Assembly (NCBI GenBank): GCA_965222605.1
Contig: OZ244960.1
Location: 5,696,001 to 5,760,000, forward strand
Reading direction: 5' to 3'
Length of the DNA: 64,000 bases
Source of the DNA: Candidatus Latescibacterota bacterium
Lineage (GTDB): Bacteria; Latescibacterota; UBA2968
Shown: positions 1-64,000 of the stretch, in pieces
Layout of the letters: each line of letters opens with the position of its first letter
Position numbering within the stretch: position 1 is the stretch's first letter
Translations under genes and position numbers: made by a program
The notes under the pieces: generated by a model
Seen by the model: only the letters and a program-made list of their open reading frames with translations
Databases searched by the model: none
Told to the model about the DNA's origin: nothing

Positions 1-342
1 GTAGTCCGGTACGCCTCTCCGAACTTCCTCAAGGTTCTGACCTGTCGCCAGAGCGCGGACAGCGTCGGAGTATGAGGATGGCGGTTCCGCCAACTCGTAA
101 CCAAATACCATCGTCAGATGCGATTCAGGATCCGGAAGTTCGTCTATCCGATGCTCAATAATGACTTTAGCCGCTGCCTTTCGATCTTCATAAGACCTGT
201 CATTGAGTTTAGATACCAACTCAATGATTGAGATGGGAGAGTAACAGAGGTGCTCTCCAGGTTGTCTGACATCCTCAATGCGGATGCGATTCAGTCCTAT
301 GTCGTAAAGCACGTTCGTCTCAAGAATCACTGTCTTAGCCAT
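1..342 (-). CDS. PIN-like domain protein (3' end runs off the window)
   Basis: Not in the ORF track. Manual translation from ATG at 342, preceded by the RBS AAGGAG: MAKTVILETNVLYDIG...CYSPISIIELVSK..., open to base 1. VILETNVL and SxxSxxEL resemble PIN motifs, with E in place of the usual D. Confidence 0.6.
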   Translation of the reverse strand, partial: MAKTVILETNVLYDIGLNRIRIEDVRQPGEHLCYSPISIIELVSKLNDRSYEDRKAAAKVIIEHRIDELPDPESHLTMVFGYELAEPPSSYSDAVRALATGQNLEEVRRGVPDY

Positions 343-532
343 GTTGTGCTCCTTTTCGTTCACCTTCACGACGCAGGTTTTTGTGGGGAGAGATGGTGCT
401 TACCACACGACTGCAATCTTGTATTTCAGCGGCTTTCAAGCAGTCCATCAATTGGTTGAGGTTGCCACCACACTCTCCCATGAGTTTCTGCCTCGTCTGG
501 TGAATTTCTTCAACAATGGGATCGCGTTTCAA
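335..532 (-). CDS. Small hypothetical protein, probable antitoxin-like partner of a PIN toxin
   Basis: 65 aa, MKRDPIVEEIHQTRQKL..., a type of small protein seen directly downstream of PIN genes. Its start overlaps the stop of the PIN remnant. Confidence 0.55.
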   Translation of the reverse strand: MKRDPIVEEIHQTRQKLMGECGGNLNQLMDCLKAAEIQDCSRVVSTISPHKNLRREGERKGAQHG

Positions 533-690
533 AGTTCCCCTCCGGGCGTTTCCAAGAGTTCTTCTGGTATAACAATGATTGGGGTATGACGATGTAATTC
601 CGAATTGATGTCCATGAGCCGACGAATGACTGCGCCATTAGCAATATGGGCACAATTTCATGTTACCAGATAATCCATTGTGTATGCAAT
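529..690 (-). pseudogene. C-terminal remnant of a PIN (VapC-like) gene with an in-frame stop
   Basis: Translates as IAYTMDYLVT*NCAHIANGAVIRRLMDINSELHRHTPIIVIPEELL, matching the DYLxTWNCxHIAN...PxIxTPEEL PIN C-terminus. The Trp codon is TGA (658-660) and the N-terminal half is missing. Confidence 0.75.
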
Positions 691-732
691 AACAAAAGTG
701 AAAACCCTTTACACCCCCGTCCGCTTAGACAA

Positions 733-1782
733 TTATTGCTGGTTTGAAAGGTACTCTTCAGGTTTCAAGACGATAATGCCCAACCTATCTTGTAGTTCAG
801 AGGCAAAATGTAGAATTTTTTTATCCCATGTTAGAAAGTAATTTCTTCCATATCTATAGTGTGTGTGGACATGATCCCAATCTCGCCAATCTGGTCGACT
901 CTTTTCGTTCATTAGATCGAATTTCTTGGTGAAGATAGGAGATTTTAAAAATTCCCTAAATTCATTGTTTCCCGCCACATCAATACCTGGCTTCCAGTGA
1001 CCGAACCGAATAACTGAACCGATCTTTTGAATGTTTAGACTCGGAAGTTCATTGATCCTGCCAGCCAAGGGTAAATCAGGAATATCGTCATGAATTCTGT
1101 CTGTCACTGCGAGATCAATCTCAAATTTTTTGCCAAGCTCTAGTAATTTGTTTACATGTTCAACTTTATCTCGATTCTCCAACCGTTCTCTTACCACGTT
1201 GGTATCAAGAGTTACAGTTGGTGGCTTAATACTATTATCTATCAACACATTGCCTTCTGACTCAACGTAGATAAGCATCTGTGCCCCATGAGGATCAGGG
1301 AGGTAGATGCCGATTTGGATATCTGGGCGGATCGTTTGGGATTTGGGGATAATTTCATTAATATTTTTTAGCAAACCGCGCTGTATTTCCTTCACAATTT
1401 TAGTCTTATCAAGTATTGAATCCAGTCTCGTGGTCTCAGTTGAAGGTAAAGTAAGAAGGCCATCTATTTCGGCAAGTGTGACAGGCCGACCTATCTGCTC
1501 TTCTATTTGGGAACAAAGCTCTTTCTCAACATGCGATTGTACTTGCTTAAGATATTCCTGTAGAATCCCTTGTGGAGGGAAGCTTCCTAAAACCATGGAG
1601 ATTTTGATTTCGGGAATTGCCTCAACTTTCAAGTCCATAAGTCGCGGATTTTGATCTCTGAGTTTTGCTAACAAATCTTGAATTGCTTCTTGAGATGAGG
1701 CTTCATATTCAGCCATATCCCTATCGAATTCTGCTTTGAACTCTTGTATTGGAAATGATATTGGAAATGATTTATCCATCAT
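733..1782 (-). CDS. Protein with an unknown helical N-terminal region and a C-terminal PIN-like domain
   Basis: The C-terminal half carries VTLDTNVV...DWDHVHTH...YFLTWDKKI...VLKPEEYL. AT-rich. Start moved to MMDKS. Confidence 0.65.
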   Translation of the reverse strand: MMDKSFPISFPIQEFKAEFDRDMAEYEASSQEAIQDLLAKLRDQNPRLMDLKVEAIPEIKISMVLGSFPPQGILQEYLKQVQSHVEKELCSQIEEQIGRPVTLAEIDGLLTLPSTETTRLDSILDKTKIVKEIQRGLLKNINEIIPKSQTIRPDIQIGIYLPDPHGAQMLIYVESEGNVLIDNSIKPPTVTLDTNVVRERLENRDKVEHVNKLLELGKKFEIDLAVTDRIHDDIPDLPLAGRINELPSLNIQKIGSVIRFGHWKPGIDVAGNNEFREFLKSPIFTKKFDLMNEKSRPDWRDWDHVHTHYRYGRNYFLTWDKKILHFASELQDRLGIIVLKPEEYLSNQQ

Positions 1783-1783
1783 A

Positions 1784-2284
1784 TTATCCCAGATAAGCCC
1801 GAGGTTCATTGTCCGGTTCCAGAGCTTTCAGGTTTTTGTCTTTAGTCCAGATATGCACGCGCCAGCCTGGTCCTCGATATGTGGTGTTCTTGAGTCTGCG
1901 GGCTTCGTCGATTAAGGTGCTATCGCTTAAATCAATGCCCTGGATGACGTGATTATCGACAAAGCTCACGATCAGGTTTTTGAAGGTATCGAGTTGTTGA
2001 GAGGGGATGATCGTCCACGGCGCTCCCAGGTCGAGGCTCAATAGAACAGTATCTCGCACCTGTTCTGACAATGACCGACGTACGTTGCCGTTAGGGACAT
2101 CAGAGATGTGATTCGCTAATTCGTATATGGATGGTACAGTGACGAACAGACGTGCGCCACTTTTGGTAGCGGCGGCGATACGGCTTCTTATCTCATCTAT
2201 TGCTTCTTTAGTAGAGTAACCGGGAACGGCAAATATCTCCAGCAAATAACTCGTATCAATCACGTAAACTCGCGACAAATTCAT
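1784..2284 (-). CDS. PIN domain protein
   Basis: Acidic PIN motifs VYVIDTSYL, VPSIYELANH, DLSDSTLI and HIWTKDKNL. Its start overlaps the ATPase stop (ATGA). Confidence 0.75.
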   Translation of the reverse strand: MNLSRVYVIDTSYLLEIFAVPGYSTKEAIDEIRSRIAAATKSGARLFVTVPSIYELANHISDVPNGNVRRSLSEQVRDTVLLSLDLGAPWTIIPSQQLDTFKNLIVSFVDNHVIQGIDLSDSTLIDEARRLKNTTYRGPGWRVHIWTKDKNLKALEPDNEPRAYLG

Positions 2285-3561
2285 GCAAGAGCCTCAACCC
2301 ATTCCAGTACCTTTTGGCGTTGCCGTTCTTCAAACTCGGGCGCGAGATATTGCTCGATGACACGGCGCGATACGAGATCACCTAACTGTCCACGCTCGAG
2401 CAATTCATCGGATCTTGGCAAGCTGTCTAACTCGACAAGATCGGCGGCTTGCTTTTCCTCGCTCCAGGTACAAAGAACGACCCCTTTCATCTGCTCAGCA
2501 GTCAAATTGTTCATGGTAGCGGGATTATGCGTCGTAACAAGGACGCGGAGGTTACGCCGCTTAGTCGCTTCCACTATTGCAGAGGTGAGAACGCCCACCC
2601 GACTTGGATGAAGTCCATTATCAAACTCTTCCACAATAACATGCGAACCTTCCTGGACGGTCTCCAGGGCTGTCAGGATAGCGAGTGTTCGCAAGGTGCC
2701 GTCTGACAATAAACGGGCATCGACTTTGTAACCCGTTCTTTCGCGCAGACCGAAAATCACGTCGCCGAGATCCGTTGTCGTGAAGCGGAACTCTTCATAA
2801 GGCTCGTCTGGAATCTGACTTATTTGGAAGAGCAACCGATCTAACGAGGCTTTCTGTGTCTCGTCTCCAATGGAAAGCGAGTAAAGCACCGCCGATAGAT
2901 TCGCGCCATCTTTAGAGAGAATATTGTTCCCGATTCGCTCGTAGGTGTGCATTAATTTTGGATTTGGATCAAAGACAAAAGAAGCTTGCAAGTGGCGCAT
3001 GATTAATTGTACTAGCCCAACGCACTGCTTGAGGTTGCGATTTTTTCGTGCGATTTCTCGATACTGAGATAGGACGGAACGCTCTGACGAAGCCGTTGTT
3101 TGGGGTTTCTTTCCACCGCGGGCAAAGTTGTCATATATAACCTCTAAGTCGCGCGATGCTGACTTGGGGTCCTTAAGCAGCGTTTTATAGATTACGCGGT
3201 CACCAACTTTTAACTCTTCGTACTGTATTTGCGGATGCGGTTTAGTGCGAATGTGTACTCTATAGACAACTCGTTTGAGTGCACCATCGAACCTTACGGG
3301 AGCCCCAAACGCTAATGCAAAGACGTCTTGGCCCATATGACCACAAGCCTGAAGGCCCCCTCGAATCTGGAGACCGGTTTCGGCGCGACCAACGTCAGAA
3401 ATTTCATAGAGGGGCTGTCCTCGAGCGATAAAGGAAAGCAACTCGATTGCTTCGATGACGTTCGTCTTACCCGATCCGTTTGGTCCGATCAGCAGTATGA
3501 ATGGTCGCATCAGGTCAATGCCGACGCTGTCGAATCCTTTGAATTCAACGATGTGGTGCAT
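2281..3561 (-). CDS. ABC/AAA_21-family ATPase (AbiEii/OLD-type conflict ATPase)
   Basis: Walker A GPNGSGKT, ABC signature LSDGT, Walker B/D-loop IVEEFDNGLHP, H-loop TTHNP. No transmembrane segments. Confidence 0.85.
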   Translation of the reverse strand: MHHIVEFKGFDSVGIDLMRPFILLIGPNGSGKTNVIEAIELLSFIARGQPLYEISDVGRAETGLQIRGGLQACGHMGQDVFALAFGAPVRFDGALKRVVYRVHIRTKPHPQIQYEELKVGDRVIYKTLLKDPKSASRDLEVIYDNFARGGKKPQTTASSERSVLSQYREIARKNRNLKQCVGLVQLIMRHLQASFVFDPNPKLMHTYERIGNNILSKDGANLSAVLYSLSIGDETQKASLDRLLFQISQIPDEPYEEFRFTTTDLGDVIFGLRERTGYKVDARLLSDGTLRTLAILTALETVQEGSHVIVEEFDNGLHPSRVGVLTSAIVEATKRRNLRVLVTTHNPATMNNLTAEQMKGVVLCTWSEEKQAADLVELDSLPRSDELLERGQLGDLVSRRVIEQYLAPEFEERQRQKVLEWVEALA

Positions 3562-3594
3562 GGAGTAAGCCTTTTGGTATGCATAGCATAACGC

Positions 3595-5520
3595 TCAATA
3601 TTCAACGGGTTCTCGCGCAACAACGCGCTGGGCAGTTGCTGCAATTGCTTCGGGTGAGATGCCCGCTTCGTCGCGCAGCGCGCCTTGTGAGCCGTGTTGG
3701 AAAAAGCGATCGGGAATGCCCAGGGTGTACACGCGCTGGCCCGCTCGCATCTGGTCGCTTAAATAACGCGCAACACCCGATCCAAATCCGCCTTCAATGG
3801 TATTCTCTTCAACGGTAATCAAAACCTGATAGCGGTCGGCCAGATCGTCGAGCATTTCCAGGTCCATGGGTTTGACAAATCGGCAATTGATCACAGCGGC
3901 AGAAATGCCTGCTTCCAGGAGTTTTTCGCGCGCCTGACAGGCGTGATCTACCATTGTGCCCACTGCGAGAAACGCCAGATCCTCACCATCTGCCAATGCC
4001 TCCCACGAACCGATTTTCAAGACTTCGGGATCGCGCCCTGTAAGCGGGATATGCACATTGCCGCGCGGATACCGAATGGCAAAGGGGTTATCGACTTGCT
4101 GAACTGCTGTGTATAGCAAATCGCGCAATTCATCGCCGTCTTTTGGCGCGGTTACGATCATATTGGGCACACAGGTTAGGTAGGACAGATCAAAATCGCC
4201 GTGATGCGTGGGGCCATCTGCACCCACCAGTCCGGCGCGGTCCATGCAGAAAATCACCGGTGCCGACTGCAGGGCCACATCGTGAATGATCTGGTCGTAA
4301 GCCCGTTGCAAGAATGTGGAATAAATCGCTGCGACGGGGCGCATGCCCTCGAGCGCCATTCCGGTTGAAAACGTCACGGCGTGCTGTTCGGCAATGCCGA
4401 CATCAAAAAAGCGGTCGGGATGCGCTTCGGAAAAAATATCCAGACTCGTGCCTTCGGACATCGCGGCTGTCACGCCTACAATGCGGCTGTCATTATTGGC
4501 AAGCTCGATCATTGCCTCGCCAAAAACCGTCTGATATTTGGGCAGCGGCGTTTTGGGCGATGGCGGGCTGATCGAATGGTATTTTATCGAATCGACACCA
4601 TACGGGTCTTCCTCTTCTTCTTGAATCGCGCCCTTGCCCTTGATGGTGTGGATGTGCAATAGCACCGGTCCCTTCAAATCCCGCACATTTTTCAGGGTTT
4701 TTACCATCTCTTCCAAATTATTGCCATCCAGAGGTCCCAGGTACAGAAATCCCAGTTCTTCAAAAAGAATGCCCGGAACTAACAGGCCCTTTAACCCCTC
4801 TTCGAATCCACTCAGTGCATGGCGCAAATTTGTGCCGACAACGGGAATGCGCCCGGCCAAATTCCAGATTTCTCTTTTGATTTTTTTGTAAAGCGGATCG
4901 TTTGTAATGCGATCTCTAAGGCGATTGTAAATCGGATCGGTAATAATGCGCGTCAAATAATGCGAAATAGCACCGACATTGGGCGAGATTGACATGCGAT
5001 TGTCATTGAGAATGACAAGCAAATCGCGGTTGGATGCACCGGCATTGTTCAGCCCCTCAAGCGAAATACCACTGGTCATGGCACCATCGCCAATAACGGC
5101 GACTACTTTGTGTTTTTCGCCCATCAAATCGCGCTGTGTCGCAAATCCCAATGCTGCGGAAATTGATGTGCCCGCATGTCCTACGGCAAATGTGTCGTAC
5201 GGGCTCTCTGTTCGCAGCGGGAAACCGCTGATGCCACCCGGCTGACGAATAGTCTTGAGTGCTTCGCGCCGTCCGGTAAGCACCTTGTGCCCGTAAGCCT
5301 GATGCCCCACATCCCACACAATTTTGTCCTGAGGCGTGTTGTATAGATGATGCAAAGCTACCGTTAATTCTGCAGCCCCCAGGCTGGATCCGAAATGTCC
5401 ACCTATCTCTGTCACTACGTCAATGATATATTGCCGCAATTCTGTACAGACTTGATGCAATTCTTCTATTGACAGGGACTTTAAGTCGTCAGGTGAATTG
5501 ATTGTTTCGAGAAGGGACAT
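3595..5520 (-). CDS. dxs: 1-deoxy-D-xylulose-5-phosphate synthase
   Basis: Motifs GGHFGSSLG, WDVGHQAY, GDGAMTSG...NDN, GIAEQHA and DRAGLVGADGPTH. Start at MSLLETINSP. Confidence 0.97.
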   Translation of the reverse strand: MSLLETINSPDDLKSLSIEELHQVCTELRQYIIDVVTEIGGHFGSSLGAAELTVALHHLYNTPQDKIVWDVGHQAYGHKVLTGRREALKTIRQPGGISGFPLRTESPYDTFAVGHAGTSISAALGFATQRDLMGEKHKVVAVIGDGAMTSGISLEGLNNAGASNRDLLVILNDNRMSISPNVGAISHYLTRIITDPIYNRLRDRITNDPLYKKIKREIWNLAGRIPVVGTNLRHALSGFEEGLKGLLVPGILFEELGFLYLGPLDGNNLEEMVKTLKNVRDLKGPVLLHIHTIKGKGAIQEEEEDPYGVDSIKYHSISPPSPKTPLPKYQTVFGEAMIELANNDSRIVGVTAAMSEGTSLDIFSEAHPDRFFDVGIAEQHAVTFSTGMALEGMRPVAAIYSTFLQRAYDQIIHDVALQSAPVIFCMDRAGLVGADGPTHHGDFDLSYLTCVPNMIVTAPKDGDELRDLLYTAVQQVDNPFAIRYPRGNVHIPLTGRDPEVLKIGSWEALADGEDLAFLAVGTMVDHACQAREKLLEAGISAAVINCRFVKPMDLEMLDDLADRYQVLITVEENTIEGGFGSGVARYLSDQMRAGQRVYTLGIPDRFFQHGSQGALRDEAGISPEAIAATAQRVVAREPVEY

Positions 5521-5626
5521 GATGTCTCTCCTTGTGACAGGGTCAGTAATGCTATTCGCAACACATATGCAATATAACCAACACCCCAAAAATCACAAAG
5601 TTCTAAAAAAAGAAACGATAAATACA

Positions 5627-5663
5627 AAATCGGGCATGCGGAGTCATTCGATATGCCCGATTT
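5627..5663 (-). terminator. Probable intrinsic terminator after the SDR gene
   Basis: 11-bp stem AAATCGGGCAT...ATGCCCGATTT followed by a T-rich tail on the minus strand. Confidence 0.55.
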
Positions 5664-5688
5664 GTCATTGTGCGACACCTTATCGCGC

Positions 5689-6468
5689 TCAAAAAGCCGT
5701 GGGTCTTCCCTGTGCGCCATCTACGGGAATGGACGCGCCATTGATCCAGCTCGCGCGGTCGGATGAGAGAAATACGACGACATCGGCGACTTCGAAGTCC
5801 GTGCCGAGTCGCTGTGCGGGAAATTCGCGCGTGCGGAATATTTCGTATTCTTCCGGCGTTTCGTTTTGGAAGCGCGCCCAACCGCCGCCGGGGAAAAGAA
5901 GCGAGCCCGGACAGATAGTGTTGACGCGGATGTTGTGCGCTGCCAATTCCCACGCAAGCGCGCCGGCGAGAAATATCTCAGCCGCTTTGGTTGCGCCGTA
6001 TTGCGCGCCTCTGTTTGCTGGTTTCCAGCCCGAGATGGAAGAGATGGTGACAATACTGCCGCCATTTCTTTTTTTCATGTGAGGAACAGCCGTGCGGCTG
6101 GCGCGAACCGCGTGAAAAAGGTTGAGGTCAAAGGTTTGCTGCCAATCGGCGTCTGTGGAGGTGAGCAGTTCGCGCGATCCCGCTGTGCCGCCCACATTGT
6201 TGACGAGGATATCAACGCCGCCGAGTGCATCTGCGGCTGCATTGACAAATCGCTCGGTTTCGCCGGGTTCGGCTACATCGAGCGCGAGTCCAAATACCTC
6301 GACATCGTGTGCGCGAATTTCTTCGAGAGTTTTGTCAATGCCCGCTTGCCCGCGCGCACACAAGGCGATATTGCAACCTTCTGCGGCAAATCGCAATGCA
6401 GTTGCCCGACCAATGCCGCGACTGCCCCCGGTGATGAGGGCGACTTTGTCGGTGAGATTGAGGTCCAT
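5689..6468 (-). CDS. Short-chain dehydrogenase/reductase (FabG-like)
   Basis: TGGSRGIG, NNVG, catalytic YGATK, VDG near the C-terminus. Confidence 0.92.
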   Translation of the reverse strand: MDLNLTDKVALITGGSRGIGRATALRFAAEGCNIALCARGQAGIDKTLEEIRAHDVEVFGLALDVAEPGETERFVNAAADALGGVDILVNNVGGTAGSRELLTSTDADWQQTFDLNLFHAVRASRTAVPHMKKRNGGSIVTISSISGWKPANRGAQYGATKAAEIFLAGALAWELAAHNIRVNTICPGSLLFPGGGWARFQNETPEEYEIFRTREFPAQRLGTDFEVADVVVFLSSDRASWINGASIPVDGAQGRPTAF

Positions 6469-6479
6469 GATCAAATCCT

Positions 6480-7618
6480 TCAATCCTGTTCAACCTTCGG
6501 TGGGTTGGCAAAGTCGTGATAGCGCTCGCGGATATTGCCGTCGGTAGCGTCGCCTTTGTGGAAATAATAGCGATAAATGCCCACGAGCGACTCGCCCTGC
6601 GAGAGTGTGTGATGCCCGCGCTGGCTTTCATCGCCGTAGAAATGCGAGTGTCCAAAAGGGTTGGCTGTCATCAACCCGTAATTGCGTACGTGCCAGTGCG
6701 TGGGGTGTCGAAAGCTGTCGGGGTGATCCATGATCGCGACGCCTGTAATATTGCCATTTACCGGACCTGAGTAATGGCACCACGGCGCGCGTTTTCCCCA
6801 GGTTTCGTCCTCATCAATGCCGCCAATGCCATTTTCGATTTTGCCGCCCAGGTCGCGTTTGACTTCCATTGTTTCTTCCACCCGTATAGAGGCGAGACCG
6901 CCTTCTTTTGTGTCGCCGAATAACACATCCATATTTCGGGCGGTGAGCGTCAGGTACAAATCCATGATTCGCACGGAGGAGGGCGTGTTGTACACAATCC
7001 ACTCTGCGCGCTGATCCAAAATCTCGCGATTTCTGCCCGGAGGCCCTGTCCAACCATCCATGCCCACCCAGTCGCTATTCGATACAATTCGCCCCAATAC
7101 GGGGCCGCTTTCGAGCAATTCAAAGTCCCGATGCAAAATCCGCCCGTGAGATTCGCCTTCTGACCAGTTGTCTGCGCCATTCACTTCGCCGTGTGCAATC
7201 CAGACCGAGCGATGGTGGTGGTGATCCATTTCTCGCCCATCTGCTGGCGTAGCCAACCGTCGCGTTACCGGATCGCCATAAGGCCCAATTACGGGATATA
7301 AAAGCGGGCGGGCGAGTTCTTTGCCATGACAATAGGTCGTAAAATGTTGGCCTCCAAGCGATATAGACACTTCATTTTCACCTTGTGTGACTTCCACACC
7401 GCGCTCGCGACCTTTTGGTTCTTGTCCTATTGCAAGTTCGTATTCAGCGGTCTTTCCCGCTTCGAGATTATCACGGGCGTTATCTGACAGGGAACTTCTG
7501 CATCTCCCGTGCTCAAGGTCGCCGTTGTGGCGCTTTCTGGTGTTTCTACCATCGCCAAAACCGGACAGTTGATCCGATTGTGAGGGCCTGCGTGAACGGC
7601 CAGTTTTACTGTTGCCAT
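6480..7618 (-). pseudogene. DUF6807 ('PmoA family') protein, frameshifted near 7470-7490
   Basis: A start with RBS GGAGG at 7618 gives MATVKLAVHAGPHNRINCPV...VPCQ, which stops at 7427. The family body (YPVIGP, DHHHHRSVWIAHG, DTKEGG, WHVRNYGLMTANPFG) lies in another frame ending at 6480. Confidence 0.7.
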
Positions 7619-7708
7619 TGTTATCCTCCGAAAAATTGATATAAGAATACATGTCGTGTATGAGGTTACGAAATCCATTGCCAAAGTCAAGCCTTTCGCA
7701 CAAAGCCG

Positions 7709-7737
7709 TTGACATACCCCATGGGGGCAATTATCAT
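7709..7737 (+). promoter_or_regulatory. Sigma70-type promoter for the epimerase operon
   Basis: TTGACA-17 nt-TATCAT, about 45 bp upstream of ATG 7782. Confidence 0.7.
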
Positions 7738-7781
7738 AGGACCGAAAATCGTCATTTTTATAATCCATCTGGAGATTTATA

Positions 7782-8708
7782 ATGTCCATTCTCGTCACCG
7801 GAGGCTCTGGCTTTGTCGGTTCCTGGGTCGCCAAACTCCTCGCCGAAGAGGGCGAAGACGTCATCGCTTTTGATATGTTTGAACGGCGCGACGATTTTTT
7901 GTCACATGTGTCGGATCGCATCACCTTTGTTGAAGGCAATATCCTGGGCCTTGCACATATTAATGAGATTGTGCGCAACAACCCCGATCTCACGGGTATT
8001 GTTCATACTGCCGCGCTTTTGGGGGGAGATGTGCGCGACAATCCCCATTTTGCGACACAGGTGAATGTGGGGGGGACGCACAATATCCTCGAAGTTGCGC
8101 GACAGGTTGGCGGTCTGAATGTCGTCTATGTATCCAGCGGTGCGGTTTATGGCAAGCAAGAAGGACCACTGACGGAAGACACCCCCATGATTCCCAGCGA
8201 TCCCTATGGCGCGACCAAGGCCATGTCGGAACATCTCTGTCATCAGTATTATGCGACTTATGGCGTCGATGTTTTGTGCGCCCGTATCTTTTTTTTATAT
8301 GGTCCTCCCAATGCACCCGGCCCGGATGCGGGCTTTAATACGCGCATTTTTGCCGGGCTGAGCGGGCAGGATGTGAACCTGCTAAAGGGCCGCGAACAAA
8401 AGGCCGATTGGACTTATATCGAAGATGCCGTACGGGGTGTTTTGCTCATGCTCAGGGCGACAAATGTCGCCAGTCGATCTTTTAATATTGCCACGGGCAC
8501 GTACAATCCCATTGACGAAATTATCGAAGTCGTGAGGCGGCATTCGCCGGGCAATCCCCGATATGAAGTTGGTCCAGGCGTCAACCTCGAGCGCGGCGCG
8601 CCACTCGATATTACTCTTGCCAGAGACCAACTCGGTTACGAACCCAGATACGATCTCGATTCCGGTGTGCGGGCTTACCGCGCCTGGTTTGATCAACAGC
8701 GTGCGTAA
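7782..8708 (+). CDS. NAD-dependent epimerase/dehydratase (extended SDR)
   Basis: TGGSGFVG, SSGAVYG, YGATK. Confidence 0.9.
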   Translation: MSILVTGGSGFVGSWVAKLLAEEGEDVIAFDMFERRDDFLSHVSDRITFVEGNILGLAHINEIVRNNPDLTGIVHTAALLGGDVRDNPHFATQVNVGGTHNILEVARQVGGLNVVYVSSGAVYGKQEGPLTEDTPMIPSDPYGATKAMSEHLCHQYYATYGVDVLCARIFFLYGPPNAPGPDAGFNTRIFAGLSGQDVNLLKGREQKADWTYIEDAVRGVLLMLRATNVASRSFNIATGTYNPIDEIIEVVRRHSPGNPRYEVGPGVNLERGAPLDITLARDQLGYEPRYDLDSGVRAYRAWFDQQRA

Positions 8709-8724
8709 ATAACAGGAGAAGACA

Positions 8725-9663
8725 ATGCCAAACAAAACCCTTCGCTACTTAGACGATGGCAGCATTGAACTGTTTGAACAGGTGGTGCCCGACCCCGGCG
8801 AGAACGAAGTGCAAATTGAGGGCGGCGCGTGTGGGATATGTTCGTGGGATGTGGTTACGGCCAAACTCGGCAATCAAATGCACCCTATGGCACCGCCGGG
8901 GCACGAAGGCGTTGGTTATGTCGCCAAAATAGGTGCTGGTGTCACGGGTTTCAAAGAGGGCGACCGGGTCGCTGGCGGCGGTTTTGCCAATATCCGAAAC
9001 TTATCCGCACAGCGCGTTTTCAAGATCCCGGAATCCGATTTGCCTGACGAATACTGGATTGTTGAACCCGTGTCCTGTGCCGTCACGGGTATTGACCATT
9101 GCCAGATTCAGCCGGGCAATCGCATTGTGGTCATAGGCTGTGGATTTATGGGGTTGTTGATCTTGCAAGGGCTTCTGCGTTATCCCCTCGACGATTTGAT
9201 CGTTCTGGATATTGTGCAAAGCCGTCTGGATCTCGCGCAACAACTCGGTGTTGGCGAGGTGTATAACACGGCTCAGGTTGACCTCTCCGATCTATCGCGC
9301 GAACTCAAGAGCAGAGAGATTGACGTGGTTGTCGATACCTCTGGCAGCCAGGCTGGTCTGGATCTATCTACCGATATTGTGAAACGCGGCGGGCGCATCA
9401 ATCTCTTTGGATGGCTCAAAGGTCAGAGGGCCTCCTTTGACCCCACAAAGTGGCATTTGGGGGGATTTACCGTTGTCAATTCCGCGCCAGCTTCAAAACT
9501 GCGAGATACTTTTGACCCTGCGATTCGCCTCATTCACAAAGGCATTATAGATCTCAAACCGCTGGTGACGCATACGGCAACACTCGGAGATTATCCTTCT
9601 TTGATGGCGCAAATTGTAGCGGGCGATGAGAGCTATATCAAAGGAGTTGTGACGCTCAAATAG
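8725..9663 (+). CDS. Zinc-binding dehydrogenase (MDR family)
   Basis: CGICSWD, GHEGVG, VEPVSC, GCGFMG. The structural-zinc lobe is absent. Confidence 0.88.
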   Translation: MPNKTLRYLDDGSIELFEQVVPDPGENEVQIEGGACGICSWDVVTAKLGNQMHPMAPPGHEGVGYVAKIGAGVTGFKEGDRVAGGGFANIRNLSAQRVFKIPESDLPDEYWIVEPVSCAVTGIDHCQIQPGNRIVVIGCGFMGLLILQGLLRYPLDDLIVLDIVQSRLDLAQQLGVGEVYNTAQVDLSDLSRELKSREIDVVVDTSGSQAGLDLSTDIVKRGGRINLFGWLKGQRASFDPTKWHLGGFTVVNSAPASKLRDTFDPAIRLIHKGIIDLKPLVTHTATLGDYPSLMAQIVAGDESYIKGVVTLK

Positions 9664-9677
9664 AATATGGGGTGATT

Positions 9678-11309
9678 ATGAATGTATCAGGTGAAATGTT
9701 GTACAATGGGATTGTTTTGCCAGAGGTCTGGCCGCCTCGCGATGTGGATGAAGGCGGCACAGCACCTCTTCCCATTCCCTATTTGGACGATCCGCCAGAG
9801 GTCATTTGCATCGATCTGGGCAGGCAGTTGTTTGTAGATGATTTTTTGATTGCCTCTACTTCTCTAACAAGGGTTTTTGGCGAGGCAAAGATCCATGAGG
9901 CCAGTCCCGTTCTGAGCCCCGAGACGGATGACGAGATGGACAATGGCTATTGTCCAATGGCTGCACCGTTTAATGACGGCGCGTGGTACGATCCCGAAGA
10001 TGGATTGTTTAAGCTGTGGTACATGCCGGGCTGGTTTCGCAGCACGGCGTTGGCAATAAGCCGAGATGGCATCCACTGGGAGCGTCCAGATCTCGATGTT
10101 GTGCGCGGTACGAATCTCGTATGGCCCAATCGGGATGGATACGATAGAGATGGGTGTCTGGTGTGGCTGGACTATGACGCGGAAAGACCTGAAGAACGCT
10201 TTAAGATGTTTCAGTATTATCGGTATGACACAGAGGGCAACGCGACTACAGCAGAAGGCTGGTTGCACACATCGCCCGATGGGATTCACTGGTCCGACCC
10301 TGTTGTGACAACACCCGTGGGCGATAATACGTCATTTTTTTACAATCCATTTCGCAAAAAGTGGTGTATGAGCATTCGGCGGCAAAGTGCCAATTTGCGC
10401 GCGCGATTTTATCGGGAGTGCGATGATTTTTTGAGAGGAGCTACGTGGGATCAAGAGCGCGATGAGGTTCTCTGGCAGCGCATTGACAATCTCGCTTTGC
10501 CCGATCCCGAACTGCCCGATCACCGGGTCGCACTTTACGATGTGAATGCAACGCCTTATGAGAGTTTGATGTTGGGACTATTCGCAATTTTTCGCGGGCC
10601 TGAAAATAATATTTGTGCGGAGAAGGGCGTGCCCAAAACAATGGATCTGGAACTGGGATATAGCCGCGATGGATTTCATTTTAGCCGTCCAAATCGCACG
10701 CCTTTTCTCGCGTCGTCGCGCCGTATTGGCGATTGGAATCGGGCGTATTTGCACGCGGTGGGCGGCGTTTGTATGGTGGTGGGGGATGAAGTGTGGATTT
10801 ATTTCACGGGTTTTTCTGGCCAGTCGCCAAAGCTCGGCAAGACAGATGTGGGGGCGTCTGGGCGAAGTCGGCGCGTGATGTATGCGGGGGCGAGTACGGG
10901 ATTGGCAACCATTAGGCGAGATGGTTTTGCATCTATGGATGCAGGTGCCGATGGCGGTGTGTTGACTACGCGCTCTGTGGTTTTTAAGGGGCATCGGTTA
11001 TTTGTGAATGTGGAGACGGCTGGTGGTGAATTGCGGGTGGAAGTACTGGAAGAAAACGGGCAACTGGTCGAAGGTTTAACCGCGGAACAGTGTGTACCGC
11101 TTTGTGTGGATCGCACCTGCTGCGAGGTCTTATGGACTTCTGGGAAAAATTTGTCTTCGGTTTCTGGGCGTCCTGTGGTGTTCCGGTTTTATTTGCGGTC
11201 GGGGCGATTATTTTCGTTTTGGGTCACAGATGATCCCAATGGAGCGAGTTCTGGATATCTGTCGGCCGGTGGACCCGGTTGTATAAAGGGCAGGGATTTG
11301 TCCAGGTGA
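9678..11309 (+). CDS. GH32/GH43-like five-bladed beta-propeller glycoside hydrolase-like protein
   Basis: Repeated SxDGIHW/SRDGFHF boxes, FKLWY, GDNTSFFYNP and RRDGFASM, plus a C-terminal beta-sandwich. Confidence 0.6.
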   Translation: MNVSGEMLYNGIVLPEVWPPRDVDEGGTAPLPIPYLDDPPEVICIDLGRQLFVDDFLIASTSLTRVFGEAKIHEASPVLSPETDDEMDNGYCPMAAPFNDGAWYDPEDGLFKLWYMPGWFRSTALAISRDGIHWERPDLDVVRGTNLVWPNRDGYDRDGCLVWLDYDAERPEERFKMFQYYRYDTEGNATTAEGWLHTSPDGIHWSDPVVTTPVGDNTSFFYNPFRKKWCMSIRRQSANLRARFYRECDDFLRGATWDQERDEVLWQRIDNLALPDPELPDHRVALYDVNATPYESLMLGLFAIFRGPENNICAEKGVPKTMDLELGYSRDGFHFSRPNRTPFLASSRRIGDWNRAYLHAVGGVCMVVGDEVWIYFTGFSGQSPKLGKTDVGASGRSRRVMYAGASTGLATIRRDGFASMDAGADGGVLTTRSVVFKGHRLFVNVETAGGELRVEVLEENGQLVEGLTAEQCVPLCVDRTCCEVLWTSGKNLSSVSGRPVVFRFYLRSGRLFSFWVTDDPNGASSGYLSAGGPGCIKGRDLSR

Positions 11310-11320
11310 TGATGTGTGAT

Positions 11321-12046
11321 TTAGCCGTGCTTTGTCCAGTAGGCTTCGAGTTTGTCTCGAGGGTCAAAGCCGAGTAATGTGCGCGCGCGCGTGTTTGGGA
11401 AGCGATTGTGTGGCAGGTCTGTGGTGATGAAGAAGACTTCAAAGCGCGATGGGAGTGTTTGGAGATCTACGTCTATGGCGCACTTAACGGCTTGTGCGGC
11501 ATCTCTGGCTGATATGCTGAGGGTGCTGTCATCGGTGTTGTGTGGATCGGCAGTGGGTTCTCGAAAGCGCGAAAAGATGAGCGAAAGGACGTGTAGCGGA
11601 TGGTGTTCGCTGAAGAGTCGGCAGATTTCGAGGCCGAGTCCTTTGCTCATTGCATAGAGTTCCGTGCCGGGTTGTGGAGGGATTTTTTCAGAAATGGTAT
11701 GGTCGTAATCGAGATAGGAAGGACCGACGAGTGAGAAGCGCGGTCCCGTGTTTATAAAGCGTTTCATGCCATATGCAACTGCGGCGCGGAGCGCGTTGTG
11801 CGTTCCCATTGTGTTCACGCCAAAAGCAATTTTGCGATGGGTGCGCTGAACAGAGCAGTTGATGATGACGTCCATGCCCTCGGCAGCGGACATGACTTGA
11901 GCAAAATCGGATACATCGACCTGCCGCGTGTCGTGTGGTGTATCGATGGGCCTGAGGTCGGTGACGCGAAGTTGATGGTGGTCTTCGAGCGCGCTGACGA
12001 CATAAGGACCGAGAAAACCATTGCCACCGAGAATGAGAACTTTCAT
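11321..12046 (-). CDS. NAD-dependent epimerase/dehydratase, uronate-dehydrogenase-like
   Basis: MKVLILGGNGFLG and YAMSK. Confidence 0.8.
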   Translation of the reverse strand: MKVLILGGNGFLGPYVVSALEDHHQLRVTDLRPIDTPHDTRQVDVSDFAQVMSAAEGMDVIINCSVQRTHRKIAFGVNTMGTHNALRAAVAYGMKRFINTGPRFSLVGPSYLDYDHTISEKIPPQPGTELYAMSKGLGLEICRLFSEHHPLHVLSLIFSRFREPTADPHNTDDSTLSISARDAAQAVKCAIDVDLQTLPSRFEVFFITTDLPHNRFPNTRARTLLGFDPRDKLEAYWTKHG

Positions 12047-12050
12047 GGGA

Positions 12051-12857
12051 TTATTGGGTGACGCGCGGGCGGTTTGTGCGGTAGGGCGGTTCGAGAAGGG
12101 CGCGTTGTGTGGGTGTAAATTCGTCGAGTGCTTTTTCCACATCTGGCGGCAGATATCGAGCTGAATAGGTCAGCGTGCCGGGGGAGTATTTGTAGAGTAT
12201 GGATCTGCGTTGATGGTCGGCTGTCCAGGGGAGCGTGCCATGCGCCAGTGCTTCTGTGAAGATGATGGCCGATCCCGCTTTTGCCGGGACTTGCTGTACA
12301 ACCCCCATATCCCGGTCCACACGTGCGACATCGCGGGGTGTTTTGTAGTTGGATTTGTGGCTGCCGGGAATGCAGGCAAAACCGCCCTCGCCGGGGTTGC
12401 AATCGGTGAGTACCCACGAGACCACGGTGAGGCCACAGCGCATTCGCCCATTGTGAAATTGATAGAAGTGCGTCAGGTCGTCAGCCGTGCCCCCGCCGTG
12501 GATGACATGGCCTTCGGCTCCTTTTTCCATGATGATGCCGTAGAGGTGGTCGAGGCGACAGTCTTCGCGCAGCAATTCTGCAAGGTAGGGCACGATATTT
12601 GGATGGGCGAGCAAATCGCGGAAGGGTTGACACCAGGGTTTGGGCCATGTGAGCATGCCGCTCAAATCGGTGCGCCCGTGTTTGCCCTTGAGTGCTTTGG
12701 ACTCGCCGGAGAGGGATTGCTCTGACGGGCGAATGTGCATCTTGTCGGGGTTGTTGTCAATGGCTTTGTTGCACGCGGCAATTTCGTCGGCTGTCAAAGC
12801 GTTTTCAACCACGAGGTAGCCGTTGAGGTCGAAGAAGAATTTTTCGTGTTCGTCCAT
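12051..12857 (-). CDS. Phytanoyl-CoA dioxygenase (PhyH) family protein
   Basis: FDLNGYLVV, IPGSHK, EALAHG, RRS. The metal motif is HGG rather than HxD. Confidence 0.85.
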   Translation of the reverse strand: MDEHEKFFFDLNGYLVVENALTADEIAACNKAIDNNPDKMHIRPSEQSLSGESKALKGKHGRTDLSGMLTWPKPWCQPFRDLLAHPNIVPYLAELLREDCRLDHLYGIIMEKGAEGHVIHGGGTADDLTHFYQFHNGRMRCGLTVVSWVLTDCNPGEGGFACIPGSHKSNYKTPRDVARVDRDMGVVQQVPAKAGSAIIFTEALAHGTLPWTADHQRRSILYKYSPGTLTYSARYLPPDVEKALDEFTPTQRALLEPPYRTNRPRVTQ

Positions 12858-12884
12858 GTTCGAGATCCCTATGTAGAAGGCCAG

Positions 12885-13085
12885 TTAATCTTCATCTCCC
12901 TTGTCCCGCCTCATCCGATAGCGACCAATCCGCCGGATAAAAATCCACACCAGTCCAATAAGTGCAATATATTGCACAAAATCCCAAATCCAGCCCTTCC
13001 AGCCCAGGATGCCCGGCCAGACTGCGCCGATGCACAGGATGATAAATGCGTCTTCCAAAATCAGCCACAGCGGTCGCTCATTCAT
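12885..13085 (-). CDS. Small two-TM membrane protein
   Basis: 66 aa with two hydrophobic segments. Overlaps the slt stop codon. Confidence 0.6.
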   Translation of the reverse strand: MNERPLWLILEDAFIILCIGAVWPGILGWKGWIWDFVQYIALIGLVWIFIRRIGRYRMRRDKGDED

Positions 13086-15255
13086 TTTTATATCCCAATG
13101 ATATTTCTACCTCTGACTGTGCATCGTTGAGGTAAGAATAAACACGATAATTGCGATATACGAGTTTCACATAATTGCGGGTTTCTTTATAGGGAATGCG
13201 CTCTATAAATTCATCAACGTCGCGTTTTGTGAGGTGTTTTTCCCACCGCTTTGCAGCTTCCAGACCCGCATTATAAGCCGATAGTGCCAGACTAAGTTGC
13301 CTGTGCTTATCTTTTCGAAACGCCTTCATGTGGTCGGAGAGATGTTTCCCGCCCAATAAAATCGACGTGTGGGGATCGTGCAGGTCTTCGGTTGAAAAAG
13401 TTTTGAGCTTGACAAGTCGGGCCATATTCCGCCCTGTTTGTGGCATCACCTGCATCAATCCGCGTGCGCCCGCGCGAGACACAGCGGTTGTATTAAACGC
13501 GCTTTCCTGTCGCATGATGGCGATCATGAGATTGGGGTCCAGATTCATTTTTCGCGCGACCTGGTTGATCTCGCCCCAATAATACGTTGGATACAACCGC
13601 CGGAATGAAGCCCGCGTCATGGATATTCCCTTAGTGCGTTCTAACATTACAATCTGTGCGGACACTTGAAGTGCCTTGTGCATCGCGCGGACGCGCTCAT
13701 AGCGCGGCTTCAAATCATCCAGGGCAAACAAATTGCGTCCGAGAATTCGCCGAGCGCGGTCGTATTCGCGCTCGGCATCTCGGTACAACCCGATGGACGC
13801 CAATACGTCTCCTTTTGGGATATGCGTCGAAGGCGTATAGGATTGACCTACTGATAGGTGTTCGCCGGGTTGGGGTACTTCGATATAAGCATTTTCTGTT
13901 TTGCCCAGGACTGCATGTGCGCGTGCCGAGTAATAAGAGGTGGGAAACCCTTCTGAGGCGCGTTCAATCCAGAATCGCGCTTCTGCTTTTTGTCCCAATT
14001 TTTGGTAACACTTGCCCGCCCAGTAATACCCCTGATCGCGCAGATGGCTCGCAGAGGTCTGGCGCGCCAGGCGCAAAAAGGCTTTGGCAGCAGCCGTGTA
14101 TTGCCGCGTTTGATAAAGCGCGAATCCCGCCCGCCACGCCGCCTGGTCGGCATAATTACTTTTGGGATAGGTTTTTGCCAGTGTGAGAAATAGTTTGCGC
14201 GCATCGCTATGACGCCCCCGTCGCTCGTAGGCCATGGCCGCCTGCCAGAGGGCTTCGGATGCGGTTTTTGAGTTGGGATAGCGACGCACAAATTCTCGAA
14301 ACCGCGTTGTTCCCGTCAAATCTTGCCCGCGCTTGATGGCACATTGCCCCAGGTAAAAAAGTGCTTCGGACACATGATACACTTTGAAGGCGCGGTCAAA
14401 CGCGCTTTCGGCCTTGAGATATTTTCGACTGCGATAATATACATGGCCCAGTTCGTATTGCGCTTTTCCGCGCCATGTGGCATCTTGAGATTCATCAATC
14501 ACGCGGCGTAATAAATCGGTAGCCTGTCGATATTTTTCGGCATGCATGCAGGCTACACCCGCGTAAAACAGTTCTTCAATACCGCGCATATCACTCAGCG
14601 CGGGGAGCATTTCGAGAATGCCCGGATGTTTGGGATAATTTTTGACCAATTGCAACCACATTTCGCGCGCAGCAACAGAATCGTCCAGAGCAGTCCATGC
14701 CACGACCAGCCCGGCCAGTGCATCGCCTTCGTGCGGACGCTTGCCAACAAGTGTTTGATAATATGCGATAGCGCCTTCCGCATTGCCCTGTGCAAGCGCG
14801 ACCCGCGCGGCATTGAGTGTCGCCTGATCGCCGAGTAAACTCACTGGTCTCATGTGCAGGATTTTTGCATAATGATTTTCAGCGTCTTTGGCTTGCCCCA
14901 AAGCCTCGGCGCATTGTCCTATCCAAAAGGTCACATAATCGGCAATTTCTTTGCGCGTGGTGCCTGAAGACTGAAGAATTGTTAATGCGTCTGAGTATTT
15001 GCCGAGGTGCATCAGACAAATCGCGCGTTGCAACGCGATGGTGTGAGTATCCCAGGCATCGCGCTGGGTAGTGTCCATATTGTCGAGTGCGGATAATGCA
15101 TCGACAAAATTTTGCTGTGCAATTAGTTCTGCAACCCGGAAAATGGGATCGCGTTGTTCCCCTATTCCCAAATATCCCACGATTACAAATACGGCTATAA
15201 AGGGGAAGGCAAATAGCGCGACGCGGCTCACTAATCTGTTTTTGAAAAATGACAT
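13078..15255 (-). CDS. Soluble lytic transglycosylase (Slt-type) with TPR repeats
   Basis: N-terminal anchor, TPR repeats, and a C-terminal SLT domain (RQESAF, GLMQVMP, AYNAG, ETRNYV). Confidence 0.9.
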   Translation of the reverse strand: MSFFKNRLVSRVALFAFPFIAVFVIVGYLGIGEQRDPIFRVAELIAQQNFVDALSALDNMDTTQRDAWDTHTIALQRAICLMHLGKYSDALTILQSSGTTRKEIADYVTFWIGQCAEALGQAKDAENHYAKILHMRPVSLLGDQATLNAARVALAQGNAEGAIAYYQTLVGKRPHEGDALAGLVVAWTALDDSVAAREMWLQLVKNYPKHPGILEMLPALSDMRGIEELFYAGVACMHAEKYRQATDLLRRVIDESQDATWRGKAQYELGHVYYRSRKYLKAESAFDRAFKVYHVSEALFYLGQCAIKRGQDLTGTTRFREFVRRYPNSKTASEALWQAAMAYERRGRHSDARKLFLTLAKTYPKSNYADQAAWRAGFALYQTRQYTAAAKAFLRLARQTSASHLRDQGYYWAGKCYQKLGQKAEARFWIERASEGFPTSYYSARAHAVLGKTENAYIEVPQPGEHLSVGQSYTPSTHIPKGDVLASIGLYRDAEREYDRARRILGRNLFALDDLKPRYERVRAMHKALQVSAQIVMLERTKGISMTRASFRRLYPTYYWGEINQVARKMNLDPNLMIAIMRQESAFNTTAVSRAGARGLMQVMPQTGRNMARLVKLKTFSTEDLHDPHTSILLGGKHLSDHMKAFRKDKHRQLSLALSAYNAGLEAAKRWEKHLTKRDVDEFIERIPYKETRNYVKLVYRNYRVYSYLNDAQSEVEISLGYKNE

Positions 15256-15316
15256 CGTGAAAGCCTTTGATTGCAACCAACGCGATGAGGTTATTTGATG
15301 CGTCTCTAAAGAAAAA

Positions 15317-15345
15317 ATTGTAGTCCATATTGTACGCAATGTCAA
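15317..15345 (-). promoter_or_regulatory. Sigma70-type promoter for the slt operon
   Basis: Minus strand reads TTGACA-17 nt-TACAAT. Confidence 0.7.
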
Positions 15346-15429
15346 GACACAAAAAGAGGTCAGTAGTTGGTGATCAGGCCTTGATAGAGAAATTCAAGGC
15401 CAAGTTTTGTATTTCAGTCAGGAGTTTCT

Positions 15430-16803
15430 ATGAAAGCACTTATTCTCGCGGCGGGAAAAGGCGAACGTTTTTTTCCATTTAATATTTTTCGCCCCAAGCC
15501 GATGTTTCCCATATGCAATCGCCCGCTTTTGGAGTGGACGGTTTCGCGTCTGGTCGATGCGAATATTACGGATATCGGCATTGTGGTGGGGCATCGAGGG
15601 GGGCGAGCGCGCAATTATTTTGGCAGTGGGCAGCGATTTGGCTGTCAAATTACTTATATTGAGCAACCGCAGCCAAAAGGCACGGCGCATGCGGTGGGGC
15701 TGGCGGCTGATTTTATTGGCACTGATGATGTTCTGGTCATTTTCGGAGATATTTTTTTTGGTGGCGATGCAATCCCACACCTGTTAGATGTGTTTAGGGA
15801 TAGAAAATGTTCTGGTGTTGCTGGCATTGTCCAGGTTGACGATCTCTCATCTCATATACGCGCACACGCTGAAAAGGACCAGAGCTTGTCTTCCTATACC
15901 TATAAGCCCCGAGGCGGGTCGGGCCATGCCCTGTCAGGTCTTTATGTTTTTAAAAATGAAATTTTGTCCGATCTGGGCAATACCTCTGACTTTGTACCGA
16001 GAACCCAATATGGCATTTTTCCGCCTGAGGGCCAGGAAATTTGCGATGTTATCCCATTGCTCTACGGCGAGGGACGTGCGCTTATCGCGGTAGATTTGCC
16101 CGGGTCCTGGTTCGATATGGACCTGCCCTGGCATCCGAAAAATGTCGCGCTTATGGCACTTTCTGAAATGGCTGATGCACTCACAGAAGCGGTTGTTGCG
16201 CCAACGGCTACAGTCGATCCCGACGCTCGCATTCGCGGTCCCATTTTCGTCGATGAAAATACCACGATTGCCCGAGATGTCTATATTGAGGGACCAGTCT
16301 GGATTGGGAAAGATACTCAGATATTAGAAGGCTCTCACATCGCATCCCGTACTGTGATCGGCGATCGCTGCAAAATTGGCCCTTTTGCCAAAGTATCGGG
16401 TACGGTAGATACCAACTGTCATATCACCTATTTGGGCGAGTTTAGCGGTATCATGCTCGAAGAAGGTCGCGTGACCCATCAGATTCAGCTTTCGGGCATT
16501 TTTGGCGAGCGCGCAGAAATAGGCGCGGGTACACAGGTGGGCACGCTGCGCTTTGACGATGCGGAGATTGAGGTTGAAGTTCAGGGCATTCGCCGAAAAG
16601 CACCCGGGTTTACCGGCGTGTTGTTTGGGGATTATTCGCGTACGGGTATCGGTGCGATGATTATGCCCGGTCGCATTGTGGGGCCATGTGCGATGGTGGG
16701 CGCGGGCGTGGTACTCATGAAAAACGTGCCGCCGTACAAGGCAGTGCTCGTCAAGCAGCAACTCGATGTCGTTGATTGGTCACCCAATATCTATGACCGC
16801 TAA
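15430..16803 (+). CDS. Sugar-1-phosphate nucleotidyltransferase with a left-handed beta-helix (GlmU-like)
   Basis: ILAAGKGER...PKPM, QPQPKGTAHAV, and C-terminal hexapeptide repeats. Confidence 0.85.
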   Translation: MKALILAAGKGERFFPFNIFRPKPMFPICNRPLLEWTVSRLVDANITDIGIVVGHRGGRARNYFGSGQRFGCQITYIEQPQPKGTAHAVGLAADFIGTDDVLVIFGDIFFGGDAIPHLLDVFRDRKCSGVAGIVQVDDLSSHIRAHAEKDQSLSSYTYKPRGGSGHALSGLYVFKNEILSDLGNTSDFVPRTQYGIFPPEGQEICDVIPLLYGEGRALIAVDLPGSWFDMDLPWHPKNVALMALSEMADALTEAVVAPTATVDPDARIRGPIFVDENTTIARDVYIEGPVWIGKDTQILEGSHIASRTVIGDRCKIGPFAKVSGTVDTNCHITYLGEFSGIMLEEGRVTHQIQLSGIFGERAEIGAGTQVGTLRFDDAEIEVEVQGIRRKAPGFTGVLFGDYSRTGIGAMIMPGRIVGPCAMVGAGVVLMKNVPPYKAVLVKQQLDVVDWSPNIYDR

Positions 16804-16804
16804 T

Positions 16805-19795
16805 ATGCCAGAACTCGATCCCATCACATTAAATGCACGCCAGCGCGAAGCTGTTACCGCGCCGATAGGTCCCGTCCTCGTGCTGGCTGGGCCAGGCACG
16901 GGGAAGACGCGGGTGCTGACCGAACGCATTGCGTATCTGGTCTCGAAGCGCGGCGTTCATCCGGAAAATATTCTCGCGCTTACATTTACAAATAAGGCCG
17001 CGGCAGAACTGCAAATCCGCTTGTCGCGCACATTGAGCAAAGATGCTGCGGAGGCCGTTACCGCAGGTACATTTCACAGGTTTTGTATCTCAGTGCTGCG
17101 CCAGCATCGAGAAACGGTCGAGTTGCCACCTCATTTTGGCATCGCCGATGAAGATCTTCAGCGCACGCTGATCTATCGCGCTTTTCCACGCCTGAATCCC
17201 AACGAAAGCAATTTGAATAATGTGATGCAAAATGTGAATCGTCTGAAATGGCAGCGGCGATACAAGCGTCCGATGAAAAAGGGGGATGCGGCATTGCTCG
17301 ATCAGTACGAAGCAGAGCTTAAAAAGAATCGATTGATTGATTTTGACGATCTCATCTTTCTCGCGCATGACTTGCTTCATTCGCATCGCCAGATTTTGAT
17401 GGATTATCGCGCGCAATTTCAACACATCCTCGTCGATGAGTTTCAAGATACCGATCCGGTTCAATACGCCCTCGTTTATTTATTGAGCGCGGCCCACCGC
17501 AGCATTTTTGTGGTTGCAGATGACGAGCAATCTATTTACGGGTGGCGTCATGCAAGGCCAGAACATATTGAACAATTTCAAGATGATTTTCTCAAAGGAC
17601 ATCTACCTGTTTTTTTAGAGGAAAACTACCGATCATCCGCAGAAATTTTGCATCTGGCGCGCGTGTTTATCGCCAAGAATGACGTATTGTTTGAACGCAG
17701 CATCCGCACCCAGAGATCGGGACGCCGCGTGCGGGGGATGGCTTTTGACACGTTTGAGGAAGAAGGCCAGTTTATTGCGGGCGATATCTGGGATCGCATC
17801 CGGGAAACACCAGATCTGAGTCACCGAGATATTGCGGTGCTTTATCCCCAACATGCAATAGGCAGCGAACTCGAGCGCATTTTTATGCGCGCCAACGTAC
17901 CCTGCCTGATGGCCCATCGCAGGGGCTTGTTCGACCAGCCCGTGATCCGCCGCGCTCTGTCTGTGTTGCGCTATGCACTCGATGGCGCAAATGATGCGAG
18001 CCTCGAGTTGTTTTTGCGTCGCGAACTCGAAGCAGTGGATCCAAAATTATACCCGGCGGTGCGGGAATTTCAGAGACAAAAAAATATTGGCAGTTTCAAA
18101 CAGGCGGCTTTTCTATATCCGCGAACGGTTTCGGAAGAAGAGGGCGTTGATGTGGAACGCGCACTGGGGCTGGCAGGCGTGGTACACAATGCCGTGCAAA
18201 GGGGCGCGGTGGCATCTTTGCCCCATCTGGTGGATGATATTCTGGACCAATTGAATACATCGGAGTTGCCATCCCTGAAAAATCATCTCGACGACATCGT
18301 GGATCCACTTGAGCTTTCGGGTCTCGATACTGTTCTGAATCGCCTGTTGGCGCTCTGGCGTAGGGGAGGCACCTTGTATGTGGCCTGTCGCGATGAGGTG
18401 TTGCGGCACATGCTCACAACCCTGATCAGGGATGCGCTGGCGCGGCCGGGGCTTGTCATACGAGAGGCAGTGCCAGGCAGCCGATTGGATGTGTTATCTG
18501 ATACCCTGATTTTGTCGTTTGACAAAGATCCGCCGAAAACACCCAAACACTTTTTACATCTGGGCGGCCTGGCGTGCGGTGCTGTGCTCGCCGCACTCAA
18601 ATTGTGCCAGGCGATCCGCTGCGTCGATCTGCCGGCGTATATGCCGGAATACACTGCATTTGCTCTGGAAACCGCGAGCGACGATCCCGACCATGCACAG
18701 ATCACAGCCCTGAGTGCTGTGCGCGTGCGAGATGGGCATGTTGTCGATACGTTTTATTCTCCTGTGCGTTTGCGGGAAAATAAAGGTACGGCCCCGACAT
18801 TTCAGGAGATTTATCTCTCTTTTCAGGCGTTTGTCGGTATTGATATTCTGGTCGCTCATAATGGTTATGCATTCGATTTTCAAGTTTTGCACCGCGAAGC
18901 CCGTCGCAATGGCAGGTCTCGCATGCCCAATCCGACGGTTGATATATTGCCTATGGCTCGAAGCTATGGCGCGACCGCTGCACGCGCTCTGCGCCCTCTT
19001 TGCAAGCGGTATGATATTGCGTCAGATCCGAATGATCCGCCGGCGCTCGCGCGGGCATTGGCATTGCATCGCGTGTTTGAAGCTATGAAAAAAGAACGCG
19101 CTTCTCGCTACCGGCGCATGACGCATGAGCGCCTTTTGGATCAAGTTGCTCTGGGTTTGCTTTTTCGCGCGCGTGATGGCGCAAAGAACACGGAATTTTC
19201 CCGCGAAGAACACGTACATTTCGACCTGGGAGCGCAGCGTCTTTTGGGGCCGGCCAATTTGTGCATTCGCAATCTCGTGCGGCACTACCCTCGATTGGAT
19301 GCCGACCGGCTGCGGGGGCAGACACGGATGTTGCTCGGCGAAGATCCGCGTCCTGATGTGCTCGCATTGCACGCCCCCGATCAAATTCAACGCTTTCGGG
19401 ACCTGTGCGAACGCCACGGTGCCGCCGCGACATCTCTTCAGGAGGGCATTCGCAATTTGCTCGATTTTGCCGATCTCTATAAAGTTGAATTGGATACCCC
19501 AGACCGCGATGCCGTACATTTGCTCACGTTGCACGCAGCAAAGGGGCTTGAGTTCCGAGAGGTCTATATCTGCGGCCTCGAAGATCGCATTTTGCCCAAT
19601 GCACGCGCCTTGAACAGCGCAGATCTGGCCGAACAGCGCAGGTTGTTATACGTGGGGATTACCCGCGCAATGGATCGCCTCACGCTTTCCTGCGTGCGGC
19701 ATCGTCCGGGCCGAAATATGACGCCTTCTCGATTCTGGGACGATCTCGGTTTAGAGCGCGATGATCTCGGCGTGGATGCCGCTCCAACGGCGTGA
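16805..19795 (+). CDS. UvrD/PcrA-family helicase with an inserted DnaQ-like exonuclease domain
   Basis: Helicase motifs AGPGTGKT, TFTNKAA, DEFQD, QSIYGWR, NYRS, TLHAAKGLEF and YVGITRA. A DnaQ-like insert (VAHNGYAFDF) lies at about 18650-19080. Confidence 0.9.
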   Translation: MPELDPITLNARQREAVTAPIGPVLVLAGPGTGKTRVLTERIAYLVSKRGVHPENILALTFTNKAAAELQIRLSRTLSKDAAEAVTAGTFHRFCISVLRQHRETVELPPHFGIADEDLQRTLIYRAFPRLNPNESNLNNVMQNVNRLKWQRRYKRPMKKGDAALLDQYEAELKKNRLIDFDDLIFLAHDLLHSHRQILMDYRAQFQHILVDEFQDTDPVQYALVYLLSAAHRSIFVVADDEQSIYGWRHARPEHIEQFQDDFLKGHLPVFLEENYRSSAEILHLARVFIAKNDVLFERSIRTQRSGRRVRGMAFDTFEEEGQFIAGDIWDRIRETPDLSHRDIAVLYPQHAIGSELERIFMRANVPCLMAHRRGLFDQPVIRRALSVLRYALDGANDASLELFLRRELEAVDPKLYPAVREFQRQKNIGSFKQAAFLYPRTVSEEEGVDVERALGLAGVVHNAVQRGAVASLPHLVDDILDQLNTSELPSLKNHLDDIVDPLELSGLDTVLNRLLALWRRGGTLYVACRDEVLRHMLTTLIRDALARPGLVIREAVPGSRLDVLSDTLILSFDKDPPKTPKHFLHLGGLACGAVLAALKLCQAIRCVDLPAYMPEYTAFALETASDDPDHAQITALSAVRVRDGHVVDTFYSPVRLRENKGTAPTFQEIYLSFQAFVGIDILVAHNGYAFDFQVLHREARRNGRSRMPNPTVDILPMARSYGATAARALRPLCKRYDIASDPNDPPALARALALHRVFEAMKKERASRYRRMTHERLLDQVALGLLFRARDGAKNTEFSREEHVHFDLGAQRLLGPANLCIRNLVRHYPRLDADRLRGQTRMLLGEDPRPDVLALHAPDQIQRFRDLCERHGAAATSLQEGIRNLLDFADLYKVELDTPDRDAVHLLTLHAAKGLEFREVYICGLEDRILPNARALNSADLAEQRRLLYVGITRAMDRLTLSCVRHRPGRNMTPSRFWDDLGLERDDLGVDAAPTA

Positions 19796-19817
19796 TATCC
19801 CTTTCTCTACTCTGCCG

Positions 19818-20588
19818 ATGAAAAAAGACAAAGTTTATTTTATTTCTGACGCGCATATAGGTGGGGGCAAATTTATCCGCCCACCGCGCGTTCGGGAAGA
19901 CGCGTTGATCGATTTTTTACGCGCCATTCGCAAAGATGCCGAGTGTCTGTATATTGTGGGTGATCTTTTCGACTTTTGGTTTGAATATCGGTCTGTCGTT
20001 CCCGCACATGGCGCGCGTGTGATCTTTGAACTGTATCACCTCGTTCAAAGTGGAACGCGCGTCATTTATCTGCCGGGTAACCACGATAGCTGGCTGGGGG
20101 GCTATTTATTAGAGCAGGTGGGTGTAGAACTTCCCGGACCTTTTTGCGATGTCGCGCATCAGAATCGCCGCCTGTATGTGACACACGGCGATATTTTTCA
20201 GCAAAATTGGAAATTTGAACTGCGGCGACGCATTTTGAGTCATCCTCTTTGTATCGCCCTCTTCCGATGGTTACATCCAGATATCGGTGCTTATCTGGCG
20301 CGTCTTGTGTCGCGGTCTTCTGACGTCGGTGCAAAAAAAGGGGTGCGAATAAAAAAGAAAACATATTTGCCTTCATATTTTATCAAAAGCGCGGGCGAGA
20401 AAATTGCCGAGGGATTTGATTTTGTGATTTGTGGACACTATCACGCGCTGATAGTTGAAGCCCTAGATGGCGGGACACTTGTTGTATTGGGCGATTGGAT
20501 GAGATACGACGCTTATGCAGTGCTCGAACATGGCGAGATTGCATTAAAACACTGGCATACAGCACCGGAAAAACCACTAAAGAATTAA
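19818..20588 (+). CDS. lpxH: UDP-2,3-diacylglucosamine diphosphatase-like metallophosphoesterase
   Basis: ISDAHIG, GDLFDFW, GNHD, HGD, GHYH, LGDW. Confidence 0.75.
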   Translation: MKKDKVYFISDAHIGGGKFIRPPRVREDALIDFLRAIRKDAECLYIVGDLFDFWFEYRSVVPAHGARVIFELYHLVQSGTRVIYLPGNHDSWLGGYLLEQVGVELPGPFCDVAHQNRRLYVTHGDIFQQNWKFELRRRILSHPLCIALFRWLHPDIGAYLARLVSRSSDVGAKKGVRIKKKTYLPSYFIKSAGEKIAEGFDFVICGHYHALIVEALDGGTLVVLGDWMRYDAYAVLEHGEIALKHWHTAPEKPLKN

Positions 20589-20627
20589 AAATTAAGGAAC
20601 GGCATACAATTGCGATAGCAGTTCATT
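20583..20627 (+). repeat. Dispersed ~45-bp intergenic repeat, copy 1
   Basis: AATTAAAAATTAAGGAACGGCATACAATTGCGATAGCAGTTCATT. About 40 of 45 positions match 46263-46306. Confidence 0.8.
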
Positions 20628-20695
20628 GGGAGTAGGGCGGGGCGACTGCTAACCACTGACCACTGATAGCTGGCCGATGATACAGGAGATCGCGG

Positions 20696-22174
20696 ATGAT
20701 TTTGAGCATTGATCAGGGCACAACGGGGACAACCGCGTTGGTGTTGGGTTCTCAAGGGGAAATTTTGGGACGGGGATATTCGGAGTTTCGACAGATTTTT
20801 CCGCGTCCCGGCTGGGTGTCGCACAACGCAACGGAGATATGGAATACGACACTGAAAGTTATTGATACAGCAATCACAGAGGCGGGGATAGATGCCTCAG
20901 AAATAAAAGGTATTGGCATTGCCAATCAGCGCGAGACGACCGTTTTGTGGGATAGGAGAACGGGTGAACCCTTACACGACGCGATTGTCTGGCAGTGCCG
21001 ACGCACGGCGGATTTGTGCGCTCTATATCGCGCAGATGGCCTCGAAGATATGGTACGCAAAAAGACGGGGTTGGTCATCGATGCTTATTTTTCTGCGAGT
21101 AAGATTGCGTGGTTACTCGACCGCGTCTATAGTCTGCGGGCGCGTGCGGAGCAGGGTGAGGTGTGTTTTGGCACTGTAGATAGTTTTTTGTTGTACAAAC
21201 TCACGGGGGGGGCTGTTCACGCGACTGATTATACCAATGCATCGCGTACGATGATTTACAATATTCACAGAAGAAAGTGGGATGACGAGTTGTTGGAAAT
21301 TTTTGACATTCCGGCGGGCATACTCCCCGAAGTGCGATCATCGGCTGGCGACTTTGGGGCTACTGTGGATTTGGGCATCTTGCCTGCGGGCATTCCAATA
21401 GGGGGGATTGCGGGCGATCAGCAAGCCGCGCTTTTTGGGCAACGCGGCGTTCGGGTAGGTGATATTAAAAATACGTATGGCACGGGTTGTTTTACACTTT
21501 TTCAAACGGGTGATTGGGCGGTGCCGTCCGCGCATGGTTTGTTGACGACGCTTGCGTGTGGGCCTTCTGGGCGTATATCCCACGCGCTTGAAGGCGCAGT
21601 GTTCAGCGCGGGGGCGACGGTTCAATGGCTGCGCGATGGTTTGGGGATTATTGATACCGCCGCTGAGACCGAGGCCTGGTCCCAGGCTATTGACGATACG
21701 GGGGGCGTGTATCTCGTTCCCGCATTTACCGGCCTGGGTGCCCCTCATTGGGATGAGGATGCGCGTGGCGCTATTGTGGGCCTTACGCGCGGCACTGGGC
21801 GCGCCCAGATCGCTCGCGCGGCACTGGAGTCCATTGCCTATCAGTCCGCCGATCTCATCCATGCGATGATAGCCGATGCCGGGCAATCTGTGGTGAGTTT
21901 GCGCGTGGATGGGGGGGCTGTGGTGAATGATTTTTTGATGCAGTTTCAGGCGGATATTCTGGATGTGCCGGTGATTCGTCCCAGGTACGTGGAGACGACT
22001 GCATTGGGGGCGGGGATGCTGGCGGGATTGGCGACGGGCGTGTGGGATGATGCTGACGCGCTTGCCGATATTAATCCACCGCAACGCACCTTTGAGCCTG
22101 CGATGTCGCAAGATCGCCGCGAAGCATTGCTGGCGGGCTGGCACAAAGCAGTAGAGCGCACACTGTTGGCGTAA
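20696..22174 (+). CDS. glpK: Glycerol kinase
   Basis: IDQGTTGT, NQRET, WQCRRT, TDYTNASRT, GDQQAALFG, KNTYGTGCF, VDGG. Confidence 0.96.
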   Translation: MILSIDQGTTGTTALVLGSQGEILGRGYSEFRQIFPRPGWVSHNATEIWNTTLKVIDTAITEAGIDASEIKGIGIANQRETTVLWDRRTGEPLHDAIVWQCRRTADLCALYRADGLEDMVRKKTGLVIDAYFSASKIAWLLDRVYSLRARAEQGEVCFGTVDSFLLYKLTGGAVHATDYTNASRTMIYNIHRRKWDDELLEIFDIPAGILPEVRSSAGDFGATVDLGILPAGIPIGGIAGDQQAALFGQRGVRVGDIKNTYGTGCFTLFQTGDWAVPSAHGLLTTLACGPSGRISHALEGAVFSAGATVQWLRDGLGIIDTAAETEAWSQAIDDTGGVYLVPAFTGLGAPHWDEDARGAIVGLTRGTGRAQIARAALESIAYQSADLIHAMIADAGQSVVSLRVDGGAVVNDFLMQFQADILDVPVIRPRYVETTALGAGMLAGLATGVWDDADALADINPPQRTFEPAMSQDRREALLAGWHKAVERTLLA

Positions 22175-22181
22175 CCTGTAC

Positions 22182-23348
22182 TCACTGTATTTGTTCCAAA
22201 TAGGCAAGATGGGTTTGGGCAGCTTTGTTTTGAGGATCAATGGCGAGCATATCGCGGTAGTGTTGACGAGCTACCGCGATATCGTTTTTTTGTTCGGCAA
22301 TGATAGCCAATCCGTGTAGGATGCGGGTATTTTTCGGACGCTGTTCTCGAATGTGCAGCAGCAGTATTTCAACATCATCAATATAGTCGGGGTGATGCAG
22401 CGGTTCGTTATTTTCTTGAGACAATCCCACGAGATGTAACAACGGATTCACACTGCCTGCAACGCCACTACCTCGGCGCGGTTTGAGATCAATTTTATCC
22501 CCAATTTCGGGAAGACCGAGAACAATGGCTTCGATCAGGGATTCAGTCGCTTCATCTAACCGATCCAGTTCAATTAAAACATTGCCTCGGTTATAATGGA
22601 CAGCGAGATTATCGGGCACCAGTTCAGATAAGATATCGTAAATCCTCAGTTCCTGTTCAGAATTTTTTGTCTCGGCCAAATGTTCAGCCCGATCGTAGAG
22701 TTGCTCAATTTTAGTATGATTTTTATCCGCGATCTCTTGCGCCTGCTTCTCAAATTCTGGATGCACCAGCAAGACGAGTTGGTTCTTTTGATCTCGTGAA
22801 AACAAGGGCGTTTTGACTGTGTGCGATATGTCGCCCAATTCCGAAATAATTTTGTTCAAAAACGCAGGTGATCGCGATTGAAAAATGGGTTTCCAGGTAT
22901 TGAGATCATGCGATACATCAACCGCCCACAATTCGAGAGATAAAAAACGCCTGAGCGTTGACTTCAACTGTTCTGTGGTAGCGAAAAAAAACGACGTTAA
23001 GTAACCATCTTCTACATAGTGGTGAACGAGCCATTGACTGAATTCACGCTGAATAACCCATATATCCTCCAGGCAATTGGTGATTGTGAGAATCGACCAG
23101 AGCGGAATATCGGAATGTACTTTTGCAAGCACCTGATCAATGGTACACGACTCACCTGCCTCATCATTCTGAGCCAGGTGGATATCGTCGAGAAAGGTTT
23201 CTATGGATAATGCGCGTTTTTCTCGTTCGCTTTCTGCGATAACGAGAAAAGTCTCCTGGAAATTTTTTCGGTCAATCGTCAGTGTACGCACAAGTTCCCG
23301 ATCGCTCATCGCAGCGCACTGTTGTATAACTCGATCATTCAAGTTCAT
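22182..23348 (-). CDS. TPR-repeat protein
   Basis: C-terminal TPRs (VHYNRGNVLIEL..., HGLAIIAEQK...IDPQN). The N-terminal part is unassigned. Confidence 0.65.
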   Translation of the reverse strand: MNLNDRVIQQCAAMSDRELVRTLTIDRKNFQETFLVIAESEREKRALSIETFLDDIHLAQNDEAGESCTIDQVLAKVHSDIPLWSILTITNCLEDIWVIQREFSQWLVHHYVEDGYLTSFFFATTEQLKSTLRRFLSLELWAVDVSHDLNTWKPIFQSRSPAFLNKIISELGDISHTVKTPLFSRDQKNQLVLLVHPEFEKQAQEIADKNHTKIEQLYDRAEHLAETKNSEQELRIYDILSELVPDNLAVHYNRGNVLIELDRLDEATESLIEAIVLGLPEIGDKIDLKPRRGSGVAGSVNPLLHLVGLSQENNEPLHHPDYIDDVEILLLHIREQRPKNTRILHGLAIIAEQKNDIAVARQHYRDMLAIDPQNKAAQTHLAYLEQIQ

Positions 23349-23352
23349 AAAC

Positions 23353-23571
23353 TCAACGGTGATATTCGCGTAAAGACAAACGCTTTCGCGGTCGTTGGAA
23401 GCCTGTGGGTTTTTCAGACACACTAACGTCATTGCGCATCTTGCGACCAATCTTGCGAATCAGATGAACACCCCACCAGATTAGCGCCCCGATCACAGCC
23501 ATTACCATCCCAATGCTGCGACCACTGGCACTTTCGAGACTCTTAAGCAAACTGTTAATCAGATCTTCCAC
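23353..23571 (-). CDS. Small single-TM hypothetical protein
   Basis: 72 aa with one hydrophobic segment, tightly packed between purC and the TPR gene. Confidence 0.45.
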   Translation of the reverse strand: MEDLINSLLKSLESASGRSIGMVMAVIGALIWWGVHLIRKIGRKMRNDVSVSEKPTGFQRPRKRLSLREYHR

Positions 23572-23586
23572 TGTTGACCGCTTCTT

Positions 23587-24552
23587 TTAAAAATAAGGCT
23601 CGATATTTTTTTCGATGCGCTCGAGTATGGGCATATCATCTACTTCGTTTTCAAATTTTTCGCCTGTTACGCGCTCGAACAAGTCGATGTATCGCGCGGA
23701 AACTTGTGTGCGAATTTCATCATCCAGTTCGGGAATATTGTCGTCGGAAATTCCCTTATCCACGAGCCAGAGGCGCAAAAATTCTTTGTCCAGACTTTCG
23801 GGTTCTTCGCCGCGCGCATGGCGGTCTTCATAAGTATCGAGGATCCAGTAGCGCGATGAATCGGGCGTGTGAATCTCATCGCCAACGGTCAGATTGCCCT
23901 CTGGATCCAGACCCATCTCGTATTTTGTATCTACCAGAATCAAACCGCGCTGTGCAGCCAGTTCTGTTCCGCGCGCGAATAATTTCAGTGCCACTTTCTC
24001 GACTTCTGCCCACCTGTCTGCATCCACCAGGCCGCGTTCGACAATTTGCTGTGGCGAGATCGATTCGTCGTGATCTTCTGCTTTTGTGGTTGGCGTAATA
24101 ATTGCTTCCTCAAATTTCTGATTTTTTATCATACCATCGGGCAAGTCAACGCCGCAAAATTTCCTCACACCTTTGTTGTAATTTGTCCACACCGAGGTGT
24201 CTGTGCTGCCGGTCAGGTACCGTCGCACGACGATTTCGACGGGTAACATATCGAGTTCGCGTGCAACCGTCACATTGGGGTCTGGTACGTCAAGCACCTG
24301 ATTGGGCACGATATCTGCGGTCTGATCAAACCAGTATTTTGCCGTTTTGTTCAATACTTGTCCCTTCAGAGGAATCGCACCGAGCACATGATCAAACGCG
24401 CTTTGACGGTCTGTGGTAATCAAAATGCGCTTGTCACCAAGCAGATAGATGTCCCGCACTTTCCCTTTTTGGTATTTATTCACCCAGCGGTCAAATTTGG
24501 CTTCCAACAAACAGTTATCCAATTGTGAACGGATTTGTTCTTGAGAGATCAT
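23587..24552 (-). CDS. purC: SAICAR synthase
   Basis: KGKVRDIY, TDRQSAFD, TPTTK, LVDTKYEMG, DEIHTPDSSRYW, DKEFLR. RBS AAGGAG lies before MISQEQ. Confidence 0.95.
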   Translation of the reverse strand: MISQEQIRSQLDNCLLEAKFDRWVNKYQKGKVRDIYLLGDKRILITTDRQSAFDHVLGAIPLKGQVLNKTAKYWFDQTADIVPNQVLDVPDPNVTVARELDMLPVEIVVRRYLTGSTDTSVWTNYNKGVRKFCGVDLPDGMIKNQKFEEAIITPTTKAEDHDESISPQQIVERGLVDADRWAEVEKVALKLFARGTELAAQRGLILVDTKYEMGLDPEGNLTVGDEIHTPDSSRYWILDTYEDRHARGEEPESLDKEFLRLWLVDKGISDDNIPELDDEIRTQVSARYIDLFERVTGEKFENEVDDMPILERIEKNIEPYF

Positions 24553-24592
24553 GGATTGTACACTCCTTGGAAAAAATTTAAAGAAAGACAGT

Positions 24593-24621
24593 GTAAGGAC
24601 AGGTTTCAAACCTGTCCTTAC
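24593..24621. repeat. REP-like palindrome
   Basis: GTAAGGACAGGTTT-C-AAACCTGTCCTTAC, a perfect 14-bp inverted repeat. Homologous to 27132-27160. Confidence 0.85.
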
Positions 24622-24643
24622 GCGACCATACCTACGCTCAGGG

Positions 24644-26056
24644 TTAATTATGACGATGGTGGTAGCCCGTTTCATCTTCCAGCCAGTCAATAGCCGTTTG
24701 TTCGTCTTGATCGATAGCCATTTCCACCGCTCGCTTGGCACATTCTAATAGATGTTTAGATTGCTTTCGCAGGTTGAAAGACTCGATTACTTTTTGCTGA
24801 ATTTGAGTTTGTTTTTCCTCTACGATTATTGGCAATATAACCTTGCCAAATTCATCTTTATTGATTGCTGTAAGAATTGTACCGCTGCATCCTTTTTTGA
24901 GTTGTAATTGCCCAACGATACTTTTCAATAGTACAAGCAAAGTTTCTGAATTGAATGTCTGTGAGTTGACTGCATGGAATCCAGTAGAGCAAAGAGCTTG
25001 ATCGTATTCCTCATTTATCAGGGCGATGCTGTCCAATGAACCCTCTATAGATGAAACAATGACATCTCCCATTGCTACCTTACGCCTTGCTCTACTTGGC
25101 AAATCTTGACCTTGCGCTATCATGCTGTCGGTGATTTCACCATTGCCTGCGATATTTGCCAGTTCGATATATTTGTAATCTTGTTTGTCTTCAGGATGAT
25201 AATTCTGCGCTTTCAGGTTTAACAAATTCCGCAGTCTATCCCATCCGCCCGCATAACTCTTAATCGCGTGGACTATTTCTTCGTATTGCGGCTGAAAATA
25301 ATCAGCGTCAATGCGTTCTGCCCGTTGGGTGTTAGAGTAGTTTTTGACAAAGGTTAAACGGGGTTTGGGTTGCCATTTGGCAAGTCCGAGTTCGGAGAGG
25401 AGGATGGTTTGGGCTTGAACATATTCATCATCGGATTGCGATTTTATTGTTTGGCTATCTGAAACAACATCCTCTATTTTTTTTTGAAAATTTGTCCCCA
25501 TTAACGGCACTGGTAACTTAGCTAAATTAACCAGACTAATGTATGGATTCATCTGTTCAGTCTTTAAGCTATCAGCTAAACCCTGACCGAAAGAACAGTT
25601 AAAATATACAGCCAAAAAACCCGATAATAGATTTGCTTTCGGACGAATCAGAGCTACATCTTGATTCAGAGCCATCTTCTTAGTTTTTGATAGGAAAGGA
25701 TAAGCCTTACAAATTCTTCTTTTTATTGTACAAACTACCGATCCTTGACTGATGATTTTATTTTTATACTCTGACTTATACTGCTCATTGGTTATGCGTT
25801 TTGTTTTCTCATCAAAAAACTCCAGGTCGCCTATACATTCGACAGTTATAAAAGGAATTTCACCGCTACTCACATCATGCTTGTAAGGAGTATGTCCCGA
25901 TCCTATAAAATCGACTTCTTTTCCCAAAGTTGAAAACCGTAACCGCTTTTCTCGTTTAAGAAATTTTTGGCGAAATGGGTGAGAGTAAAAATCAGCATCA
26001 AGCCTCATATCTGATTGTTGCAATACATTAGAGTATTCGAGCACAGAATAGCGCAT
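24644..26056 (-). CDS. hsdS: Restriction-modification specificity subunit (HsdS-like, two TRDs)
   Basis: Duplicated RLDADFY/RIDADYFQP motif, LPSRARRKV, CSTGF, and coiled-coil spacers. Lies downstream of an N6 MTase. Confidence 0.85.
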   Translation of the reverse strand: MRYSVLEYSNVLQQSDMRLDADFYSHPFRQKFLKREKRLRFSTLGKEVDFIGSGHTPYKHDVSSGEIPFITVECIGDLEFFDEKTKRITNEQYKSEYKNKIISQGSVVCTIKRRICKAYPFLSKTKKMALNQDVALIRPKANLLSGFLAVYFNCSFGQGLADSLKTEQMNPYISLVNLAKLPVPLMGTNFQKKIEDVVSDSQTIKSQSDDEYVQAQTILLSELGLAKWQPKPRLTFVKNYSNTQRAERIDADYFQPQYEEIVHAIKSYAGGWDRLRNLLNLKAQNYHPEDKQDYKYIELANIAGNGEITDSMIAQGQDLPSRARRKVAMGDVIVSSIEGSLDSIALINEEYDQALCSTGFHAVNSQTFNSETLLVLLKSIVGQLQLKKGCSGTILTAINKDEFGKVILPIIVEEKQTQIQQKVIESFNLRKQSKHLLECAKRAVEMAIDQDEQTAIDWLEDETGYHHRHN

Positions 26057-26119
26057 TTTTGATTTCCTTGCAAAAACGACAGTGTTTAGATTTTTATTAT
26101 TTTGAGATAGAATACTCCA

Positions 26120-26875
26120 TTATTCAGTTCTCTGATCCCTTTTTTCAATGCTTTCTTTATCTTTTTGAGGGAGGCGATTGAACATCGCTTCAATTTGCTT
26201 AGGTTGAGTAATCAAGGTATCGGCAATTACATTTATCAAGTCAAAAAGTGCCTGAACATCGGTAGTGTCGTCGAAGTCAATTTTACCAGGATGAACCGCA
26301 TGATTGCCAGTTACTCTCACAATATCTAATGCTTGCTGTATTTTTGGATCAAGTTCCTTTACCACCAGATTTTTTATGTCGTTATTAATATTATCTCCCG
26401 TTTCTCCAAGTTGTTTGAGAAGCATTTGTATAGCTAATCGCAACAAAGCACAGGCCGCACGAGGAGACCGATTAGCAATATCAGCGGCCTCATTGTAAAT
26501 TTTTTTTATGCCGTCATCTAAATCGTCATTTGCTGACGGAGATGTGCGCGTGGCAGGGTACATAATTTTTGCAACCCACTTTGGCCGCGTATCAATCCCG
26601 GCCGCGTGTGCGACAGCCGATATCTCCGGAGGCGGAATCTTTAGGGCAACCAACCAAAATGTTGGTTTCTTACAATGCGAACATAAAGAGATTTTCACTT
26701 CATTATCGCCAATTTCAAGAGGTATCAATGTATCAGCACTATACTTGTCAGTGGCTTCTTTAGCTTGTTGAAGGCAATCTTCCCAAGTTTGCTTTGCATA
26801 GGCGCTGCAATAGGGGCAGTTAAATGCCTTACTTCCATATTTAGGGGGATAATATTTAGATATGATTTTAGGCAT
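26120..26875 (-). CDS. DUF4145 (HEPN-like) protein with an N-terminal Zn ribbon
   Basis: CPYC...CSHC, then YNEA...SPRAACALLRLAIQ and RVTGNHAVH (RxxxNxxxH). Confidence 0.8.
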   Translation of the reverse strand: MPKIISKYYPPKYGSKAFNCPYCSAYAKQTWEDCLQQAKEATDKYSADTLIPLEIGDNEVKISLCSHCKKPTFWLVALKIPPPEISAVAHAAGIDTRPKWVAKIMYPATRTSPSANDDLDDGIKKIYNEAADIANRSPRAACALLRLAIQMLLKQLGETGDNINNDIKNLVVKELDPKIQQALDIVRVTGNHAVHPGKIDFDDTTDVQALFDLINVIADTLITQPKQIEAMFNRLPQKDKESIEKRDQRTE

Positions 26876-26917
26876 TATCATCTCCAAAACTCAAATTTTT
26901 TGATTTTGCCCATTTAG

Positions 26918-27445
26918 CTAAAGATTGTCTGGGTTGTCCGCATCTAATGCCCATTTTAAGGGATTGTTTCGGATGTACACCCGGATGTTGTCCAAAGATT
27001 CTTCGTCCCGGATGATGTGGTCGTAAAATGAACGTTGCCAGCGAAACAATTCGGATCGCGATGTTTCATTGATACGACGGGATGAGAAGGTTTTGAAGCC
27101 GCGTATAAATTCGGATATACCATGGCGTCTGGTAGAGACAGGTTTCAAACCTGTCTCTACACCATCATCATTTGTCCCTACCTTATTATTTTTTATGAAC
27201 AAAATACCGTGTATATGGTTTGGCATAATTACCCATTCATCCAATGAAAGATTGAAGTAATGGTTAGGCAAATCTAACCAGCATTGGCGAACAATTTTCC
27301 CATATCTGTTTAATTTCATCTGTCCACTGTTTATATCTCCAAAATAACGCATTCTATTTTGCGTACAAATCGTGACAAAATAATATCCCGCCTGTGAATA
27401 ATCGTAATTCTGTAATCGGTTCGGTTTTCTATTTCGGTTATTCAT
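26918..27445 (-). CDS. REP-associated tyrosine transposase (RAYT, IS200-like HUH)
   Basis: RLQNYDYSQAGYYFVTICT, HUH motif MPNHIHGI, WQRSFYDHIIR, YIRNNPLKW. Confidence 0.9.
   Translation of the reverse strand: MNNRNRKPNRLQNYDYSQAGYYFVTICTQNRMRYFGDINSGQMKLNRYGKIVRQCWLDLPNHYFNLSLDEWVIMPNHIHGILFIKNNKVGTNDDGVETGLKPVSTRRHGISEFIRGFKTFSSRRINETSRSELFRWQRSFYDHIIRDEESLDNIRVYIRNNPLKWALDADNPDNL
27132..27160. repeat. REP-like palindrome inside the RAYT coding sequence
   Basis: GTAGAGACAGGTTT-C-AAACCTGTCTCTAC, read in frame as VETGLKPVST. Confidence 0.85.
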
Positions 27446-27546
27446 TATCGTCCTACAAACTCAATCCTTCATCTTTTGTCCAACTGCAAAAGTAGCGGCT
27501 CCGTCGCATCTTCGCTCGGCAATGCTATCCGACAGCCATTGCTATA

Positions 27547-27951
27547 TCACAGTATTGTCACGCGAACCGTTGCAAATTCTTTGATCTTGCTAAAGTCTCT
27601 CTTGTTGTAGGTCATCAGTTCCGTACAGTGTGATTCCGCAATCGCCGTATGAATACAATCATTGATGTTTCTGAACCCGACACGATTAGCCATATCAAAC
27701 GCCCTTCGCAGAGTTTCTATGTCATAAGCGAGAGGCTCCAATTGCATGACTTCATTGTAAATGCTGTGGATAACCTCATCTTCAATGCCCAACTTTGCAA
27801 GAACAAATAACAATTCCTGAACAGTAAGGGTTGAAATGACCGCAATGTCATTGTCATTCGCTTGCCTGATGAGTTGATTGGCTTGTTGATTTTTCTCAAC
27901 ATCCTGAACGACATAGGCATTGACCAAGACATCTGTGTCGATGTAGATCAC
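27547..27951 (-). CDS. vapC: VapC-family PIN toxin
   Basis: IYIDTDVLV, STLTVQEL, INDCIH, MTYNKRDF. Confidence 0.85.
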   Translation of the reverse strand: MIYIDTDVLVNAYVVQDVEKNQQANQLIRQANDNDIAVISTLTVQELLFVLAKLGIEDEVIHSIYNEVMQLEPLAYDIETLRRAFDMANRVGFRNINDCIHTAIAESHCTELMTYNKRDFSKIKEFATVRVTIL

Positions 27952-30203
27952 CCTTCAAGCTCCATTTCCATATCGTTCATTTCGTCGGCCAGGCGGGAGA
28001 TGTCGATATCAGGATCGACATAGAGCCTCCGGTTGCTATTGTTGTTGACAATGTTCTCCCATGCCTTGCGCCGTTTGTTGTCAAGCCTATCTTCCCCATT
28101 TTTCCAAAAGCTCAATCCTTCACCCTTCGCCCACTCAATAAACGCCTCTGCTATCCCATCTGGCAATTCTTCATCGTGGTTATGCAAATCGTGGTCAACG
28201 ATCAGATGGCCGTTTCTGTCCAACTTGTCCTGTCCGATCTCATTTTTGAAATAGACATAATCGCCAGAGTTATCCTTACCACCTTTTTCGCTCACGGCAA
28301 AGAAGATGGGGTAGTCATCCACTTTGGGGCAAAGCGGCCCTTTTTTTGGATCATCATTCCACTTTTGCAGAAATAACACGCTGGTTTTAGTGCCTGTATG
28401 TGGCTTAAAGGTATTGCCATGTAGCCCAACTACAGCCAGGATGCGGGCCTGATCTGTGACAAATGCGCGAATATGCTTATCTGTTGTGTTGTTGAATCTG
28501 CCCTGCGGTAGCACAATCGCCATGCGCCCACCGGGCTTTAGAAAGTCCAGATTGCGCTCAATAAATAGGATATCGCGCCCGACTTTGCTTTGCGCCTTGC
28601 CGTTTGCCTTAAAGCCAAGTTCGTATTGATGCAAAAGGCGACTTTCCTTGATGTCTCCGGCAAAGGGTGGATTTGCCATCAGAATATCAAAATTAAACCG
28701 CTTGTTTTGGCCTCTTCTGGCTCTCAATTTTTCTAATCGTCTAAAACCATCGCGATAAGTGTCTCGCCATTTTACATCTTTCTCGGTCCTGTCGCTCCAG
28801 CGTTCAAAATCCAGCGTGTTCAGGTGCAAAACATTGGTTTCGCCATCTCCGGCGATCAGGTTCAGCGTGCGAGCAACGCGGACGGTTTTTTCGTCAAAGT
28901 CTATGCCGAACACTTTTAAGATATTTTCTCTTTCCTCAGCCTTTATCTCAGCATTGCCGAACAGATGTCCCGTGAGTTTGAAGATGGTATGCACCGGAAA
29001 ACCACAACTGCCGGAAGCAGTATCAATCATGTATTCACCGGGTTGAGGGTTGAGCATTTGTACGCACATATCAATGACATGACGAGGCGTAAAGTACTGT
29101 CCTTTTTCGCCTTTGGCGGATTTGTTGACCAGATATTCAAATGCTTCATCCACGATCAGCAGGTTGGAGTTAAATAGTTTGACGTCCTGCAAGCTGGACA
29201 CGCAGACGGATAGATGGCTGTCAGAGAGTTCAAATGTCGATTCTTCGGGAAAAACGCCCTGCCATTTATTTTTAGCCTGATCAAAAAGGCTTTGTATTTT
29301 CTCTTTCAGTTCCGTATCAGTCTGTCCTGTATTCCTGAACTCCATTAGTCTGAACCCTTCATCAGAGACCCCATTAACCGCCGCTTTAAGAGCTTCATAA
29401 TCCTGTCCGTCGAGGTAGTCTGGTCGCTTAGGTTCATGTACAGCCGTTTTTATAACCTGTCGCATAAAATAGTTGATAACTTCTTTGTCTGGCTGGCTAA
29501 GAAATTCATCATAGAGCTTGGTAAATATGAGCTTGAAAACCTCCTCGAATACATCGACCCCGGCATTTGCCAGAACTTCATCCTCCATTTCCAGAATAAT
29601 GTCTTTCAAGGATTTCCGCTCATTGGCGATTTTGTCTTTGATGATCAGGTCTTTCAGCGTAAAGTTTTCGCTGAGTATATCTTCAAGACTCTGTTTGCTG
29701 TTGGGAATATCGGTGATGTCTTCAAAGTAATTGGGATCTTTGCGGTGGTAATGGGAGATCTGCTCGCCATTCGTCCATACGCCAATCGGTGCGCCTGTGG
29801 CGTTGCAATAGGATCGGAGCTGGTTTTTGCCGTCTTTGAGCTTGGGCTTTTTTAATTCAACAATGATATAGGCGGTATCAAAACGGTCTTTGTCGAAGAT
29901 GACAATATCGGCCTTTTTCTTTTCCCTCCCAAAGTTGACCGGATGTTCAAAGCCCAATCGGTTTTTGGGATATCCATACTGATTGATAAGTCTTGTAGCA
30001 TAAAGCTGGCGGACAATCTCTTCGGGTTTTAGCTGGATATCCTTATCCCGCACAATGCACTTCACATGCGGGTTTTCTTTGCCACGGACAGTTTTGAGGA
30101 AAAATTTGGCACGCAGATCGTCAATTTCATCTTCCGAGAACAAGGCAAGATGATAATTGCTGTCTTTGAGTATCGCCTGGATAATGTCCGATTGTTGTGT
30201 CAT
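27948..30203 (-). CDS. Fused restriction endonuclease/N6-adenine methyltransferase (Type IIG/IIB-like, HsdR_N + HsdM)
   Basis: N-terminal PEEIVRQ...ADIVIF...VELKK nuclease motif, then GQYFTPR, DTASGSCGF and NPPF. About 50 extra residues follow EGLSFW. Confidence 0.9.
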   Translation of the reverse strand: MTQQSDIIQAILKDSNYHLALFSEDEIDDLRAKFFLKTVRGKENPHVKCIVRDKDIQLKPEEIVRQLYATRLINQYGYPKNRLGFEHPVNFGREKKKADIVIFDKDRFDTAYIIVELKKPKLKDGKNQLRSYCNATGAPIGVWTNGEQISHYHRKDPNYFEDITDIPNSKQSLEDILSENFTLKDLIIKDKIANERKSLKDIILEMEDEVLANAGVDVFEEVFKLIFTKLYDEFLSQPDKEVINYFMRQVIKTAVHEPKRPDYLDGQDYEALKAAVNGVSDEGFRLMEFRNTGQTDTELKEKIQSLFDQAKNKWQGVFPEESTFELSDSHLSVCVSSLQDVKLFNSNLLIVDEAFEYLVNKSAKGEKGQYFTPRHVIDMCVQMLNPQPGEYMIDTASGSCGFPVHTIFKLTGHLFGNAEIKAEERENILKVFGIDFDEKTVRVARTLNLIAGDGETNVLHLNTLDFERWSDRTEKDVKWRDTYRDGFRRLEKLRARRGQNKRFNFDILMANPPFAGDIKESRLLHQYELGFKANGKAQSKVGRDILFIERNLDFLKPGGRMAIVLPQGRFNNTTDKHIRAFVTDQARILAVVGLHGNTFKPHTGTKTSVLFLQKWNDDPKKGPLCPKVDDYPIFFAVSEKGGKDNSGDYVYFKNEIGQDKLDRNGHLIVDHDLHNHDEELPDGIAEAFIEWAKGEGLSFWKNGEDRLDNKRRKAWENIVNNNSNRRLYVDPDIDISRLADEMNDMEMELEG

Positions 30204-30249
30204 GATTCCTCCGCTATAATATGCTTACGACGCGAGAGCGTTGGGTGCG

Positions 30250-30480
30250 TCACACTGGTTCCCCATCCTCGGAGGAGTAAATGTCTTCTCCCTCCTCCTT
30301 CCAGAAGTCAAATGCACCACTTTGTTCCGCCAGGCGCATGATATCCCATGTTGGCACAGCATCTTCCTGCCTCTGCACGGTAATTTCTTCATAGCGTTGC
30401 GCGAGTTCTACCAGTCGTTCGAGTTCGTTTTGCGGAACCAGCACTTTCTCACCGATGTATTGGATGTGAATTGTTGTCAT
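30250..30480 (-). CDS. Small orphan antitoxin-like protein
   Basis: 76 aa with RBS AGGAG and the C-terminal antitoxin-type tail FDFWKEEGEDIYS. Confidence 0.55.
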   Translation of the reverse strand: MTTIHIQYIGEKVLVPQNELERLVELAQRYEEITVQRQEDAVPTWDIMRLAEQSGAFDFWKEEGEDIYSSEDGEPV

Positions 30481-30515
30481 TTCGGCTCCTGTTCAGGGTT
30501 TTATGTGTTTAATTT

Positions 30516-32079
30516 GTAACTATTTAGGTATGTGAGTAATCAAGGGTATAGTTGTGTTCTTTCAAGACCAGTGCAAGTTCTTTCAAGACAGGGATGCGCT
30601 GTTTTCTCAAGGTTGAGAGGAAGGCTTGGAGGCGTGCATATCTCTTGGCCCCTGCCAAGGTGCGAAAGCATGTGGCGACTTTCTGTTTGACTTTTGCCGG
30701 GCGCAAGTCTCGTTCGGCTTGATTATTGGTGAACGGGACAGCATGGTGAAAGGCAAAGGCCAATACCGCGTCTTGATGTGTGATGAGCCGTTGGAGTAAG
30801 TTATAGGCACGACTACCTTTTGCCCGTCCCTTCTTGCCAGTCTTCTTGACAGGTGGCGGTTCCTTCTTTTGGGCATAAAGGAGCAGACGTTGATAGATTT
30901 GGCGGGCTTTGGGCTGCTTCGCTTCGGGCAGATTGGTTGTGCCTTGCACACTCATGCGATAAAGGGCTAAGAGGAAGCGGTGCATGTGCTTGGCCCATCG
31001 GCTCCCATTCTCATAGGCATCGGTGAGTTCGCGCAGGAGATGTGCACCGCAAAGACTATGGCGACAAGGCCAAGAGGTGAAATAGCTCGCATAGCTATCG
31101 TGGACGGCCCAACCGGGGAAGGTGTTAAGCACCGAATCGGCTCCTTGCAACGCCTCACGTCCCCGTTTTTGATGCACGAACAAATGTGTCTCGTGTCCTG
31201 TGCTTGAGACATGCAGCCAGTGCAGGCGGCCTGCTACCCTCAGTCCGGTCTCATCAAAATGCGCCACCGGACTTGCCATCAGCCGTTTCTTAATCACCGA
31301 TTCGGTCTTTTCTAAGCCCCGATAGGCCAAGTCCAAGGCATCCTGTTGCGTGCTTTCATTGATGCCATGCCCAAACAGGTCTTCAAACAGATGCTTGATT
31401 TTCTTGAACGGAAGCCGATAGTCCACATTGAGCAGACAGGATAAGGCACGAACACGCGACCCATATTGCACCGGCGCAGAGATAGGAGGTGGAAAGCGAG
31501 AAGTGTGATAGGCGCCACAGCGCGAACAAGAACACCCAAAGGTCTGATATTCGGTCACCACCATACGAGGCTCTGGCAGATCAAAGCATTGGCGACGCGC
31601 AAGCAGACTTTGGGCAGCGGTGGACAAATCCTGACCGCAAGAACACTTTTCAACCCGCAGGGGAACCACCACATCAGGCGTCTCAACCTGCGACAACGTT
31701 TGACCCTTATGACCGCGCAGACCACCGCGCCGACGCTTCTGACTCGACTTGGGAAAGGCTGGCTTTTTGCGATATCCCTCGCTGGATGGGGGACGATGGC
31801 TATTCTGGCTATCTTGACCTACTTGCCGCTTGAGGCGGGCATTTTCTTCGCGTAATTGCACGTTCTCTTCGCGTAATTGCTCAGTCTCAAGACTTAAGCA
31901 CTCATGCCCTGCTTCCAAGTGCTCAATGCGACTTAATAACTCATCTATGAGGTGATGAAGGCCAACAATATCTTCTGGACGACGCAATTCCACATCCTTT
32001 CATTAAACAAAACATAAATCACTCACTCAGACATAGGATAGACTTTTATAACCCTAAACGCAACAACCTAAATAGTTAC
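30516..32079 (-). mobile_element. Complete IS66-family insertion sequence (single-ORF type), 1564 bp
   Basis: Perfect 14-bp terminal inverted repeats GTAACTATTTAGGT (30516-30529 and 32066-32079), flanked by the 8-bp direct repeat TTTAATTT (30508-30515 and 32080-32087). Confidence 0.95.
30524..31993 (-). CDS. IS66-family transposase
   Basis: Coiled coil, NSHRPPS, Zn ribbon, HFDETG, VHDSY, CGAHLLREL, FTNNQAERDLR. Confidence 0.95.
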   Translation of the reverse strand: MELRRPEDIVGLHHLIDELLSRIEHLEAGHECLSLETEQLREENVQLREENARLKRQVGQDSQNSHRPPSSEGYRKKPAFPKSSQKRRRGGLRGHKGQTLSQVETPDVVVPLRVEKCSCGQDLSTAAQSLLARRQCFDLPEPRMVVTEYQTFGCSCSRCGAYHTSRFPPPISAPVQYGSRVRALSCLLNVDYRLPFKKIKHLFEDLFGHGINESTQQDALDLAYRGLEKTESVIKKRLMASPVAHFDETGLRVAGRLHWLHVSSTGHETHLFVHQKRGREALQGADSVLNTFPGWAVHDSYASYFTSWPCRHSLCGAHLLRELTDAYENGSRWAKHMHRFLLALYRMSVQGTTNLPEAKQPKARQIYQRLLLYAQKKEPPPVKKTGKKGRAKGSRAYNLLQRLITHQDAVLAFAFHHAVPFTNNQAERDLRPAKVKQKVATCFRTLAGAKRYARLQAFLSTLRKQRIPVLKELALVLKEHNYTLDYSHT

Positions 32080-32089
32080 TTTAATTTTA

Positions 32090-34078
32090 TCAAGCCGCGC
32101 GGAAATGTACGGCGTGGCCCCTTTCTGGAAACCAGATTACGTCCAGCATCAGGGACAGGGCTACGCCGAGGACATAGCCGACGAGCAAGCCGATGAAAAA
32201 GGGCCGCGATTTGTGATAGACAGAAGGACCGCCCACTTTGAGCATCACCAGCTTAATCAGCCAGGCGATAAATAATGTGAAACTGCTGGCGCGAATCAAT
32301 GGGGTTCCGGAAAGCGCGAGGCCCACCGGGTGCAGGGGCCACCACACAAACCGATGGCGCATAAAAATGAGACCGATCATCGCGAGACCGCCTATGCCGA
32401 AAAAGGCCAGATTTTCGGGATTATCCACGTAAAAGGGCGGATTGTCGGCATTCTTGACCGCGTTGGCGGCATTCTTAAAATAATTGCGAGCACTTCTGGG
32501 GATCTCGGCGACATTAAAATTAAACGCGCCCTCGTCATAGCCCAATTTCAAAGTGAGGAAAATGCTCGTTATAAAACTCACCGCAAAAGCCATGTAAAGT
32601 GCGGCCATCAACTTGTGGCGGTTATCGGTGATGCCCTCGGACAACTTGCCGACCTGGGCGGTAGCCGGCAAAAATAGGCCCTTGGCATTCCCCGTAATTA
32701 AATTGGCGAATCGAAACGCCACGTGCGTAGTGGGTGGGATTCCGACATTGCCGAAAAAGGGCGCCACATAATTCCACGCAATCCCCGGTATCTGAGTGTA
32801 GGGCATGCCGGTATCCGACAAAATTTTCGCCATTCCAATATATCCACAGACACATGCCATCAGCAGCAAGGCGCTGATGATGGGATCCATGTTCATCTGC
32901 ATCATCCAGATAAACAAAAACGCGAGGCCAGCCACAACGCCGACCACAGCGGCGCGATAGGACAATAGCTCATCGCGGTCATCCACGCTTTCGTCTTTGC
33001 CCAGGGCCTTCATTATTACATCCCGCAAATGCAGTCGCGCCACCCAGAACATCGAAATCACCAGCACGACAAACGCGCCGCGCGTCTGCCATTGGTACAC
33101 GCCGCGATAAGCAACGGGGACCATGGATTTATATCCCAATTTATTGAGCCAGCCCCCTTCGACGATAAAGACCAGATCGAACACCCACAAACTGAGCAAC
33201 ACATCAAGGCTGGCAAAATAGGAGAAGAAGATGGAAAACAAGCCCACGGATGCTCGAATGCGCGGGAATTGTGGATCCATGATATGCCATCTGCCCCCGT
33301 GAATGGGAAAGCGCGGAAAATTTGGCAAAAAATAATTGATACAATTCCAGGCGATCATGCCAAATGCCAGGACAAAGCCAATCCAGAACAGGCGATTGTA
33401 CATAAAGCCCGGCAATGCGCGTTTGCCGCCCCCCGGTTCGGACATCATATTGATCAGGGGAGCCATCGCGGGATATGCCAGGCGTTCGTTTTGCACCCAC
33501 TGTTTTCTAAAAATGATCCCCACACAGGTCAGTACCACAAACGCAGCTGTAAAAGCCATAAACCACCAGAACAGCGGCAGCACCCATATATCCCACGGGA
33601 TGGCCGCACCTTCGGGGCGACCTTCGAAAAACCATGCGATGCCATTGCCTTCATTGGTCGGAATCATAAAATCGGGCAGATGTGGATGCAGCAATTCGGC
33701 CCAGTTGTTGTCTTCGGTCGCGTAGAAATAAGGTGCGGACATATACCCGATCAAAAATCCCGTACTGCCCCAGATCGGCATGGTTGCGCCCACGAGGCCC
33801 ATCGACAAAATGGTGTGCCATTCCCCGGACTGAAGGGAGAATCGCGCAAGCCTGCCCATCACCGCGAGCGCGATTAGCATGGTAATAAATACGATGAGCA
33901 TGGCCATTGGAATGTGCGATAGCACCATGCGCGAGCCGTGATAATAAAACCGCACATAGACCGCAATCACATCCAGTAGTATCACCAGGAGCAGGCCCAA
34001 ACCGATGGCCCGCAGCGTAATACCCCCGCGAGGAGATTGTTCTGTATCGCGCTGGATATCTGATACACGTGTTGCCAT
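32090..34078 (-). CDS. DUF6785/DUF6784-type polytopic membrane protein (putative transporter)
   Basis: Many TM helices, with RKQWVQNERLAYP, WWPLHPVG and PFFIGLLVG motifs. Confidence 0.7.
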   Translation of the reverse strand: MATRVSDIQRDTEQSPRGGITLRAIGLGLLLVILLDVIAVYVRFYYHGSRMVLSHIPMAMLIVFITMLIALAVMGRLARFSLQSGEWHTILSMGLVGATMPIWGSTGFLIGYMSAPYFYATEDNNWAELLHPHLPDFMIPTNEGNGIAWFFEGRPEGAAIPWDIWVLPLFWWFMAFTAAFVVLTCVGIIFRKQWVQNERLAYPAMAPLINMMSEPGGGKRALPGFMYNRLFWIGFVLAFGMIAWNCINYFLPNFPRFPIHGGRWHIMDPQFPRIRASVGLFSIFFSYFASLDVLLSLWVFDLVFIVEGGWLNKLGYKSMVPVAYRGVYQWQTRGAFVVLVISMFWVARLHLRDVIMKALGKDESVDDRDELLSYRAAVVGVVAGLAFLFIWMMQMNMDPIISALLLMACVCGYIGMAKILSDTGMPYTQIPGIAWNYVAPFFGNVGIPPTTHVAFRFANLITGNAKGLFLPATAQVGKLSEGITDNRHKLMAALYMAFAVSFITSIFLTLKLGYDEGAFNFNVAEIPRSARNYFKNAANAVKNADNPPFYVDNPENLAFFGIGGLAMIGLIFMRHRFVWWPLHPVGLALSGTPLIRASSFTLFIAWLIKLVMLKVGGPSVYHKSRPFFIGLLVGYVLGVALSLMLDVIWFPERGHAVHFRAA

Positions 34079-34107
34079 CTACGGCATTCCTTTTAAATAA
34101 GACAGGC

Positions 34108-34842
34108 TTAAAGTGCGCGTCCGCGCAAAACCTCGCGGCATTGTTCCTCGCTATTGCCCGTCACATTATAGGCAAAGGTATTCATGCGGCGATCTCGGTG
34201 CGATGTATTTGGTCCCGATCCGTGAATGGTTAGCGCGCTAAAAAACACGCCATCGCCCGGTTCCATTGCTACGGGCACCGCGTCTTCTCGCTCGCGATAG
34301 TGCCCCGGCAAAAATACGCCAAAACTCGTTTGTGCGCGTTCGTGTTCTTGCAGGCCCCATTTGTGGCTGCCGGGGATGAATTGAATACAGCCATTTTCAT
34401 CGTCTGTCCCGTCAATAGCGAGTTGGCAGTTGACCATCAAAGGCCGATTGTCTTCGCGTTTCCAATACGCGTAATCCTGATGCCAGGGTATCGCCGTGCC
34501 ATCGCGCGCGGCTTTCATCAATAGCTTGCTGTGATACAGTGAGATATTCGGCCCAATCAGAGCCTCAATAATATCCAACATATCGTCGCAGCGCAATGCG
34601 CGATTTAATCCCTCGCTGATCACTTCGCTGTGCATCAACTGTCGGATGCGCTGGGGCAGGCGATCATCCTCAAATTCTTCCCATGAGATCCCGATTTCGT
34701 CGGGCGCGTTTTCTGCCATTCGCTCGTGCAAGCCCGCGATTTCGCGTTCGATATGCGAAATTTCATCGGATGAAATCAATCCTTTTTTCAACACATATCC
34801 ATTTTGGTCGTAGAATTTTTGTTCTGCATCCGTTAGTCCCAT
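34108..34842 (-). CDS. Phytanoyl-CoA dioxygenase (PhyH) family Fe/2OG dioxygenase
   Basis: PWHQD, IPGSHKW, IHGSGPNTS..RR. Confidence 0.9.
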   Translation of the reverse strand: MGLTDAEQKFYDQNGYVLKKGLISSDEISHIEREIAGLHERMAENAPDEIGISWEEFEDDRLPQRIRQLMHSEVISEGLNRALRCDDMLDIIEALIGPNISLYHSKLLMKAARDGTAIPWHQDYAYWKREDNRPLMVNCQLAIDGTDDENGCIQFIPGSHKWGLQEHERAQTSFGVFLPGHYREREDAVPVAMEPGDGVFFSALTIHGSGPNTSHRDRRMNTFAYNVTGNSEEQCREVLRGRAL

Positions 34843-35096
34843 TGGACACTCCTTTTTGGTGACGTTTATCCATCTCAACCGGCATCTAATTTACAAATTA
34901 TGACGCGCTCTTGCAAAATCAATTATATTAATGTACAAATTAGAAATAAGGAACAGAAAGAGAGTGGTTGACGTATAAATGGGGTTGAGCGCGTTTTTCG
35001 CCCCACGCTTGATCTGGATATTATAATAAGCATATATTGCAGAGTAAACCCGACCTTTTGCCACCGCCCAATTGGGCATTAAAACAAGGAAAGCCG

Positions 35097-37253
35097 ATGA
35101 AAATACGTATTCTTTTTACTTTGTTGTCCTGTATCGCTCTTCTGGGAAGTATTTCCGAGGCGTCTGATTGGACGCACTGGCGCGGTCCTATGCAAAACGG
35201 CGCGTCGCCGGAGACAGGACTCATTTCTTCATGGTCTATAGCTGGCGAAAATCTGATCTGGCAGCGTGCATTTATCGGTAGATCTACACCGGTTATTGTA
35301 AATGGTCGGGTCTATGTTATCGGACGAACCGGCAAAGACATAACCGAGCAGGAGCACATCGCGTGTTTTGATGCCGAAACGGGCGATCTCGTGTGGGAAA
35401 AAAAGTTCAATGTCTGGCACTCGACCATTCCCTTCAACCGTCTCGGCTGGGCAAGCATGGGGGCCGATGGTGAAACCGGCAATATTTACGCCCATCTCGT
35501 CAATGGGTTATTGATCTGTTTTGATACCGATGGCTATGTCCAATGGCAGCGGTCTCTAACCGAAGAATTTAATCGATTCTCCGGTTATGGTGGGCGATTG
35601 CACACGCCCGTTGTCGATGGCGACCTGGTCATCATCAGCATGGGCAACCGAGGGTGGGCGGGCAAACCGCCTTCTCATCGGTATGTTGCCTTCAACAAAC
35701 ACACGGGTGAAACCGCGTGGATGGCTCGTCCAGGCGGCGGTGGACAGGTTGATTTAACCGTTTACTCTACGCCTGTTGTCACGACAATTGACGGGCAGCG
35801 CGCGTTGGTTGCCGGCAATGGCAATGGCGGTATTTTTGCCTTCAAAGTCGCAACGGGTGAAAAAGTGTGGGGATTTCCTCTCAGTAGGCGCGGTATCAAT
35901 ACTTCGCCCGCTGTGGCTGACAATCGCGTTTATGTCACGCACAGCGAAGAAAATGTCGATAATACCTCCCTTGGTCGCGTCACCTGTTTGGATGCGCGCA
36001 CGGGCAAAGAAATCTGGCGACAAGACGGTATGACTGTGGGCTATGCTTCGCCAGCGGTTCACGAGGGACGCGTCTATGTTATCGACAATTCGGCCAATGT
36101 GCATTGTTTGGACGCCAAGACGGGAAAGCAATATTGGGAGCAAAGTATCGGTACTGTGGGCAAGGGATCGCCGACATGGGCCGATGGCAAACTCTATGTT
36201 ACTGAAGTCAATGGCGGCTTCCAAATTCTCAAAACGAGCGATATGGGCGCGGAAGTGCTCGACAAAAAGAAAATCGCAATGCCTGAGGGCGGGCATGCCG
36301 AGATCTACGGGTCAGTCGCCGTTGCGTATCATCGCATCTATTTTGCGACCGAAGCAGGGTTGTTTTGTCTGGGCGATAAAAACGCGCGATTTGAAGTCAT
36401 GCCTTCTCCTCATGCAAAGCACGAAAGCGCGCCTTCGGGTGCCAAACCCGCATCTATTCTTTCTATTCCGGCTGAGACGACCATACAACAGGGCGAGGTA
36501 CTGCCCCTGCGGGCAGAGGCTTATGACGAAAAGGGTCGTTTGATCGGCAATGCCACTGCCGAGTGGTCGTTGAATGGCCTGGATGGAGAAATAAAGAACA
36601 ATCAGTTTGTACCATCCCGAGCGGGACAGGGCGGCTGGATCACGGCCAGGGTAGGTGAATTAACCCGACAAACCTGGGTGCGCGTGGTGCCCCCTTTGCC
36701 CTGGACAGAGGATTTTGAAAATGTCGAAGTCGGCAAAAACCCATTACACTGGGTGTGGGGGGGCAGGGGTTTCGCGGTGGAGGAAAAAGATGGCAACAAG
36801 GTACTGGCAAAACCCCCTGCTGCGCGCGGCTTAGATCGCTCAAATCTCTATGTGGCGCCGTACAAACTCAGTGGATATACGATTCAGGCCGATCTTATGG
36901 GTACGCAAAACAAGCGTCGTCGTCCCGATATGGGTCTCATTGCCCACCGCTATATCCTCGATCTTCAGGGCATTCACCAACGCCTCGAAGTTCGGTCGTG
37001 GTCGTCGGATTTGCGCATGGCAAAACGCATCGATTTTCACTGGGACATGGACGTGTGGTACACCATGAAAATGAGAGTTGATGTCGAAGGCGGTAAAGCC
37101 ATCGTTCGGGGCAAAGTTTGGAAAAAAGGCGATCCCGAACCCGATGCCTGGAGTATCGAAGTAGAAGATCCTCTGCCGATAGAAGAGGGCAGCCCCGCGC
37201 TTTATGGCTATTCACCCGCCACGATTTACTACGATAATGTGAAAATGTGGTAA
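35097..37253 (+). CDS. Secreted PQQ-like beta-propeller protein with C-terminal Ig-like and beta-sandwich domains
   Basis: Signal peptide, DWTHWRGP, repeated DAxTGxxxW blades, and about 270 aa of C-terminal extension. Confidence 0.8.
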   Translation: MKIRILFTLLSCIALLGSISEASDWTHWRGPMQNGASPETGLISSWSIAGENLIWQRAFIGRSTPVIVNGRVYVIGRTGKDITEQEHIACFDAETGDLVWEKKFNVWHSTIPFNRLGWASMGADGETGNIYAHLVNGLLICFDTDGYVQWQRSLTEEFNRFSGYGGRLHTPVVDGDLVIISMGNRGWAGKPPSHRYVAFNKHTGETAWMARPGGGGQVDLTVYSTPVVTTIDGQRALVAGNGNGGIFAFKVATGEKVWGFPLSRRGINTSPAVADNRVYVTHSEENVDNTSLGRVTCLDARTGKEIWRQDGMTVGYASPAVHEGRVYVIDNSANVHCLDAKTGKQYWEQSIGTVGKGSPTWADGKLYVTEVNGGFQILKTSDMGAEVLDKKKIAMPEGGHAEIYGSVAVAYHRIYFATEAGLFCLGDKNARFEVMPSPHAKHESAPSGAKPASILSIPAETTIQQGEVLPLRAEAYDEKGRLIGNATAEWSLNGLDGEIKNNQFVPSRAGQGGWITARVGELTRQTWVRVVPPLPWTEDFENVEVGKNPLHWVWGGRGFAVEEKDGNKVLAKPPAARGLDRSNLYVAPYKLSGYTIQADLMGTQNKRRRPDMGLIAHRYILDLQGIHQRLEVRSWSSDLRMAKRIDFHWDMDVWYTMKMRVDVEGGKAIVRGKVWKKGDPEPDAWSIEVEDPLPIEEGSPALYGYSPATIYYDNVKMW

Positions 37254-37285
37254 TTGTCATAACCCCTTACAGATAAAGGAATAAA

Positions 37286-38713
37286 ATGAAATTGAAACGA
37301 CTTTTGAGCGGATGTGCTATCGCTGGTCTGATTGCATCGGCTGGGATAGCCGAAGAGACCATGTGGGGATTTACTCCAGATCGCAACCTCGTATCAGACG
37401 CAAAAAATTTGCCGATGAGTTGGAATGTAGAAACGGGTGAAAACATCGCCTGGAAAGCAGATCTCGGCGCGCAGTCTTATGCCGGCCCCATCAGGATCGG
37501 TGGTAAAATATTTATGGGGACAAATAATCAGATCGCGCGCAATCCAAAAATCACGGGTGACAAGGGCGTGATCATGGCTTTTCAGGAATCCGATGGGAAA
37601 TTTCTGTGGCAAGCAGCGCATCCCAAGCTGCCCGCGGGGCGTGTCAATGACTGGCCGCAGCAAGGCATTTGTTCCACGCCTTATATTCGCGGGGATCGGA
37701 TGTATTATATCTCCAATCAATGTCACGTGGTGTGCGCGGATACAGAGGGTTTTTTGGATGGGGAAAATGATGGTCCATACACCGGGGAAGAGGATACGAG
37801 CGATATCGGCGTGGATATTATCTGGGAATACGATATGATGGAAGAGTTGGATGTGTTTCCACACAATCTGGCGACCTGTTCGCCCGTGGGAGCGGGGAAT
37901 CTCCTTTTTGTGATTACCGCCAATGGCGTCGATGAAGGCCATGTCGCTATTCCGTCGCCTCTGGCGCCCAGCTTTATTGCAATCGATCTCAATACGGGCG
38001 AACTGGTGTGGGAAAAAGACTATCCCGGCGAAAATATCTTGCACGGGCAGTGGTCCAATCCCGCTTATGGCGTCATCAATGGCAAGCCACAAGTGCTCTG
38101 TCCTGCAGGCGATGGCTGGATTTATGCGCTGGAACCTGCAACGGGCGATTTGATTTGGAAATTTGACTGCAATCCAAAAGACGCGGTGTGGGAGTTGGGC
38201 GGGCGCGGCACGCGCAATGCGATTATTTCCACCCCCGTTATTTACGATAACAAGGTTTTTATCGGCGTCGGGCAAGACCCGGAACACGGCGAGGGCATCG
38301 GACACCTGTGGGCTATTGATGCGACGGGTAGAGGCGATGTGACGGGTAGCCATGCAGTGTGGCACTTTGGCAATGAAGATTTCAACCGAACTATTTCAAC
38401 GGTGGGCATCAGCGATGGCCTGCTCTATGCGGCAGACCTCAGCGGTTTTGTCTATTGTCTCGATCTAAAAACCGGCACACAGCACTGGAAATACGACACA
38501 TTTGCCGCGGTATGGGGGTCACCTTTTGTCGCAGATGGGAAGGTGTATATTGGAGATGAAGATGGCGATGTGGCGATTTTGAAAGCCGGAACACAATTTG
38601 AACTGATCAACGAAATCAATATGGGTAGTGCCGTATATACCACGCCTATTGCAAAAGATGGCATGCTTTACATTGGCACGCGCAATACGTTGTATGCGAT
38701 TAAGGGCGAGTAG
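37286..38713 (+). CDS. Secreted PQQ-like beta-propeller protein
   Basis: Signal peptide, DLxTGxxxW blades, and His/acid-rich loop insertions. Confidence 0.8.
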   Translation: MKLKRLLSGCAIAGLIASAGIAEETMWGFTPDRNLVSDAKNLPMSWNVETGENIAWKADLGAQSYAGPIRIGGKIFMGTNNQIARNPKITGDKGVIMAFQESDGKFLWQAAHPKLPAGRVNDWPQQGICSTPYIRGDRMYYISNQCHVVCADTEGFLDGENDGPYTGEEDTSDIGVDIIWEYDMMEELDVFPHNLATCSPVGAGNLLFVITANGVDEGHVAIPSPLAPSFIAIDLNTGELVWEKDYPGENILHGQWSNPAYGVINGKPQVLCPAGDGWIYALEPATGDLIWKFDCNPKDAVWELGGRGTRNAIISTPVIYDNKVFIGVGQDPEHGEGIGHLWAIDATGRGDVTGSHAVWHFGNEDFNRTISTVGISDGLLYAADLSGFVYCLDLKTGTQHWKYDTFAAVWGSPFVADGKVYIGDEDGDVAILKAGTQFELINEINMGSAVYTTPIAKDGMLYIGTRNTLYAIKGE

Positions 38714-38726
38714 AAGGGGTCATAAT

Positions 38727-39815
38727 ATGGAAGTGTTGGCAACACCTTTTACCGATAAGGTCAAAGAAGCGCGCGATATCCTTGATGTCCATGTGCGCGA
38801 TATGGTCGCGTGGCATTTTGATCCCAATACGGGATGTCCGTTCTGGCTGGAATTTGCAGGGGAACTGGATTTTGATCCTCGCCGTGAAATCGGCGGGTAC
38901 AGCGATCTGAAATACCTCGGGCATTTCCAGGATGAATGGCTACGCGGGGGACCCGTGCGGCGATGGATCCCCAGGGGGAGTGAAGAAAAGCGGACTTATG
39001 TATTTGAGACGGGTGGCTCAACCGGTGTTCCCAAATATCGGATCAGCCAAAATGATTTTCAGATCGACTACGAAATTTTTAGCGAGCACCTCTCAGAAGA
39101 AACATTTCCGAGAGGTGCGGACTGGTTGATGCTGGGGCCAACAGGTCCCCGACGATTGCGCCTGGCTGTTGAATATCTTTGTCAGATTCGCGGTGGAATT
39201 TGTTTTCTCGTGGATCTCGATCCCCGATGGGTCAACAAGCTGATCAAGCGCGGCGCACTTCAGGAATTGGAGCTTTACAAAGCCCATGTTATCGATCAGG
39301 CACTCACTATTTTGCGCGCTAACGACAATGTGAAATGCATGTTCACAACTCCTGCGCTCCTGGAAGAATTGTGCGAAAAAATTTCTCTGCAAAAAGCCGG
39401 GATCAGCGGCATTTTTTGCGGCGGTACAGAGATGAATGCACAATTTAATCGGTTTGCGAGAGAGGAGCTTATCCCGGGCATCGATTTTGTTCCTACCTAC
39501 GGCAATACCCTGATGGGGCTGGCTTATTCCAAGCCGCTGGAACCTGAAGACAATTACGCGATTACTTACTATCCACCCGTGCCCCGCGCGTTTATCGAAT
39601 TGGTGAATCCAAATAATTCCGATGAAGTGGTCGATTACGACGAAGTTGGGCGCGTGATGCTCACGACGCTCACAAAAGAATTTTTTATGCCCCGATTTCT
39701 CGAACGCGACGAGGCCGAACGCGCCAAACCGATTGACGCTTATCCCTGGGATGGCGTGAGAAACCTGGGTCTGTTCTCCGAGTTGCAGGAATCTGTCGTT
39801 GTCGGGGTGTATTAA
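38727..39815 (+). CDS. EhpF/GriC-like truncated adenylate-forming enzyme (LuxE/PaaK-related)
   Basis: WHFDPNTGCPFW, P-loop ETGGSTGVPK, DLDPRWV, YGNTLMG, ERD. About 360 aa and lacks the ANL C-terminal domain. Confidence 0.7.
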   Translation: MEVLATPFTDKVKEARDILDVHVRDMVAWHFDPNTGCPFWLEFAGELDFDPRREIGGYSDLKYLGHFQDEWLRGGPVRRWIPRGSEEKRTYVFETGGSTGVPKYRISQNDFQIDYEIFSEHLSEETFPRGADWLMLGPTGPRRLRLAVEYLCQIRGGICFLVDLDPRWVNKLIKRGALQELELYKAHVIDQALTILRANDNVKCMFTTPALLEELCEKISLQKAGISGIFCGGTEMNAQFNRFAREELIPGIDFVPTYGNTLMGLAYSKPLEPEDNYAITYYPPVPRAFIELVNPNNSDEVVDYDEVGRVMLTTLTKEFFMPRFLERDEAERAKPIDAYPWDGVRNLGLFSELQESVVVGVY

Positions 39816-39837
39816 ATCGGGCGGATCGTTTATCCTA

Positions 39838-40977
39838 TCAGGGTAACCCCAACTCACGACAGAAGGTAGAAAACGGTAGAACGCGCGTGTTGTCTGCCGC
39901 GTTGCCGAAATCTTTTGTGCCCAGATGTACCTGGTAGAATCGCGAAATATCTGTTCGCTCCCTGAAGTACCTGCATGCGGGAGATGTCCCGCGCTCGCCA
40001 GTTTTGCACTCGACGGCAAATTCCGCATATCCATCGCGGAGAACGACAAAATCTACCTCGCGCTTGTCGGTATCGCGGATGAAGCGCAATTCCATGTCAT
40101 ATCCTTCAGTGTCTTCGACATAGTGGCAGTACTTCAGCAAGTGTCCGGCTACCATGTTCTCAAATCGGGCACCGCGGTCTGTTACGCGCGACCAGTCCCA
40201 GAAATATAGTTTTTTTTCTTTGCGTACGGCTCTGATCCTCTTTGCTCCAAACGGCGGAATGCGATAGCACAGGTACAGCCGTTCAAAGATCGCAAGCCAG
40301 CGTTCAACGGTTTCGTAAGCCACTTGCAAGAGTTTGCTGAGGCTATTGACCGAAAGCGGGGATCCCACGCAGGCGGGCAGGTGAGACAATAGCAGGTCCA
40401 GCATGGATACCTCTCGCACATTTTCCAGGTCACGGAGGTCTTCATAGATGACTCTTGTGGAATGCTCGCGTAGCCACCGGCGGTGAAATCGCGCCTCTCC
40501 CCTGAGAAAAGGCTCGGGGAAACCGCCAAATCTGAGTAATTGCGCCACGAGTGCGTTGTCTGGCTTCTGCCCGCATTCCATCAGGGTGAAGGGATGAAGA
40601 CGGTAATAGTGATACCGCCCCTGCAATGAGTCGCCGCCTTTGCGATAGTAGTCCAGCCGTGCCGAACCGGTGACAATAAAAGAAACGGATGTCTTGTTTT
40701 TGTCGAATAATCCCTTCATTAGATTTCGCCACAGCGCGTATTTGTGAATTTCATCGAAAATGATGCAAGTTTGTCCAGAAGGGAGTCTTCCCGCCAGAAT
40801 ATCCTCGCGATCGGCCAGTACATCCCAGTTCAGGTAGGCAGGTGACGACTCATTCTGGCCTTGCCCCAGTAGAGAGATTGCAAGTGTTGTTTTTCCAACC
40901 TGGCGCGGACCGCCGATGAATATCATCCTGTCTGCGATATCTGTTTTAATATGATCCATGATGTGGCGAGGTTCCAT
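39838..40977 (-). CDS. AAA_14 ATPase with a C-terminal DUF4143 (REase-like) domain
   Basis: GPRQVGKTT, FDEIH, TGSAR, SLQGR, GGFPE, REVDFV...ECK. Confidence 0.88.
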   Translation of the reverse strand: MEPRHIMDHIKTDIADRMIFIGGPRQVGKTTLAISLLGQGQNESSPAYLNWDVLADREDILAGRLPSGQTCIIFDEIHKYALWRNLMKGLFDKNKTSVSFIVTGSARLDYYRKGGDSLQGRYHYYRLHPFTLMECGQKPDNALVAQLLRFGGFPEPFLRGEARFHRRWLREHSTRVIYEDLRDLENVREVSMLDLLLSHLPACVGSPLSVNSLSKLLQVAYETVERWLAIFERLYLCYRIPPFGAKRIRAVRKEKKLYFWDWSRVTDRGARFENMVAGHLLKYCHYVEDTEGYDMELRFIRDTDKREVDFVVLRDGYAEFAVECKTGERGTSPACRYFRERTDISRFYQVHLGTKDFGNAADNTRVLPFSTFCRELGLP

Positions 40978-40999
40978 ACTTATCACCTTTCTCGCATGT

Positions 41000-41067
41000 C
41001 GTGAGTATTTTAGACTAAACCTTAATATACTCGTGAGCATTTTAGAGTCAATATGAAAATACTCACG
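41000..41067. promoter_or_regulatory. Tandem 32-bp palindromic units upstream of the AAA_14-DUF4143 gene (putative operator)
   Basis: 41001-41032 and 41033-41064 match at 25 of 32 positions. The outer perfect 12-bp inverted repeat is CGTGAGTATTTT/AAAATACTCACG. Confidence 0.55.
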
Positions 41068-41249
41068 TTGGGCTGGTGTTTCTATCGTGTTATTGCGCTT
41101 GCTTTTAATGAGGCGAAGTGCTACTTTTTTATGCTAAACGCGATTTAAAACCACATTTGTGGATGATTTAATAGTTATTAAATTTTTTCCCAAAATGTTG
41201 CGAGTAGGTGATAATTGGTTGGTGCCAGTCTTTCAAAGAGGCAAAATAA

Positions 41250-42674
41250 ATGATTCACTTACCCATTTTACGTGCGGGAAAACCCTACACCAGCTTGAGC
41301 GTTCAGGAAGTCTCGCATATTCAAACTGGCGAGCCACTCGTTCAGGTCAGTCAGGCAAACCGGGGGCTGGTCGCGAAAGACTTGAATGCAGCCGCGGCGA
41401 ACAAACACGCGCTCGATAGGCTGAGTGTATCCGAACTTGCAGGTATGACCCGCGAAGCTGCGCGCTTATTTGCAGAAGCCGATTTGCCACTTGGCGATCA
41501 TATCCAGACGCCTGATGACTATGTCAAACAGGTGTCTGGCACAACGGGCATGCCCGAAGCTCTCTGCCGCGCGAATATGGAAAAAATTCGGCTCGTATGC
41601 ACGGAAATCGAAGCTATATTAGGGGGCCTCACGCGCGGGTTAGACCTCGCTGTGCTCGATGAGGGGTGGTACGATCAGGATGGTCGCTCTCTCAGCTATA
41701 TTTGTCAGGCCGATGCGCTCGGGGCCATTTTGCCGAGCAATTCGCCGGGGGTACACGCGCTGTGGGTTCCGTCCATACCGCTCAAAGTGCCTCTCGTTCT
41801 AAAACCCGGACGCGAAGAGCCATGGACGCCTTTCCGCATTGCACAGGCGTTCATCGAAGCGGGGTGTCCACCAGAAGCGTTTGGGTTCTATCCGACGGAT
41901 CACGGTGGCGCCACTGAAATTTTGCTTCGCTGCGGTCGTTCCATGCTCTTTGGGGGCGGGGCGACGGTTGCGCCCTGGCTGAGCGATCCCCGCGTGGAAA
42001 TTCACGGGCCGGGGCAGAGTAAGGTCATTATTGGCGAAGATATGATAGATCGCTGGGAAGACTGTCTCGACATCGCGGTTGCCTCGATTACTGCAAATGG
42101 TGGTCGTTCCTGCATCAATGCGTCGGGTGTGTGGGTTCCCGCGCATGGCAGAAAAATTGCCGAAGCACTCGCCGAGCGATTGGCAAAAATTGTCGGGAGA
42201 CCTCTATATGATCCAGAAGCGCAGATCGCCGCATTTACCAATCCCGCATTCGCCGATCAAATTTCGACAACGATAGACATTCATCTCATAACGTCAGGAG
42301 CCGAAGATCTGACCGAAAAAATTCGCGGTGATCGGCTGGTCGAGATCGATGGATTAAAATTTTTAAATCCCACTGTTGTCTGGTGTGATGATTTTGAACA
42401 TCCTCTCGCAAATACCGAATATCTGTTTCCATACGCGAGCGTGGTCGAAGTTCCTCAGTCGGAAATTCTGGACAGGATTGGACCGAGTCTCGTGGTGACA
42501 GCAATAACAGAAGACAGTACATTTATCGACAAATTGCTCAATTCGCCCCAGGTAGAACGCCTCAATGTGGGCGCAATTCCCACGCATCAGATCTCGTGGG
42601 ATCAACCACACGAGGGCAATTTGTTCGAACACTTGTATCGGCAGCGCGCGCTGCAATGGGCGAAACAGGCTTAG
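41250..42674 (+). CDS. Aldehyde-dehydrogenase-fold protein, GriD/EhpG-like acyl-AMP reductase
   Basis: LPSNSPGVH, LKPGREEP, catalytic NGGRSCINAS, EYLFP. EIHGPG stands in place of ELGG. Confidence 0.7.
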   Translation: MIHLPILRAGKPYTSLSVQEVSHIQTGEPLVQVSQANRGLVAKDLNAAAANKHALDRLSVSELAGMTREAARLFAEADLPLGDHIQTPDDYVKQVSGTTGMPEALCRANMEKIRLVCTEIEAILGGLTRGLDLAVLDEGWYDQDGRSLSYICQADALGAILPSNSPGVHALWVPSIPLKVPLVLKPGREEPWTPFRIAQAFIEAGCPPEAFGFYPTDHGGATEILLRCGRSMLFGGGATVAPWLSDPRVEIHGPGQSKVIIGEDMIDRWEDCLDIAVASITANGGRSCINASGVWVPAHGRKIAEALAERLAKIVGRPLYDPEAQIAAFTNPAFADQISTTIDIHLITSGAEDLTEKIRGDRLVEIDGLKFLNPTVVWCDDFEHPLANTEYLFPYASVVEVPQSEILDRIGPSLVVTAITEDSTFIDKLLNSPQVERLNVGAIPTHQISWDQPHEGNLFEHLYRQRALQWAKQA

Positions 42675-42677
42675 AAG

Positions 42678-43793
42678 ATGGAAGCATTTGATTTTTATCC
42701 CACTGCGCGCGTGGTGTTTGGGGAGGGCACACTCGCGCAATTGGGGAAACTATCAGAAGAATTGGGCGGTAGCCGTATTCTTTTTGTGACCGATCCAGGG
42801 ATTGTAAGTGCCGGGCTTGCAGACCGTGCGATTGCGGTGCTTCAACGCGCTTCCCTGGATTTTTTTGTGTTTGATAGTGTGGACGAAAATCCCACGACCG
42901 CGCATATAGAGGCCGGTGTCGCGTTTGCAAAAGCGCGTGGAAATATTGATCTGATCGTCGGGATGGGCGGGGGTAGCGCGATGGATTGCGCCAAGGGGAT
43001 CAATTTTATCCTGACCAACGGCGGGCAGATAGAAGATTATCAGGGTATGGGCCATGCAGCAAAACCCATGTTGCCCTCTATCGGGATACCAACGACCGCG
43101 GGCACGGGGAGCGAAGCGCAGTCCTACGCGCTTATTTCTCATGCAGATACCCATGTCAAGATGGCCTGTGGCGATCTGAAGGCGCGATTTCGGAGTGTTA
43201 TTCTCGATCCTTCGCTAACCGAAAGTGTGCCAGAAAATGTCGCCGCAGCAGCGGGTATAGACGCCATTGCCCACGCTATTGAAAGTTATGTTTGCACGCG
43301 CCGCAATGCGGTTTCTATGATGTTCGCGCAAAAGGCGTGGCAATTGCTTTCATCGAGTTTTGAACGCGCACTAAAGGATGCTTCCGATAGCGAGGCGAGG
43401 AGCAAAATGCTTTTGGGCGCACACTTTGCCGGCGCGGCTATTGAGAATGCCATGTTGGGTGCAGCCCATGCCTGTGCCAATCCATTGACCGCTCATTTTG
43501 GCATTGCGCATGGCGTCGCTGTGGCACTTATGCTGCCCGCTGTCGTCCAATTCAATGGGGAAGCTGAAGGCACGCGCTATCGCGGGCTCGGCTTTGATGT
43601 CAAGGAACTTGTCGAGAAGGTCGCTTCTATGAAAGAATGTGCAAATCTGCCTTTTCGGCTGCGCGACCTCGGCGTAGAACGCGATAGTCTCCCAATACTG
43701 GCAAGAGATGCGACAGAACAATGGACAGGTACGTTTAATCCGAGACCTGTTGGCGAAAATGATTTTCTCACCCTTTACGAATCGGTGTATTGA
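42678..43793 (+). CDS. Iron-containing alcohol dehydrogenase
   Basis: GGGSAMDCAK, PTTAGTGSE, DAIAHAIE, HACANPL...HG. Confidence 0.92.
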   Translation: MEAFDFYPTARVVFGEGTLAQLGKLSEELGGSRILFVTDPGIVSAGLADRAIAVLQRASLDFFVFDSVDENPTTAHIEAGVAFAKARGNIDLIVGMGGGSAMDCAKGINFILTNGGQIEDYQGMGHAAKPMLPSIGIPTTAGTGSEAQSYALISHADTHVKMACGDLKARFRSVILDPSLTESVPENVAAAAGIDAIAHAIESYVCTRRNAVSMMFAQKAWQLLSSSFERALKDASDSEARSKMLLGAHFAGAAIENAMLGAAHACANPLTAHFGIAHGVAVALMLPAVVQFNGEAEGTRYRGLGFDVKELVEKVASMKECANLPFRLRDLGVERDSLPILARDATEQWTGTFNPRPVGENDFLTLYESVY

Positions 43794-43799
43794 TCCGCA

Positions 43800-44900
43800 A
43801 TGAGAACGACTCTTTTTTTTGTGTTTTTTGTTATATTTTTAGTTTCTGTCCATGCAGAAGAATGGAGCCGATTTCGCGGGGATGCACAATCTACTGGTGT
43901 TGCAAATAGCAGCTTGTCCTCCGAACTGGATGTGCTGTGGACGGCACAGGTCGAAATTGGGATTGAGTCCACCGCTGCAATCTGGCAGGATGCGGTGTAT
44001 GTGGGCGGGTTGGACAAAAAGCTATACGCTTTTGATTTTAATAGCGGTGCGATCAAGTGGACGTATTTGGCTACAGGCGAGATCAAATCGTCGCCATTGG
44101 TTTTTGGTAAAACCGTATTCTTTGGCGATGATAATGGTATTTTTCACGCTGTTGATGCACAAACAGGTAACGCACTTTGGACGTTTCAAACAGATGGGGA
44201 GATTATCTCGTCGGCAAATGCAACCGAGGGGCGCGTCCTGTTTGGGTCTTATGATCAGTTCTTATACTGCCTCGCGCCAGAAGATGGCTCTTTGTTGTGG
44301 AAGATAGAAACAGATGGTTATGTTCACGGCATGCCGGCTATTGCACAAGCGCATACACTTATCGCGGGCTGTGATGGTATTTTGCGCGTTATCGATATTG
44401 CCAGCGGAAAAGAGCAATCGCAAATTGAACTCGGTGCTTATGTGGTCGCCAGCGCAGCCGTTCATCAGGCGCGCGCTTATGTAGGGACTTATGAAAGCCA
44501 GGTTTTGTGCATCGACTTGAAGTCAAAAGAAATTGCCTGGCGATACGAACATCCACAGCGGAAATATCCCTTTTTTGCATCGCCATCTGTGATCTCTGCG
44601 CGGGTCATTGTTGCAGGGCGCGACAAAATGGTTCACGCGCTCGATTCCGATACGGGTGATGTTTTGTGGACCTACACAGCCCGCGCCCGATTTGAAGCAT
44701 CTCCTGTTGTGGTGGGTGATCGCGTTTTTGTAGGTTCAATAGACGGAAAGATCGTGGCATTAAATCTCGAGACCGGTGAACCCGATTGGGAATTTGTAAC
44801 CGGGTCGGAATTTATCGCCTCGCCCAGTGTGGCGCGCAAGCGGCTGATTATTGGCACAACAGATGGCACGTTATATTGTTTTGGAAAGGCGGAAAAATGA
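43800..44900 (+). CDS. Secreted PQQ-like/BamB-like beta-propeller protein
   Basis: Signal peptide, WSRFRGD, and about eight regular SSP..V..G..DG..Y..D..TG...W blades. Confidence 0.85.
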   Translation: MRTTLFFVFFVIFLVSVHAEEWSRFRGDAQSTGVANSSLSSELDVLWTAQVEIGIESTAAIWQDAVYVGGLDKKLYAFDFNSGAIKWTYLATGEIKSSPLVFGKTVFFGDDNGIFHAVDAQTGNALWTFQTDGEIISSANATEGRVLFGSYDQFLYCLAPEDGSLLWKIETDGYVHGMPAIAQAHTLIAGCDGILRVIDIASGKEQSQIELGAYVVASAAVHQARAYVGTYESQVLCIDLKSKEIAWRYEHPQRKYPFFASPSVISARVIVAGRDKMVHALDSDTGDVLWTYTARARFEASPVVVGDRVFVGSIDGKIVALNLETGEPDWEFVTGSEFIASPSVARKRLIIGTTDGTLYCFGKAEK

Positions 44901-46243
44901 GCGAGAAAATCCAGATTCCAGAGCCGGCGACGACCCGCAAAGTGTGGAAGGAGACAGATGTTGGGAGCGTGTTTGTTTCCAATTATCCGCCTTACTCTTT
45001 TTGGCGCGATGAAAACACAGCAGAGATTGAGGAGATGTTGCACATATCCGACTCAGGGGGCAGAGATACACCCCTGGGCCTTTACATGCATATTCCATTT
45101 TGCCGAAAGCGGTGCAAGTTCTGTTATTTTCGGGTTTATACAGATCGCAATAGCGCTGAAATTCAAACGTATTTGGATGCTCTGGCAAAAGAGGTAGAAA
45201 CTTATAGTGCCTTGCCGCGTATTGCAGGTCGAAAATTGAACTTTGTTTATTTTGGCGGTGGTACGCCGTCCTATATCAGTGTCAAACACTTAAAGGTTTT
45301 GGTTGACAGGGTCAAGGCTGTGATGCCGTGGGATGATGCGGAAGAGGTGGCATTTGAGTGCGAACCGGGCACGCTTTCACAGTCCAAAGTTGAGGCTGTC
45401 CGGGAAATCGGCGTCACGCGCTTGAGCCTGGGATTGGAAAACTTAAACGACGATATTTTGCGGGAGAATGGTCGCGCGCACGTCAGCAAAGAAATTTACA
45501 GGGCCATGCCCTGGGTCAAGGCGCAGGAATTTGCACAGGTCAATGTAGATTTAATCGCAGGTATGGTCGGGGAATCGTGGGAATCGTGGCGAGATACAGT
45601 GCAGGGCACCATTGATCTCGACGCGGATAGCGTTACTATCTATCAGATGGAATTGCCGTTTAATACGACGTATTCAAAAGCGATACGCGATGGGGGAGGT
45701 TTGCCTGTCGCCGATTGGGAGACCAAGCGGGCCTGGCACAATTACGCGATTGAAGAATTTGCCAAAGCGGGTTATGAAACATCGAGTGCTTATACGCTGA
45801 CCAAAAAAGGGCGCTTGAACAAATTCGTCTATCGAGATGCTCTGTGGCGCAGCGCGGATCTCATCGGTACGGGTGTGGCTTCTTTTTCTCATGTGGGTGA
45901 TATGCATTTTCAAAACCAGACGCATTGGGATCCCTATATCGAAACCATTGGCAAAGGGCAACTTCCGATCAATCGCTCTTTTGTACCAACAAAAGAAGAG
46001 CGGCTGATCAGAGAGATGATTTTGCAACTCAAGCTCGGGCGGATTGAAACCGCTTATTTCCAGAATAGATTTGGCGTCAATATCCTGCACCAATTTGGTG
46101 CAGCCTATCAAAAACTCAGGGATTACGAGATGCTGGATTTCGATTCGCAAAGTATCACTCTGAGCAGGGAGGGACTGTTGCGCGTCGATCAATTGCTACC
46201 CGAATTTTATCACCAAAAATATCGCAATTCGCGTTATACATGA
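44897..46243 (+). CDS. HemN-like (class C) radical SAM enzyme
   Basis: LYMHIPFCRKRCKFCY, GGGTPS, RLSLG, NVDLIAG. ATGA-coupled to the upstream propeller gene. Confidence 0.85.
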   Translation: MSEKIQIPEPATTRKVWKETDVGSVFVSNYPPYSFWRDENTAEIEEMLHISDSGGRDTPLGLYMHIPFCRKRCKFCYFRVYTDRNSAEIQTYLDALAKEVETYSALPRIAGRKLNFVYFGGGTPSYISVKHLKVLVDRVKAVMPWDDAEEVAFECEPGTLSQSKVEAVREIGVTRLSLGLENLNDDILRENGRAHVSKEIYRAMPWVKAQEFAQVNVDLIAGMVGESWESWRDTVQGTIDLDADSVTIYQMELPFNTTYSKAIRDGGGLPVADWETKRAWHNYAIEEFAKAGYETSSAYTLTKKGRLNKFVYRDALWRSADLIGTGVASFSHVGDMHFQNQTHWDPYIETIGKGQLPINRSFVPTKEERLIREMILQLKLGRIETAYFQNRFGVNILHQFGAAYQKLRDYEMLDFDSQSITLSREGLLRVDQLLPEFYHQKYRNSRYT

Positions 46244-46262
46244 GCGATCAATGCGAATTAAA

Positions 46263-46306
46263 AATTAAAAATTGAGGAACGGTGTACAACTGCGTAGCAG
46301 TTCATT
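46263..46306 (+). repeat. Dispersed ~45-bp intergenic repeat, copy 2
   Basis: AATTAAAAATTGAGGAACGGTGTACAACTGCGTAGCAGTTCATT, containing the hairpin AACTGC-GTA-GCAGTT. Confidence 0.8.
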
Positions 46307-46419
46307 AAGAATTGTATGCACGGAGGTATCGGATGCACAGGCAGAGCCTGTGACCGGAAGGAGCGAGTAATAGTCGGAAGAGGCCGGGGGACTGATATCT
46401 GACAACAGGAGACGGCGCT

Positions 46420-48540
46420 ATGCGTTTTTATTTTCGACATTTTTTGATTTTTGCCTGTGTTTTTGGCATGCCTGGCAATCCCATTTTCGCTCAGAATACA
46501 GAAGAGGAGGAGAAGCGGGAAGAAGAGCTGCCCGTTTATGCAGGGGAAGAGATTGTGGTGACGGAAAGCAAGGAAAAAGTTCCCACGGTGAGCACAATTG
46601 CGACCAAGGTCCCCATTCCAATCCGTTTGACACCGGCGAGTATCGGTGTTGTCAATCACGGGTTGTTTCAACACCAGAGTGGCGTGGTTTTGGGGGATGC
46701 ACTACGAAATGTGAGTGGGGTCAATATTCAAACCGTATTTGGTGTCACAGATTTCTTCGTTATTCGCGGGTTTGATTCGCTTTCCAGTGGGCTGGTGCTC
46801 ACCGATGGCGCGTCTGAGCCAGAAGCTACGTTTTACAATCTTTACAATTTGGAGCGCGTGGAGGTGCTCAAGGGACCGGGCGCATTTTTATACGGCGGAA
46901 ACCCGCTTTCTGGGTCGGTGAATCTGAGTCGCAAACAACCGATTTTTACGAATGCATTCCAGATCGGAGGTTCTTACGGTCCCTACAAGACGGGGCGTGG
47001 AACAGTAGATGCGAATTGGGCGGATATCGATCAGGGTATTGCCTTGCGCGTCAATGCGTTACGACAGGTATCTGACAGCTATCGCGATGATAAAGACAGC
47101 GGCTTGTGGGCCGTGAATCCCGCGGTGACCTGGCGGCCCAATGACAACACCACAGTGACCGCCAATTTTGAATATGTCACCAGCAGGTACAAATCGGATT
47201 CGGGTCTGCCCATTATCAGTGGGGCGGTTGCAGATGTGCCGCGCACACAATCGTATCAATCGCCTTTTGATGCGTCAGATCAAGATATTTATCGGGCGCG
47301 CGTCGATCTTCAGTCTCGCTTGTCGCGGCGGGTCACGCTTCGCAACAAGCTCTATTATACTGATTTTTCATGGGTATCTCAGGGCACATTGTTCAGTGGC
47401 GTTTTTCCCAATGCCGAGGGGAGTCTGGACATCCTGCGCTCACTTGTTCTTTTGGACGACCGCCAGAGGGTTTTGGGCAATCAGTTTGAGCTTTTATCTA
47501 CATTTCGCACGGGCCACGTAGAACACACTGTGCTCACCGGACTGGAACTGATGCAGTGGAAAGACAAATTTACCTTAGATGTGGCTGCTTTGCCCAATAT
47601 CGACGTGTTCAACCCTGTGGAAACCGCGAGCCAACCTTATTTTATTATTCCGGGGCAATCGCAGGGAGCAGATTCAAAAAGCCGCGTTGTTGCGCCCTAT
47701 ATTGTGGATCGCATTGTCTTTTGTCCATGCTATCAGGCATTTGTAGGCGTGCGATACGACCGCATTGATTACGATGATCCCCTGACTTCTACTTCTCGCA
47801 AGTACAACAAACTGAGTCCTATGGCTGGCATGGTGGTTTCATTTACGAAGGATCTCTCGTTTTACGCCAATATCGGGAGAGCCTTTGCGCCTCCCTCCAG
47901 CCAGGTCGCAGGTCCACGAGAAACCGAAGAGAGTTTCCAGATGGAAGTGGGGGCGAAAAAATACCTGTTGGACAATCGCCTGCACGCGAGCCTTGCAGTT
48001 TATCATTTGACAAAAAACAATATTGGTATTCCCGATGCAACAGGTGTGACAAAACAAGATGGGGACCAGAGATCTCGCGGTGTCGAGCTTGAAGTGATGA
48101 TGCGCCCCGTGAGAAATTGGCACACATTTTTGTCCTATGCATTTTCCAATGCCAAACTCACCCGTTTTGCCGAGTTTGTTCCCGTGTTCACGCAAACGGG
48201 CATCACATACCAGCTTGCAGATCGTTCGGGTAATAGGGCGGCTTTTTCGCCGCGTCATATTTTTAATGTGTGGACGGCGAGAGGATTTGAAAACGGGTTG
48301 GAATTTGGGATTGGCGCGCGCTATGTTGCCAGCCAGTTTATTGCCGAAGACAATCAATTCCAAATTAGAGACGTGTTGACGCTGGATGCCTCGGTGTCTT
48401 ATGCGTACAGACATATAAAATTTCGCATCAACGCCAAAAATTTGACCAATCGGGAATACGAAACGCGGGGCTTTGGTTCCACCTCAATTATTCCGGCCAA
48501 TCCATTTGGCATGTATTGCGCTTTTGAAATCAATATTTGA
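46420..48540 (+). CDS. TonB-dependent receptor (siderophore-receptor-like)
   Basis: Signal peptide, TonB box EEIVVT, plug motifs IRGF and ERVEVLKGPGAFLYG, and barrel-end NLTNREY. Confidence 0.92.
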   Translation: MRFYFRHFLIFACVFGMPGNPIFAQNTEEEEKREEELPVYAGEEIVVTESKEKVPTVSTIATKVPIPIRLTPASIGVVNHGLFQHQSGVVLGDALRNVSGVNIQTVFGVTDFFVIRGFDSLSSGLVLTDGASEPEATFYNLYNLERVEVLKGPGAFLYGGNPLSGSVNLSRKQPIFTNAFQIGGSYGPYKTGRGTVDANWADIDQGIALRVNALRQVSDSYRDDKDSGLWAVNPAVTWRPNDNTTVTANFEYVTSRYKSDSGLPIISGAVADVPRTQSYQSPFDASDQDIYRARVDLQSRLSRRVTLRNKLYYTDFSWVSQGTLFSGVFPNAEGSLDILRSLVLLDDRQRVLGNQFELLSTFRTGHVEHTVLTGLELMQWKDKFTLDVAALPNIDVFNPVETASQPYFIIPGQSQGADSKSRVVAPYIVDRIVFCPCYQAFVGVRYDRIDYDDPLTSTSRKYNKLSPMAGMVVSFTKDLSFYANIGRAFAPPSSQVAGPRETEESFQMEVGAKKYLLDNRLHASLAVYHLTKNNIGIPDATGVTKQDGDQRSRGVELEVMMRPVRNWHTFLSYAFSNAKLTRFAEFVPVFTQTGITYQLADRSGNRAAFSPRHIFNVWTARGFENGLEFGIGARYVASQFIAEDNQFQIRDVLTLDASVSYAYRHIKFRINAKNLTNREYETRGFGSTSIIPANPFGMYCAFEINI

Positions 48541-48543
48541 ACT

Positions 48544-49812
48544 ATGCCTGACTTGACCACAGATCGAGACGCGCTCTGGCAGCGGCAGTTGAAGCGGTTG
48601 CGCGGTATGCTGTCTTCAGTGCTGAATGGCAATGATTTTTATCGCAATAAGTTGAATCGGGCGGGTATTCAACGACCCGAAGATATTCAGACGCGCGATG
48701 ATTACAGGCTATTGCCCTTCACAACCAAAGCGGAATTATCGGCAGATCAGTTGGCGTATCCACCTTATGGAAGCAACCTGACGTTTCCGCTGGATCACTA
48801 TATCCGCGTCCATCAAACATCGGGTACTACGGGAGAGCCTCTGTGCTGGTTGGATACGGTAGAGAGTTGGGATTGGTTTGCGCGCTGCTGGACTTATGTG
48901 TATCGCGGGGCGGGCGTGACGGCAAATGACAGATTGTTTTTTGCCTTTTCTTTTGGTCCTTTTATTGGATTCTGGAGCGGGCATGAGGGTGCGCATTTGA
49001 TGGGTGCGATGTCCATCTCTGGGGGGGCCATGTCTTCGATTCAGCGTTTGCAAGCGATTCAGGATTATCGGGCTACTGTTCTTATCTGTACGCCGACGTA
49101 TGCTCTGCATCTGGCAGAGGTGGCTCAGGCCGAAGGCATTGATATTGCAGGTGGAAGTGTTCAGACCACGATTCACGCGGGCGAACCCGGCGCGGGATTG
49201 CCCGCGACCAGACAGCGCATTGAGCAGGCCTGGGGCGCGCGTTGTTACGACCACGCGGGGGCGACTGAGGTGGGTGCGTGGGGATTTGAATGTGCGTTTC
49301 GAGATGGCATGCATATCAACGAAGCCGAATTTATTTGCGAAGTGATTGATCCCAATACGGATGAACATGCAAGCGAAGGCGAGTTGGTGCTCACCAATTT
49401 GGGACGCGCTGGCATGCCCGTTATTCGCTATCGCACGGGAGATCGCGTGAAGCTGCATGCAGGAATATGTGATTGCGGTTCAAGTTTCTCTCATCTGGAA
49501 GGGGGCGTGATTGGGCGTATTGATGATGCGTTGATTATCCGCGGGGTCAATGTCTATCCCAGTGCGATTGAAAATATCGTGCGGGGATTTCCCGAAGTGA
49601 CTGAGTTTGCGGTGGATATCTACCGACAAGGTGAAATGGATGATATGAAAATTCGCATCGAATTAAATGGCGGAGAGTCGGGCCCGATTGCCGAGGCGAT
49701 AGCCAGAGAAGTGCGACATATTCTGAGCATACGCGCCGGCGTTCAAACCGTGCCGCACAATACTTTGCCGCGATTTGAGTTGAAAGCGAGACGGTTTACG
49801 GATCATCGTTAA
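48544..49812 (+). CDS. Phenylacetate-CoA ligase family (PaaK-like) protein
   Basis: TSGTTGEP, CTPTYA, AGEPG, GATEVG, RYRTGD, GRIDDALIIRGVNVYP. Confidence 0.88.
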   Translation: MPDLTTDRDALWQRQLKRLRGMLSSVLNGNDFYRNKLNRAGIQRPEDIQTRDDYRLLPFTTKAELSADQLAYPPYGSNLTFPLDHYIRVHQTSGTTGEPLCWLDTVESWDWFARCWTYVYRGAGVTANDRLFFAFSFGPFIGFWSGHEGAHLMGAMSISGGAMSSIQRLQAIQDYRATVLICTPTYALHLAEVAQAEGIDIAGGSVQTTIHAGEPGAGLPATRQRIEQAWGARCYDHAGATEVGAWGFECAFRDGMHINEAEFICEVIDPNTDEHASEGELVLTNLGRAGMPVIRYRTGDRVKLHAGICDCGSSFSHLEGGVIGRIDDALIIRGVNVYPSAIENIVRGFPEVTEFAVDIYRQGEMDDMKIRIELNGGESGPIAEAIAREVRHILSIRAGVQTVPHNTLPRFELKARRFTDHR

Positions 49813-49814
49813 AA

Positions 49815-49829
49815 AGCAATACTATTGCT
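49815..49829. promoter_or_regulatory. Palindrome upstream of the TA pair (possible operator)
   Basis: AGCAATA-C-TATTGCT. Confidence 0.35.
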
Positions 49830-49891
49830 AAATAGTTATATTGATTGAAAGCTGCTGTTTTACCGTTTGATATACAGCCAAGAAGTCAATA

Positions 49892-50230
49892 ATGCATATT
49901 GCACAACCAAGAGAGCTACAAATCTACCGTACCCCAAATGGTCGCGCACTTTTTATTGACTGGTTGAAATCACTTCGAGATCGAAGAGCGCGAAAACAGA
50001 TTCAAGTCCGACTTGACCGTCTCGAAACCGGTAATTTCGGTGATTGCAGATCAGTTGGAGAAGGTGTGTTTGAACTCCGTTTCCAGTTCGGTCCAGGCTA
50101 TCGCATCTATTTTGGAGAAGTAGATCAGACTATTGTGTTGCTCCTCTGCGGCGGGGATAAATCTTCGCAAGTCAGAGATATTGAACAGGCAAAAGCCTAT
50201 TGGAGAGAATACAAGGAGTCCCAAAAATGA
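49892..50230 (+). CDS. RelE/HigB-like addiction-module killer toxin
   Basis: WLKSLRD...RLDRLETGNFGD..SVGEGVFELR..FGPGYRIYF...LLLCGGDKSSQ. Confidence 0.9.
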   Translation: MHIAQPRELQIYRTPNGRALFIDWLKSLRDRRARKQIQVRLDRLETGNFGDCRSVGEGVFELRFQFGPGYRIYFGEVDQTIVLLLCGGDKSSQVRDIEQAKAYWREYKESQK

Positions 50231-50733
50231 GAAAAATGATAAAGTATCGCGATTACTTAATTGAAGAACTTTCTGACCGCGAAGAGGCAATTGTCTATCT
50301 CCAAACCTCCATAGAAGAATATCAGAAGGACGGGGATACTTTAGCCCTCCTGTTAGCACTCCAAAGCATTATCGAAGCGCAGAGGGGGCGGAGTGAACTC
50401 GTTCTGCAAGTTTATTTGTTGCGAGGCTTGGTTTATCACTCACAAAAGGAGTATGACGCCGCCATTGAAGACTATACCAAAGTGCTGGAACTGAATCTCG
50501 ATTATAAAGGAGATAGCAGCCTGCCTGACCTTCTGACCAGTGCCTTTGAGGAAGTTCAAAAACTTCCCGAAGAGTCACGGGATGCACTTGCCGAGCAATT
50601 GATAAAAGATATAGAGGCAGATATCCAGTGGGATGAAACACTGGCAAAATCTCCCGATGTGCTTGCAAGACTTGCAGATAAGGCCAGAGAAGAATATAAA
50701 GCGGGGCGTACAGAACAACTGAAAAACTTTTAG
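50227..50733 (+). CDS. Chimeric antitoxin: addiction-module antidote N-terminus, one TPR, and a second antitoxin-like domain
   Basis: YLIEELSDREEAIVYL...LLALQSIIEAQRG, then YLLRGLVYHSQKEYDAAIEDYTKVLELN, then LLTSAFEEVQKLPEE...WDETL...LADKAREEYKAGRT. Confidence 0.7.
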   Translation: MRKMIKYRDYLIEELSDREEAIVYLQTSIEEYQKDGDTLALLLALQSIIEAQRGRSELVLQVYLLRGLVYHSQKEYDAAIEDYTKVLELNLDYKGDSSLPDLLTSAFEEVQKLPEESRDALAEQLIKDIEADIQWDETLAKSPDVLARLADKAREEYKAGRTEQLKNF

Positions 50734-50743
50734 GAACTATTTC

Positions 50744-52003
50744 ATGATCTTAGATCAATACGATGTCATTGTCATTGGCGGGGGACCCGCGGGAAGCACG
50801 ACAGCTGCGCTTGTCGCTGAATACGGGCACTGCGTGCTGCTGCTGGAGCGGGAAGAGTTTCCCAGATTTCAGATTGGCGAATCCCTGATGCCGGGTACGT
50901 ACTGGTCATTCAAACGACTGGGGTTGCTCGACAAATTAAAAAAAAGTGCGTTTGTCAAAAAATACAGTGTTCAATTTTTCAGCGGTTCGGGAAAAGGTTC
51001 TGCGCCATTTTATTTTCACTTACACGATCCCCACGAGAGTTCCATCACATATCAGGTGTTGCGCAGCGAATTTGATCTTATGATGCTGGACAATGCCCGA
51101 GAGAAAGGTACCGAAGTTGAGCAGGGGGCGAGTGTACATCAGGTGCATTTTAGCGGGGATAGGGCAACGGGTGTTCAGGTAAAATACCGCGATGGACAGA
51201 TCAAAGATGTATCTGCCAATGTCATCGTAGATGCGACGGGGCGAAGCGCGCTTATTTCGCGAAAGCTAAAGACCAAGACGATTGAGCCAAAGCTCAAAAA
51301 AGCGTCCATTTTCACGCACTACAAAGGCGCGTTCCGCGATGAGGGGATTGACGAAGGTGCAACGCTGATTTTACATACGCAAGACAAGGATTCCTGGTTC
51401 TGGTACATCCCACTGCCAGATGATGTGGTCAGCGTGGGCGTTGTCGGGGGATTGGATTATCTGCTGCAGAACCGCAAGAGAAGCCCCCAGGAAATTTTTG
51501 AAGAAGAGTTGGCAAAGTGCATCCGCATGGAAGAACGACTCGCGGGAGCCGAGCAGTTATTTCCCATGAAAGTCACACAGGACTTTTCATACCGATCCGA
51601 TACTGTCGCGGGTGAGGGATGGGTACTGGTGGGTGATGCTTTTGGTTTTATCGATCCCGTTTATTCCTCGGGTGTGTTCCTCGCGCTCAAATCGGGCGAG
51701 ATGGCCGCCGATGCGATCCACGAGGCCATTGAAAAGCGCGATTTCTCTGCCGAGCAACTCGGCAAATGGGGACCAGAATTTCTTCCTGGCATGGAGGCGA
51801 TTCGCAAATTGGTCTATGCTTTTTATTCCAAAAATTTCAGTTTTGCCAAATTTTTAAAATCACATCCAGATTGTATAGATGGCGTTATCAATATCTTAAA
51901 AGGCAATGTCTATCGCGAAGATGTCACCCCTATTTTTGAGCCTATGGGGCAAATGTGCGATCTGCCCGAAACTGTGGATCACTACGCTGAGGTCTCTGAT
52001 TAA
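50744..52003 (+). CDS. FAD-dependent halogenase-like oxidoreductase
   Basis: GGGPAG, IGESL, FVKK (candidate catalytic Lys), DATGR, WFWYIP (WxWxIP), GDAFGFIDPVYSSGV. Confidence 0.8.
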   Translation: MILDQYDVIVIGGGPAGSTTAALVAEYGHCVLLLEREEFPRFQIGESLMPGTYWSFKRLGLLDKLKKSAFVKKYSVQFFSGSGKGSAPFYFHLHDPHESSITYQVLRSEFDLMMLDNAREKGTEVEQGASVHQVHFSGDRATGVQVKYRDGQIKDVSANVIVDATGRSALISRKLKTKTIEPKLKKASIFTHYKGAFRDEGIDEGATLILHTQDKDSWFWYIPLPDDVVSVGVVGGLDYLLQNRKRSPQEIFEEELAKCIRMEERLAGAEQLFPMKVTQDFSYRSDTVAGEGWVLVGDAFGFIDPVYSSGVFLALKSGEMAADAIHEAIEKRDFSAEQLGKWGPEFLPGMEAIRKLVYAFYSKNFSFAKFLKSHPDCIDGVINILKGNVYREDVTPIFEPMGQMCDLPETVDHYAEVSD

Positions 52004-52018
52004 ACGGGATTGCTGTAT

Positions 52019-53320
52019 ATGCGAATTGCTTATATTGCCGCTGGTGCCGCGGGCATGTATTGTGGCAGTTGTATTCACGACAATGCGCTGGCCTCTGCTC
52101 TCCAGCGCAAGGGAATAGATTTCGCGCTTATTCCAACGTACACGCCCCTGCGTACCGATGAACCGGGCGCGAGTATCGATCGGGTATTTTACGGTGGCAT
52201 CAATGTTTATCTCCAGCAGAAAATGGGTATTTTTCGGCACACGCCGTATTTTATTGATCGGTTATTGAATAGTCGAATACTGCTCAATAGTCTCGCCCGT
52301 TTCAGTGGATCAACCCGTGCGGAAGACCTCGGCGCACTCACGGTATCGGTTTTAGAAGGGGAAGAAGGCGCGCAAAAAAAAGAACTCGCAAAGCTGGTGC
52401 GCTGGTTAAAAGAGGATTTCCAGCCCGATCTCGTGCAATTGACCAATTCCATGTTTTTGGGCATGGCCAGAGAAATGAAACGAGAACTCGGTGTTCCCAT
52501 TTTGTGTTCTCTGCAAGGCGAAGATATTTTCCTCGAAGGATTGATAGAACCCTACAAATCGGACGCGCGGCAGTGCTTACAAGATCGGGCAAAGGATGTC
52601 GATGGATTTGTCGCTACTTGCGATTATTATGCCGATTTTATGGCCGATTATCTCGATGTGCCGCGCAGTCGAATGCACATCGCGCCTTTGGGTATCAAAT
52701 TAGATGGGCATGGAGAAAGCGATGTAAAGCCAGACCCATTGCCTTTTGCGATTGGTTATCTCGCCCGAATATGTCCCGAGAAGGGGTTGCATGTGCTGGT
52801 TGATGCATTTCATCAATTGGCTGAACAAGTCGGTAAGGAAAATGTAAGACTCAGTGTTGCCGGTTATCTCGGACAAAGAGACGCGCCGTATTTTCAGCGC
52901 GTATGCGAACAAATCGCATCCCGGGGACTTTCCGATGTTTTTGATTATCGCGGGGAAGTCAATCGAGATGAAAAAATTGCATTTCTGAATAGCGTCCATA
53001 TCTTATCCGTACCTACGCCTTATAAAGAGCCTAAAGGACTATCGCTGCTTGAAGCTATGGCCAATGGCGTTCCCGTTGTTCAGCCTCGGCACGGTATTTT
53101 TCCAGAATGGATTGAAAAAACGGGTGGGGGAATTTTGGTAGAGCCAGATTCTTCAGAGGCATTGGCGGCTGGGCTGTTGTGGATGATGAATGACGAAGAA
53201 GGGCGAGAGGCGATGGGGCAAAAAGGCAAAGAAGCAGTGCATCAAAATTTTAGCGACGACGATATGGCGAAAGCAACACTGGCGGTATATCGACAGTATG
53301 TGATGGATTCAAAAACTTAA
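52019..53320 (+). CDS. Glycosyltransferase family 4 with an N-terminal CxxC
   Basis: MYCGSCIHD, RICPEKG, EPKGLSLLEAMANGVPVV. Confidence 0.88.
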   Translation: MRIAYIAAGAAGMYCGSCIHDNALASALQRKGIDFALIPTYTPLRTDEPGASIDRVFYGGINVYLQQKMGIFRHTPYFIDRLLNSRILLNSLARFSGSTRAEDLGALTVSVLEGEEGAQKKELAKLVRWLKEDFQPDLVQLTNSMFLGMAREMKRELGVPILCSLQGEDIFLEGLIEPYKSDARQCLQDRAKDVDGFVATCDYYADFMADYLDVPRSRMHIAPLGIKLDGHGESDVKPDPLPFAIGYLARICPEKGLHVLVDAFHQLAEQVGKENVRLSVAGYLGQRDAPYFQRVCEQIASRGLSDVFDYRGEVNRDEKIAFLNSVHILSVPTPYKEPKGLSLLEAMANGVPVVQPRHGIFPEWIEKTGGGILVEPDSSEALAAGLLWMMNDEEGREAMGQKGKEAVHQNFSDDDMAKATLAVYRQYVMDSKT

Positions 53321-53333
53321 TACAGGGGGGCAA

Positions 53334-53825
53334 ATGCCGACTTCATCTTCTGGACTTACGTGGTTGATTTTTGCGTTGTTGACTGTGGGGGCGTGGGGTT
53401 TGTACGGGATTTTTTTGCACACCGGGCAGATCGCTATGGGCGATCCCGAAAATGGACGCTACAAGGCGTTTCTTTTTGTGGGAATTGCCTATCTTTTGAC
53501 CGCCGTTATTGGATCTCTCATTGTGCTGGCGATCAACGGCTCGGACTGGACATTCCCGACAAAAGGGCTGACATGGTCGCTGCTGGCTGGTATTGTGGGG
53601 GCAATTGGCGCGTTCGGCGTGCTCCTCGCCTTTGGAGCAAAGGGAACGCCGCCCGTGGTTATGTCCATTGTTTTTGCCGGCGCGCCTATGGTCAATGCTG
53701 TCGTCTCTCTCATTATGCATCCGCCAGCAGGTGGATGGGGCGGTTTGAACTGGCAATTTGTGTTGGGTATTATATTGGCCGCGCTGGGAGGGTGTCTGGT
53801 GACCTTATTTAAACCTTCGTCTTGA
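53334..53825 (+). CDS. Small five-TM membrane protein (EamA/DMT-like)
   Basis: Five hydrophobic helices, WGLYG, VMSIVFAGAP. Confidence 0.65.
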   Translation: MPTSSSGLTWLIFALLTVGAWGLYGIFLHTGQIAMGDPENGRYKAFLFVGIAYLLTAVIGSLIVLAINGSDWTFPTKGLTWSLLAGIVGAIGAFGVLLAFGAKGTPPVVMSIVFAGAPMVNAVVSLIMHPPAGGWGGLNWQFVLGIILAALGGCLVTLFKPSS

Positions 53826-53840
53826 TTGAAAATAAAAACT

Positions 53841-54263
53841 ATGCACAGTGAATTTCACACCACACACAGAGTCGCGTTTTCCGATACGGACATGGCCGGG
53901 ATTGTACACTTTTCCCGGTTTTTTGTCTTTATGGAAGCGGCCGAGCACGCTTTTTTGCGCGCGTTGGGTACGAGTGTTTCAACAGAATGGGATGGGAATA
54001 AAATTGGATGGCCGCGGTTGGAGGCGACGTGTACATATCTCAGTCCGGCCGTATTTGAAGATGTGCTGGATATTCATCTGAAGGTGATACGGAAGGGTAC
54101 AAAATCGTTGACCTATCGGTTTGATTTTTTTCGCGGGGAAACGGCTATTGCCCGTGGAAAATTGAGCACGGTATGTTGTATATGCAATCCCGGCGAAAAA
54201 ATCAGGTCCATACCGATCCCAGATTTTATTGCGGAGCAAATTCAGATCGCGGATGAGAGGTGA
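53841..54263 (+). CDS. Hot-dog acyl-CoA thioesterase (4HBT/YbgC family)
   Basis: RVAFSDTDMAGIVHFSRF...E. Confidence 0.88.
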   Translation: MHSEFHTTHRVAFSDTDMAGIVHFSRFFVFMEAAEHAFLRALGTSVSTEWDGNKIGWPRLEATCTYLSPAVFEDVLDIHLKVIRKGTKSLTYRFDFFRGETAIARGKLSTVCCICNPGEKIRSIPIPDFIAEQIQIADER

Positions 54264-54276
54264 GAAGATGATTGAT

Positions 54277-54304
54277 CTGGATTCCGGCTTTTTCCGGAAT
54301 GACG
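54277..54304. repeat. dRS3/REP-like palindrome
   Basis: CTGG-ATTCCGG-CTTTTT-CCGGAAT-GACG, with a 20-bp ATTCC-N10-GGAAT core. Confidence 0.55.
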
Positions 54305-54316
54305 ATGGAGCACAAA

Positions 54317-54970
54317 ATGGCACTAAAAATTGAGCATCTTTCCAAACGCTTTGGCGATGTAAATGTTTTGCGGGATATATCTTTTGAAATGGCGGCGGGG
54401 CAATCGCTGAGTGTTATGGGACCTTCGGGGTCGGGAAAGAGTACCTTATTGCATGTGCTGGGTACGCTGGATCGACCATCTGAGGGAAGCCTTGAAATTG
54501 AAGGCCAGGATCCCTACGCATTGTCGGAAATCGAACTCGCGCGGTTTAGAAATCAGGGTATTGGATTTGTGTTTCAAGAGCACCATCTTTTGCCGCAATA
54601 CTCGGTTTTGGAAAATGTTTTGATCCCAACGCTGGCATTTAGAAATGGAGATGCGCGAGACCGCGCCCGAGAGATTATTGATCGCGTGGGCTTGTCGCAT
54701 CGCATTGATCATCGGCCCGCTGAATTATCTGGCGGCGAGCGACAGCGCACAGCTGTTGCGCGTGCCCTCATCAATTCCCCGGCATTGCTTTTGTGCGACG
54801 AGCCAACGGGTAGCCTGGATGGGGCGCGAGCAGAAGAAATAGCCGATCTGCTATTTGAGTTGCACAAGCGTGAAAATAATATTCTGATCTGCGCGACGCA
54901 CAGTACGGCACTGGCCCATCGCTTTGAGCGACGGTTTGATCTGCGGGGTGGAACGTGCGTCGAAGTCTGA
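54317..54970 (+). CDS. ABC transporter ATP-binding protein (LolD/MacB type)
   Basis: GPSGSGKST, GFVFQ, LSGGE, CDEPTG. Confidence 0.93.
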   Translation: MALKIEHLSKRFGDVNVLRDISFEMAAGQSLSVMGPSGSGKSTLLHVLGTLDRPSEGSLEIEGQDPYALSEIELARFRNQGIGFVFQEHHLLPQYSVLENVLIPTLAFRNGDARDRAREIIDRVGLSHRIDHRPAELSGGERQRTAVARALINSPALLLCDEPTGSLDGARAEEIADLLFELHKRENNILICATHSTALAHRFERRFDLRGGTCVEV

Positions 54971-57900
54971 TCTATTTCTGGCGAATTAATCTGGCTGTTG
55001 TGCTCGGTGTGGCAGTGGCTACGGCTGTTCTGACGGGTGCTTTGATCGTGGGCGATTCCGTGCGCGGCAGCTTGCGGGATTTGTCGCTGAATCGCCTGGG
55101 AAAAATTGATCACGCCCTGGTATCCGAGCGATTTTTTCGCGCGAGTCTGGGACGCGATCTCGAGCGTGAACTCGACACTCAAGATGTTGTATCGGCCATT
55201 AGCTTGAGTGGAACGGCTGTTCACGCGGGATCGAATACGCGGGCTTCTCGCGTGCAGATTCAGGGTATTGATAATCGCTTTGCAAATCTGTTTGATCAAA
55301 TATTGCCCGAGTTGACGAGCGAGGGAATATTCCCGCCGGTTATTGTCAACGAATCCCTCCAAAAAGAACTCAACGCACAGATTGGCGATGCCATTCTGCT
55401 GTCTTTTGAGCAATCAGATGATATTCACCGCGAATCGCTATTTGGACGTGCTGATGATGCGGTTCAAACAATTCGACTGACACTTGCGGCCGTGCTTCCA
55501 GATAGGGGAATGGGGCGCTTTGGCCTGTTCGCCCGCCAGACGGTTCCTTTTAATGCGTATCTGTCGTTGCCGGTTTTGCAAAAAGCGTTGGGTCAAAGAG
55601 GCCGCGTGAATACATTGCTGGTGTCGGGTGATCCTGATACAGACGTTCAGGAAGCACTTTCCCGCGTTGCAACGCCCGATGATCTCGGCATTGTCATCCG
55701 CCGAGAGGCCGATTATTTCGCTATTGAGAGCACGCAGTTTATTCTCAAATCCCATATCGCGGAAACTATTCAAAAAGTATCTGCCGAATTAAATGCGCCT
55801 CACATGTCCATTCTCACCTATCTGGCGAATACCACACAGGTGGGGAAAAGAGAACTGCCCTATTCTACAATTTCTGCGTTAGATGTTGGAAATCTGGGGG
55901 ATTTTCAGCTTGTAGATGGGTCACTACAACTCGGGGAAGATGATATTTTGCTGAACACCTGGGCGGCTGAGGATTTAAACGCACGGGTTGGCGATGAAGT
56001 CAAAGTTGCCTATTACGAAGTCGCGCCTGGGGAAGAACTTCTGACCCGTTGGGCGCCATTCCAACTCAAGGGTATTGTGGCAATGGCGGGATTGGGGGCG
56101 GATGAAAAGTTGTCTCCCGACTATCCGGGCCTGGGCGATACGAATAATATGGCCGATTGGGAGGCCCCTTTTCCCATAGACCTGAGTCGTGTTCGTCCCA
56201 AAGACGAAGCGTATTGGGACACTTATCGCGATGCGCCAAAAACCTTTGTGTCTGCCGCGACTGGACAGCGATTGTGGAGAAGTCGATTTGGCGTATTAAC
56301 CGCTGTACGCATTGGGGCTATTGCGGGGCGGGATATTGAAATGACAGCAAAGCTATTTGAGGATAGCTTGCGCAAAAACATCGCGCCCGAATCGGTTGAC
56401 CTGACATTTCAGCCTATCAAACAGCAGGGCCTGGTCGCTTCTACGGGGGCAACGGACTTTAGCGGACTGTTTATTGCATTCAGTCAATTCCTGATCATCT
56501 CCGCAGCACTCCTGGTCGGATTATTATTTCGCCTGAGTGTGGAGCAGCGGGGCAGAGAAGTCGGGATGCGGATGGTATCGGGATATACGGGAAAAAAAAT
56601 TCGCCGACTCTTTAGCCGTGAGGGCCTTGTGCTGGCCGGTGTGGGTGGCATCTTGGGGCTGGTAGGCGGTGTTTTCTACGCTTATCTGATTACGGTGGGA
56701 TTGCGTACTTATTGGGTGGGCGCGGTTGGGACGTCTGATCTCTCGCTTCACATCCACACATCAAGTCTGTTATTGGGATATGCCATTTCACTAATCGTGA
56801 TCCTGTTGGCAATCTGGCTCACGCTCCGCCGGTTGGGCAATATTTCTGTTCGCGCATTATTATCGGGTATTACGGAAGTGGTGCGCGCAAAGCCGCGCAC
56901 AAAATGGTATGCTCTGGGCAGCCTCATCCTCGCCGCGCTCAGTCTGGGGGGGGGCGCGACGGTGGATCCATCAACGGGTACAGGTTTGTTTTTTGTTAGT
57001 GGCGCGCTGTGGATGGTTGCGGGGTTGTGCTTTCTCTCGGTCTGGTTTAGACGCGGGCATCGCGCCATAAGAGAAGGTATTGTTGGCATGGGGGTGCAAA
57101 ATAGCAAGCGGCAGCCCGCGCGCAGTTTGCTGTGTGCCTCACTCATCGGATGTGCGTGTTTTGTCATTGTTGCAGTAGGCGCGAATAGGCGAACTGATCT
57201 GACTCAAAATATCGCGCAAGACAAAGCTTCTGGTACGGGCGGCTTTGCCCTTATCGCTGAAGTTGATGTGCCGATTTATCAGGATTTTAATTCAAAAGAC
57301 GGGCAATTTGAACTCGGATTTTCGCAGGCAGATACAGAACTCTTAAATCAAGCGCGGTTCATCCCGCTGCGCGTTTTGCCCGGGGAAGATGCGAGTTGTC
57401 TCAATCTTTATCAGCCCGAAAGCCCGCGTGTTTTGGGGGTTCCCGAAGCTCTACGTCAGCGAGGTGGTTTTACATTTCAGCAAACGAGCACCGAAGTAGA
57501 AAATCCCTGGACTCTATTATCCGAGGATTTGGGCGCAGATGTGATTCCGGCAATTGGGGATTATAATTCGGCTATGTGGATTTTGCACAAGCAATTGGGC
57601 GATGATATTGTGTTGCAGAATGAAATGGGGGAGACTGTCAAGCTGAGATTGGTGGGCTTGTTAAAGACGAGTATTTTTCAAAGTGAATTGCTGATTTCCG
57701 AAGACAATTTTTTGCGACATTTTCCCGACCAAAGTGGGTATGGTGCTTTTCTCGTTGAAACACAACAACCCGTTCAGCTTACTGTGCTTGTGGAAAGCAG
57801 ATTAAAAGACATCGGGTTAGACGCCGTATCCACAGCGCAAAAACTCGCGCATTTTCAGGAGGTCGAAAATACGTATCTCTCCACCTTTCAAACACTGGGG

Positions 57901-58254
57901 GGATTGGGCCTGCTGTTGGGTACGATCGGATTGGGAATCGTCCTGTTGAGAAATGTTATTGAAAGACGCGGTGAATTGGCCGTTCTTCGCGCCTTTGGCT
58001 TTCGCCGCGCTGTGTTGTCGCGCATGTTGCTCGCGGAGAATGGTTTTTTAATGTTCGTGGGCCTGGCTATCGGCAGCGTCTCTGCGCTTATTGCCGTAGC
58101 GCCCCATGTCATAAGCTATGGTGCGTTAATTCCATGGGGATCACTGGGCCTCACACTCGTCATCATATATGGCGCGGGTCTCATCGCAAGTGCGATAGCC
58201 GTTTTCTTCGCCCTGCGAGCACCTTTATTGCCCGCATTGAAACAGGAGATGTGA
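54955..58254 (+). CDS. Large FtsX/MacB-type ABC permease (two permease repeats)
   Basis: Two TM-periplasmic-TM modules (EQRGREVG and ERRGELAVLRAFGF). The GTG start overlaps the ATPase gene. Confidence 0.88.
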   Translation: MRRSLIYFWRINLAVVLGVAVATAVLTGALIVGDSVRGSLRDLSLNRLGKIDHALVSERFFRASLGRDLERELDTQDVVSAISLSGTAVHAGSNTRASRVQIQGIDNRFANLFDQILPELTSEGIFPPVIVNESLQKELNAQIGDAILLSFEQSDDIHRESLFGRADDAVQTIRLTLAAVLPDRGMGRFGLFARQTVPFNAYLSLPVLQKALGQRGRVNTLLVSGDPDTDVQEALSRVATPDDLGIVIRREADYFAIESTQFILKSHIAETIQKVSAELNAPHMSILTYLANTTQVGKRELPYSTISALDVGNLGDFQLVDGSLQLGEDDILLNTWAAEDLNARVGDEVKVAYYEVAPGEELLTRWAPFQLKGIVAMAGLGADEKLSPDYPGLGDTNNMADWEAPFPIDLSRVRPKDEAYWDTYRDAPKTFVSAATGQRLWRSRFGVLTAVRIGAIAGRDIEMTAKLFEDSLRKNIAPESVDLTFQPIKQQGLVASTGATDFSGLFIAFSQFLIISAALLVGLLFRLSVEQRGREVGMRMVSGYTGKKIRRLFSREGLVLAGVGGILGLVGGVFYAYLITVGLRTYWVGAVGTSDLSLHIHTSSLLLGYAISLIVILLAIWLTLRRLGNISVRALLSGITEVVRAKPRTKWYALGSLILAALSLGGGATVDPSTGTGLFFVSGALWMVAGLCFLSVWFRRGHRAIREGIVGMGVQNSKRQPARSLLCASLIGCACFVIVAVGANRRTDLTQNIAQDKASGTGGFALIAEVDVPIYQDFNSKDGQFELGFSQADTELLNQARFIPLRVLPGEDASCLNLYQPESPRVLGVPEALRQRGGFTFQQTSTEVENPWTLLSEDLGADVIPAIGDYNSAMWILHKQLGDDIVLQNEMGETVKLRLVGLLKTSIFQSELLISEDNFLRHFPDQSGYGAFLVETQQPVQLTVLVESRLKDIGLDAVSTAQKLAHFQEVENTYLSTFQTLGGLGLLLGTIGLGIVLLRNVIERRGELAVLRAFGFRRAVLSRMLLAENGFLMFVGLAIGSVSALIAVAPHVISYGALIPWGSLGLTLVIIYGAGLIASAIAVFFALRAPLLPALKQEM

Positions 58255-58260
58255 GGCGCG

Positions 58261-59796
58261 TTAATTTATATTCTTGAGTGCGAGTTCATAGCACGCCGCT
58301 TCCCTGTCGTTTCTCACGAGTAGATAGGGTGCGGCAAGTGTGGGGCTATTCCATGTGTGGTTGCTTAGAGCGGGGAAGCGCGCGCGTTCATTGTGTTCAA
58401 TTGGCGAGGCATCGACGAGTACGATATCGCCCGATTCGGTTTGGATGAGCAAAAGGTCATCTACCAGGATGAGTTGCCCATGCCCATAGCGCCCTCGTTT
58501 CCATTTTCGCTGTCCGTCTGCGAGATCCAAACACACGAGGACGCCATCGTCCAGTCCGTAAATATATCCGTCTTTGTGAACCATATTGGCAAATTTGGCT
58601 TTGAGGCGGGGGCTTTTCCATATTCGGTCGGCTGTAAATTCATCCTGGCTATTTTTTTCAATTTGAATCAGTTCGCAACCAATGCCATAACCGGCCGATA
58701 CAAAGACGCGGTCTCCAGACAGTGGGATGGGTTGGGCAACGTGTTGCGTCATCCCGCTATACCAGGGATATTCCCATAGCAACTTGCCGGAAACTGGATT
58801 GTGACCCGCAACCTGCCCATTGTTAAAAATGATCACTTGATCCATTCCCGCTATGGCAGTTAAACTCGGCGAGCTATGACCCGCTCTTGCATGGCCACCT
58901 CCCCAAATAATATCACCGGTTTCGCGGTGGTATGCCATCAGCGATTGCTCGTTTTGTCCGCCCGGACTCACGATCACTTTGTCGTCTAAAACGAGGGGTG
59001 AACCGCTCATGCCCCATTCTTTAACGCGCGCACCGGTTTCTTTCACGGTATCGCGCGACCAGATTTCTCTACCGGTTTCCAAATCGAGACAGGTGAGGAT
59101 GCCGGTTCCGCCAAAAGAATAAACGCGGTTGCCCGATATGGTGGGCGTGGCTCGCGGACCAATCCCGGCAATCGCGGTTTCATATCGCGCGCGCGCGCTG
59201 TGACGCCATTTCTCTTTTCCGGTTAAAAGGTCGTAACAAGCTACGGTTTCGTCTTCGCCTTTTTGCTCTTGAGTCACGGCAGAGCGTCCAACAACGGCAA
59301 AGGCAGAATAGGCTTCACCAACGGGTACGCGCCAGAGTAGCCTGGGGGGATTTTGATCCCAGTCGGATTCCAGCTCTATTCCTTCGAGCGTGGCGTTGCG
59401 ATGTGGCCCCAAAAATTGAGGATAGTCTATGTCGGGGCCATCTGAAAATTGTCTCGCCACAGATATCGATGTAACAGAAGACCAGCGCCACTCTATCTTG
59501 GGAGCTAAATCGCCCGTAAAACCGCGAATTTGAAATAATGAAACTGTCAGGATGATCAGGAGTATAAGAATACTTAGACCCCGCAGGCGAATTGTCCGAC
59601 TCGCTTGGGAAAAAGCAAAGAACCAGAGACAGAGTAAAATAGAGCCGATTGAGCAAATCAGTATCGTCGGCATAACTTGCATCTGGCGGTCTGGTCTGTC
59701 GGGAATCCAGATCGCCGATAATACAATGATCATTAACGCGGCGATAGAGATAGCGGGCCACCATCGAATGGGTTTGGGATAAAGCGGAGCAGGCAT
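58261..59796 (-). CDS. Membrane-anchored PQQ-like beta-propeller protein
   Basis: Three N-terminal TMs, DYPQFLGPHRN, GPRATP, LDLETGREIW blades. Confidence 0.8.
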   Translation of the reverse strand: MPAPLYPKPIRWWPAISIAALMIIVLSAIWIPDRPDRQMQVMPTILICSIGSILLCLWFFAFSQASRTIRLRGLSILILLIILTVSLFQIRGFTGDLAPKIEWRWSSVTSISVARQFSDGPDIDYPQFLGPHRNATLEGIELESDWDQNPPRLLWRVPVGEAYSAFAVVGRSAVTQEQKGEDETVACYDLLTGKEKWRHSARARYETAIAGIGPRATPTISGNRVYSFGGTGILTCLDLETGREIWSRDTVKETGARVKEWGMSGSPLVLDDKVIVSPGGQNEQSLMAYHRETGDIIWGGGHARAGHSSPSLTAIAGMDQVIIFNNGQVAGHNPVSGKLLWEYPWYSGMTQHVAQPIPLSGDRVFVSAGYGIGCELIQIEKNSQDEFTADRIWKSPRLKAKFANMVHKDGYIYGLDDGVLVCLDLADGQRKWKRGRYGHGQLILVDDLLLIQTESGDIVLVDASPIEHNERARFPALSNHTWNSPTLAAPYLLVRNDREAACYELALKNIN

Positions 59797-59871
59797 AAAA
59801 ATTCCTTATTTTAAGTGGTCAATGAGTAGTCTAATCAACTCGAGCATCCAACGTATAAAAAAAAGAAAGGT

Positions 59872-59900
59872 TTGACAACCATTCATTAAACGGATATTTT
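59872..59900 (+). promoter_or_regulatory. Sigma70-type promoter
   Basis: TTGACA-17 nt-TATTTT, upstream of RBS AAGGAG and ATG 59946. Confidence 0.55.
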
Positions 59901-59945
59901 GAACCTCTGAATTGCGAAATATCACATCACAGAAAGGAGTTTGCG

Positions 59946-61256
59946 ATGAAGAAATGGTTTTGGATTTTGATGGGTTTTTGTCTCATTCCGATTCTGGTTC
60001 AGGCAAAACACCATGCGGTGCAGGAGACACACAACTGGCCCCACTGGCGCGGGCCGAATGCAAATGGCCTCGTGGATACGGGCAATCCCCCCGTGGAATG
60101 GAGCGAGAGTACCAATATTCGCTGGAAAACAAAAATCCCGGGTACGGGGTACGCTACGCCCATTGTATGGGGCGATAAAATTTTTGTCCAGACGGCGATT
60201 AAGACCGACAAAACCGTAGAAGTCGCCCAGAAAGGCAAAAAGCCTTTGCCCTCTCATATCTATCAATTTAAGCTACTTGCACTGGATCGCAAAAGTGGTG
60301 ATGTGGTGTGGGAAAAGACCGTGAGCGAGGCGGTGCCCCACGAAGGTACCCATAAAACGTCTAATTATGCTTCCACATCGGGTGTTACAGATGGCGAACA
60401 CCTGTACGCATTTTTCGGTTCCTGGGGGTTGTATTGCTTTGATTTCGACGGCAATTTGAAATGGGATAAGGACCTGGGCGATATGAGAGTTGCAGGCTCT
60501 TTTGGAGAAGGCACATCACCGACCATTCACGGCAATACGCTGATTATCAACTGGGATCACCAGGGCGATTCGTTTATTGTCGCGCTGGATAAACGCACGG
60601 GTGAGGAAATCTGGCGTACGGCGCGACCGGAGAGAACGTCGTGGAGCACGCCCATGGTTGTCGAACACAAGGGTACGCAACAGATTATTGTGAGCGCGAG
60701 CAAAAAAACCCGTAGTTACGACCTCAAAACCGGCGATGTCTTATGGGAATGCGCGGGATTGGGTACAAATGTCATTCCCACGCCCGTCTATGCCGATGGC
60801 ATCGTGTATGTTACAAGCGGTCATAGACAGCCAGCCATGCAGGCGATTTCACTCGACAAAGCCAAGGGCGATATCACGGGTACAGATGCCGTACTGTGGG
60901 CAGTTACTGGTAATACCCCTTATGTTTCTTCGCCCCTTCTTTCCGGAAACAATATTTATTGCATGAAAAGTACCAGGAACATCTTGTCCTGTTACAATGC
61001 TAAAACAGGCGAAACAGTTTTCGGTCCAGCACGACTCCAGGGATTGGGAAAAATATACTCTCCGCTGGTTGGCACAGGCGACCGCGTGTACATCGCCGGG
61101 ATGGACGGCGTGACATTTGTGATCAAGAACAGCACTAAATTGGAAGTGCTCGCACAAAACAAACTCGACGAGGGTACCAGCGCATCTCCCATTATCGTGG
61201 GCGACGAGTTGTATTTGCGCGGTACCGAACACCTCTATTGTATTGCGGAAAATTGA
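59946..61256 (+). CDS. Secreted PQQ-like beta-propeller protein
   Basis: Signal peptide, NWPHWRGP, LDKRTGEEIW, SWSTP, ASP. Confidence 0.82.
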   Translation: MKKWFWILMGFCLIPILVQAKHHAVQETHNWPHWRGPNANGLVDTGNPPVEWSESTNIRWKTKIPGTGYATPIVWGDKIFVQTAIKTDKTVEVAQKGKKPLPSHIYQFKLLALDRKSGDVVWEKTVSEAVPHEGTHKTSNYASTSGVTDGEHLYAFFGSWGLYCFDFDGNLKWDKDLGDMRVAGSFGEGTSPTIHGNTLIINWDHQGDSFIVALDKRTGEEIWRTARPERTSWSTPMVVEHKGTQQIIVSASKKTRSYDLKTGDVLWECAGLGTNVIPTPVYADGIVYVTSGHRQPAMQAISLDKAKGDITGTDAVLWAVTGNTPYVSSPLLSGNNIYCMKSTRNILSCYNAKTGETVFGPARLQGLGKIYSPLVGTGDRVYIAGMDGVTFVIKNSTKLEVLAQNKLDEGTSASPIIVGDELYLRGTEHLYCIAEN

Positions 61257-61342
61257 TCGCGGATGAAGGGGATAGCGCGGATTTCACGGATTAAATCTAC
61301 GAGAGTTGTAGCGTTCGGTTTGTAAACTTTGAAAGGATTGGT

Positions 61343-62296
61343 ATGCAGTGCAAAGCAGCAGCACTCATCTTCGCGATAGGCGTGTTCATCGGGTGTGGCA
61401 CGCCTCAGGATCGGGCGGATAAATTTCTCAGCGTGGGCACGGCGCCGCCCGGTGGCGCGTTTTTTGTCGTGGGGGGCGCGATTGCTCAGGTTGTCAACGA
61501 TCACATGTCCTGGGAGGTTTCTGCCGAGGCCACCAAAGGTACGCAGGAGAATATTCGCCGTCTTTCGAGTGGGGAATTGGATTTTGCGCTGGCCAATGCT
61601 GCCATTTCCTATTTTGCAGTGCGCGGAGAAGGCGCGTGGGGAGAGAAACAAAATATCAATGCGGTTATGACATTGGCACCGAATGTCGCGCTTTTTATCA
61701 CGCCCCAAAACGCGGGTGTCAATAGTTTGAGCGATCTCATGGGCAAGCGCGTTGTCGTTGGGCCAGCGGGTGCGGGATTCGAGTATTTCTTAAAACCCAT
61801 CCTGAACGCGCACGGGGTCACTTATGACGATTTCACACCGCTTTACAATACGCAGGCGGGAACGGTTGACATGCTCGCCGATGGATCGGCTGCTGCGGCT
61901 TTTTTGGGGGGCGCAGTGCCCACGGCCTCGATCACCCAGGCCAGTGCGTCTCAGGATATTTATTTTATTCCCTTTGATGAATCGGCCAAACAAAGCCTTT
62001 TTGAGACCTATCCCTTCTTTTTTTCCGCAACGATTCCCGCGAATACCTACCGGGGACAAACAGAAGATTTCGCCGGGATGAATGTCGGCTCTATGCATCT
62101 CATCACGCGGGCAAGTTTGAGCGAAGATACGGTTTACAATTTTACTAAGACCCTGTATGAGCACCGCGCGGAAGTTGTAAAAAAACACCCGGCAGGTAAG
62201 GCTATAAATCCCAAGAATATCGTTCGGGATACGGGTGCGCCTTTTCATCCAGGTGCGATAAAATATTTCAAAGAAATTGGTATCTGGCAGGATTAA
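61343..62296 (+). CDS. TAXI-family TRAP transporter solute-binding lipoprotein
   Basis: Lipobox-like FIGC, GTAPPGGAFF, TKGTQEN, PFHPGA..YF. Confidence 0.9.
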   Translation: MQCKAAALIFAIGVFIGCGTPQDRADKFLSVGTAPPGGAFFVVGGAIAQVVNDHMSWEVSAEATKGTQENIRRLSSGELDFALANAAISYFAVRGEGAWGEKQNINAVMTLAPNVALFITPQNAGVNSLSDLMGKRVVVGPAGAGFEYFLKPILNAHGVTYDDFTPLYNTQAGTVDMLADGSAAAAFLGGAVPTASITQASASQDIYFIPFDESAKQSLFETYPFFFSATIPANTYRGQTEDFAGMNVGSMHLITRASLSEDTVYNFTKTLYEHRAEVVKKHPAGKAINPKNIVRDTGAPFHPGAIKYFKEIGIWQD

Positions 62297-62320
62297 ATGG
62301 TTTTGAGTTAGTCAGGCTCT

Positions 62321-64000
62321 ATGACGCGCCTCCATTCCCACTTGTTTCGCATTCTCTCTGCACTACTCAGTCTTTTTATTTTGGCGGAAGTCAATCATCC
62401 GCAACTCTCACCGCAAGCCCAGCTATCGGTTTTTGCCCTGCTGGGCTTATGTCTTGTATTTCTCAAATATCCGATCCACTCCAATAAATCCCTCCAGATC
62501 CTCGATCTCTTTTTCGTTCTGGCTGTTGTTTTCTGTTTTGGTTATGTCCTGACCCAAACTGAATCGCTTTTTCAATCTTATTGGCTCAAAGGCCAATCCC
62601 TGGGCAATCGCGCGGGGATCGAACACGCGCTCGATCACGTTGTCGGTCTCATCGGGCTTATCCTGGTTCTCGAAGCCACCCGTCGCGCCATTGGTCTCAC
62701 CCTGCCCCTGCTCGCACTCGTTTTTTTGATTTATGCAGCTTATGGATATATCCTGCCCGACTGGCTCTTTCCCCACCGCGGATATAACTGGGAACGCATA
62801 GTCTCCCAGACCTATCTCCACTCTCAGGGCGTTTTTGGCATCGCGTTGAAAGTGATGTTTACCTACGTTTTTCTTTTTGTACTTTTTGGCACTGTGCTCG
62901 AAGAGACTGGTGCCACGGGATATATTCTGAATACGGCTCGCCGCATTTTTCGCAATAGCACCGGTGGACCAGCCAAAGTGGCTGTTATTTCTTCGGGTAT
63001 GATGGGGTCGCTTTCGGGCAGTGCCGTGGCTAATACTGCGACTACTGGCACGTTTACCATTCCGCTGATGCGCTCAACCGGATTTCGCCCAACTGTGGCT
63101 GGTGGTATTGAAGCCGCAGCGAGTTCGGGCGGTGCGCTCGTTCCGCCCATTATGGGTGCGGGCGCGTATATGATGCTCGAAATCGTCGAACCCGCTGTCA
63201 CGTATTTGGAGATCATCAAAGCCGCTCTGGTTCCGGCAATCCTCTATTACGCAGCACTTTTGCTGATTGTCCATTTTCACGCCAAACGCATTGGCGCGTC
63301 TGCAAGCGATGGAGATGTTCAGGAACGTCCCCCCAGACCCCAGGGGCTGGTGTTTCTCGTCGCTTTCATCACACTTATTGTATTTCTCATTTTGGGATAC
63401 ACGCCTTTCCGCGCTGTGAGTATCGCTCTGCTCTTTGTCCTGATTGTCGGTGCGTTCAACCCCACAACGCGCGTTGGTCTCCGCGCTATGATCCGTGCAT
63501 TGGAAAAGGCCGCACACGGCGGTGTCTCGCTTATTGCAGCGGCTTCATGCGTGGGTATTATTATCGGCGTTGTGACGCTCACGGGTATTGGCACAAAACT
63601 GCCGAGCACTTTGTTGCCCCTGGCGGAGAATAATATTATTCTGGCGTTAATTCTCCTTATGATCTCTACCATTATTCTGGGCATGGGCTTGCCTTCAGCC
63701 GTGTGTTATCTGCTTATGGCGACCATGGTGGGGCCTGTTCTGAGCGACCTCGGCATTGTGCCACTGGGCGCGCATCTGTTCATTTTTTATTTTGGCATGA
63801 TGTCTATGGTTACGCCTCCGGTCGCGCTGGCTGCGTACACGGCTGCCGCTATTGCAAAGGCGAGTATTATGCAAACTGGTGTCACGGCTTTCCGCTTTGC
63901 CCTTGTGGGTTTCGCTTTGCCCTATGCCTTTGTTTTACATCCAGAACTTTTGCTTTTGTCTTCTGATTTCACCGCTATAATCGCCAATATCCTCATCGTT
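62321..64000 (+). CDS. TRAP transporter fused 4TM/12TM permease (3' end runs off the window)
   Basis: Not in the ORF track. Frame from ATG 62321 (MTRLHSHL...) with GGPAKVAVISS...SGSAVAN...TFTIPLM, PPIMGAGA, ILGMGLP and TPPVALAA. Confidence 0.9.
   Translation, partial: MTRLHSHLFRILSALLSLFILAEVNHPQLSPQAQLSVFALLGLCLVFLKYPIHSNKSLQILDLFFVLAVVFCFGYVLTQTESLFQSYWLKGQSLGNRAGIEHALDHVVGLIGLILVLEATRRAIGLTLPLLALVFLIYAAYGYILPDWLFPHRGYNWERIVSQTYLHSQGVFGIALKVMFTYVFLFVLFGTVLEETGATGYILNTARRIFRNSTGGPAKVAVISSGMMGSLSGSAVANTATTGTFTIPLMRSTGFRPTVAGGIEAAASSGGALVPPIMGAGAYMMLEIVEPAVTYLEIIKAALVPAILYYAALLLIVHFHAKRIGASASDGDVQERPPRPQGLVFLVAFITLIVFLILGYTPFRAVSIALLFVLIVGAFNPTTRVGLRAMIRALEKAAHGGVSLIAAASCVGIIIGVVTLTGIGTKLPSTLLPLAENNIILALILLMISTIILGMGLPSAVCYLLMATMVGPVLSDLGIVPLGAHLFIFYFGMMSMVTPPVALAAYTAAAIAKASIMQTGVTAFRFALVGFALPYAFVLHPELLLLSSDFTAIIANILIV

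Follow-up and report, generated by a model that had tools for sequence, protein, structure and literature searches.

The 64,000-nt stretch of a Latescibacterota genome analysed here (the window) raises the question of what is made or modified by a run of enzyme and transporter genes lying among five PQQ-like beta-propellers. Our answer is tentative, and we rate it somewhat below an even chance: 35037-58254 may encode a conserved multi-module pathway for tailoring a small carboxylic acid, aromatic or heteroaromatic, to which the TRAP importer at 61343-64000 probably also belongs. The cluster probably acts on an aromatic acid through reduction, halogenation, radical modification and glycosylation, with hand-over to secreted propellers; we infer the substrate, the product and the role of the propellers.

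Gene content of the locus

Every gene named in a sequence-only reading of the locus was recovered at 35037-61256, in the same order, by ORF, Pfam and NCBIfam scans (Table 1). Three genes were absent from that listing: the minus-strand ATPase, the toxin and the TPR ORF. The start given there for propeller 1, 35097, is an in-frame ATG at residue 21, immediately before the signal-peptide-like segment (residues 21-39), and is the likely start. At the Pfam level, PKS, NRPS, ACP, phenazine-core and pqq genes were found neither among the 47 main ORFs of the window nor among 21 leftover ORFs of at least 45 aa, which upholds their reported absence. The same main and leftover ORFs yielded no enzyme building an aromatic scaffold, and this counts against the pathway proposed above. 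No riboswitch or regulator hinting at a ligand was found.

Table 1. Features of the locus, with positions in the window and supporting matches
Feature	Position	Strand	Evidence
Propeller 1, secreted PQQ_2/BamB-like, with C-terminal Ig-like and ConA-like jelly-roll region	35037-37253	+	PQQ_2 126.5 bits
Propeller 2, secreted PQQ_2/BamB-like	37286-38713	+	PQQ_2 85.6 bits; signal-peptide-like N-terminus
EhpF/GriC-like adenylating subunit	38727-39815	+	PDB EhpF 3l2k, E 6.6e-44, residues 12-348 of 362
AAA_14/DUF4143 ATPase, between EhpF-like and ALDH genes	39838-41040	-	Pfam
GriD/EhpG-like ALDH-fold reductase subunit	41250-42674	+	Aldedh 55.5 bits
Iron-containing (group III) alcohol dehydrogenase	42678-43793	+	Fe-ADH 155.3 bits, ADH_Fe_C 124.2 bits
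Propeller 3, secreted eight-blade-type PQQ_2/BamB-like	43800-44900	+	Beta-prop_ACSF4 210 bits, PQQ_2 148.8 bits
HemN-family radical SAM enzyme	44897-46243	+	Radical_SAM and HemN_C (Pfam)
TonB-dependent outer-membrane receptor, siderophore-receptor subfamily	46420-48540	+	TIGR01783 248.3 bits (cut-off 223.5)
PaaK-family aryl/arylacetate-CoA ligase	48544-49812	+	AMP-binding_C_2 68.2 bits; PDB PaaK 4r1l, E 1.3e-58
RelE/ParE-family toxin, between PaaK and halogenase	49892-50230	+	TIGR02683 129 bits (cut-off 62.85); Gp49
177-aa TPR ORF, overlapping toxin gene	50200-50733	+	TPR (Pfam)
Flavin-dependent halogenase, phenol/pyrrole 'variant B' type	50744-52003	+	Trp_halogenase 91.8 bits
GT4 glycosyltransferase	52010-53320	+	Glycos_transf_1 107.6 bits
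163-aa membrane protein, EamA/DMT-like half transporter	53334-53825	+	Five hydrophobic segments
4HBT/YbgC-type hotdog acyl-CoA thioesterase	53826-54263	+	4HBT_2 43.5 bits, 4HBT 41.8 bits
LolD-like ABC ATPase	54272-54970	+	ABC_tran 120.9 bits
1099-aa duplicated FtsX/MacB-type permease	54955-58254	+	FtsX twice, MacB_PCD
Propeller 4, membrane-anchored PQQ_2, separate convergent transcription unit	58261-59796	-	PQQ_2 107.2 bits
Propeller 5, secreted PQQ_2, WPHWRGP	59946-61256	+	PQQ_2 83.2 bits
TAXI solute-binding protein	61343-62296	+	TIGR02122 271.1 bits (cut-off 84.35)
Fused TRAP permease	62321-64000, open at window end	+	TIGR02123 532.7 bits (cut-off 320.65)

A neighbourhood shared between phyla

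The radical SAM enzyme belongs to a distinct HemN-family clade and forms the hub of a conserved neighbourhood. Its scores all lie under the family cut-offs (hemN 184.8 against 324.95, HutW 182.9 against 400, HemW 169.4 against 205.4 bits), and it is only 25-28% identical to true HemN/HemW proteins from plasmids, in contrast to 62-95% for 120 relatives, whose invariant columns include CxxxCxxC and GGGTP. Species genomes hold 599 relatives, the best 80 of which form the comparison set. Genes were counted within 10 kb, and all counts per 80 loci are limited by contig ends and by this flank. The loci come from four to five phyla: Latescibacterota, Poribacteria, Acidobacteriota, Planctomycetota and one Verrucomicrobiales MAG.

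The cluster genes co-occur in this set, as expected of the conserved unit that had been proposed. Propeller 3 orthologues (at least 35% identity) are present in 57 of the 80 loci, followed by Fe-ADH (52), the ALDH-like subunit (31), halogenase (28), the EhpF-like subunit (25), the PaaK-like ligase (22), TonB receptor (16), thioesterase (14), TAXI (11), GT4 (10, the gene often lying beyond the 10-kb flank), LolD-like ATPase (10), FtsX permease (8) and an SSF symporter (8). Window neighbours serving as internal negatives are nearly absent: PhyH and propeller 5 in none, DUF4143 and the toxin in one each. The radical SAM gene is usually preceded by Fe-ADH and the GriC/GriD-type reductase. Gene order differs between phyla while the gene set remains together: the thioesterase, LolD and FtsX genes lie upstream on the opposite strand in L052, L032 has the genes for radical SAM enzyme, halogenase and canonical AMP-binding enzyme in direct succession, and three Vicinamibacteria loci (L053, L067, L078) have the order radical SAM, halogenase, thioesterase, PaaK, TAXI, TRAP. 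The radical SAM tree tracks taxonomy: it requires 8 label changes where 6 would be the minimum and shuffled labels give a mean of 34.6; inheritance therefore looks mostly vertical. In Planctomycetota the genes for the reductase, ADH, propeller and radical SAM enzyme are retained, but the halogenase and the PaaK-like ligase each lie within 10 kb in just one of 38 loci. Halogenation and CoA activation are therefore accessory, non-essential modules, a point against the pathway as proposed.

The three additional genes lie outside the conserved set. The DUF4143 ATPase, which matches the PADLOC candidate defence family PDC-S01 (165.7 bits), occurs only in the window and in L001 (1/80); the junction between the EhpF-like and ALDH genes holds two DUF3857/transglutaminase-like genes in L002 and is empty in L003 and L004. 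The toxin and the TPR ORF are likewise confined to the window and L001 (1/80 each). All are lineage-specific insertions.

The cluster is common to several little-studied bacterial phyla, and its kind is partly known, in silico only. A 2026 preprint (doi 10.64898/2026.08.03.742642) reports, from in silico work, orphan 'Halo_AMP' clusters combining a halogenase with an AMP-binding enzyme in Acidobacteriota, Latescibacterota and Poribacteria, with frequent PQQ-like domains and GT, TE, rSAM, TonB and toxin-antitoxin genes, and without a MIBiG match. The suggestion that the pathway is undescribed has to be qualified in view of these clusters.

Carboxylate reduction, CoA activation and halogenation

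The pairing of an EhpF/GriC-like protein with an ALDH-fold partner is supported by several lines of evidence. Plasmid homologues of the EhpF-like protein carry the annotation 'arylcarboxylate reductase' or 'phenazine antibiotic biosynthesis protein'. The ALDH-like protein aligns along its entire length with homologues encoded next to EhpF-type genes elsewhere: the product of the ALDH gene following an EhpF homologue in Streptomyces goshikiensis (30% identity, E 3e-41) and the ALDH partner of an EhpF homologue in Halalkalicoccus (26%, E 4e-33). Across 28 sequences neither C288, the catalytic Cys, nor N164 varies. The two proteins are predicted to bind each other: their complex model scores 0.76 against 0.02 for the best control, with at least 79% of contacts common to runs and partner pLDDT of at least 91. 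As a benchmark, only approximate because in-house alignments were used, 116 of 157 solved complexes scored at least this high, as did 2 of 215 mismatched pairs. According to PMC10179220, GriC makes the acyl-AMP that GriD then reduces. Homology and model together identify the pair as a two-protein aryl-carboxylate reductase of the GriC/GriD type. The EhpF-like protein is about 75% identical between phyla (72-89% among its best 120 relatives), an unusually high conservation that counts against a specialised metabolite. The Fe-ADH reaches no NCBIfam equivalog cut-off.

The halogenase-like enzyme bears out its name in keeping all signature motifs, GxGxxG, WxWxIP (as FWYIP) and GDAxxFxDP, and the Lys of its FVKKYS aligns to CmlS YVKKPS. 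Its closest structures are carrier-dependent phenol/pyrrole halogenases (8zop, E 9.8e-68; CmlS, E 1.7e-53; PltA; Mpy16/Bmp2-type). Pfam scans of the window ORFs found no flavin reductase partner for it, which speaks against the proposed pathway. The PaaK-like ligase scores 234-257 bits against PaaK models, under their cut-offs of 646-700, and the thioesterase 59.5 bits against TIGR00051, under 68.7. The latter adjoins halogenase and PaaK in the three Vicinamibacteria loci. The GT4 enzyme reaches no NCBIfam equivalog, and its PDB matches are weak and limited to the C-terminal domain.

Transport, candidate route and propellers

The idea that an imported or primary aromatic acid feeds the pathway fits the importers (TonB, TRAP, SSF) recurring beside the enzymes. 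The TonB receptor, whose best equivalog Fiu (176 bits) lies far below its cut-off, is found in all 8 Latescibacterota loci, the other 8 being Acidobacteriota (7 of the 14 so labelled, and L024). In 7 of 12 Poribacteria and 4 of 14 Acidobacteriota loci, a TAXI orthologue (59-70% identity) is encoded no more than about 1.5 kb downstream of either the halogenase or the PaaK-like gene; TAXI-TRAP is likely a carboxylate importer belonging to the neighbourhood, beyond the cluster end first proposed. On the export side, the 163-aa membrane protein has no Pfam hit, its atlas look-alikes (score 0.97) are named EamA/DMT permease, and its gene occurs in 3 of 80 loci. The LolD-like ATPase scores 240.1 bits against LolD TIGR02211 (cut-off 307.75), and the FtsX permease has about ten hydrophobic segments and two large loops; no membrane-fusion protein gene was found in the window ORFs (Pfam). 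A system of uptake and salvage would also fit the locus, importers being slightly commoner (TonB 16/80; TAXI and SSF in different loci) than the exporter.

Under the tailoring pathway that we tentatively favour, the acid would be taken up through the TonB receptor and a TRAP or SSF importer, or be supplied by primary metabolism. The PaaK-like ligase would form the CoA thioester, CoA serving as carrier for the 'variant B' halogenase, and the thioesterase would free the halogenated acid. The EhpF-like/ALDH-like pair would convert carboxylate to aldehyde and the Fe-ADH aldehyde to alcohol, while the radical SAM enzyme might perform ring methylation or other C-C bond formation. GT4 would glycosylate the product, and the EamA-like half transporter and LolD/FtsX ABC would carry it to the periplasm, where the secreted propellers, the first with a lectin-like domain, may bind or process it. 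A point against this route is that the genes for GT4, the EamA-like half transporter and the ABC system are scarce (3-10 of 80 loci), although the flank limit accounts for part of this.

The propellers are BamB-sized and score far below PQQ-dehydrogenase cut-offs (NCBIfam); the pathway product might conceivably be their cofactor. Propeller 3 and the radical SAM gene are translationally coupled, the stop of the former overlapping the ATG of the latter as ATGA, and in 60 of 80 loci the radical SAM ORF has a propeller ORF ending upstream of it at a distance of 700 bp or less. Propeller 3 scores 231.5 bits against BamB TIGR03300 (cut-off 285.2) and has a signal peptide without lipobox. Among its relatives R26 and C191 are invariant and W22 nearly so, the other invariants being mostly structural G/W/D, and no obvious catalytic constellation emerges from the invariant columns. 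ECF sigma fusion proteins have propellers 41-46% identical to it as their C-terminal domain, and others (40-41%) occur in BlaR1-type transducers; this kinship suggests that the propellers may act as binding modules.

A cluster built around five propellers is borne out only for the first three, which recur. Propeller 1 has orthologues in 8 loci (43-92% identity, a flank-limited count); propeller 2 has them in 9 and, wherever the flank reaches, always adjoins propeller 1 and the EhpF-like gene. Propeller 4 has relatives of at least 35% identity in only 4 of 80 loci (33-38% overall). Many loci, L002 among them but not the window, have a 32-38% identical paralogue 3' of the radical SAM gene. Propeller 5 has no relatives at that threshold in the 80 loci, the closest of which, L001, ends before its position. 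Secretion, read from N-terminal hydrophobic segments, fails for propeller 4, which has three hydrophobic membrane segments in place of a signal peptide. The C-terminal 289 aa of propeller 1 are modelled with pLDDT 83.4, the best compact Foldseek match being CBM66 4b1m (TM by target 0.65-0.69). The WxxWRGP motif ascribed to the propellers is exact in propellers 1 and 5 but not in the rest (WSRFRGD in propeller 3), and WxxWRG lies at the extreme N-terminus of the mature protein.

Gene content and borders of the cluster

The pathway encoded around the HemN-like radical SAM gene is real, widely conserved and made of known enzyme families. ORF listing, together with Pfam and NCBIfam searches of 22 ORFs, recovered every gene that the sequence-only reading had named, in the order in which it had named them. 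The absence of PKS, NRPS, carrier-protein, phenazine-core and pqq genes that it had claimed was borne out when 47 main ORFs and a further 21, left over and at least 45 aa long, were searched with Pfam. The interpretation built on these observations is partly supported. Three genes had gone unlisted: an AAA_14/DUF4143 ATPase, a RelE/ParE-type toxin and a TPR ORF. Five segments of the small membrane protein are hydrophobic, and its look-alikes in the Atlas (score 0.97) go by the name of EamA/DMT permease; the ABC permease is a duplicated FtsX protein of 1099 aa with a MacB-type periplasmic domain by Pfam. The start codon of the radical SAM gene and the stop codon of the propeller 3 gene share bases in the sequence ATGA. 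The plus-strand run stops at 58254, where propeller 4 is convergent to it, and propellers 4 and 5 are at most candidate members of the cluster.

Features of the window, with the number of loci, among the best 80 radical SAM loci, that hold a counterpart
Feature	Position	Strand	Loci (of 80)	Remarks
AAA_21 ATPase and 166-aa partner	1784-3561	-		PADLOC candidate defence pair, PDC-M07A 325 bits, PDC-M07B 153.2 bits
Low-GC island	22000-32000			GC 0.41-0.47 vs ~0.51
Type I restriction-modification S subunit	24644-26056			low-GC island
PD-T7-4-like DUF4145 protein	26120-26887			260.9 bits; low-GC island
IS200-like ORF	26918-27445			low-GC island
PIN-domain ORF	27550-27951			low-GC island
Type I restriction-modification methyltransferase	27948-30203			low-GC island
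IS66 transposase	30524-31993			low-GC island
DUF6785/DUF6784 membrane protein and PhyH-family dioxygenase	32090-34878	-	0 (PhyH gene)	directly upstream of the cluster
Propeller 1	35037-37253		8	
Propeller 2	37286-38713		9	
EhpF-like protein	38727-39815		25	start ATG 38727
AAA_14/DUF4143 ATPase	39838-41040	-	1	EhpF-like/ALDH junction; PADLOC candidate defence family PDC-S01, 165.7 bits
ALDH-like protein	41250-42674		31	
Fe-ADH	42678-43793		52	
Propeller 3	43800-44900		57	
Radical SAM protein	44897-46243			start ATG 44897
TonB receptor	46420-48540		16	
PaaK-like ligase	48544-49812		22	
RelE/ParE-family toxin and overlapping 177-aa TPR ORF	49892-50733	+	1 (toxin), 1 (TPR ORF)	PaaK/halogenase gap; TIGR02683 129 bits
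Halogenase	50744-52003		28	
GT4	52010-53320		10	
EamA-like protein			3	
Thioesterase	53826-54263		14	
LolD/FtsX ABC	54272-58254		10 (LolD-like), 8 (FtsX)	
Propeller 4	58261-59796	-	4	
Propeller 5	59946-61256		0	
TAXI-TRAP importer	61343-64000		11	beyond the range outlined from the sequence alone

The membrane protein and dioxygenase genes directly upstream of the cluster are both missing from the 80 loci. Rfam at gathering thresholds gave no match in the window or in seven related loci, and thus no riboswitch hint of a ligand, and promoter and terminator scans stayed at background (32 against 22.1 ± 5.3 expected and 30 against 24.0 ± 4.4, with a further scan giving a similar result).

Conservation of the neighbourhood across phyla

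Relatives of the radical SAM protein at 62-95% identity make up more than 120 clusters in the database. A profile built from an alignment of 34 clusters and run on one genome per species found at least 599 relatives, of which the best 80 were kept as loci (L001-L080, with flanks of up to 10 kb): 8 from Latescibacterota, 12 from Poribacteria, 14 from Acidobacteriota, 38 from Planctomycetota, 1 from Verrucomicrobiales and 7 from other or unassigned sources. One of these seven, L024, belongs to Thermoanaerobaculia, which brings the Acidobacteriota to 15. Window proteins were compared with the stop-to-stop ORFs of the loci by blastp (E <=1e-8), and for an ORF to count, identity to its best window match had to reach 35% and coverage 25%. 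The counts are lower bounds because many contigs are short and distal genes lie past 10 kb. In 60 of the 80 loci the radical SAM ORF is preceded, at a distance of no more than 700 bp, by the end of a propeller ORF (at least 1.2 kb of upstream sequence was available in 74). The non-cluster neighbours in the window, which serve as an internal control, are kept in none or one of the 80.

The order of genes is colinear with that of the window in Latescibacterota and Thermoanaerobaculia (L001, L002, L004, L024, L027, L029 and L031). Elsewhere the order is shuffled and the set stays together. Vicinamibacteria display the order radical SAM, halogenase, thioesterase, PaaK, TAXI-TRAP; the planctomycete locus L052 carries FtsX, LolD and thioesterase genes on the opposite strand, adjoining the EhpF-like gene; and the Verrucomicrobiales locus reads radical SAM, halogenase, GT4, thioesterase. 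The EhpF-like protein has relatives at 72-89% identity among its best 120 clusters, and the few that are named by source include Poribacteria, KSB1, Calditrichia and Acidobacteria.

A maximum-likelihood tree of 79 radical SAM sequences, comprising the window and 78 loci (L049 and L070 were omitted for coverage below 90%), tracks taxonomy with 8 label changes, against a minimum of 6 and a mean of 34.6 for shuffled labels, and the window sequence falls among Latescibacterota. Inheritance has therefore been mostly vertical, with a few transfers; one example is the placement of Vicinamibacteria, Terriglobia and Verrucomicrobiales near Planctomycetota. The hub gene occurs in 599 or more species-level genomes, drawn from four to five phyla that have been little studied; its neighbourhood is kept across them, and sequences are conserved to a degree found in core metabolism.

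Insertions distinguish the closest relatives. Among the 80 loci, the DUF4143 ATPase and the toxin/TPR pair are confined to the window and the 95%-identical L001. The ATPase separates the two genes of the window's EhpF-like/ALDH pair, which are adjacent with nothing between them in L003 and L004; at the same junction L002 (93% identical) has two DUF3857/transglutaminase-like genes instead (2316-6194). The junction is an insertion hotspot. In Poribacteria (L007, 5528-6244; also L005, L009 and L016) an ORF of 239 aa separates the EhpF-like and ALDH genes, and its similarity to Vgb-lyase/SGL-type beta-propellers is weak (32.2 bits, below the cut-off). The toxin gene in the window is followed by the TPR ORF, in place of a recognisable HTH antitoxin.

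The interruption of the window cluster by mobile genes, at two junctions, and the lack of accessory modules in most Planctomycetota loci would suit three unrelated operons that merely lie side by side (reductase, ADH, propeller and radical SAM; TonB and PaaK; halogenase, GT4, thioesterase and ABC). We regard such chance adjacency as very improbable, since the modules re-associate in varied order and orientation in Latescibacterota, Acidobacteriota, Planctomycetota and a Verrucomicrobiales MAG (L052, L057, L060 and L062), and the non-cluster neighbours are not kept with them.

About 20 of the 38 Planctomycetota loci (Pirellulales, within L036-L080; for example L039, 11284-12871) contain two extra genes right after the radical SAM gene. 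The first is GcvH-like, at 94.3 bits against the GcvH cut-off of 117, and the second codes for 368 aa that include a 4Fe-4S dicluster domain.

Predicted enzymes and the proposed pathway

EhpF/EhpG is the aryl-carboxylate reductase of D-alanylgriseoluteic acid biosynthesis in Pantoea agglomerans. The EhpF-like protein of the window matches the structure of EhpF (PDB 3l2k) over residues 12-348 of 362 (E 6.6e-44), and tblastn against plasmids returned 29 records at 32-37% identity, annotated as 'arylcarboxylate reductase', 'phenazine antibiotic biosynthesis protein' or 'AMP-binding protein'. An ALDH-family gene directly follows the EhpF homologue in S. goshikiensis and Halalkalicoccus, and the ALDH-like protein of the window aligns with these partners over its full length (30%, E 3e-41, and 26%, E 4e-33, respectively); generic ALDH structures match it at 39 bits only. 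Its residues Cys288 and Asn164 do not vary among 28 orthologues. Complex prediction with our own alignments scored the pair at 0.76 against 0.02 for the best control, a level reached by 116 of 157 solved complexes and by 2 of 215 mismatched pairs, a calibration that is rough for alignments of this kind; the runs share at least 79% of contacts, with partner pLDDT of at least 91. The model supports binding of the two proteins to each other, and the pair is predicted from sequence to be a two-protein aryl-carboxylate reductase of the GriC/GriD type. According to PMC10179220, GriC makes an acyl-AMP that GriD reduces to the aldehyde.

Like GriC/GriD (grixazone, Streptomyces griseus) and EhpF/EhpG, the window pair combines a short EhpF-type adenylating protein without the usual C-terminal ANL domain and an ALDH-fold partner with a catalytic Cys, in a predicted complex. 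Unlike them, it is set among an Fe-ADH, a secreted propeller and a HemN-family radical SAM gene, 3,4-AHBA and phenazine core genes are absent from the window, and the 32-37% identity separates its EhpF-like protein from the actinomycete, Pantoea and haloarchaeal copies. A fatty-acid reductase of the LuxC/LuxE type was considered and rejected, as neither family gave a Pfam match and the EhpF match is strong. A compact two-protein carboxylate reductase would be of practical interest as a biocatalyst.

The radical SAM protein shares CxxxCxxC, GGGTP and HemN_C with HemN, HemW, ChuW/HutW and the class C methyltransferases, and matches the HemN model from profile position 21. Unlike HemN and HemW, it lies below every curated cut-off (hemN TIGR00538, 184.8 against 324.95; HemW, 169.4 against 205.4; HutW, 182.9 against 400), and is thus not HemN by the equivalog cut-off. 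It aligns with HemN 1olt at 114.6 bits and with the methyltransferase NocN at 89 bits. Identity to annotated HemN/HemW proteins is 25-28%, against 51-95% within its own clade, and a search of plasmids returned HemN/HemW homologues at that distance only and no orthologue. The context, unlike that of HemN, HemW and HutW, is always non-haem. Haem or tetrapyrrole tailoring was rejected: the receptor is of the siderophore type, with 72.5 bits against the hemin model (cut-off 316.85), and no propeller contains CxxCH.

The halogenase aligns with PDB 8zop at 232 bits and with CmlS, Mpy16, CndH and PltA at 180-185 bits, and retains the dinucleotide-binding motif GGGPAG (GxGxxG), the motifs FWYIP (WxWxIP) and GDAxxFxDP and, in the K of FVKKYS, the conserved active-site lysine. 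Its fold and signature motifs are those of the carrier-dependent phenol and pyrrole halogenases (PltA, Bmp2/Mpy16, CmlS, CndH). Unlike them, it has no acyl or peptidyl carrier protein gene beside it in the window, and we infer that the carrier is replaced by CoA, to which the PaaK-like ligase would join the acid as a thioester and from which the hotdog thioesterase would free it. Among the 68 window ORFs scanned, no flavin reductase was recognised. A protein-modifying flavoenzyme of the QhpG/LodB type was rejected on scores of 134 and 127 bits against cut-offs of 240 and 400, with CmlS at 227 bits. In the acidobacterial locus L032 the radical SAM gene, the halogenase and a canonical AMP-binding enzyme are consecutive.

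The radical SAM hub keeps two sets of partners: propeller 3, the Fe-ADH and the carboxylate reductase on the one hand, and the halogenase, a ligase and the thioesterase on the other. We therefore read the two sets as acting on one aromatic-acid scaffold. The scaffold would be activated as a CoA thioester, halogenated on this CoA carrier and released by the thioesterase; its carboxylate would be reduced first to an aldehyde and from there to an alcohol, and the radical SAM enzyme would modify the scaffold. Glycosylation might follow in some lineages, with outward transport by the EamA-like protein and the LolD/FtsX ABC, and the secreted propellers would handle the product in the periplasm. What the analysis shows is the gene content, how it is conserved, the families of the enzymes and the prediction of the reductase complex; the route drawn through them is our inference. 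We hold this export-directed pathway tentatively, at somewhat below an even chance.

The importers bear on the direction of transport. TAXI-TRAP genes lie close downstream of the halogenase or the PaaK-like gene in 7 of 12 Poribacteria and 4 of 14 Acidobacteriota loci, an SSF symporter takes the equivalent site, between halogenase and GT4, in 8 other loci, and in Halalkalicoccus an SSF symporter immediately precedes the EhpF-like/ALDH pair. Together with the lack of a scaffold-forming enzyme in the window, this repeated adjoining of importers and enzymes is consistent with the uptake of an aromatic carboxylate from outside the cell and its conversion by way of salvage, detoxification or partial catabolism, with import by TonB, TRAP or SSF systems, cytoplasmic action of PaaK, reductase and ADH, and nothing exported. 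Such a route is unlikely: the halogenase, GT4 and extractor-type ABC have biosynthetic or export functions, window scans turned up neither ring-cleavage nor beta-oxidation-type genes, nor regulators of the kind usual in aromatic catabolism, and the deep, mostly vertical conservation is unlike that of patchy catabolic islands.

Siderophore export and uptake can be paired, as in pyoverdine, where the MacB-type ABC exporter PvdRT-OpmQ works with the TonB receptor FpvA. The window likewise unites a LolD-like ATPase, an FtsX/MacB_PCD permease and a TonB receptor of the siderophore-receptor subfamily (TIGR01783, 248.3 bits against a cut-off of 223.5), whose best equivalog is the catecholate receptor Fiu. 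It differs from pyoverdine-type pairs in having no membrane-fusion protein, outer-membrane channel or siderophore synthetase genes in the window, and in a duplicated permease with almost no similarity to solved FtsX proteins (a single weak match, YtrF, E 0.0029); GT4, too, gave generic C-terminal matches only among solved structures. A metallophore cycle, in which a phenolic or catechol-like chelator made without NRPS or NIS is exported by the MacB/FtsX-type ABC and its metal complex retrieved by TonB and TRAP/SSF systems, would account for exporter and importers in one cluster and for the receptor within the operon in 16 loci, and TonB transporters are normally tied to metallophore clusters, as a preprint points out (Loureiro et al., bioRxiv 2026, doi 10.64898/2026.08.03.742642). 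We nevertheless consider it of low probability. None of the 68 window ORFs scanned is a recognised NRPS, NIS or other chelator synthetase or chelating-group enzyme, no TonB receptor adjoins the core in any of the 38 Planctomycetota or the 12 Poribacteria loci, and the propellers would be left without a role. The E. coli Fur-box consensus has no match within 3 mismatches, which is weak evidence in a phylum so distant from E. coli.

Related halogenase clusters and the secreted propellers

The literature search found no experimental study of this cluster, and the sole related paper was the same 2026 preprint. It describes an antiSMASH custom rule for 'Halo_AMP' clusters, a PF04820 halogenase of at least 10 bits with an AMP-binding domain within 5 kb. 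In metagenomes of sponges and of seawater the rule picked out 840 clusters, and no MIBiG entry groups with any of them. PQQ-like domains and GT, TE, rSAM, TonB, ABC and toxin-antitoxin genes are frequent in them, and 20 groups are described with emphasis on one containing P450. The window halogenase scores 91.8 bits against PF04820, and the PaaK-like gene, a probable AMP-binding partner under the rule, ends 0.9 kb upstream of it, with PF00501 at 28.1 bits, below the Pfam cut-off of 29.9. The present cluster resembles the published ones in the nearness of a flavin halogenase to an AMP-binding/PaaK-like enzyme, in the listed accompanying genes and in its occurrence in Acidobacteriota, Latescibacterota and Poribacteria; the kind has therefore already been seen in silico. 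The preprint, as far as its text shows, is sponge-centred, entirely computational and defines the class by halogenase and AMP-binding enzyme. In contrast to its focus group the window has no P450, its hub is the radical SAM/propeller couple with carboxylate reductase and ADH, and, beyond the published definition, the neighbourhood extends to Planctomycetota without halogenase. The reductase assignment, the coupling of propeller and radical SAM genes at the hub and the extension to halogenase-less Planctomycetota go beyond the preprint as far as its text shows.

The shared content of the 840 clusters, the proximity of halogenase and ligase and the weak match of the PaaK-like protein to the ester-forming BagE/FevW model (113 bits) would suit an orphan cluster for a small halogenated aryl amide or ester that serves an ecological purpose, as an antibiotic or a deterrent, in the way put forward for sponge microbiomes; the propellers would then be bystanders or resistance or handling proteins. 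We judge this quite improbable, as the most conserved genes, kept in Planctomycetota without halogenase, are the reductase, ADH, propeller and radical SAM genes and not the halogenase/ligase pair, and cross-phylum identities of 60-75% with taxonomy-following trees are atypical for specialised metabolites. If the molecule were identified, functions could be given to a flavin halogenase that recurs in sponge symbionts and in free-living relatives, to a new clade of the HemN family and to at least one family of secreted PQQ-like propellers, which are abundant.

The propellers have BamB and designed PQQ-repeat proteins as their nearest structures. Their domains measure ~370-480 aa, with an additional C-terminal region in propeller 1, and all five score 25-89 bits against the PQQ-dehydrogenase model TIGR03075 (cut-off 480), well short of a full-length quinoprotein match. 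Propeller 3 also falls below the BamB equivalog cut-off (231.5 against 285.2 bits); its N-terminus ends VHA/EEW, with no lipobox cysteine, and a signal-peptide-like N-terminus is seen in 32 of 51 relatives, on crude start calls. Positions invariant among these relatives are mostly G, W and D, together with R26, in the N-terminal WxxFRG strand, and C191, and they outline no clear active site.

A special case, raised already by the sequence-only reading, is a cofactor pathway: the reductase, ADH and radical SAM core would make a small aromatic, to be loaded in the periplasm onto the BamB-like propellers as the prosthetic ligand that makes them functional. The translational coupling of propeller 3 to the radical SAM gene, the propeller directly upstream in 60 loci, the company that propellers 1 and 2 keep with the EhpF-like gene in three phyla, the lack of pqq genes in the window, the range of one to five propellers per locus and the very high, mostly vertical conservation, as in cofactor genes, all speak for this idea. 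It remains an unlikely one: the propellers are BamB-sized and far below the dehydrogenase cut-off, relatives of propeller 3 have no conserved pocket-like set of polar residues, and the acidobacterial loci L032 and L033 hold radical SAM and halogenase genes with no propeller. A slightly smaller chance still is given to its evolutionary form, in which an ancient, mostly vertical core of Planctomycetota, Acidobacteriota, Latescibacterota and Poribacteria makes the aromatic cofactor or ligand, with halogenase, GT4 and transport as lineage-specific decorations. If true, this would account for the large families of 'empty quinoprotein-like' propellers in these phyla, which lack PQQ.

Longer relatives of propeller 3 include double propellers (44-52% identity), and others append the propeller to ECF sigma factors with regions 2 and 4, where it is C-terminal (four proteins, 41-46%, domain order checked in two), to BlaR1-type M56 transducers (three proteins, 40-41%, one checked) or to Ser/Thr kinases (four proteins, 30-35%, from precomputed Pfam domains only); the sigma and BlaR1 fusions, at 40-46% overall, are the database proteins P0297, P0305, P0309, P0314, P0284, P0293 and P0311. 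Fusions of these kinds point to the propeller as an extracytoplasmic binding or sensing domain, and those to sigma factors and BlaR1-type transducers suggest that this propeller type acts as an extracytoplasmic sensor domain in other proteins. Two further database proteins, one of each kind, echo the gene order of the window: P0333 joins a partial Fe-ADH to a propeller and P0271 a propeller to a TonB plug domain, and both may be gene-calling read-throughs rather than true fusions. The C-terminal 289 residues of propeller 1 are predicted to form an Ig-like domain and a ConA-like jelly roll (pLDDT 83.4), for which the best compact match is CBM66, with TM by target of 0.65-0.69.
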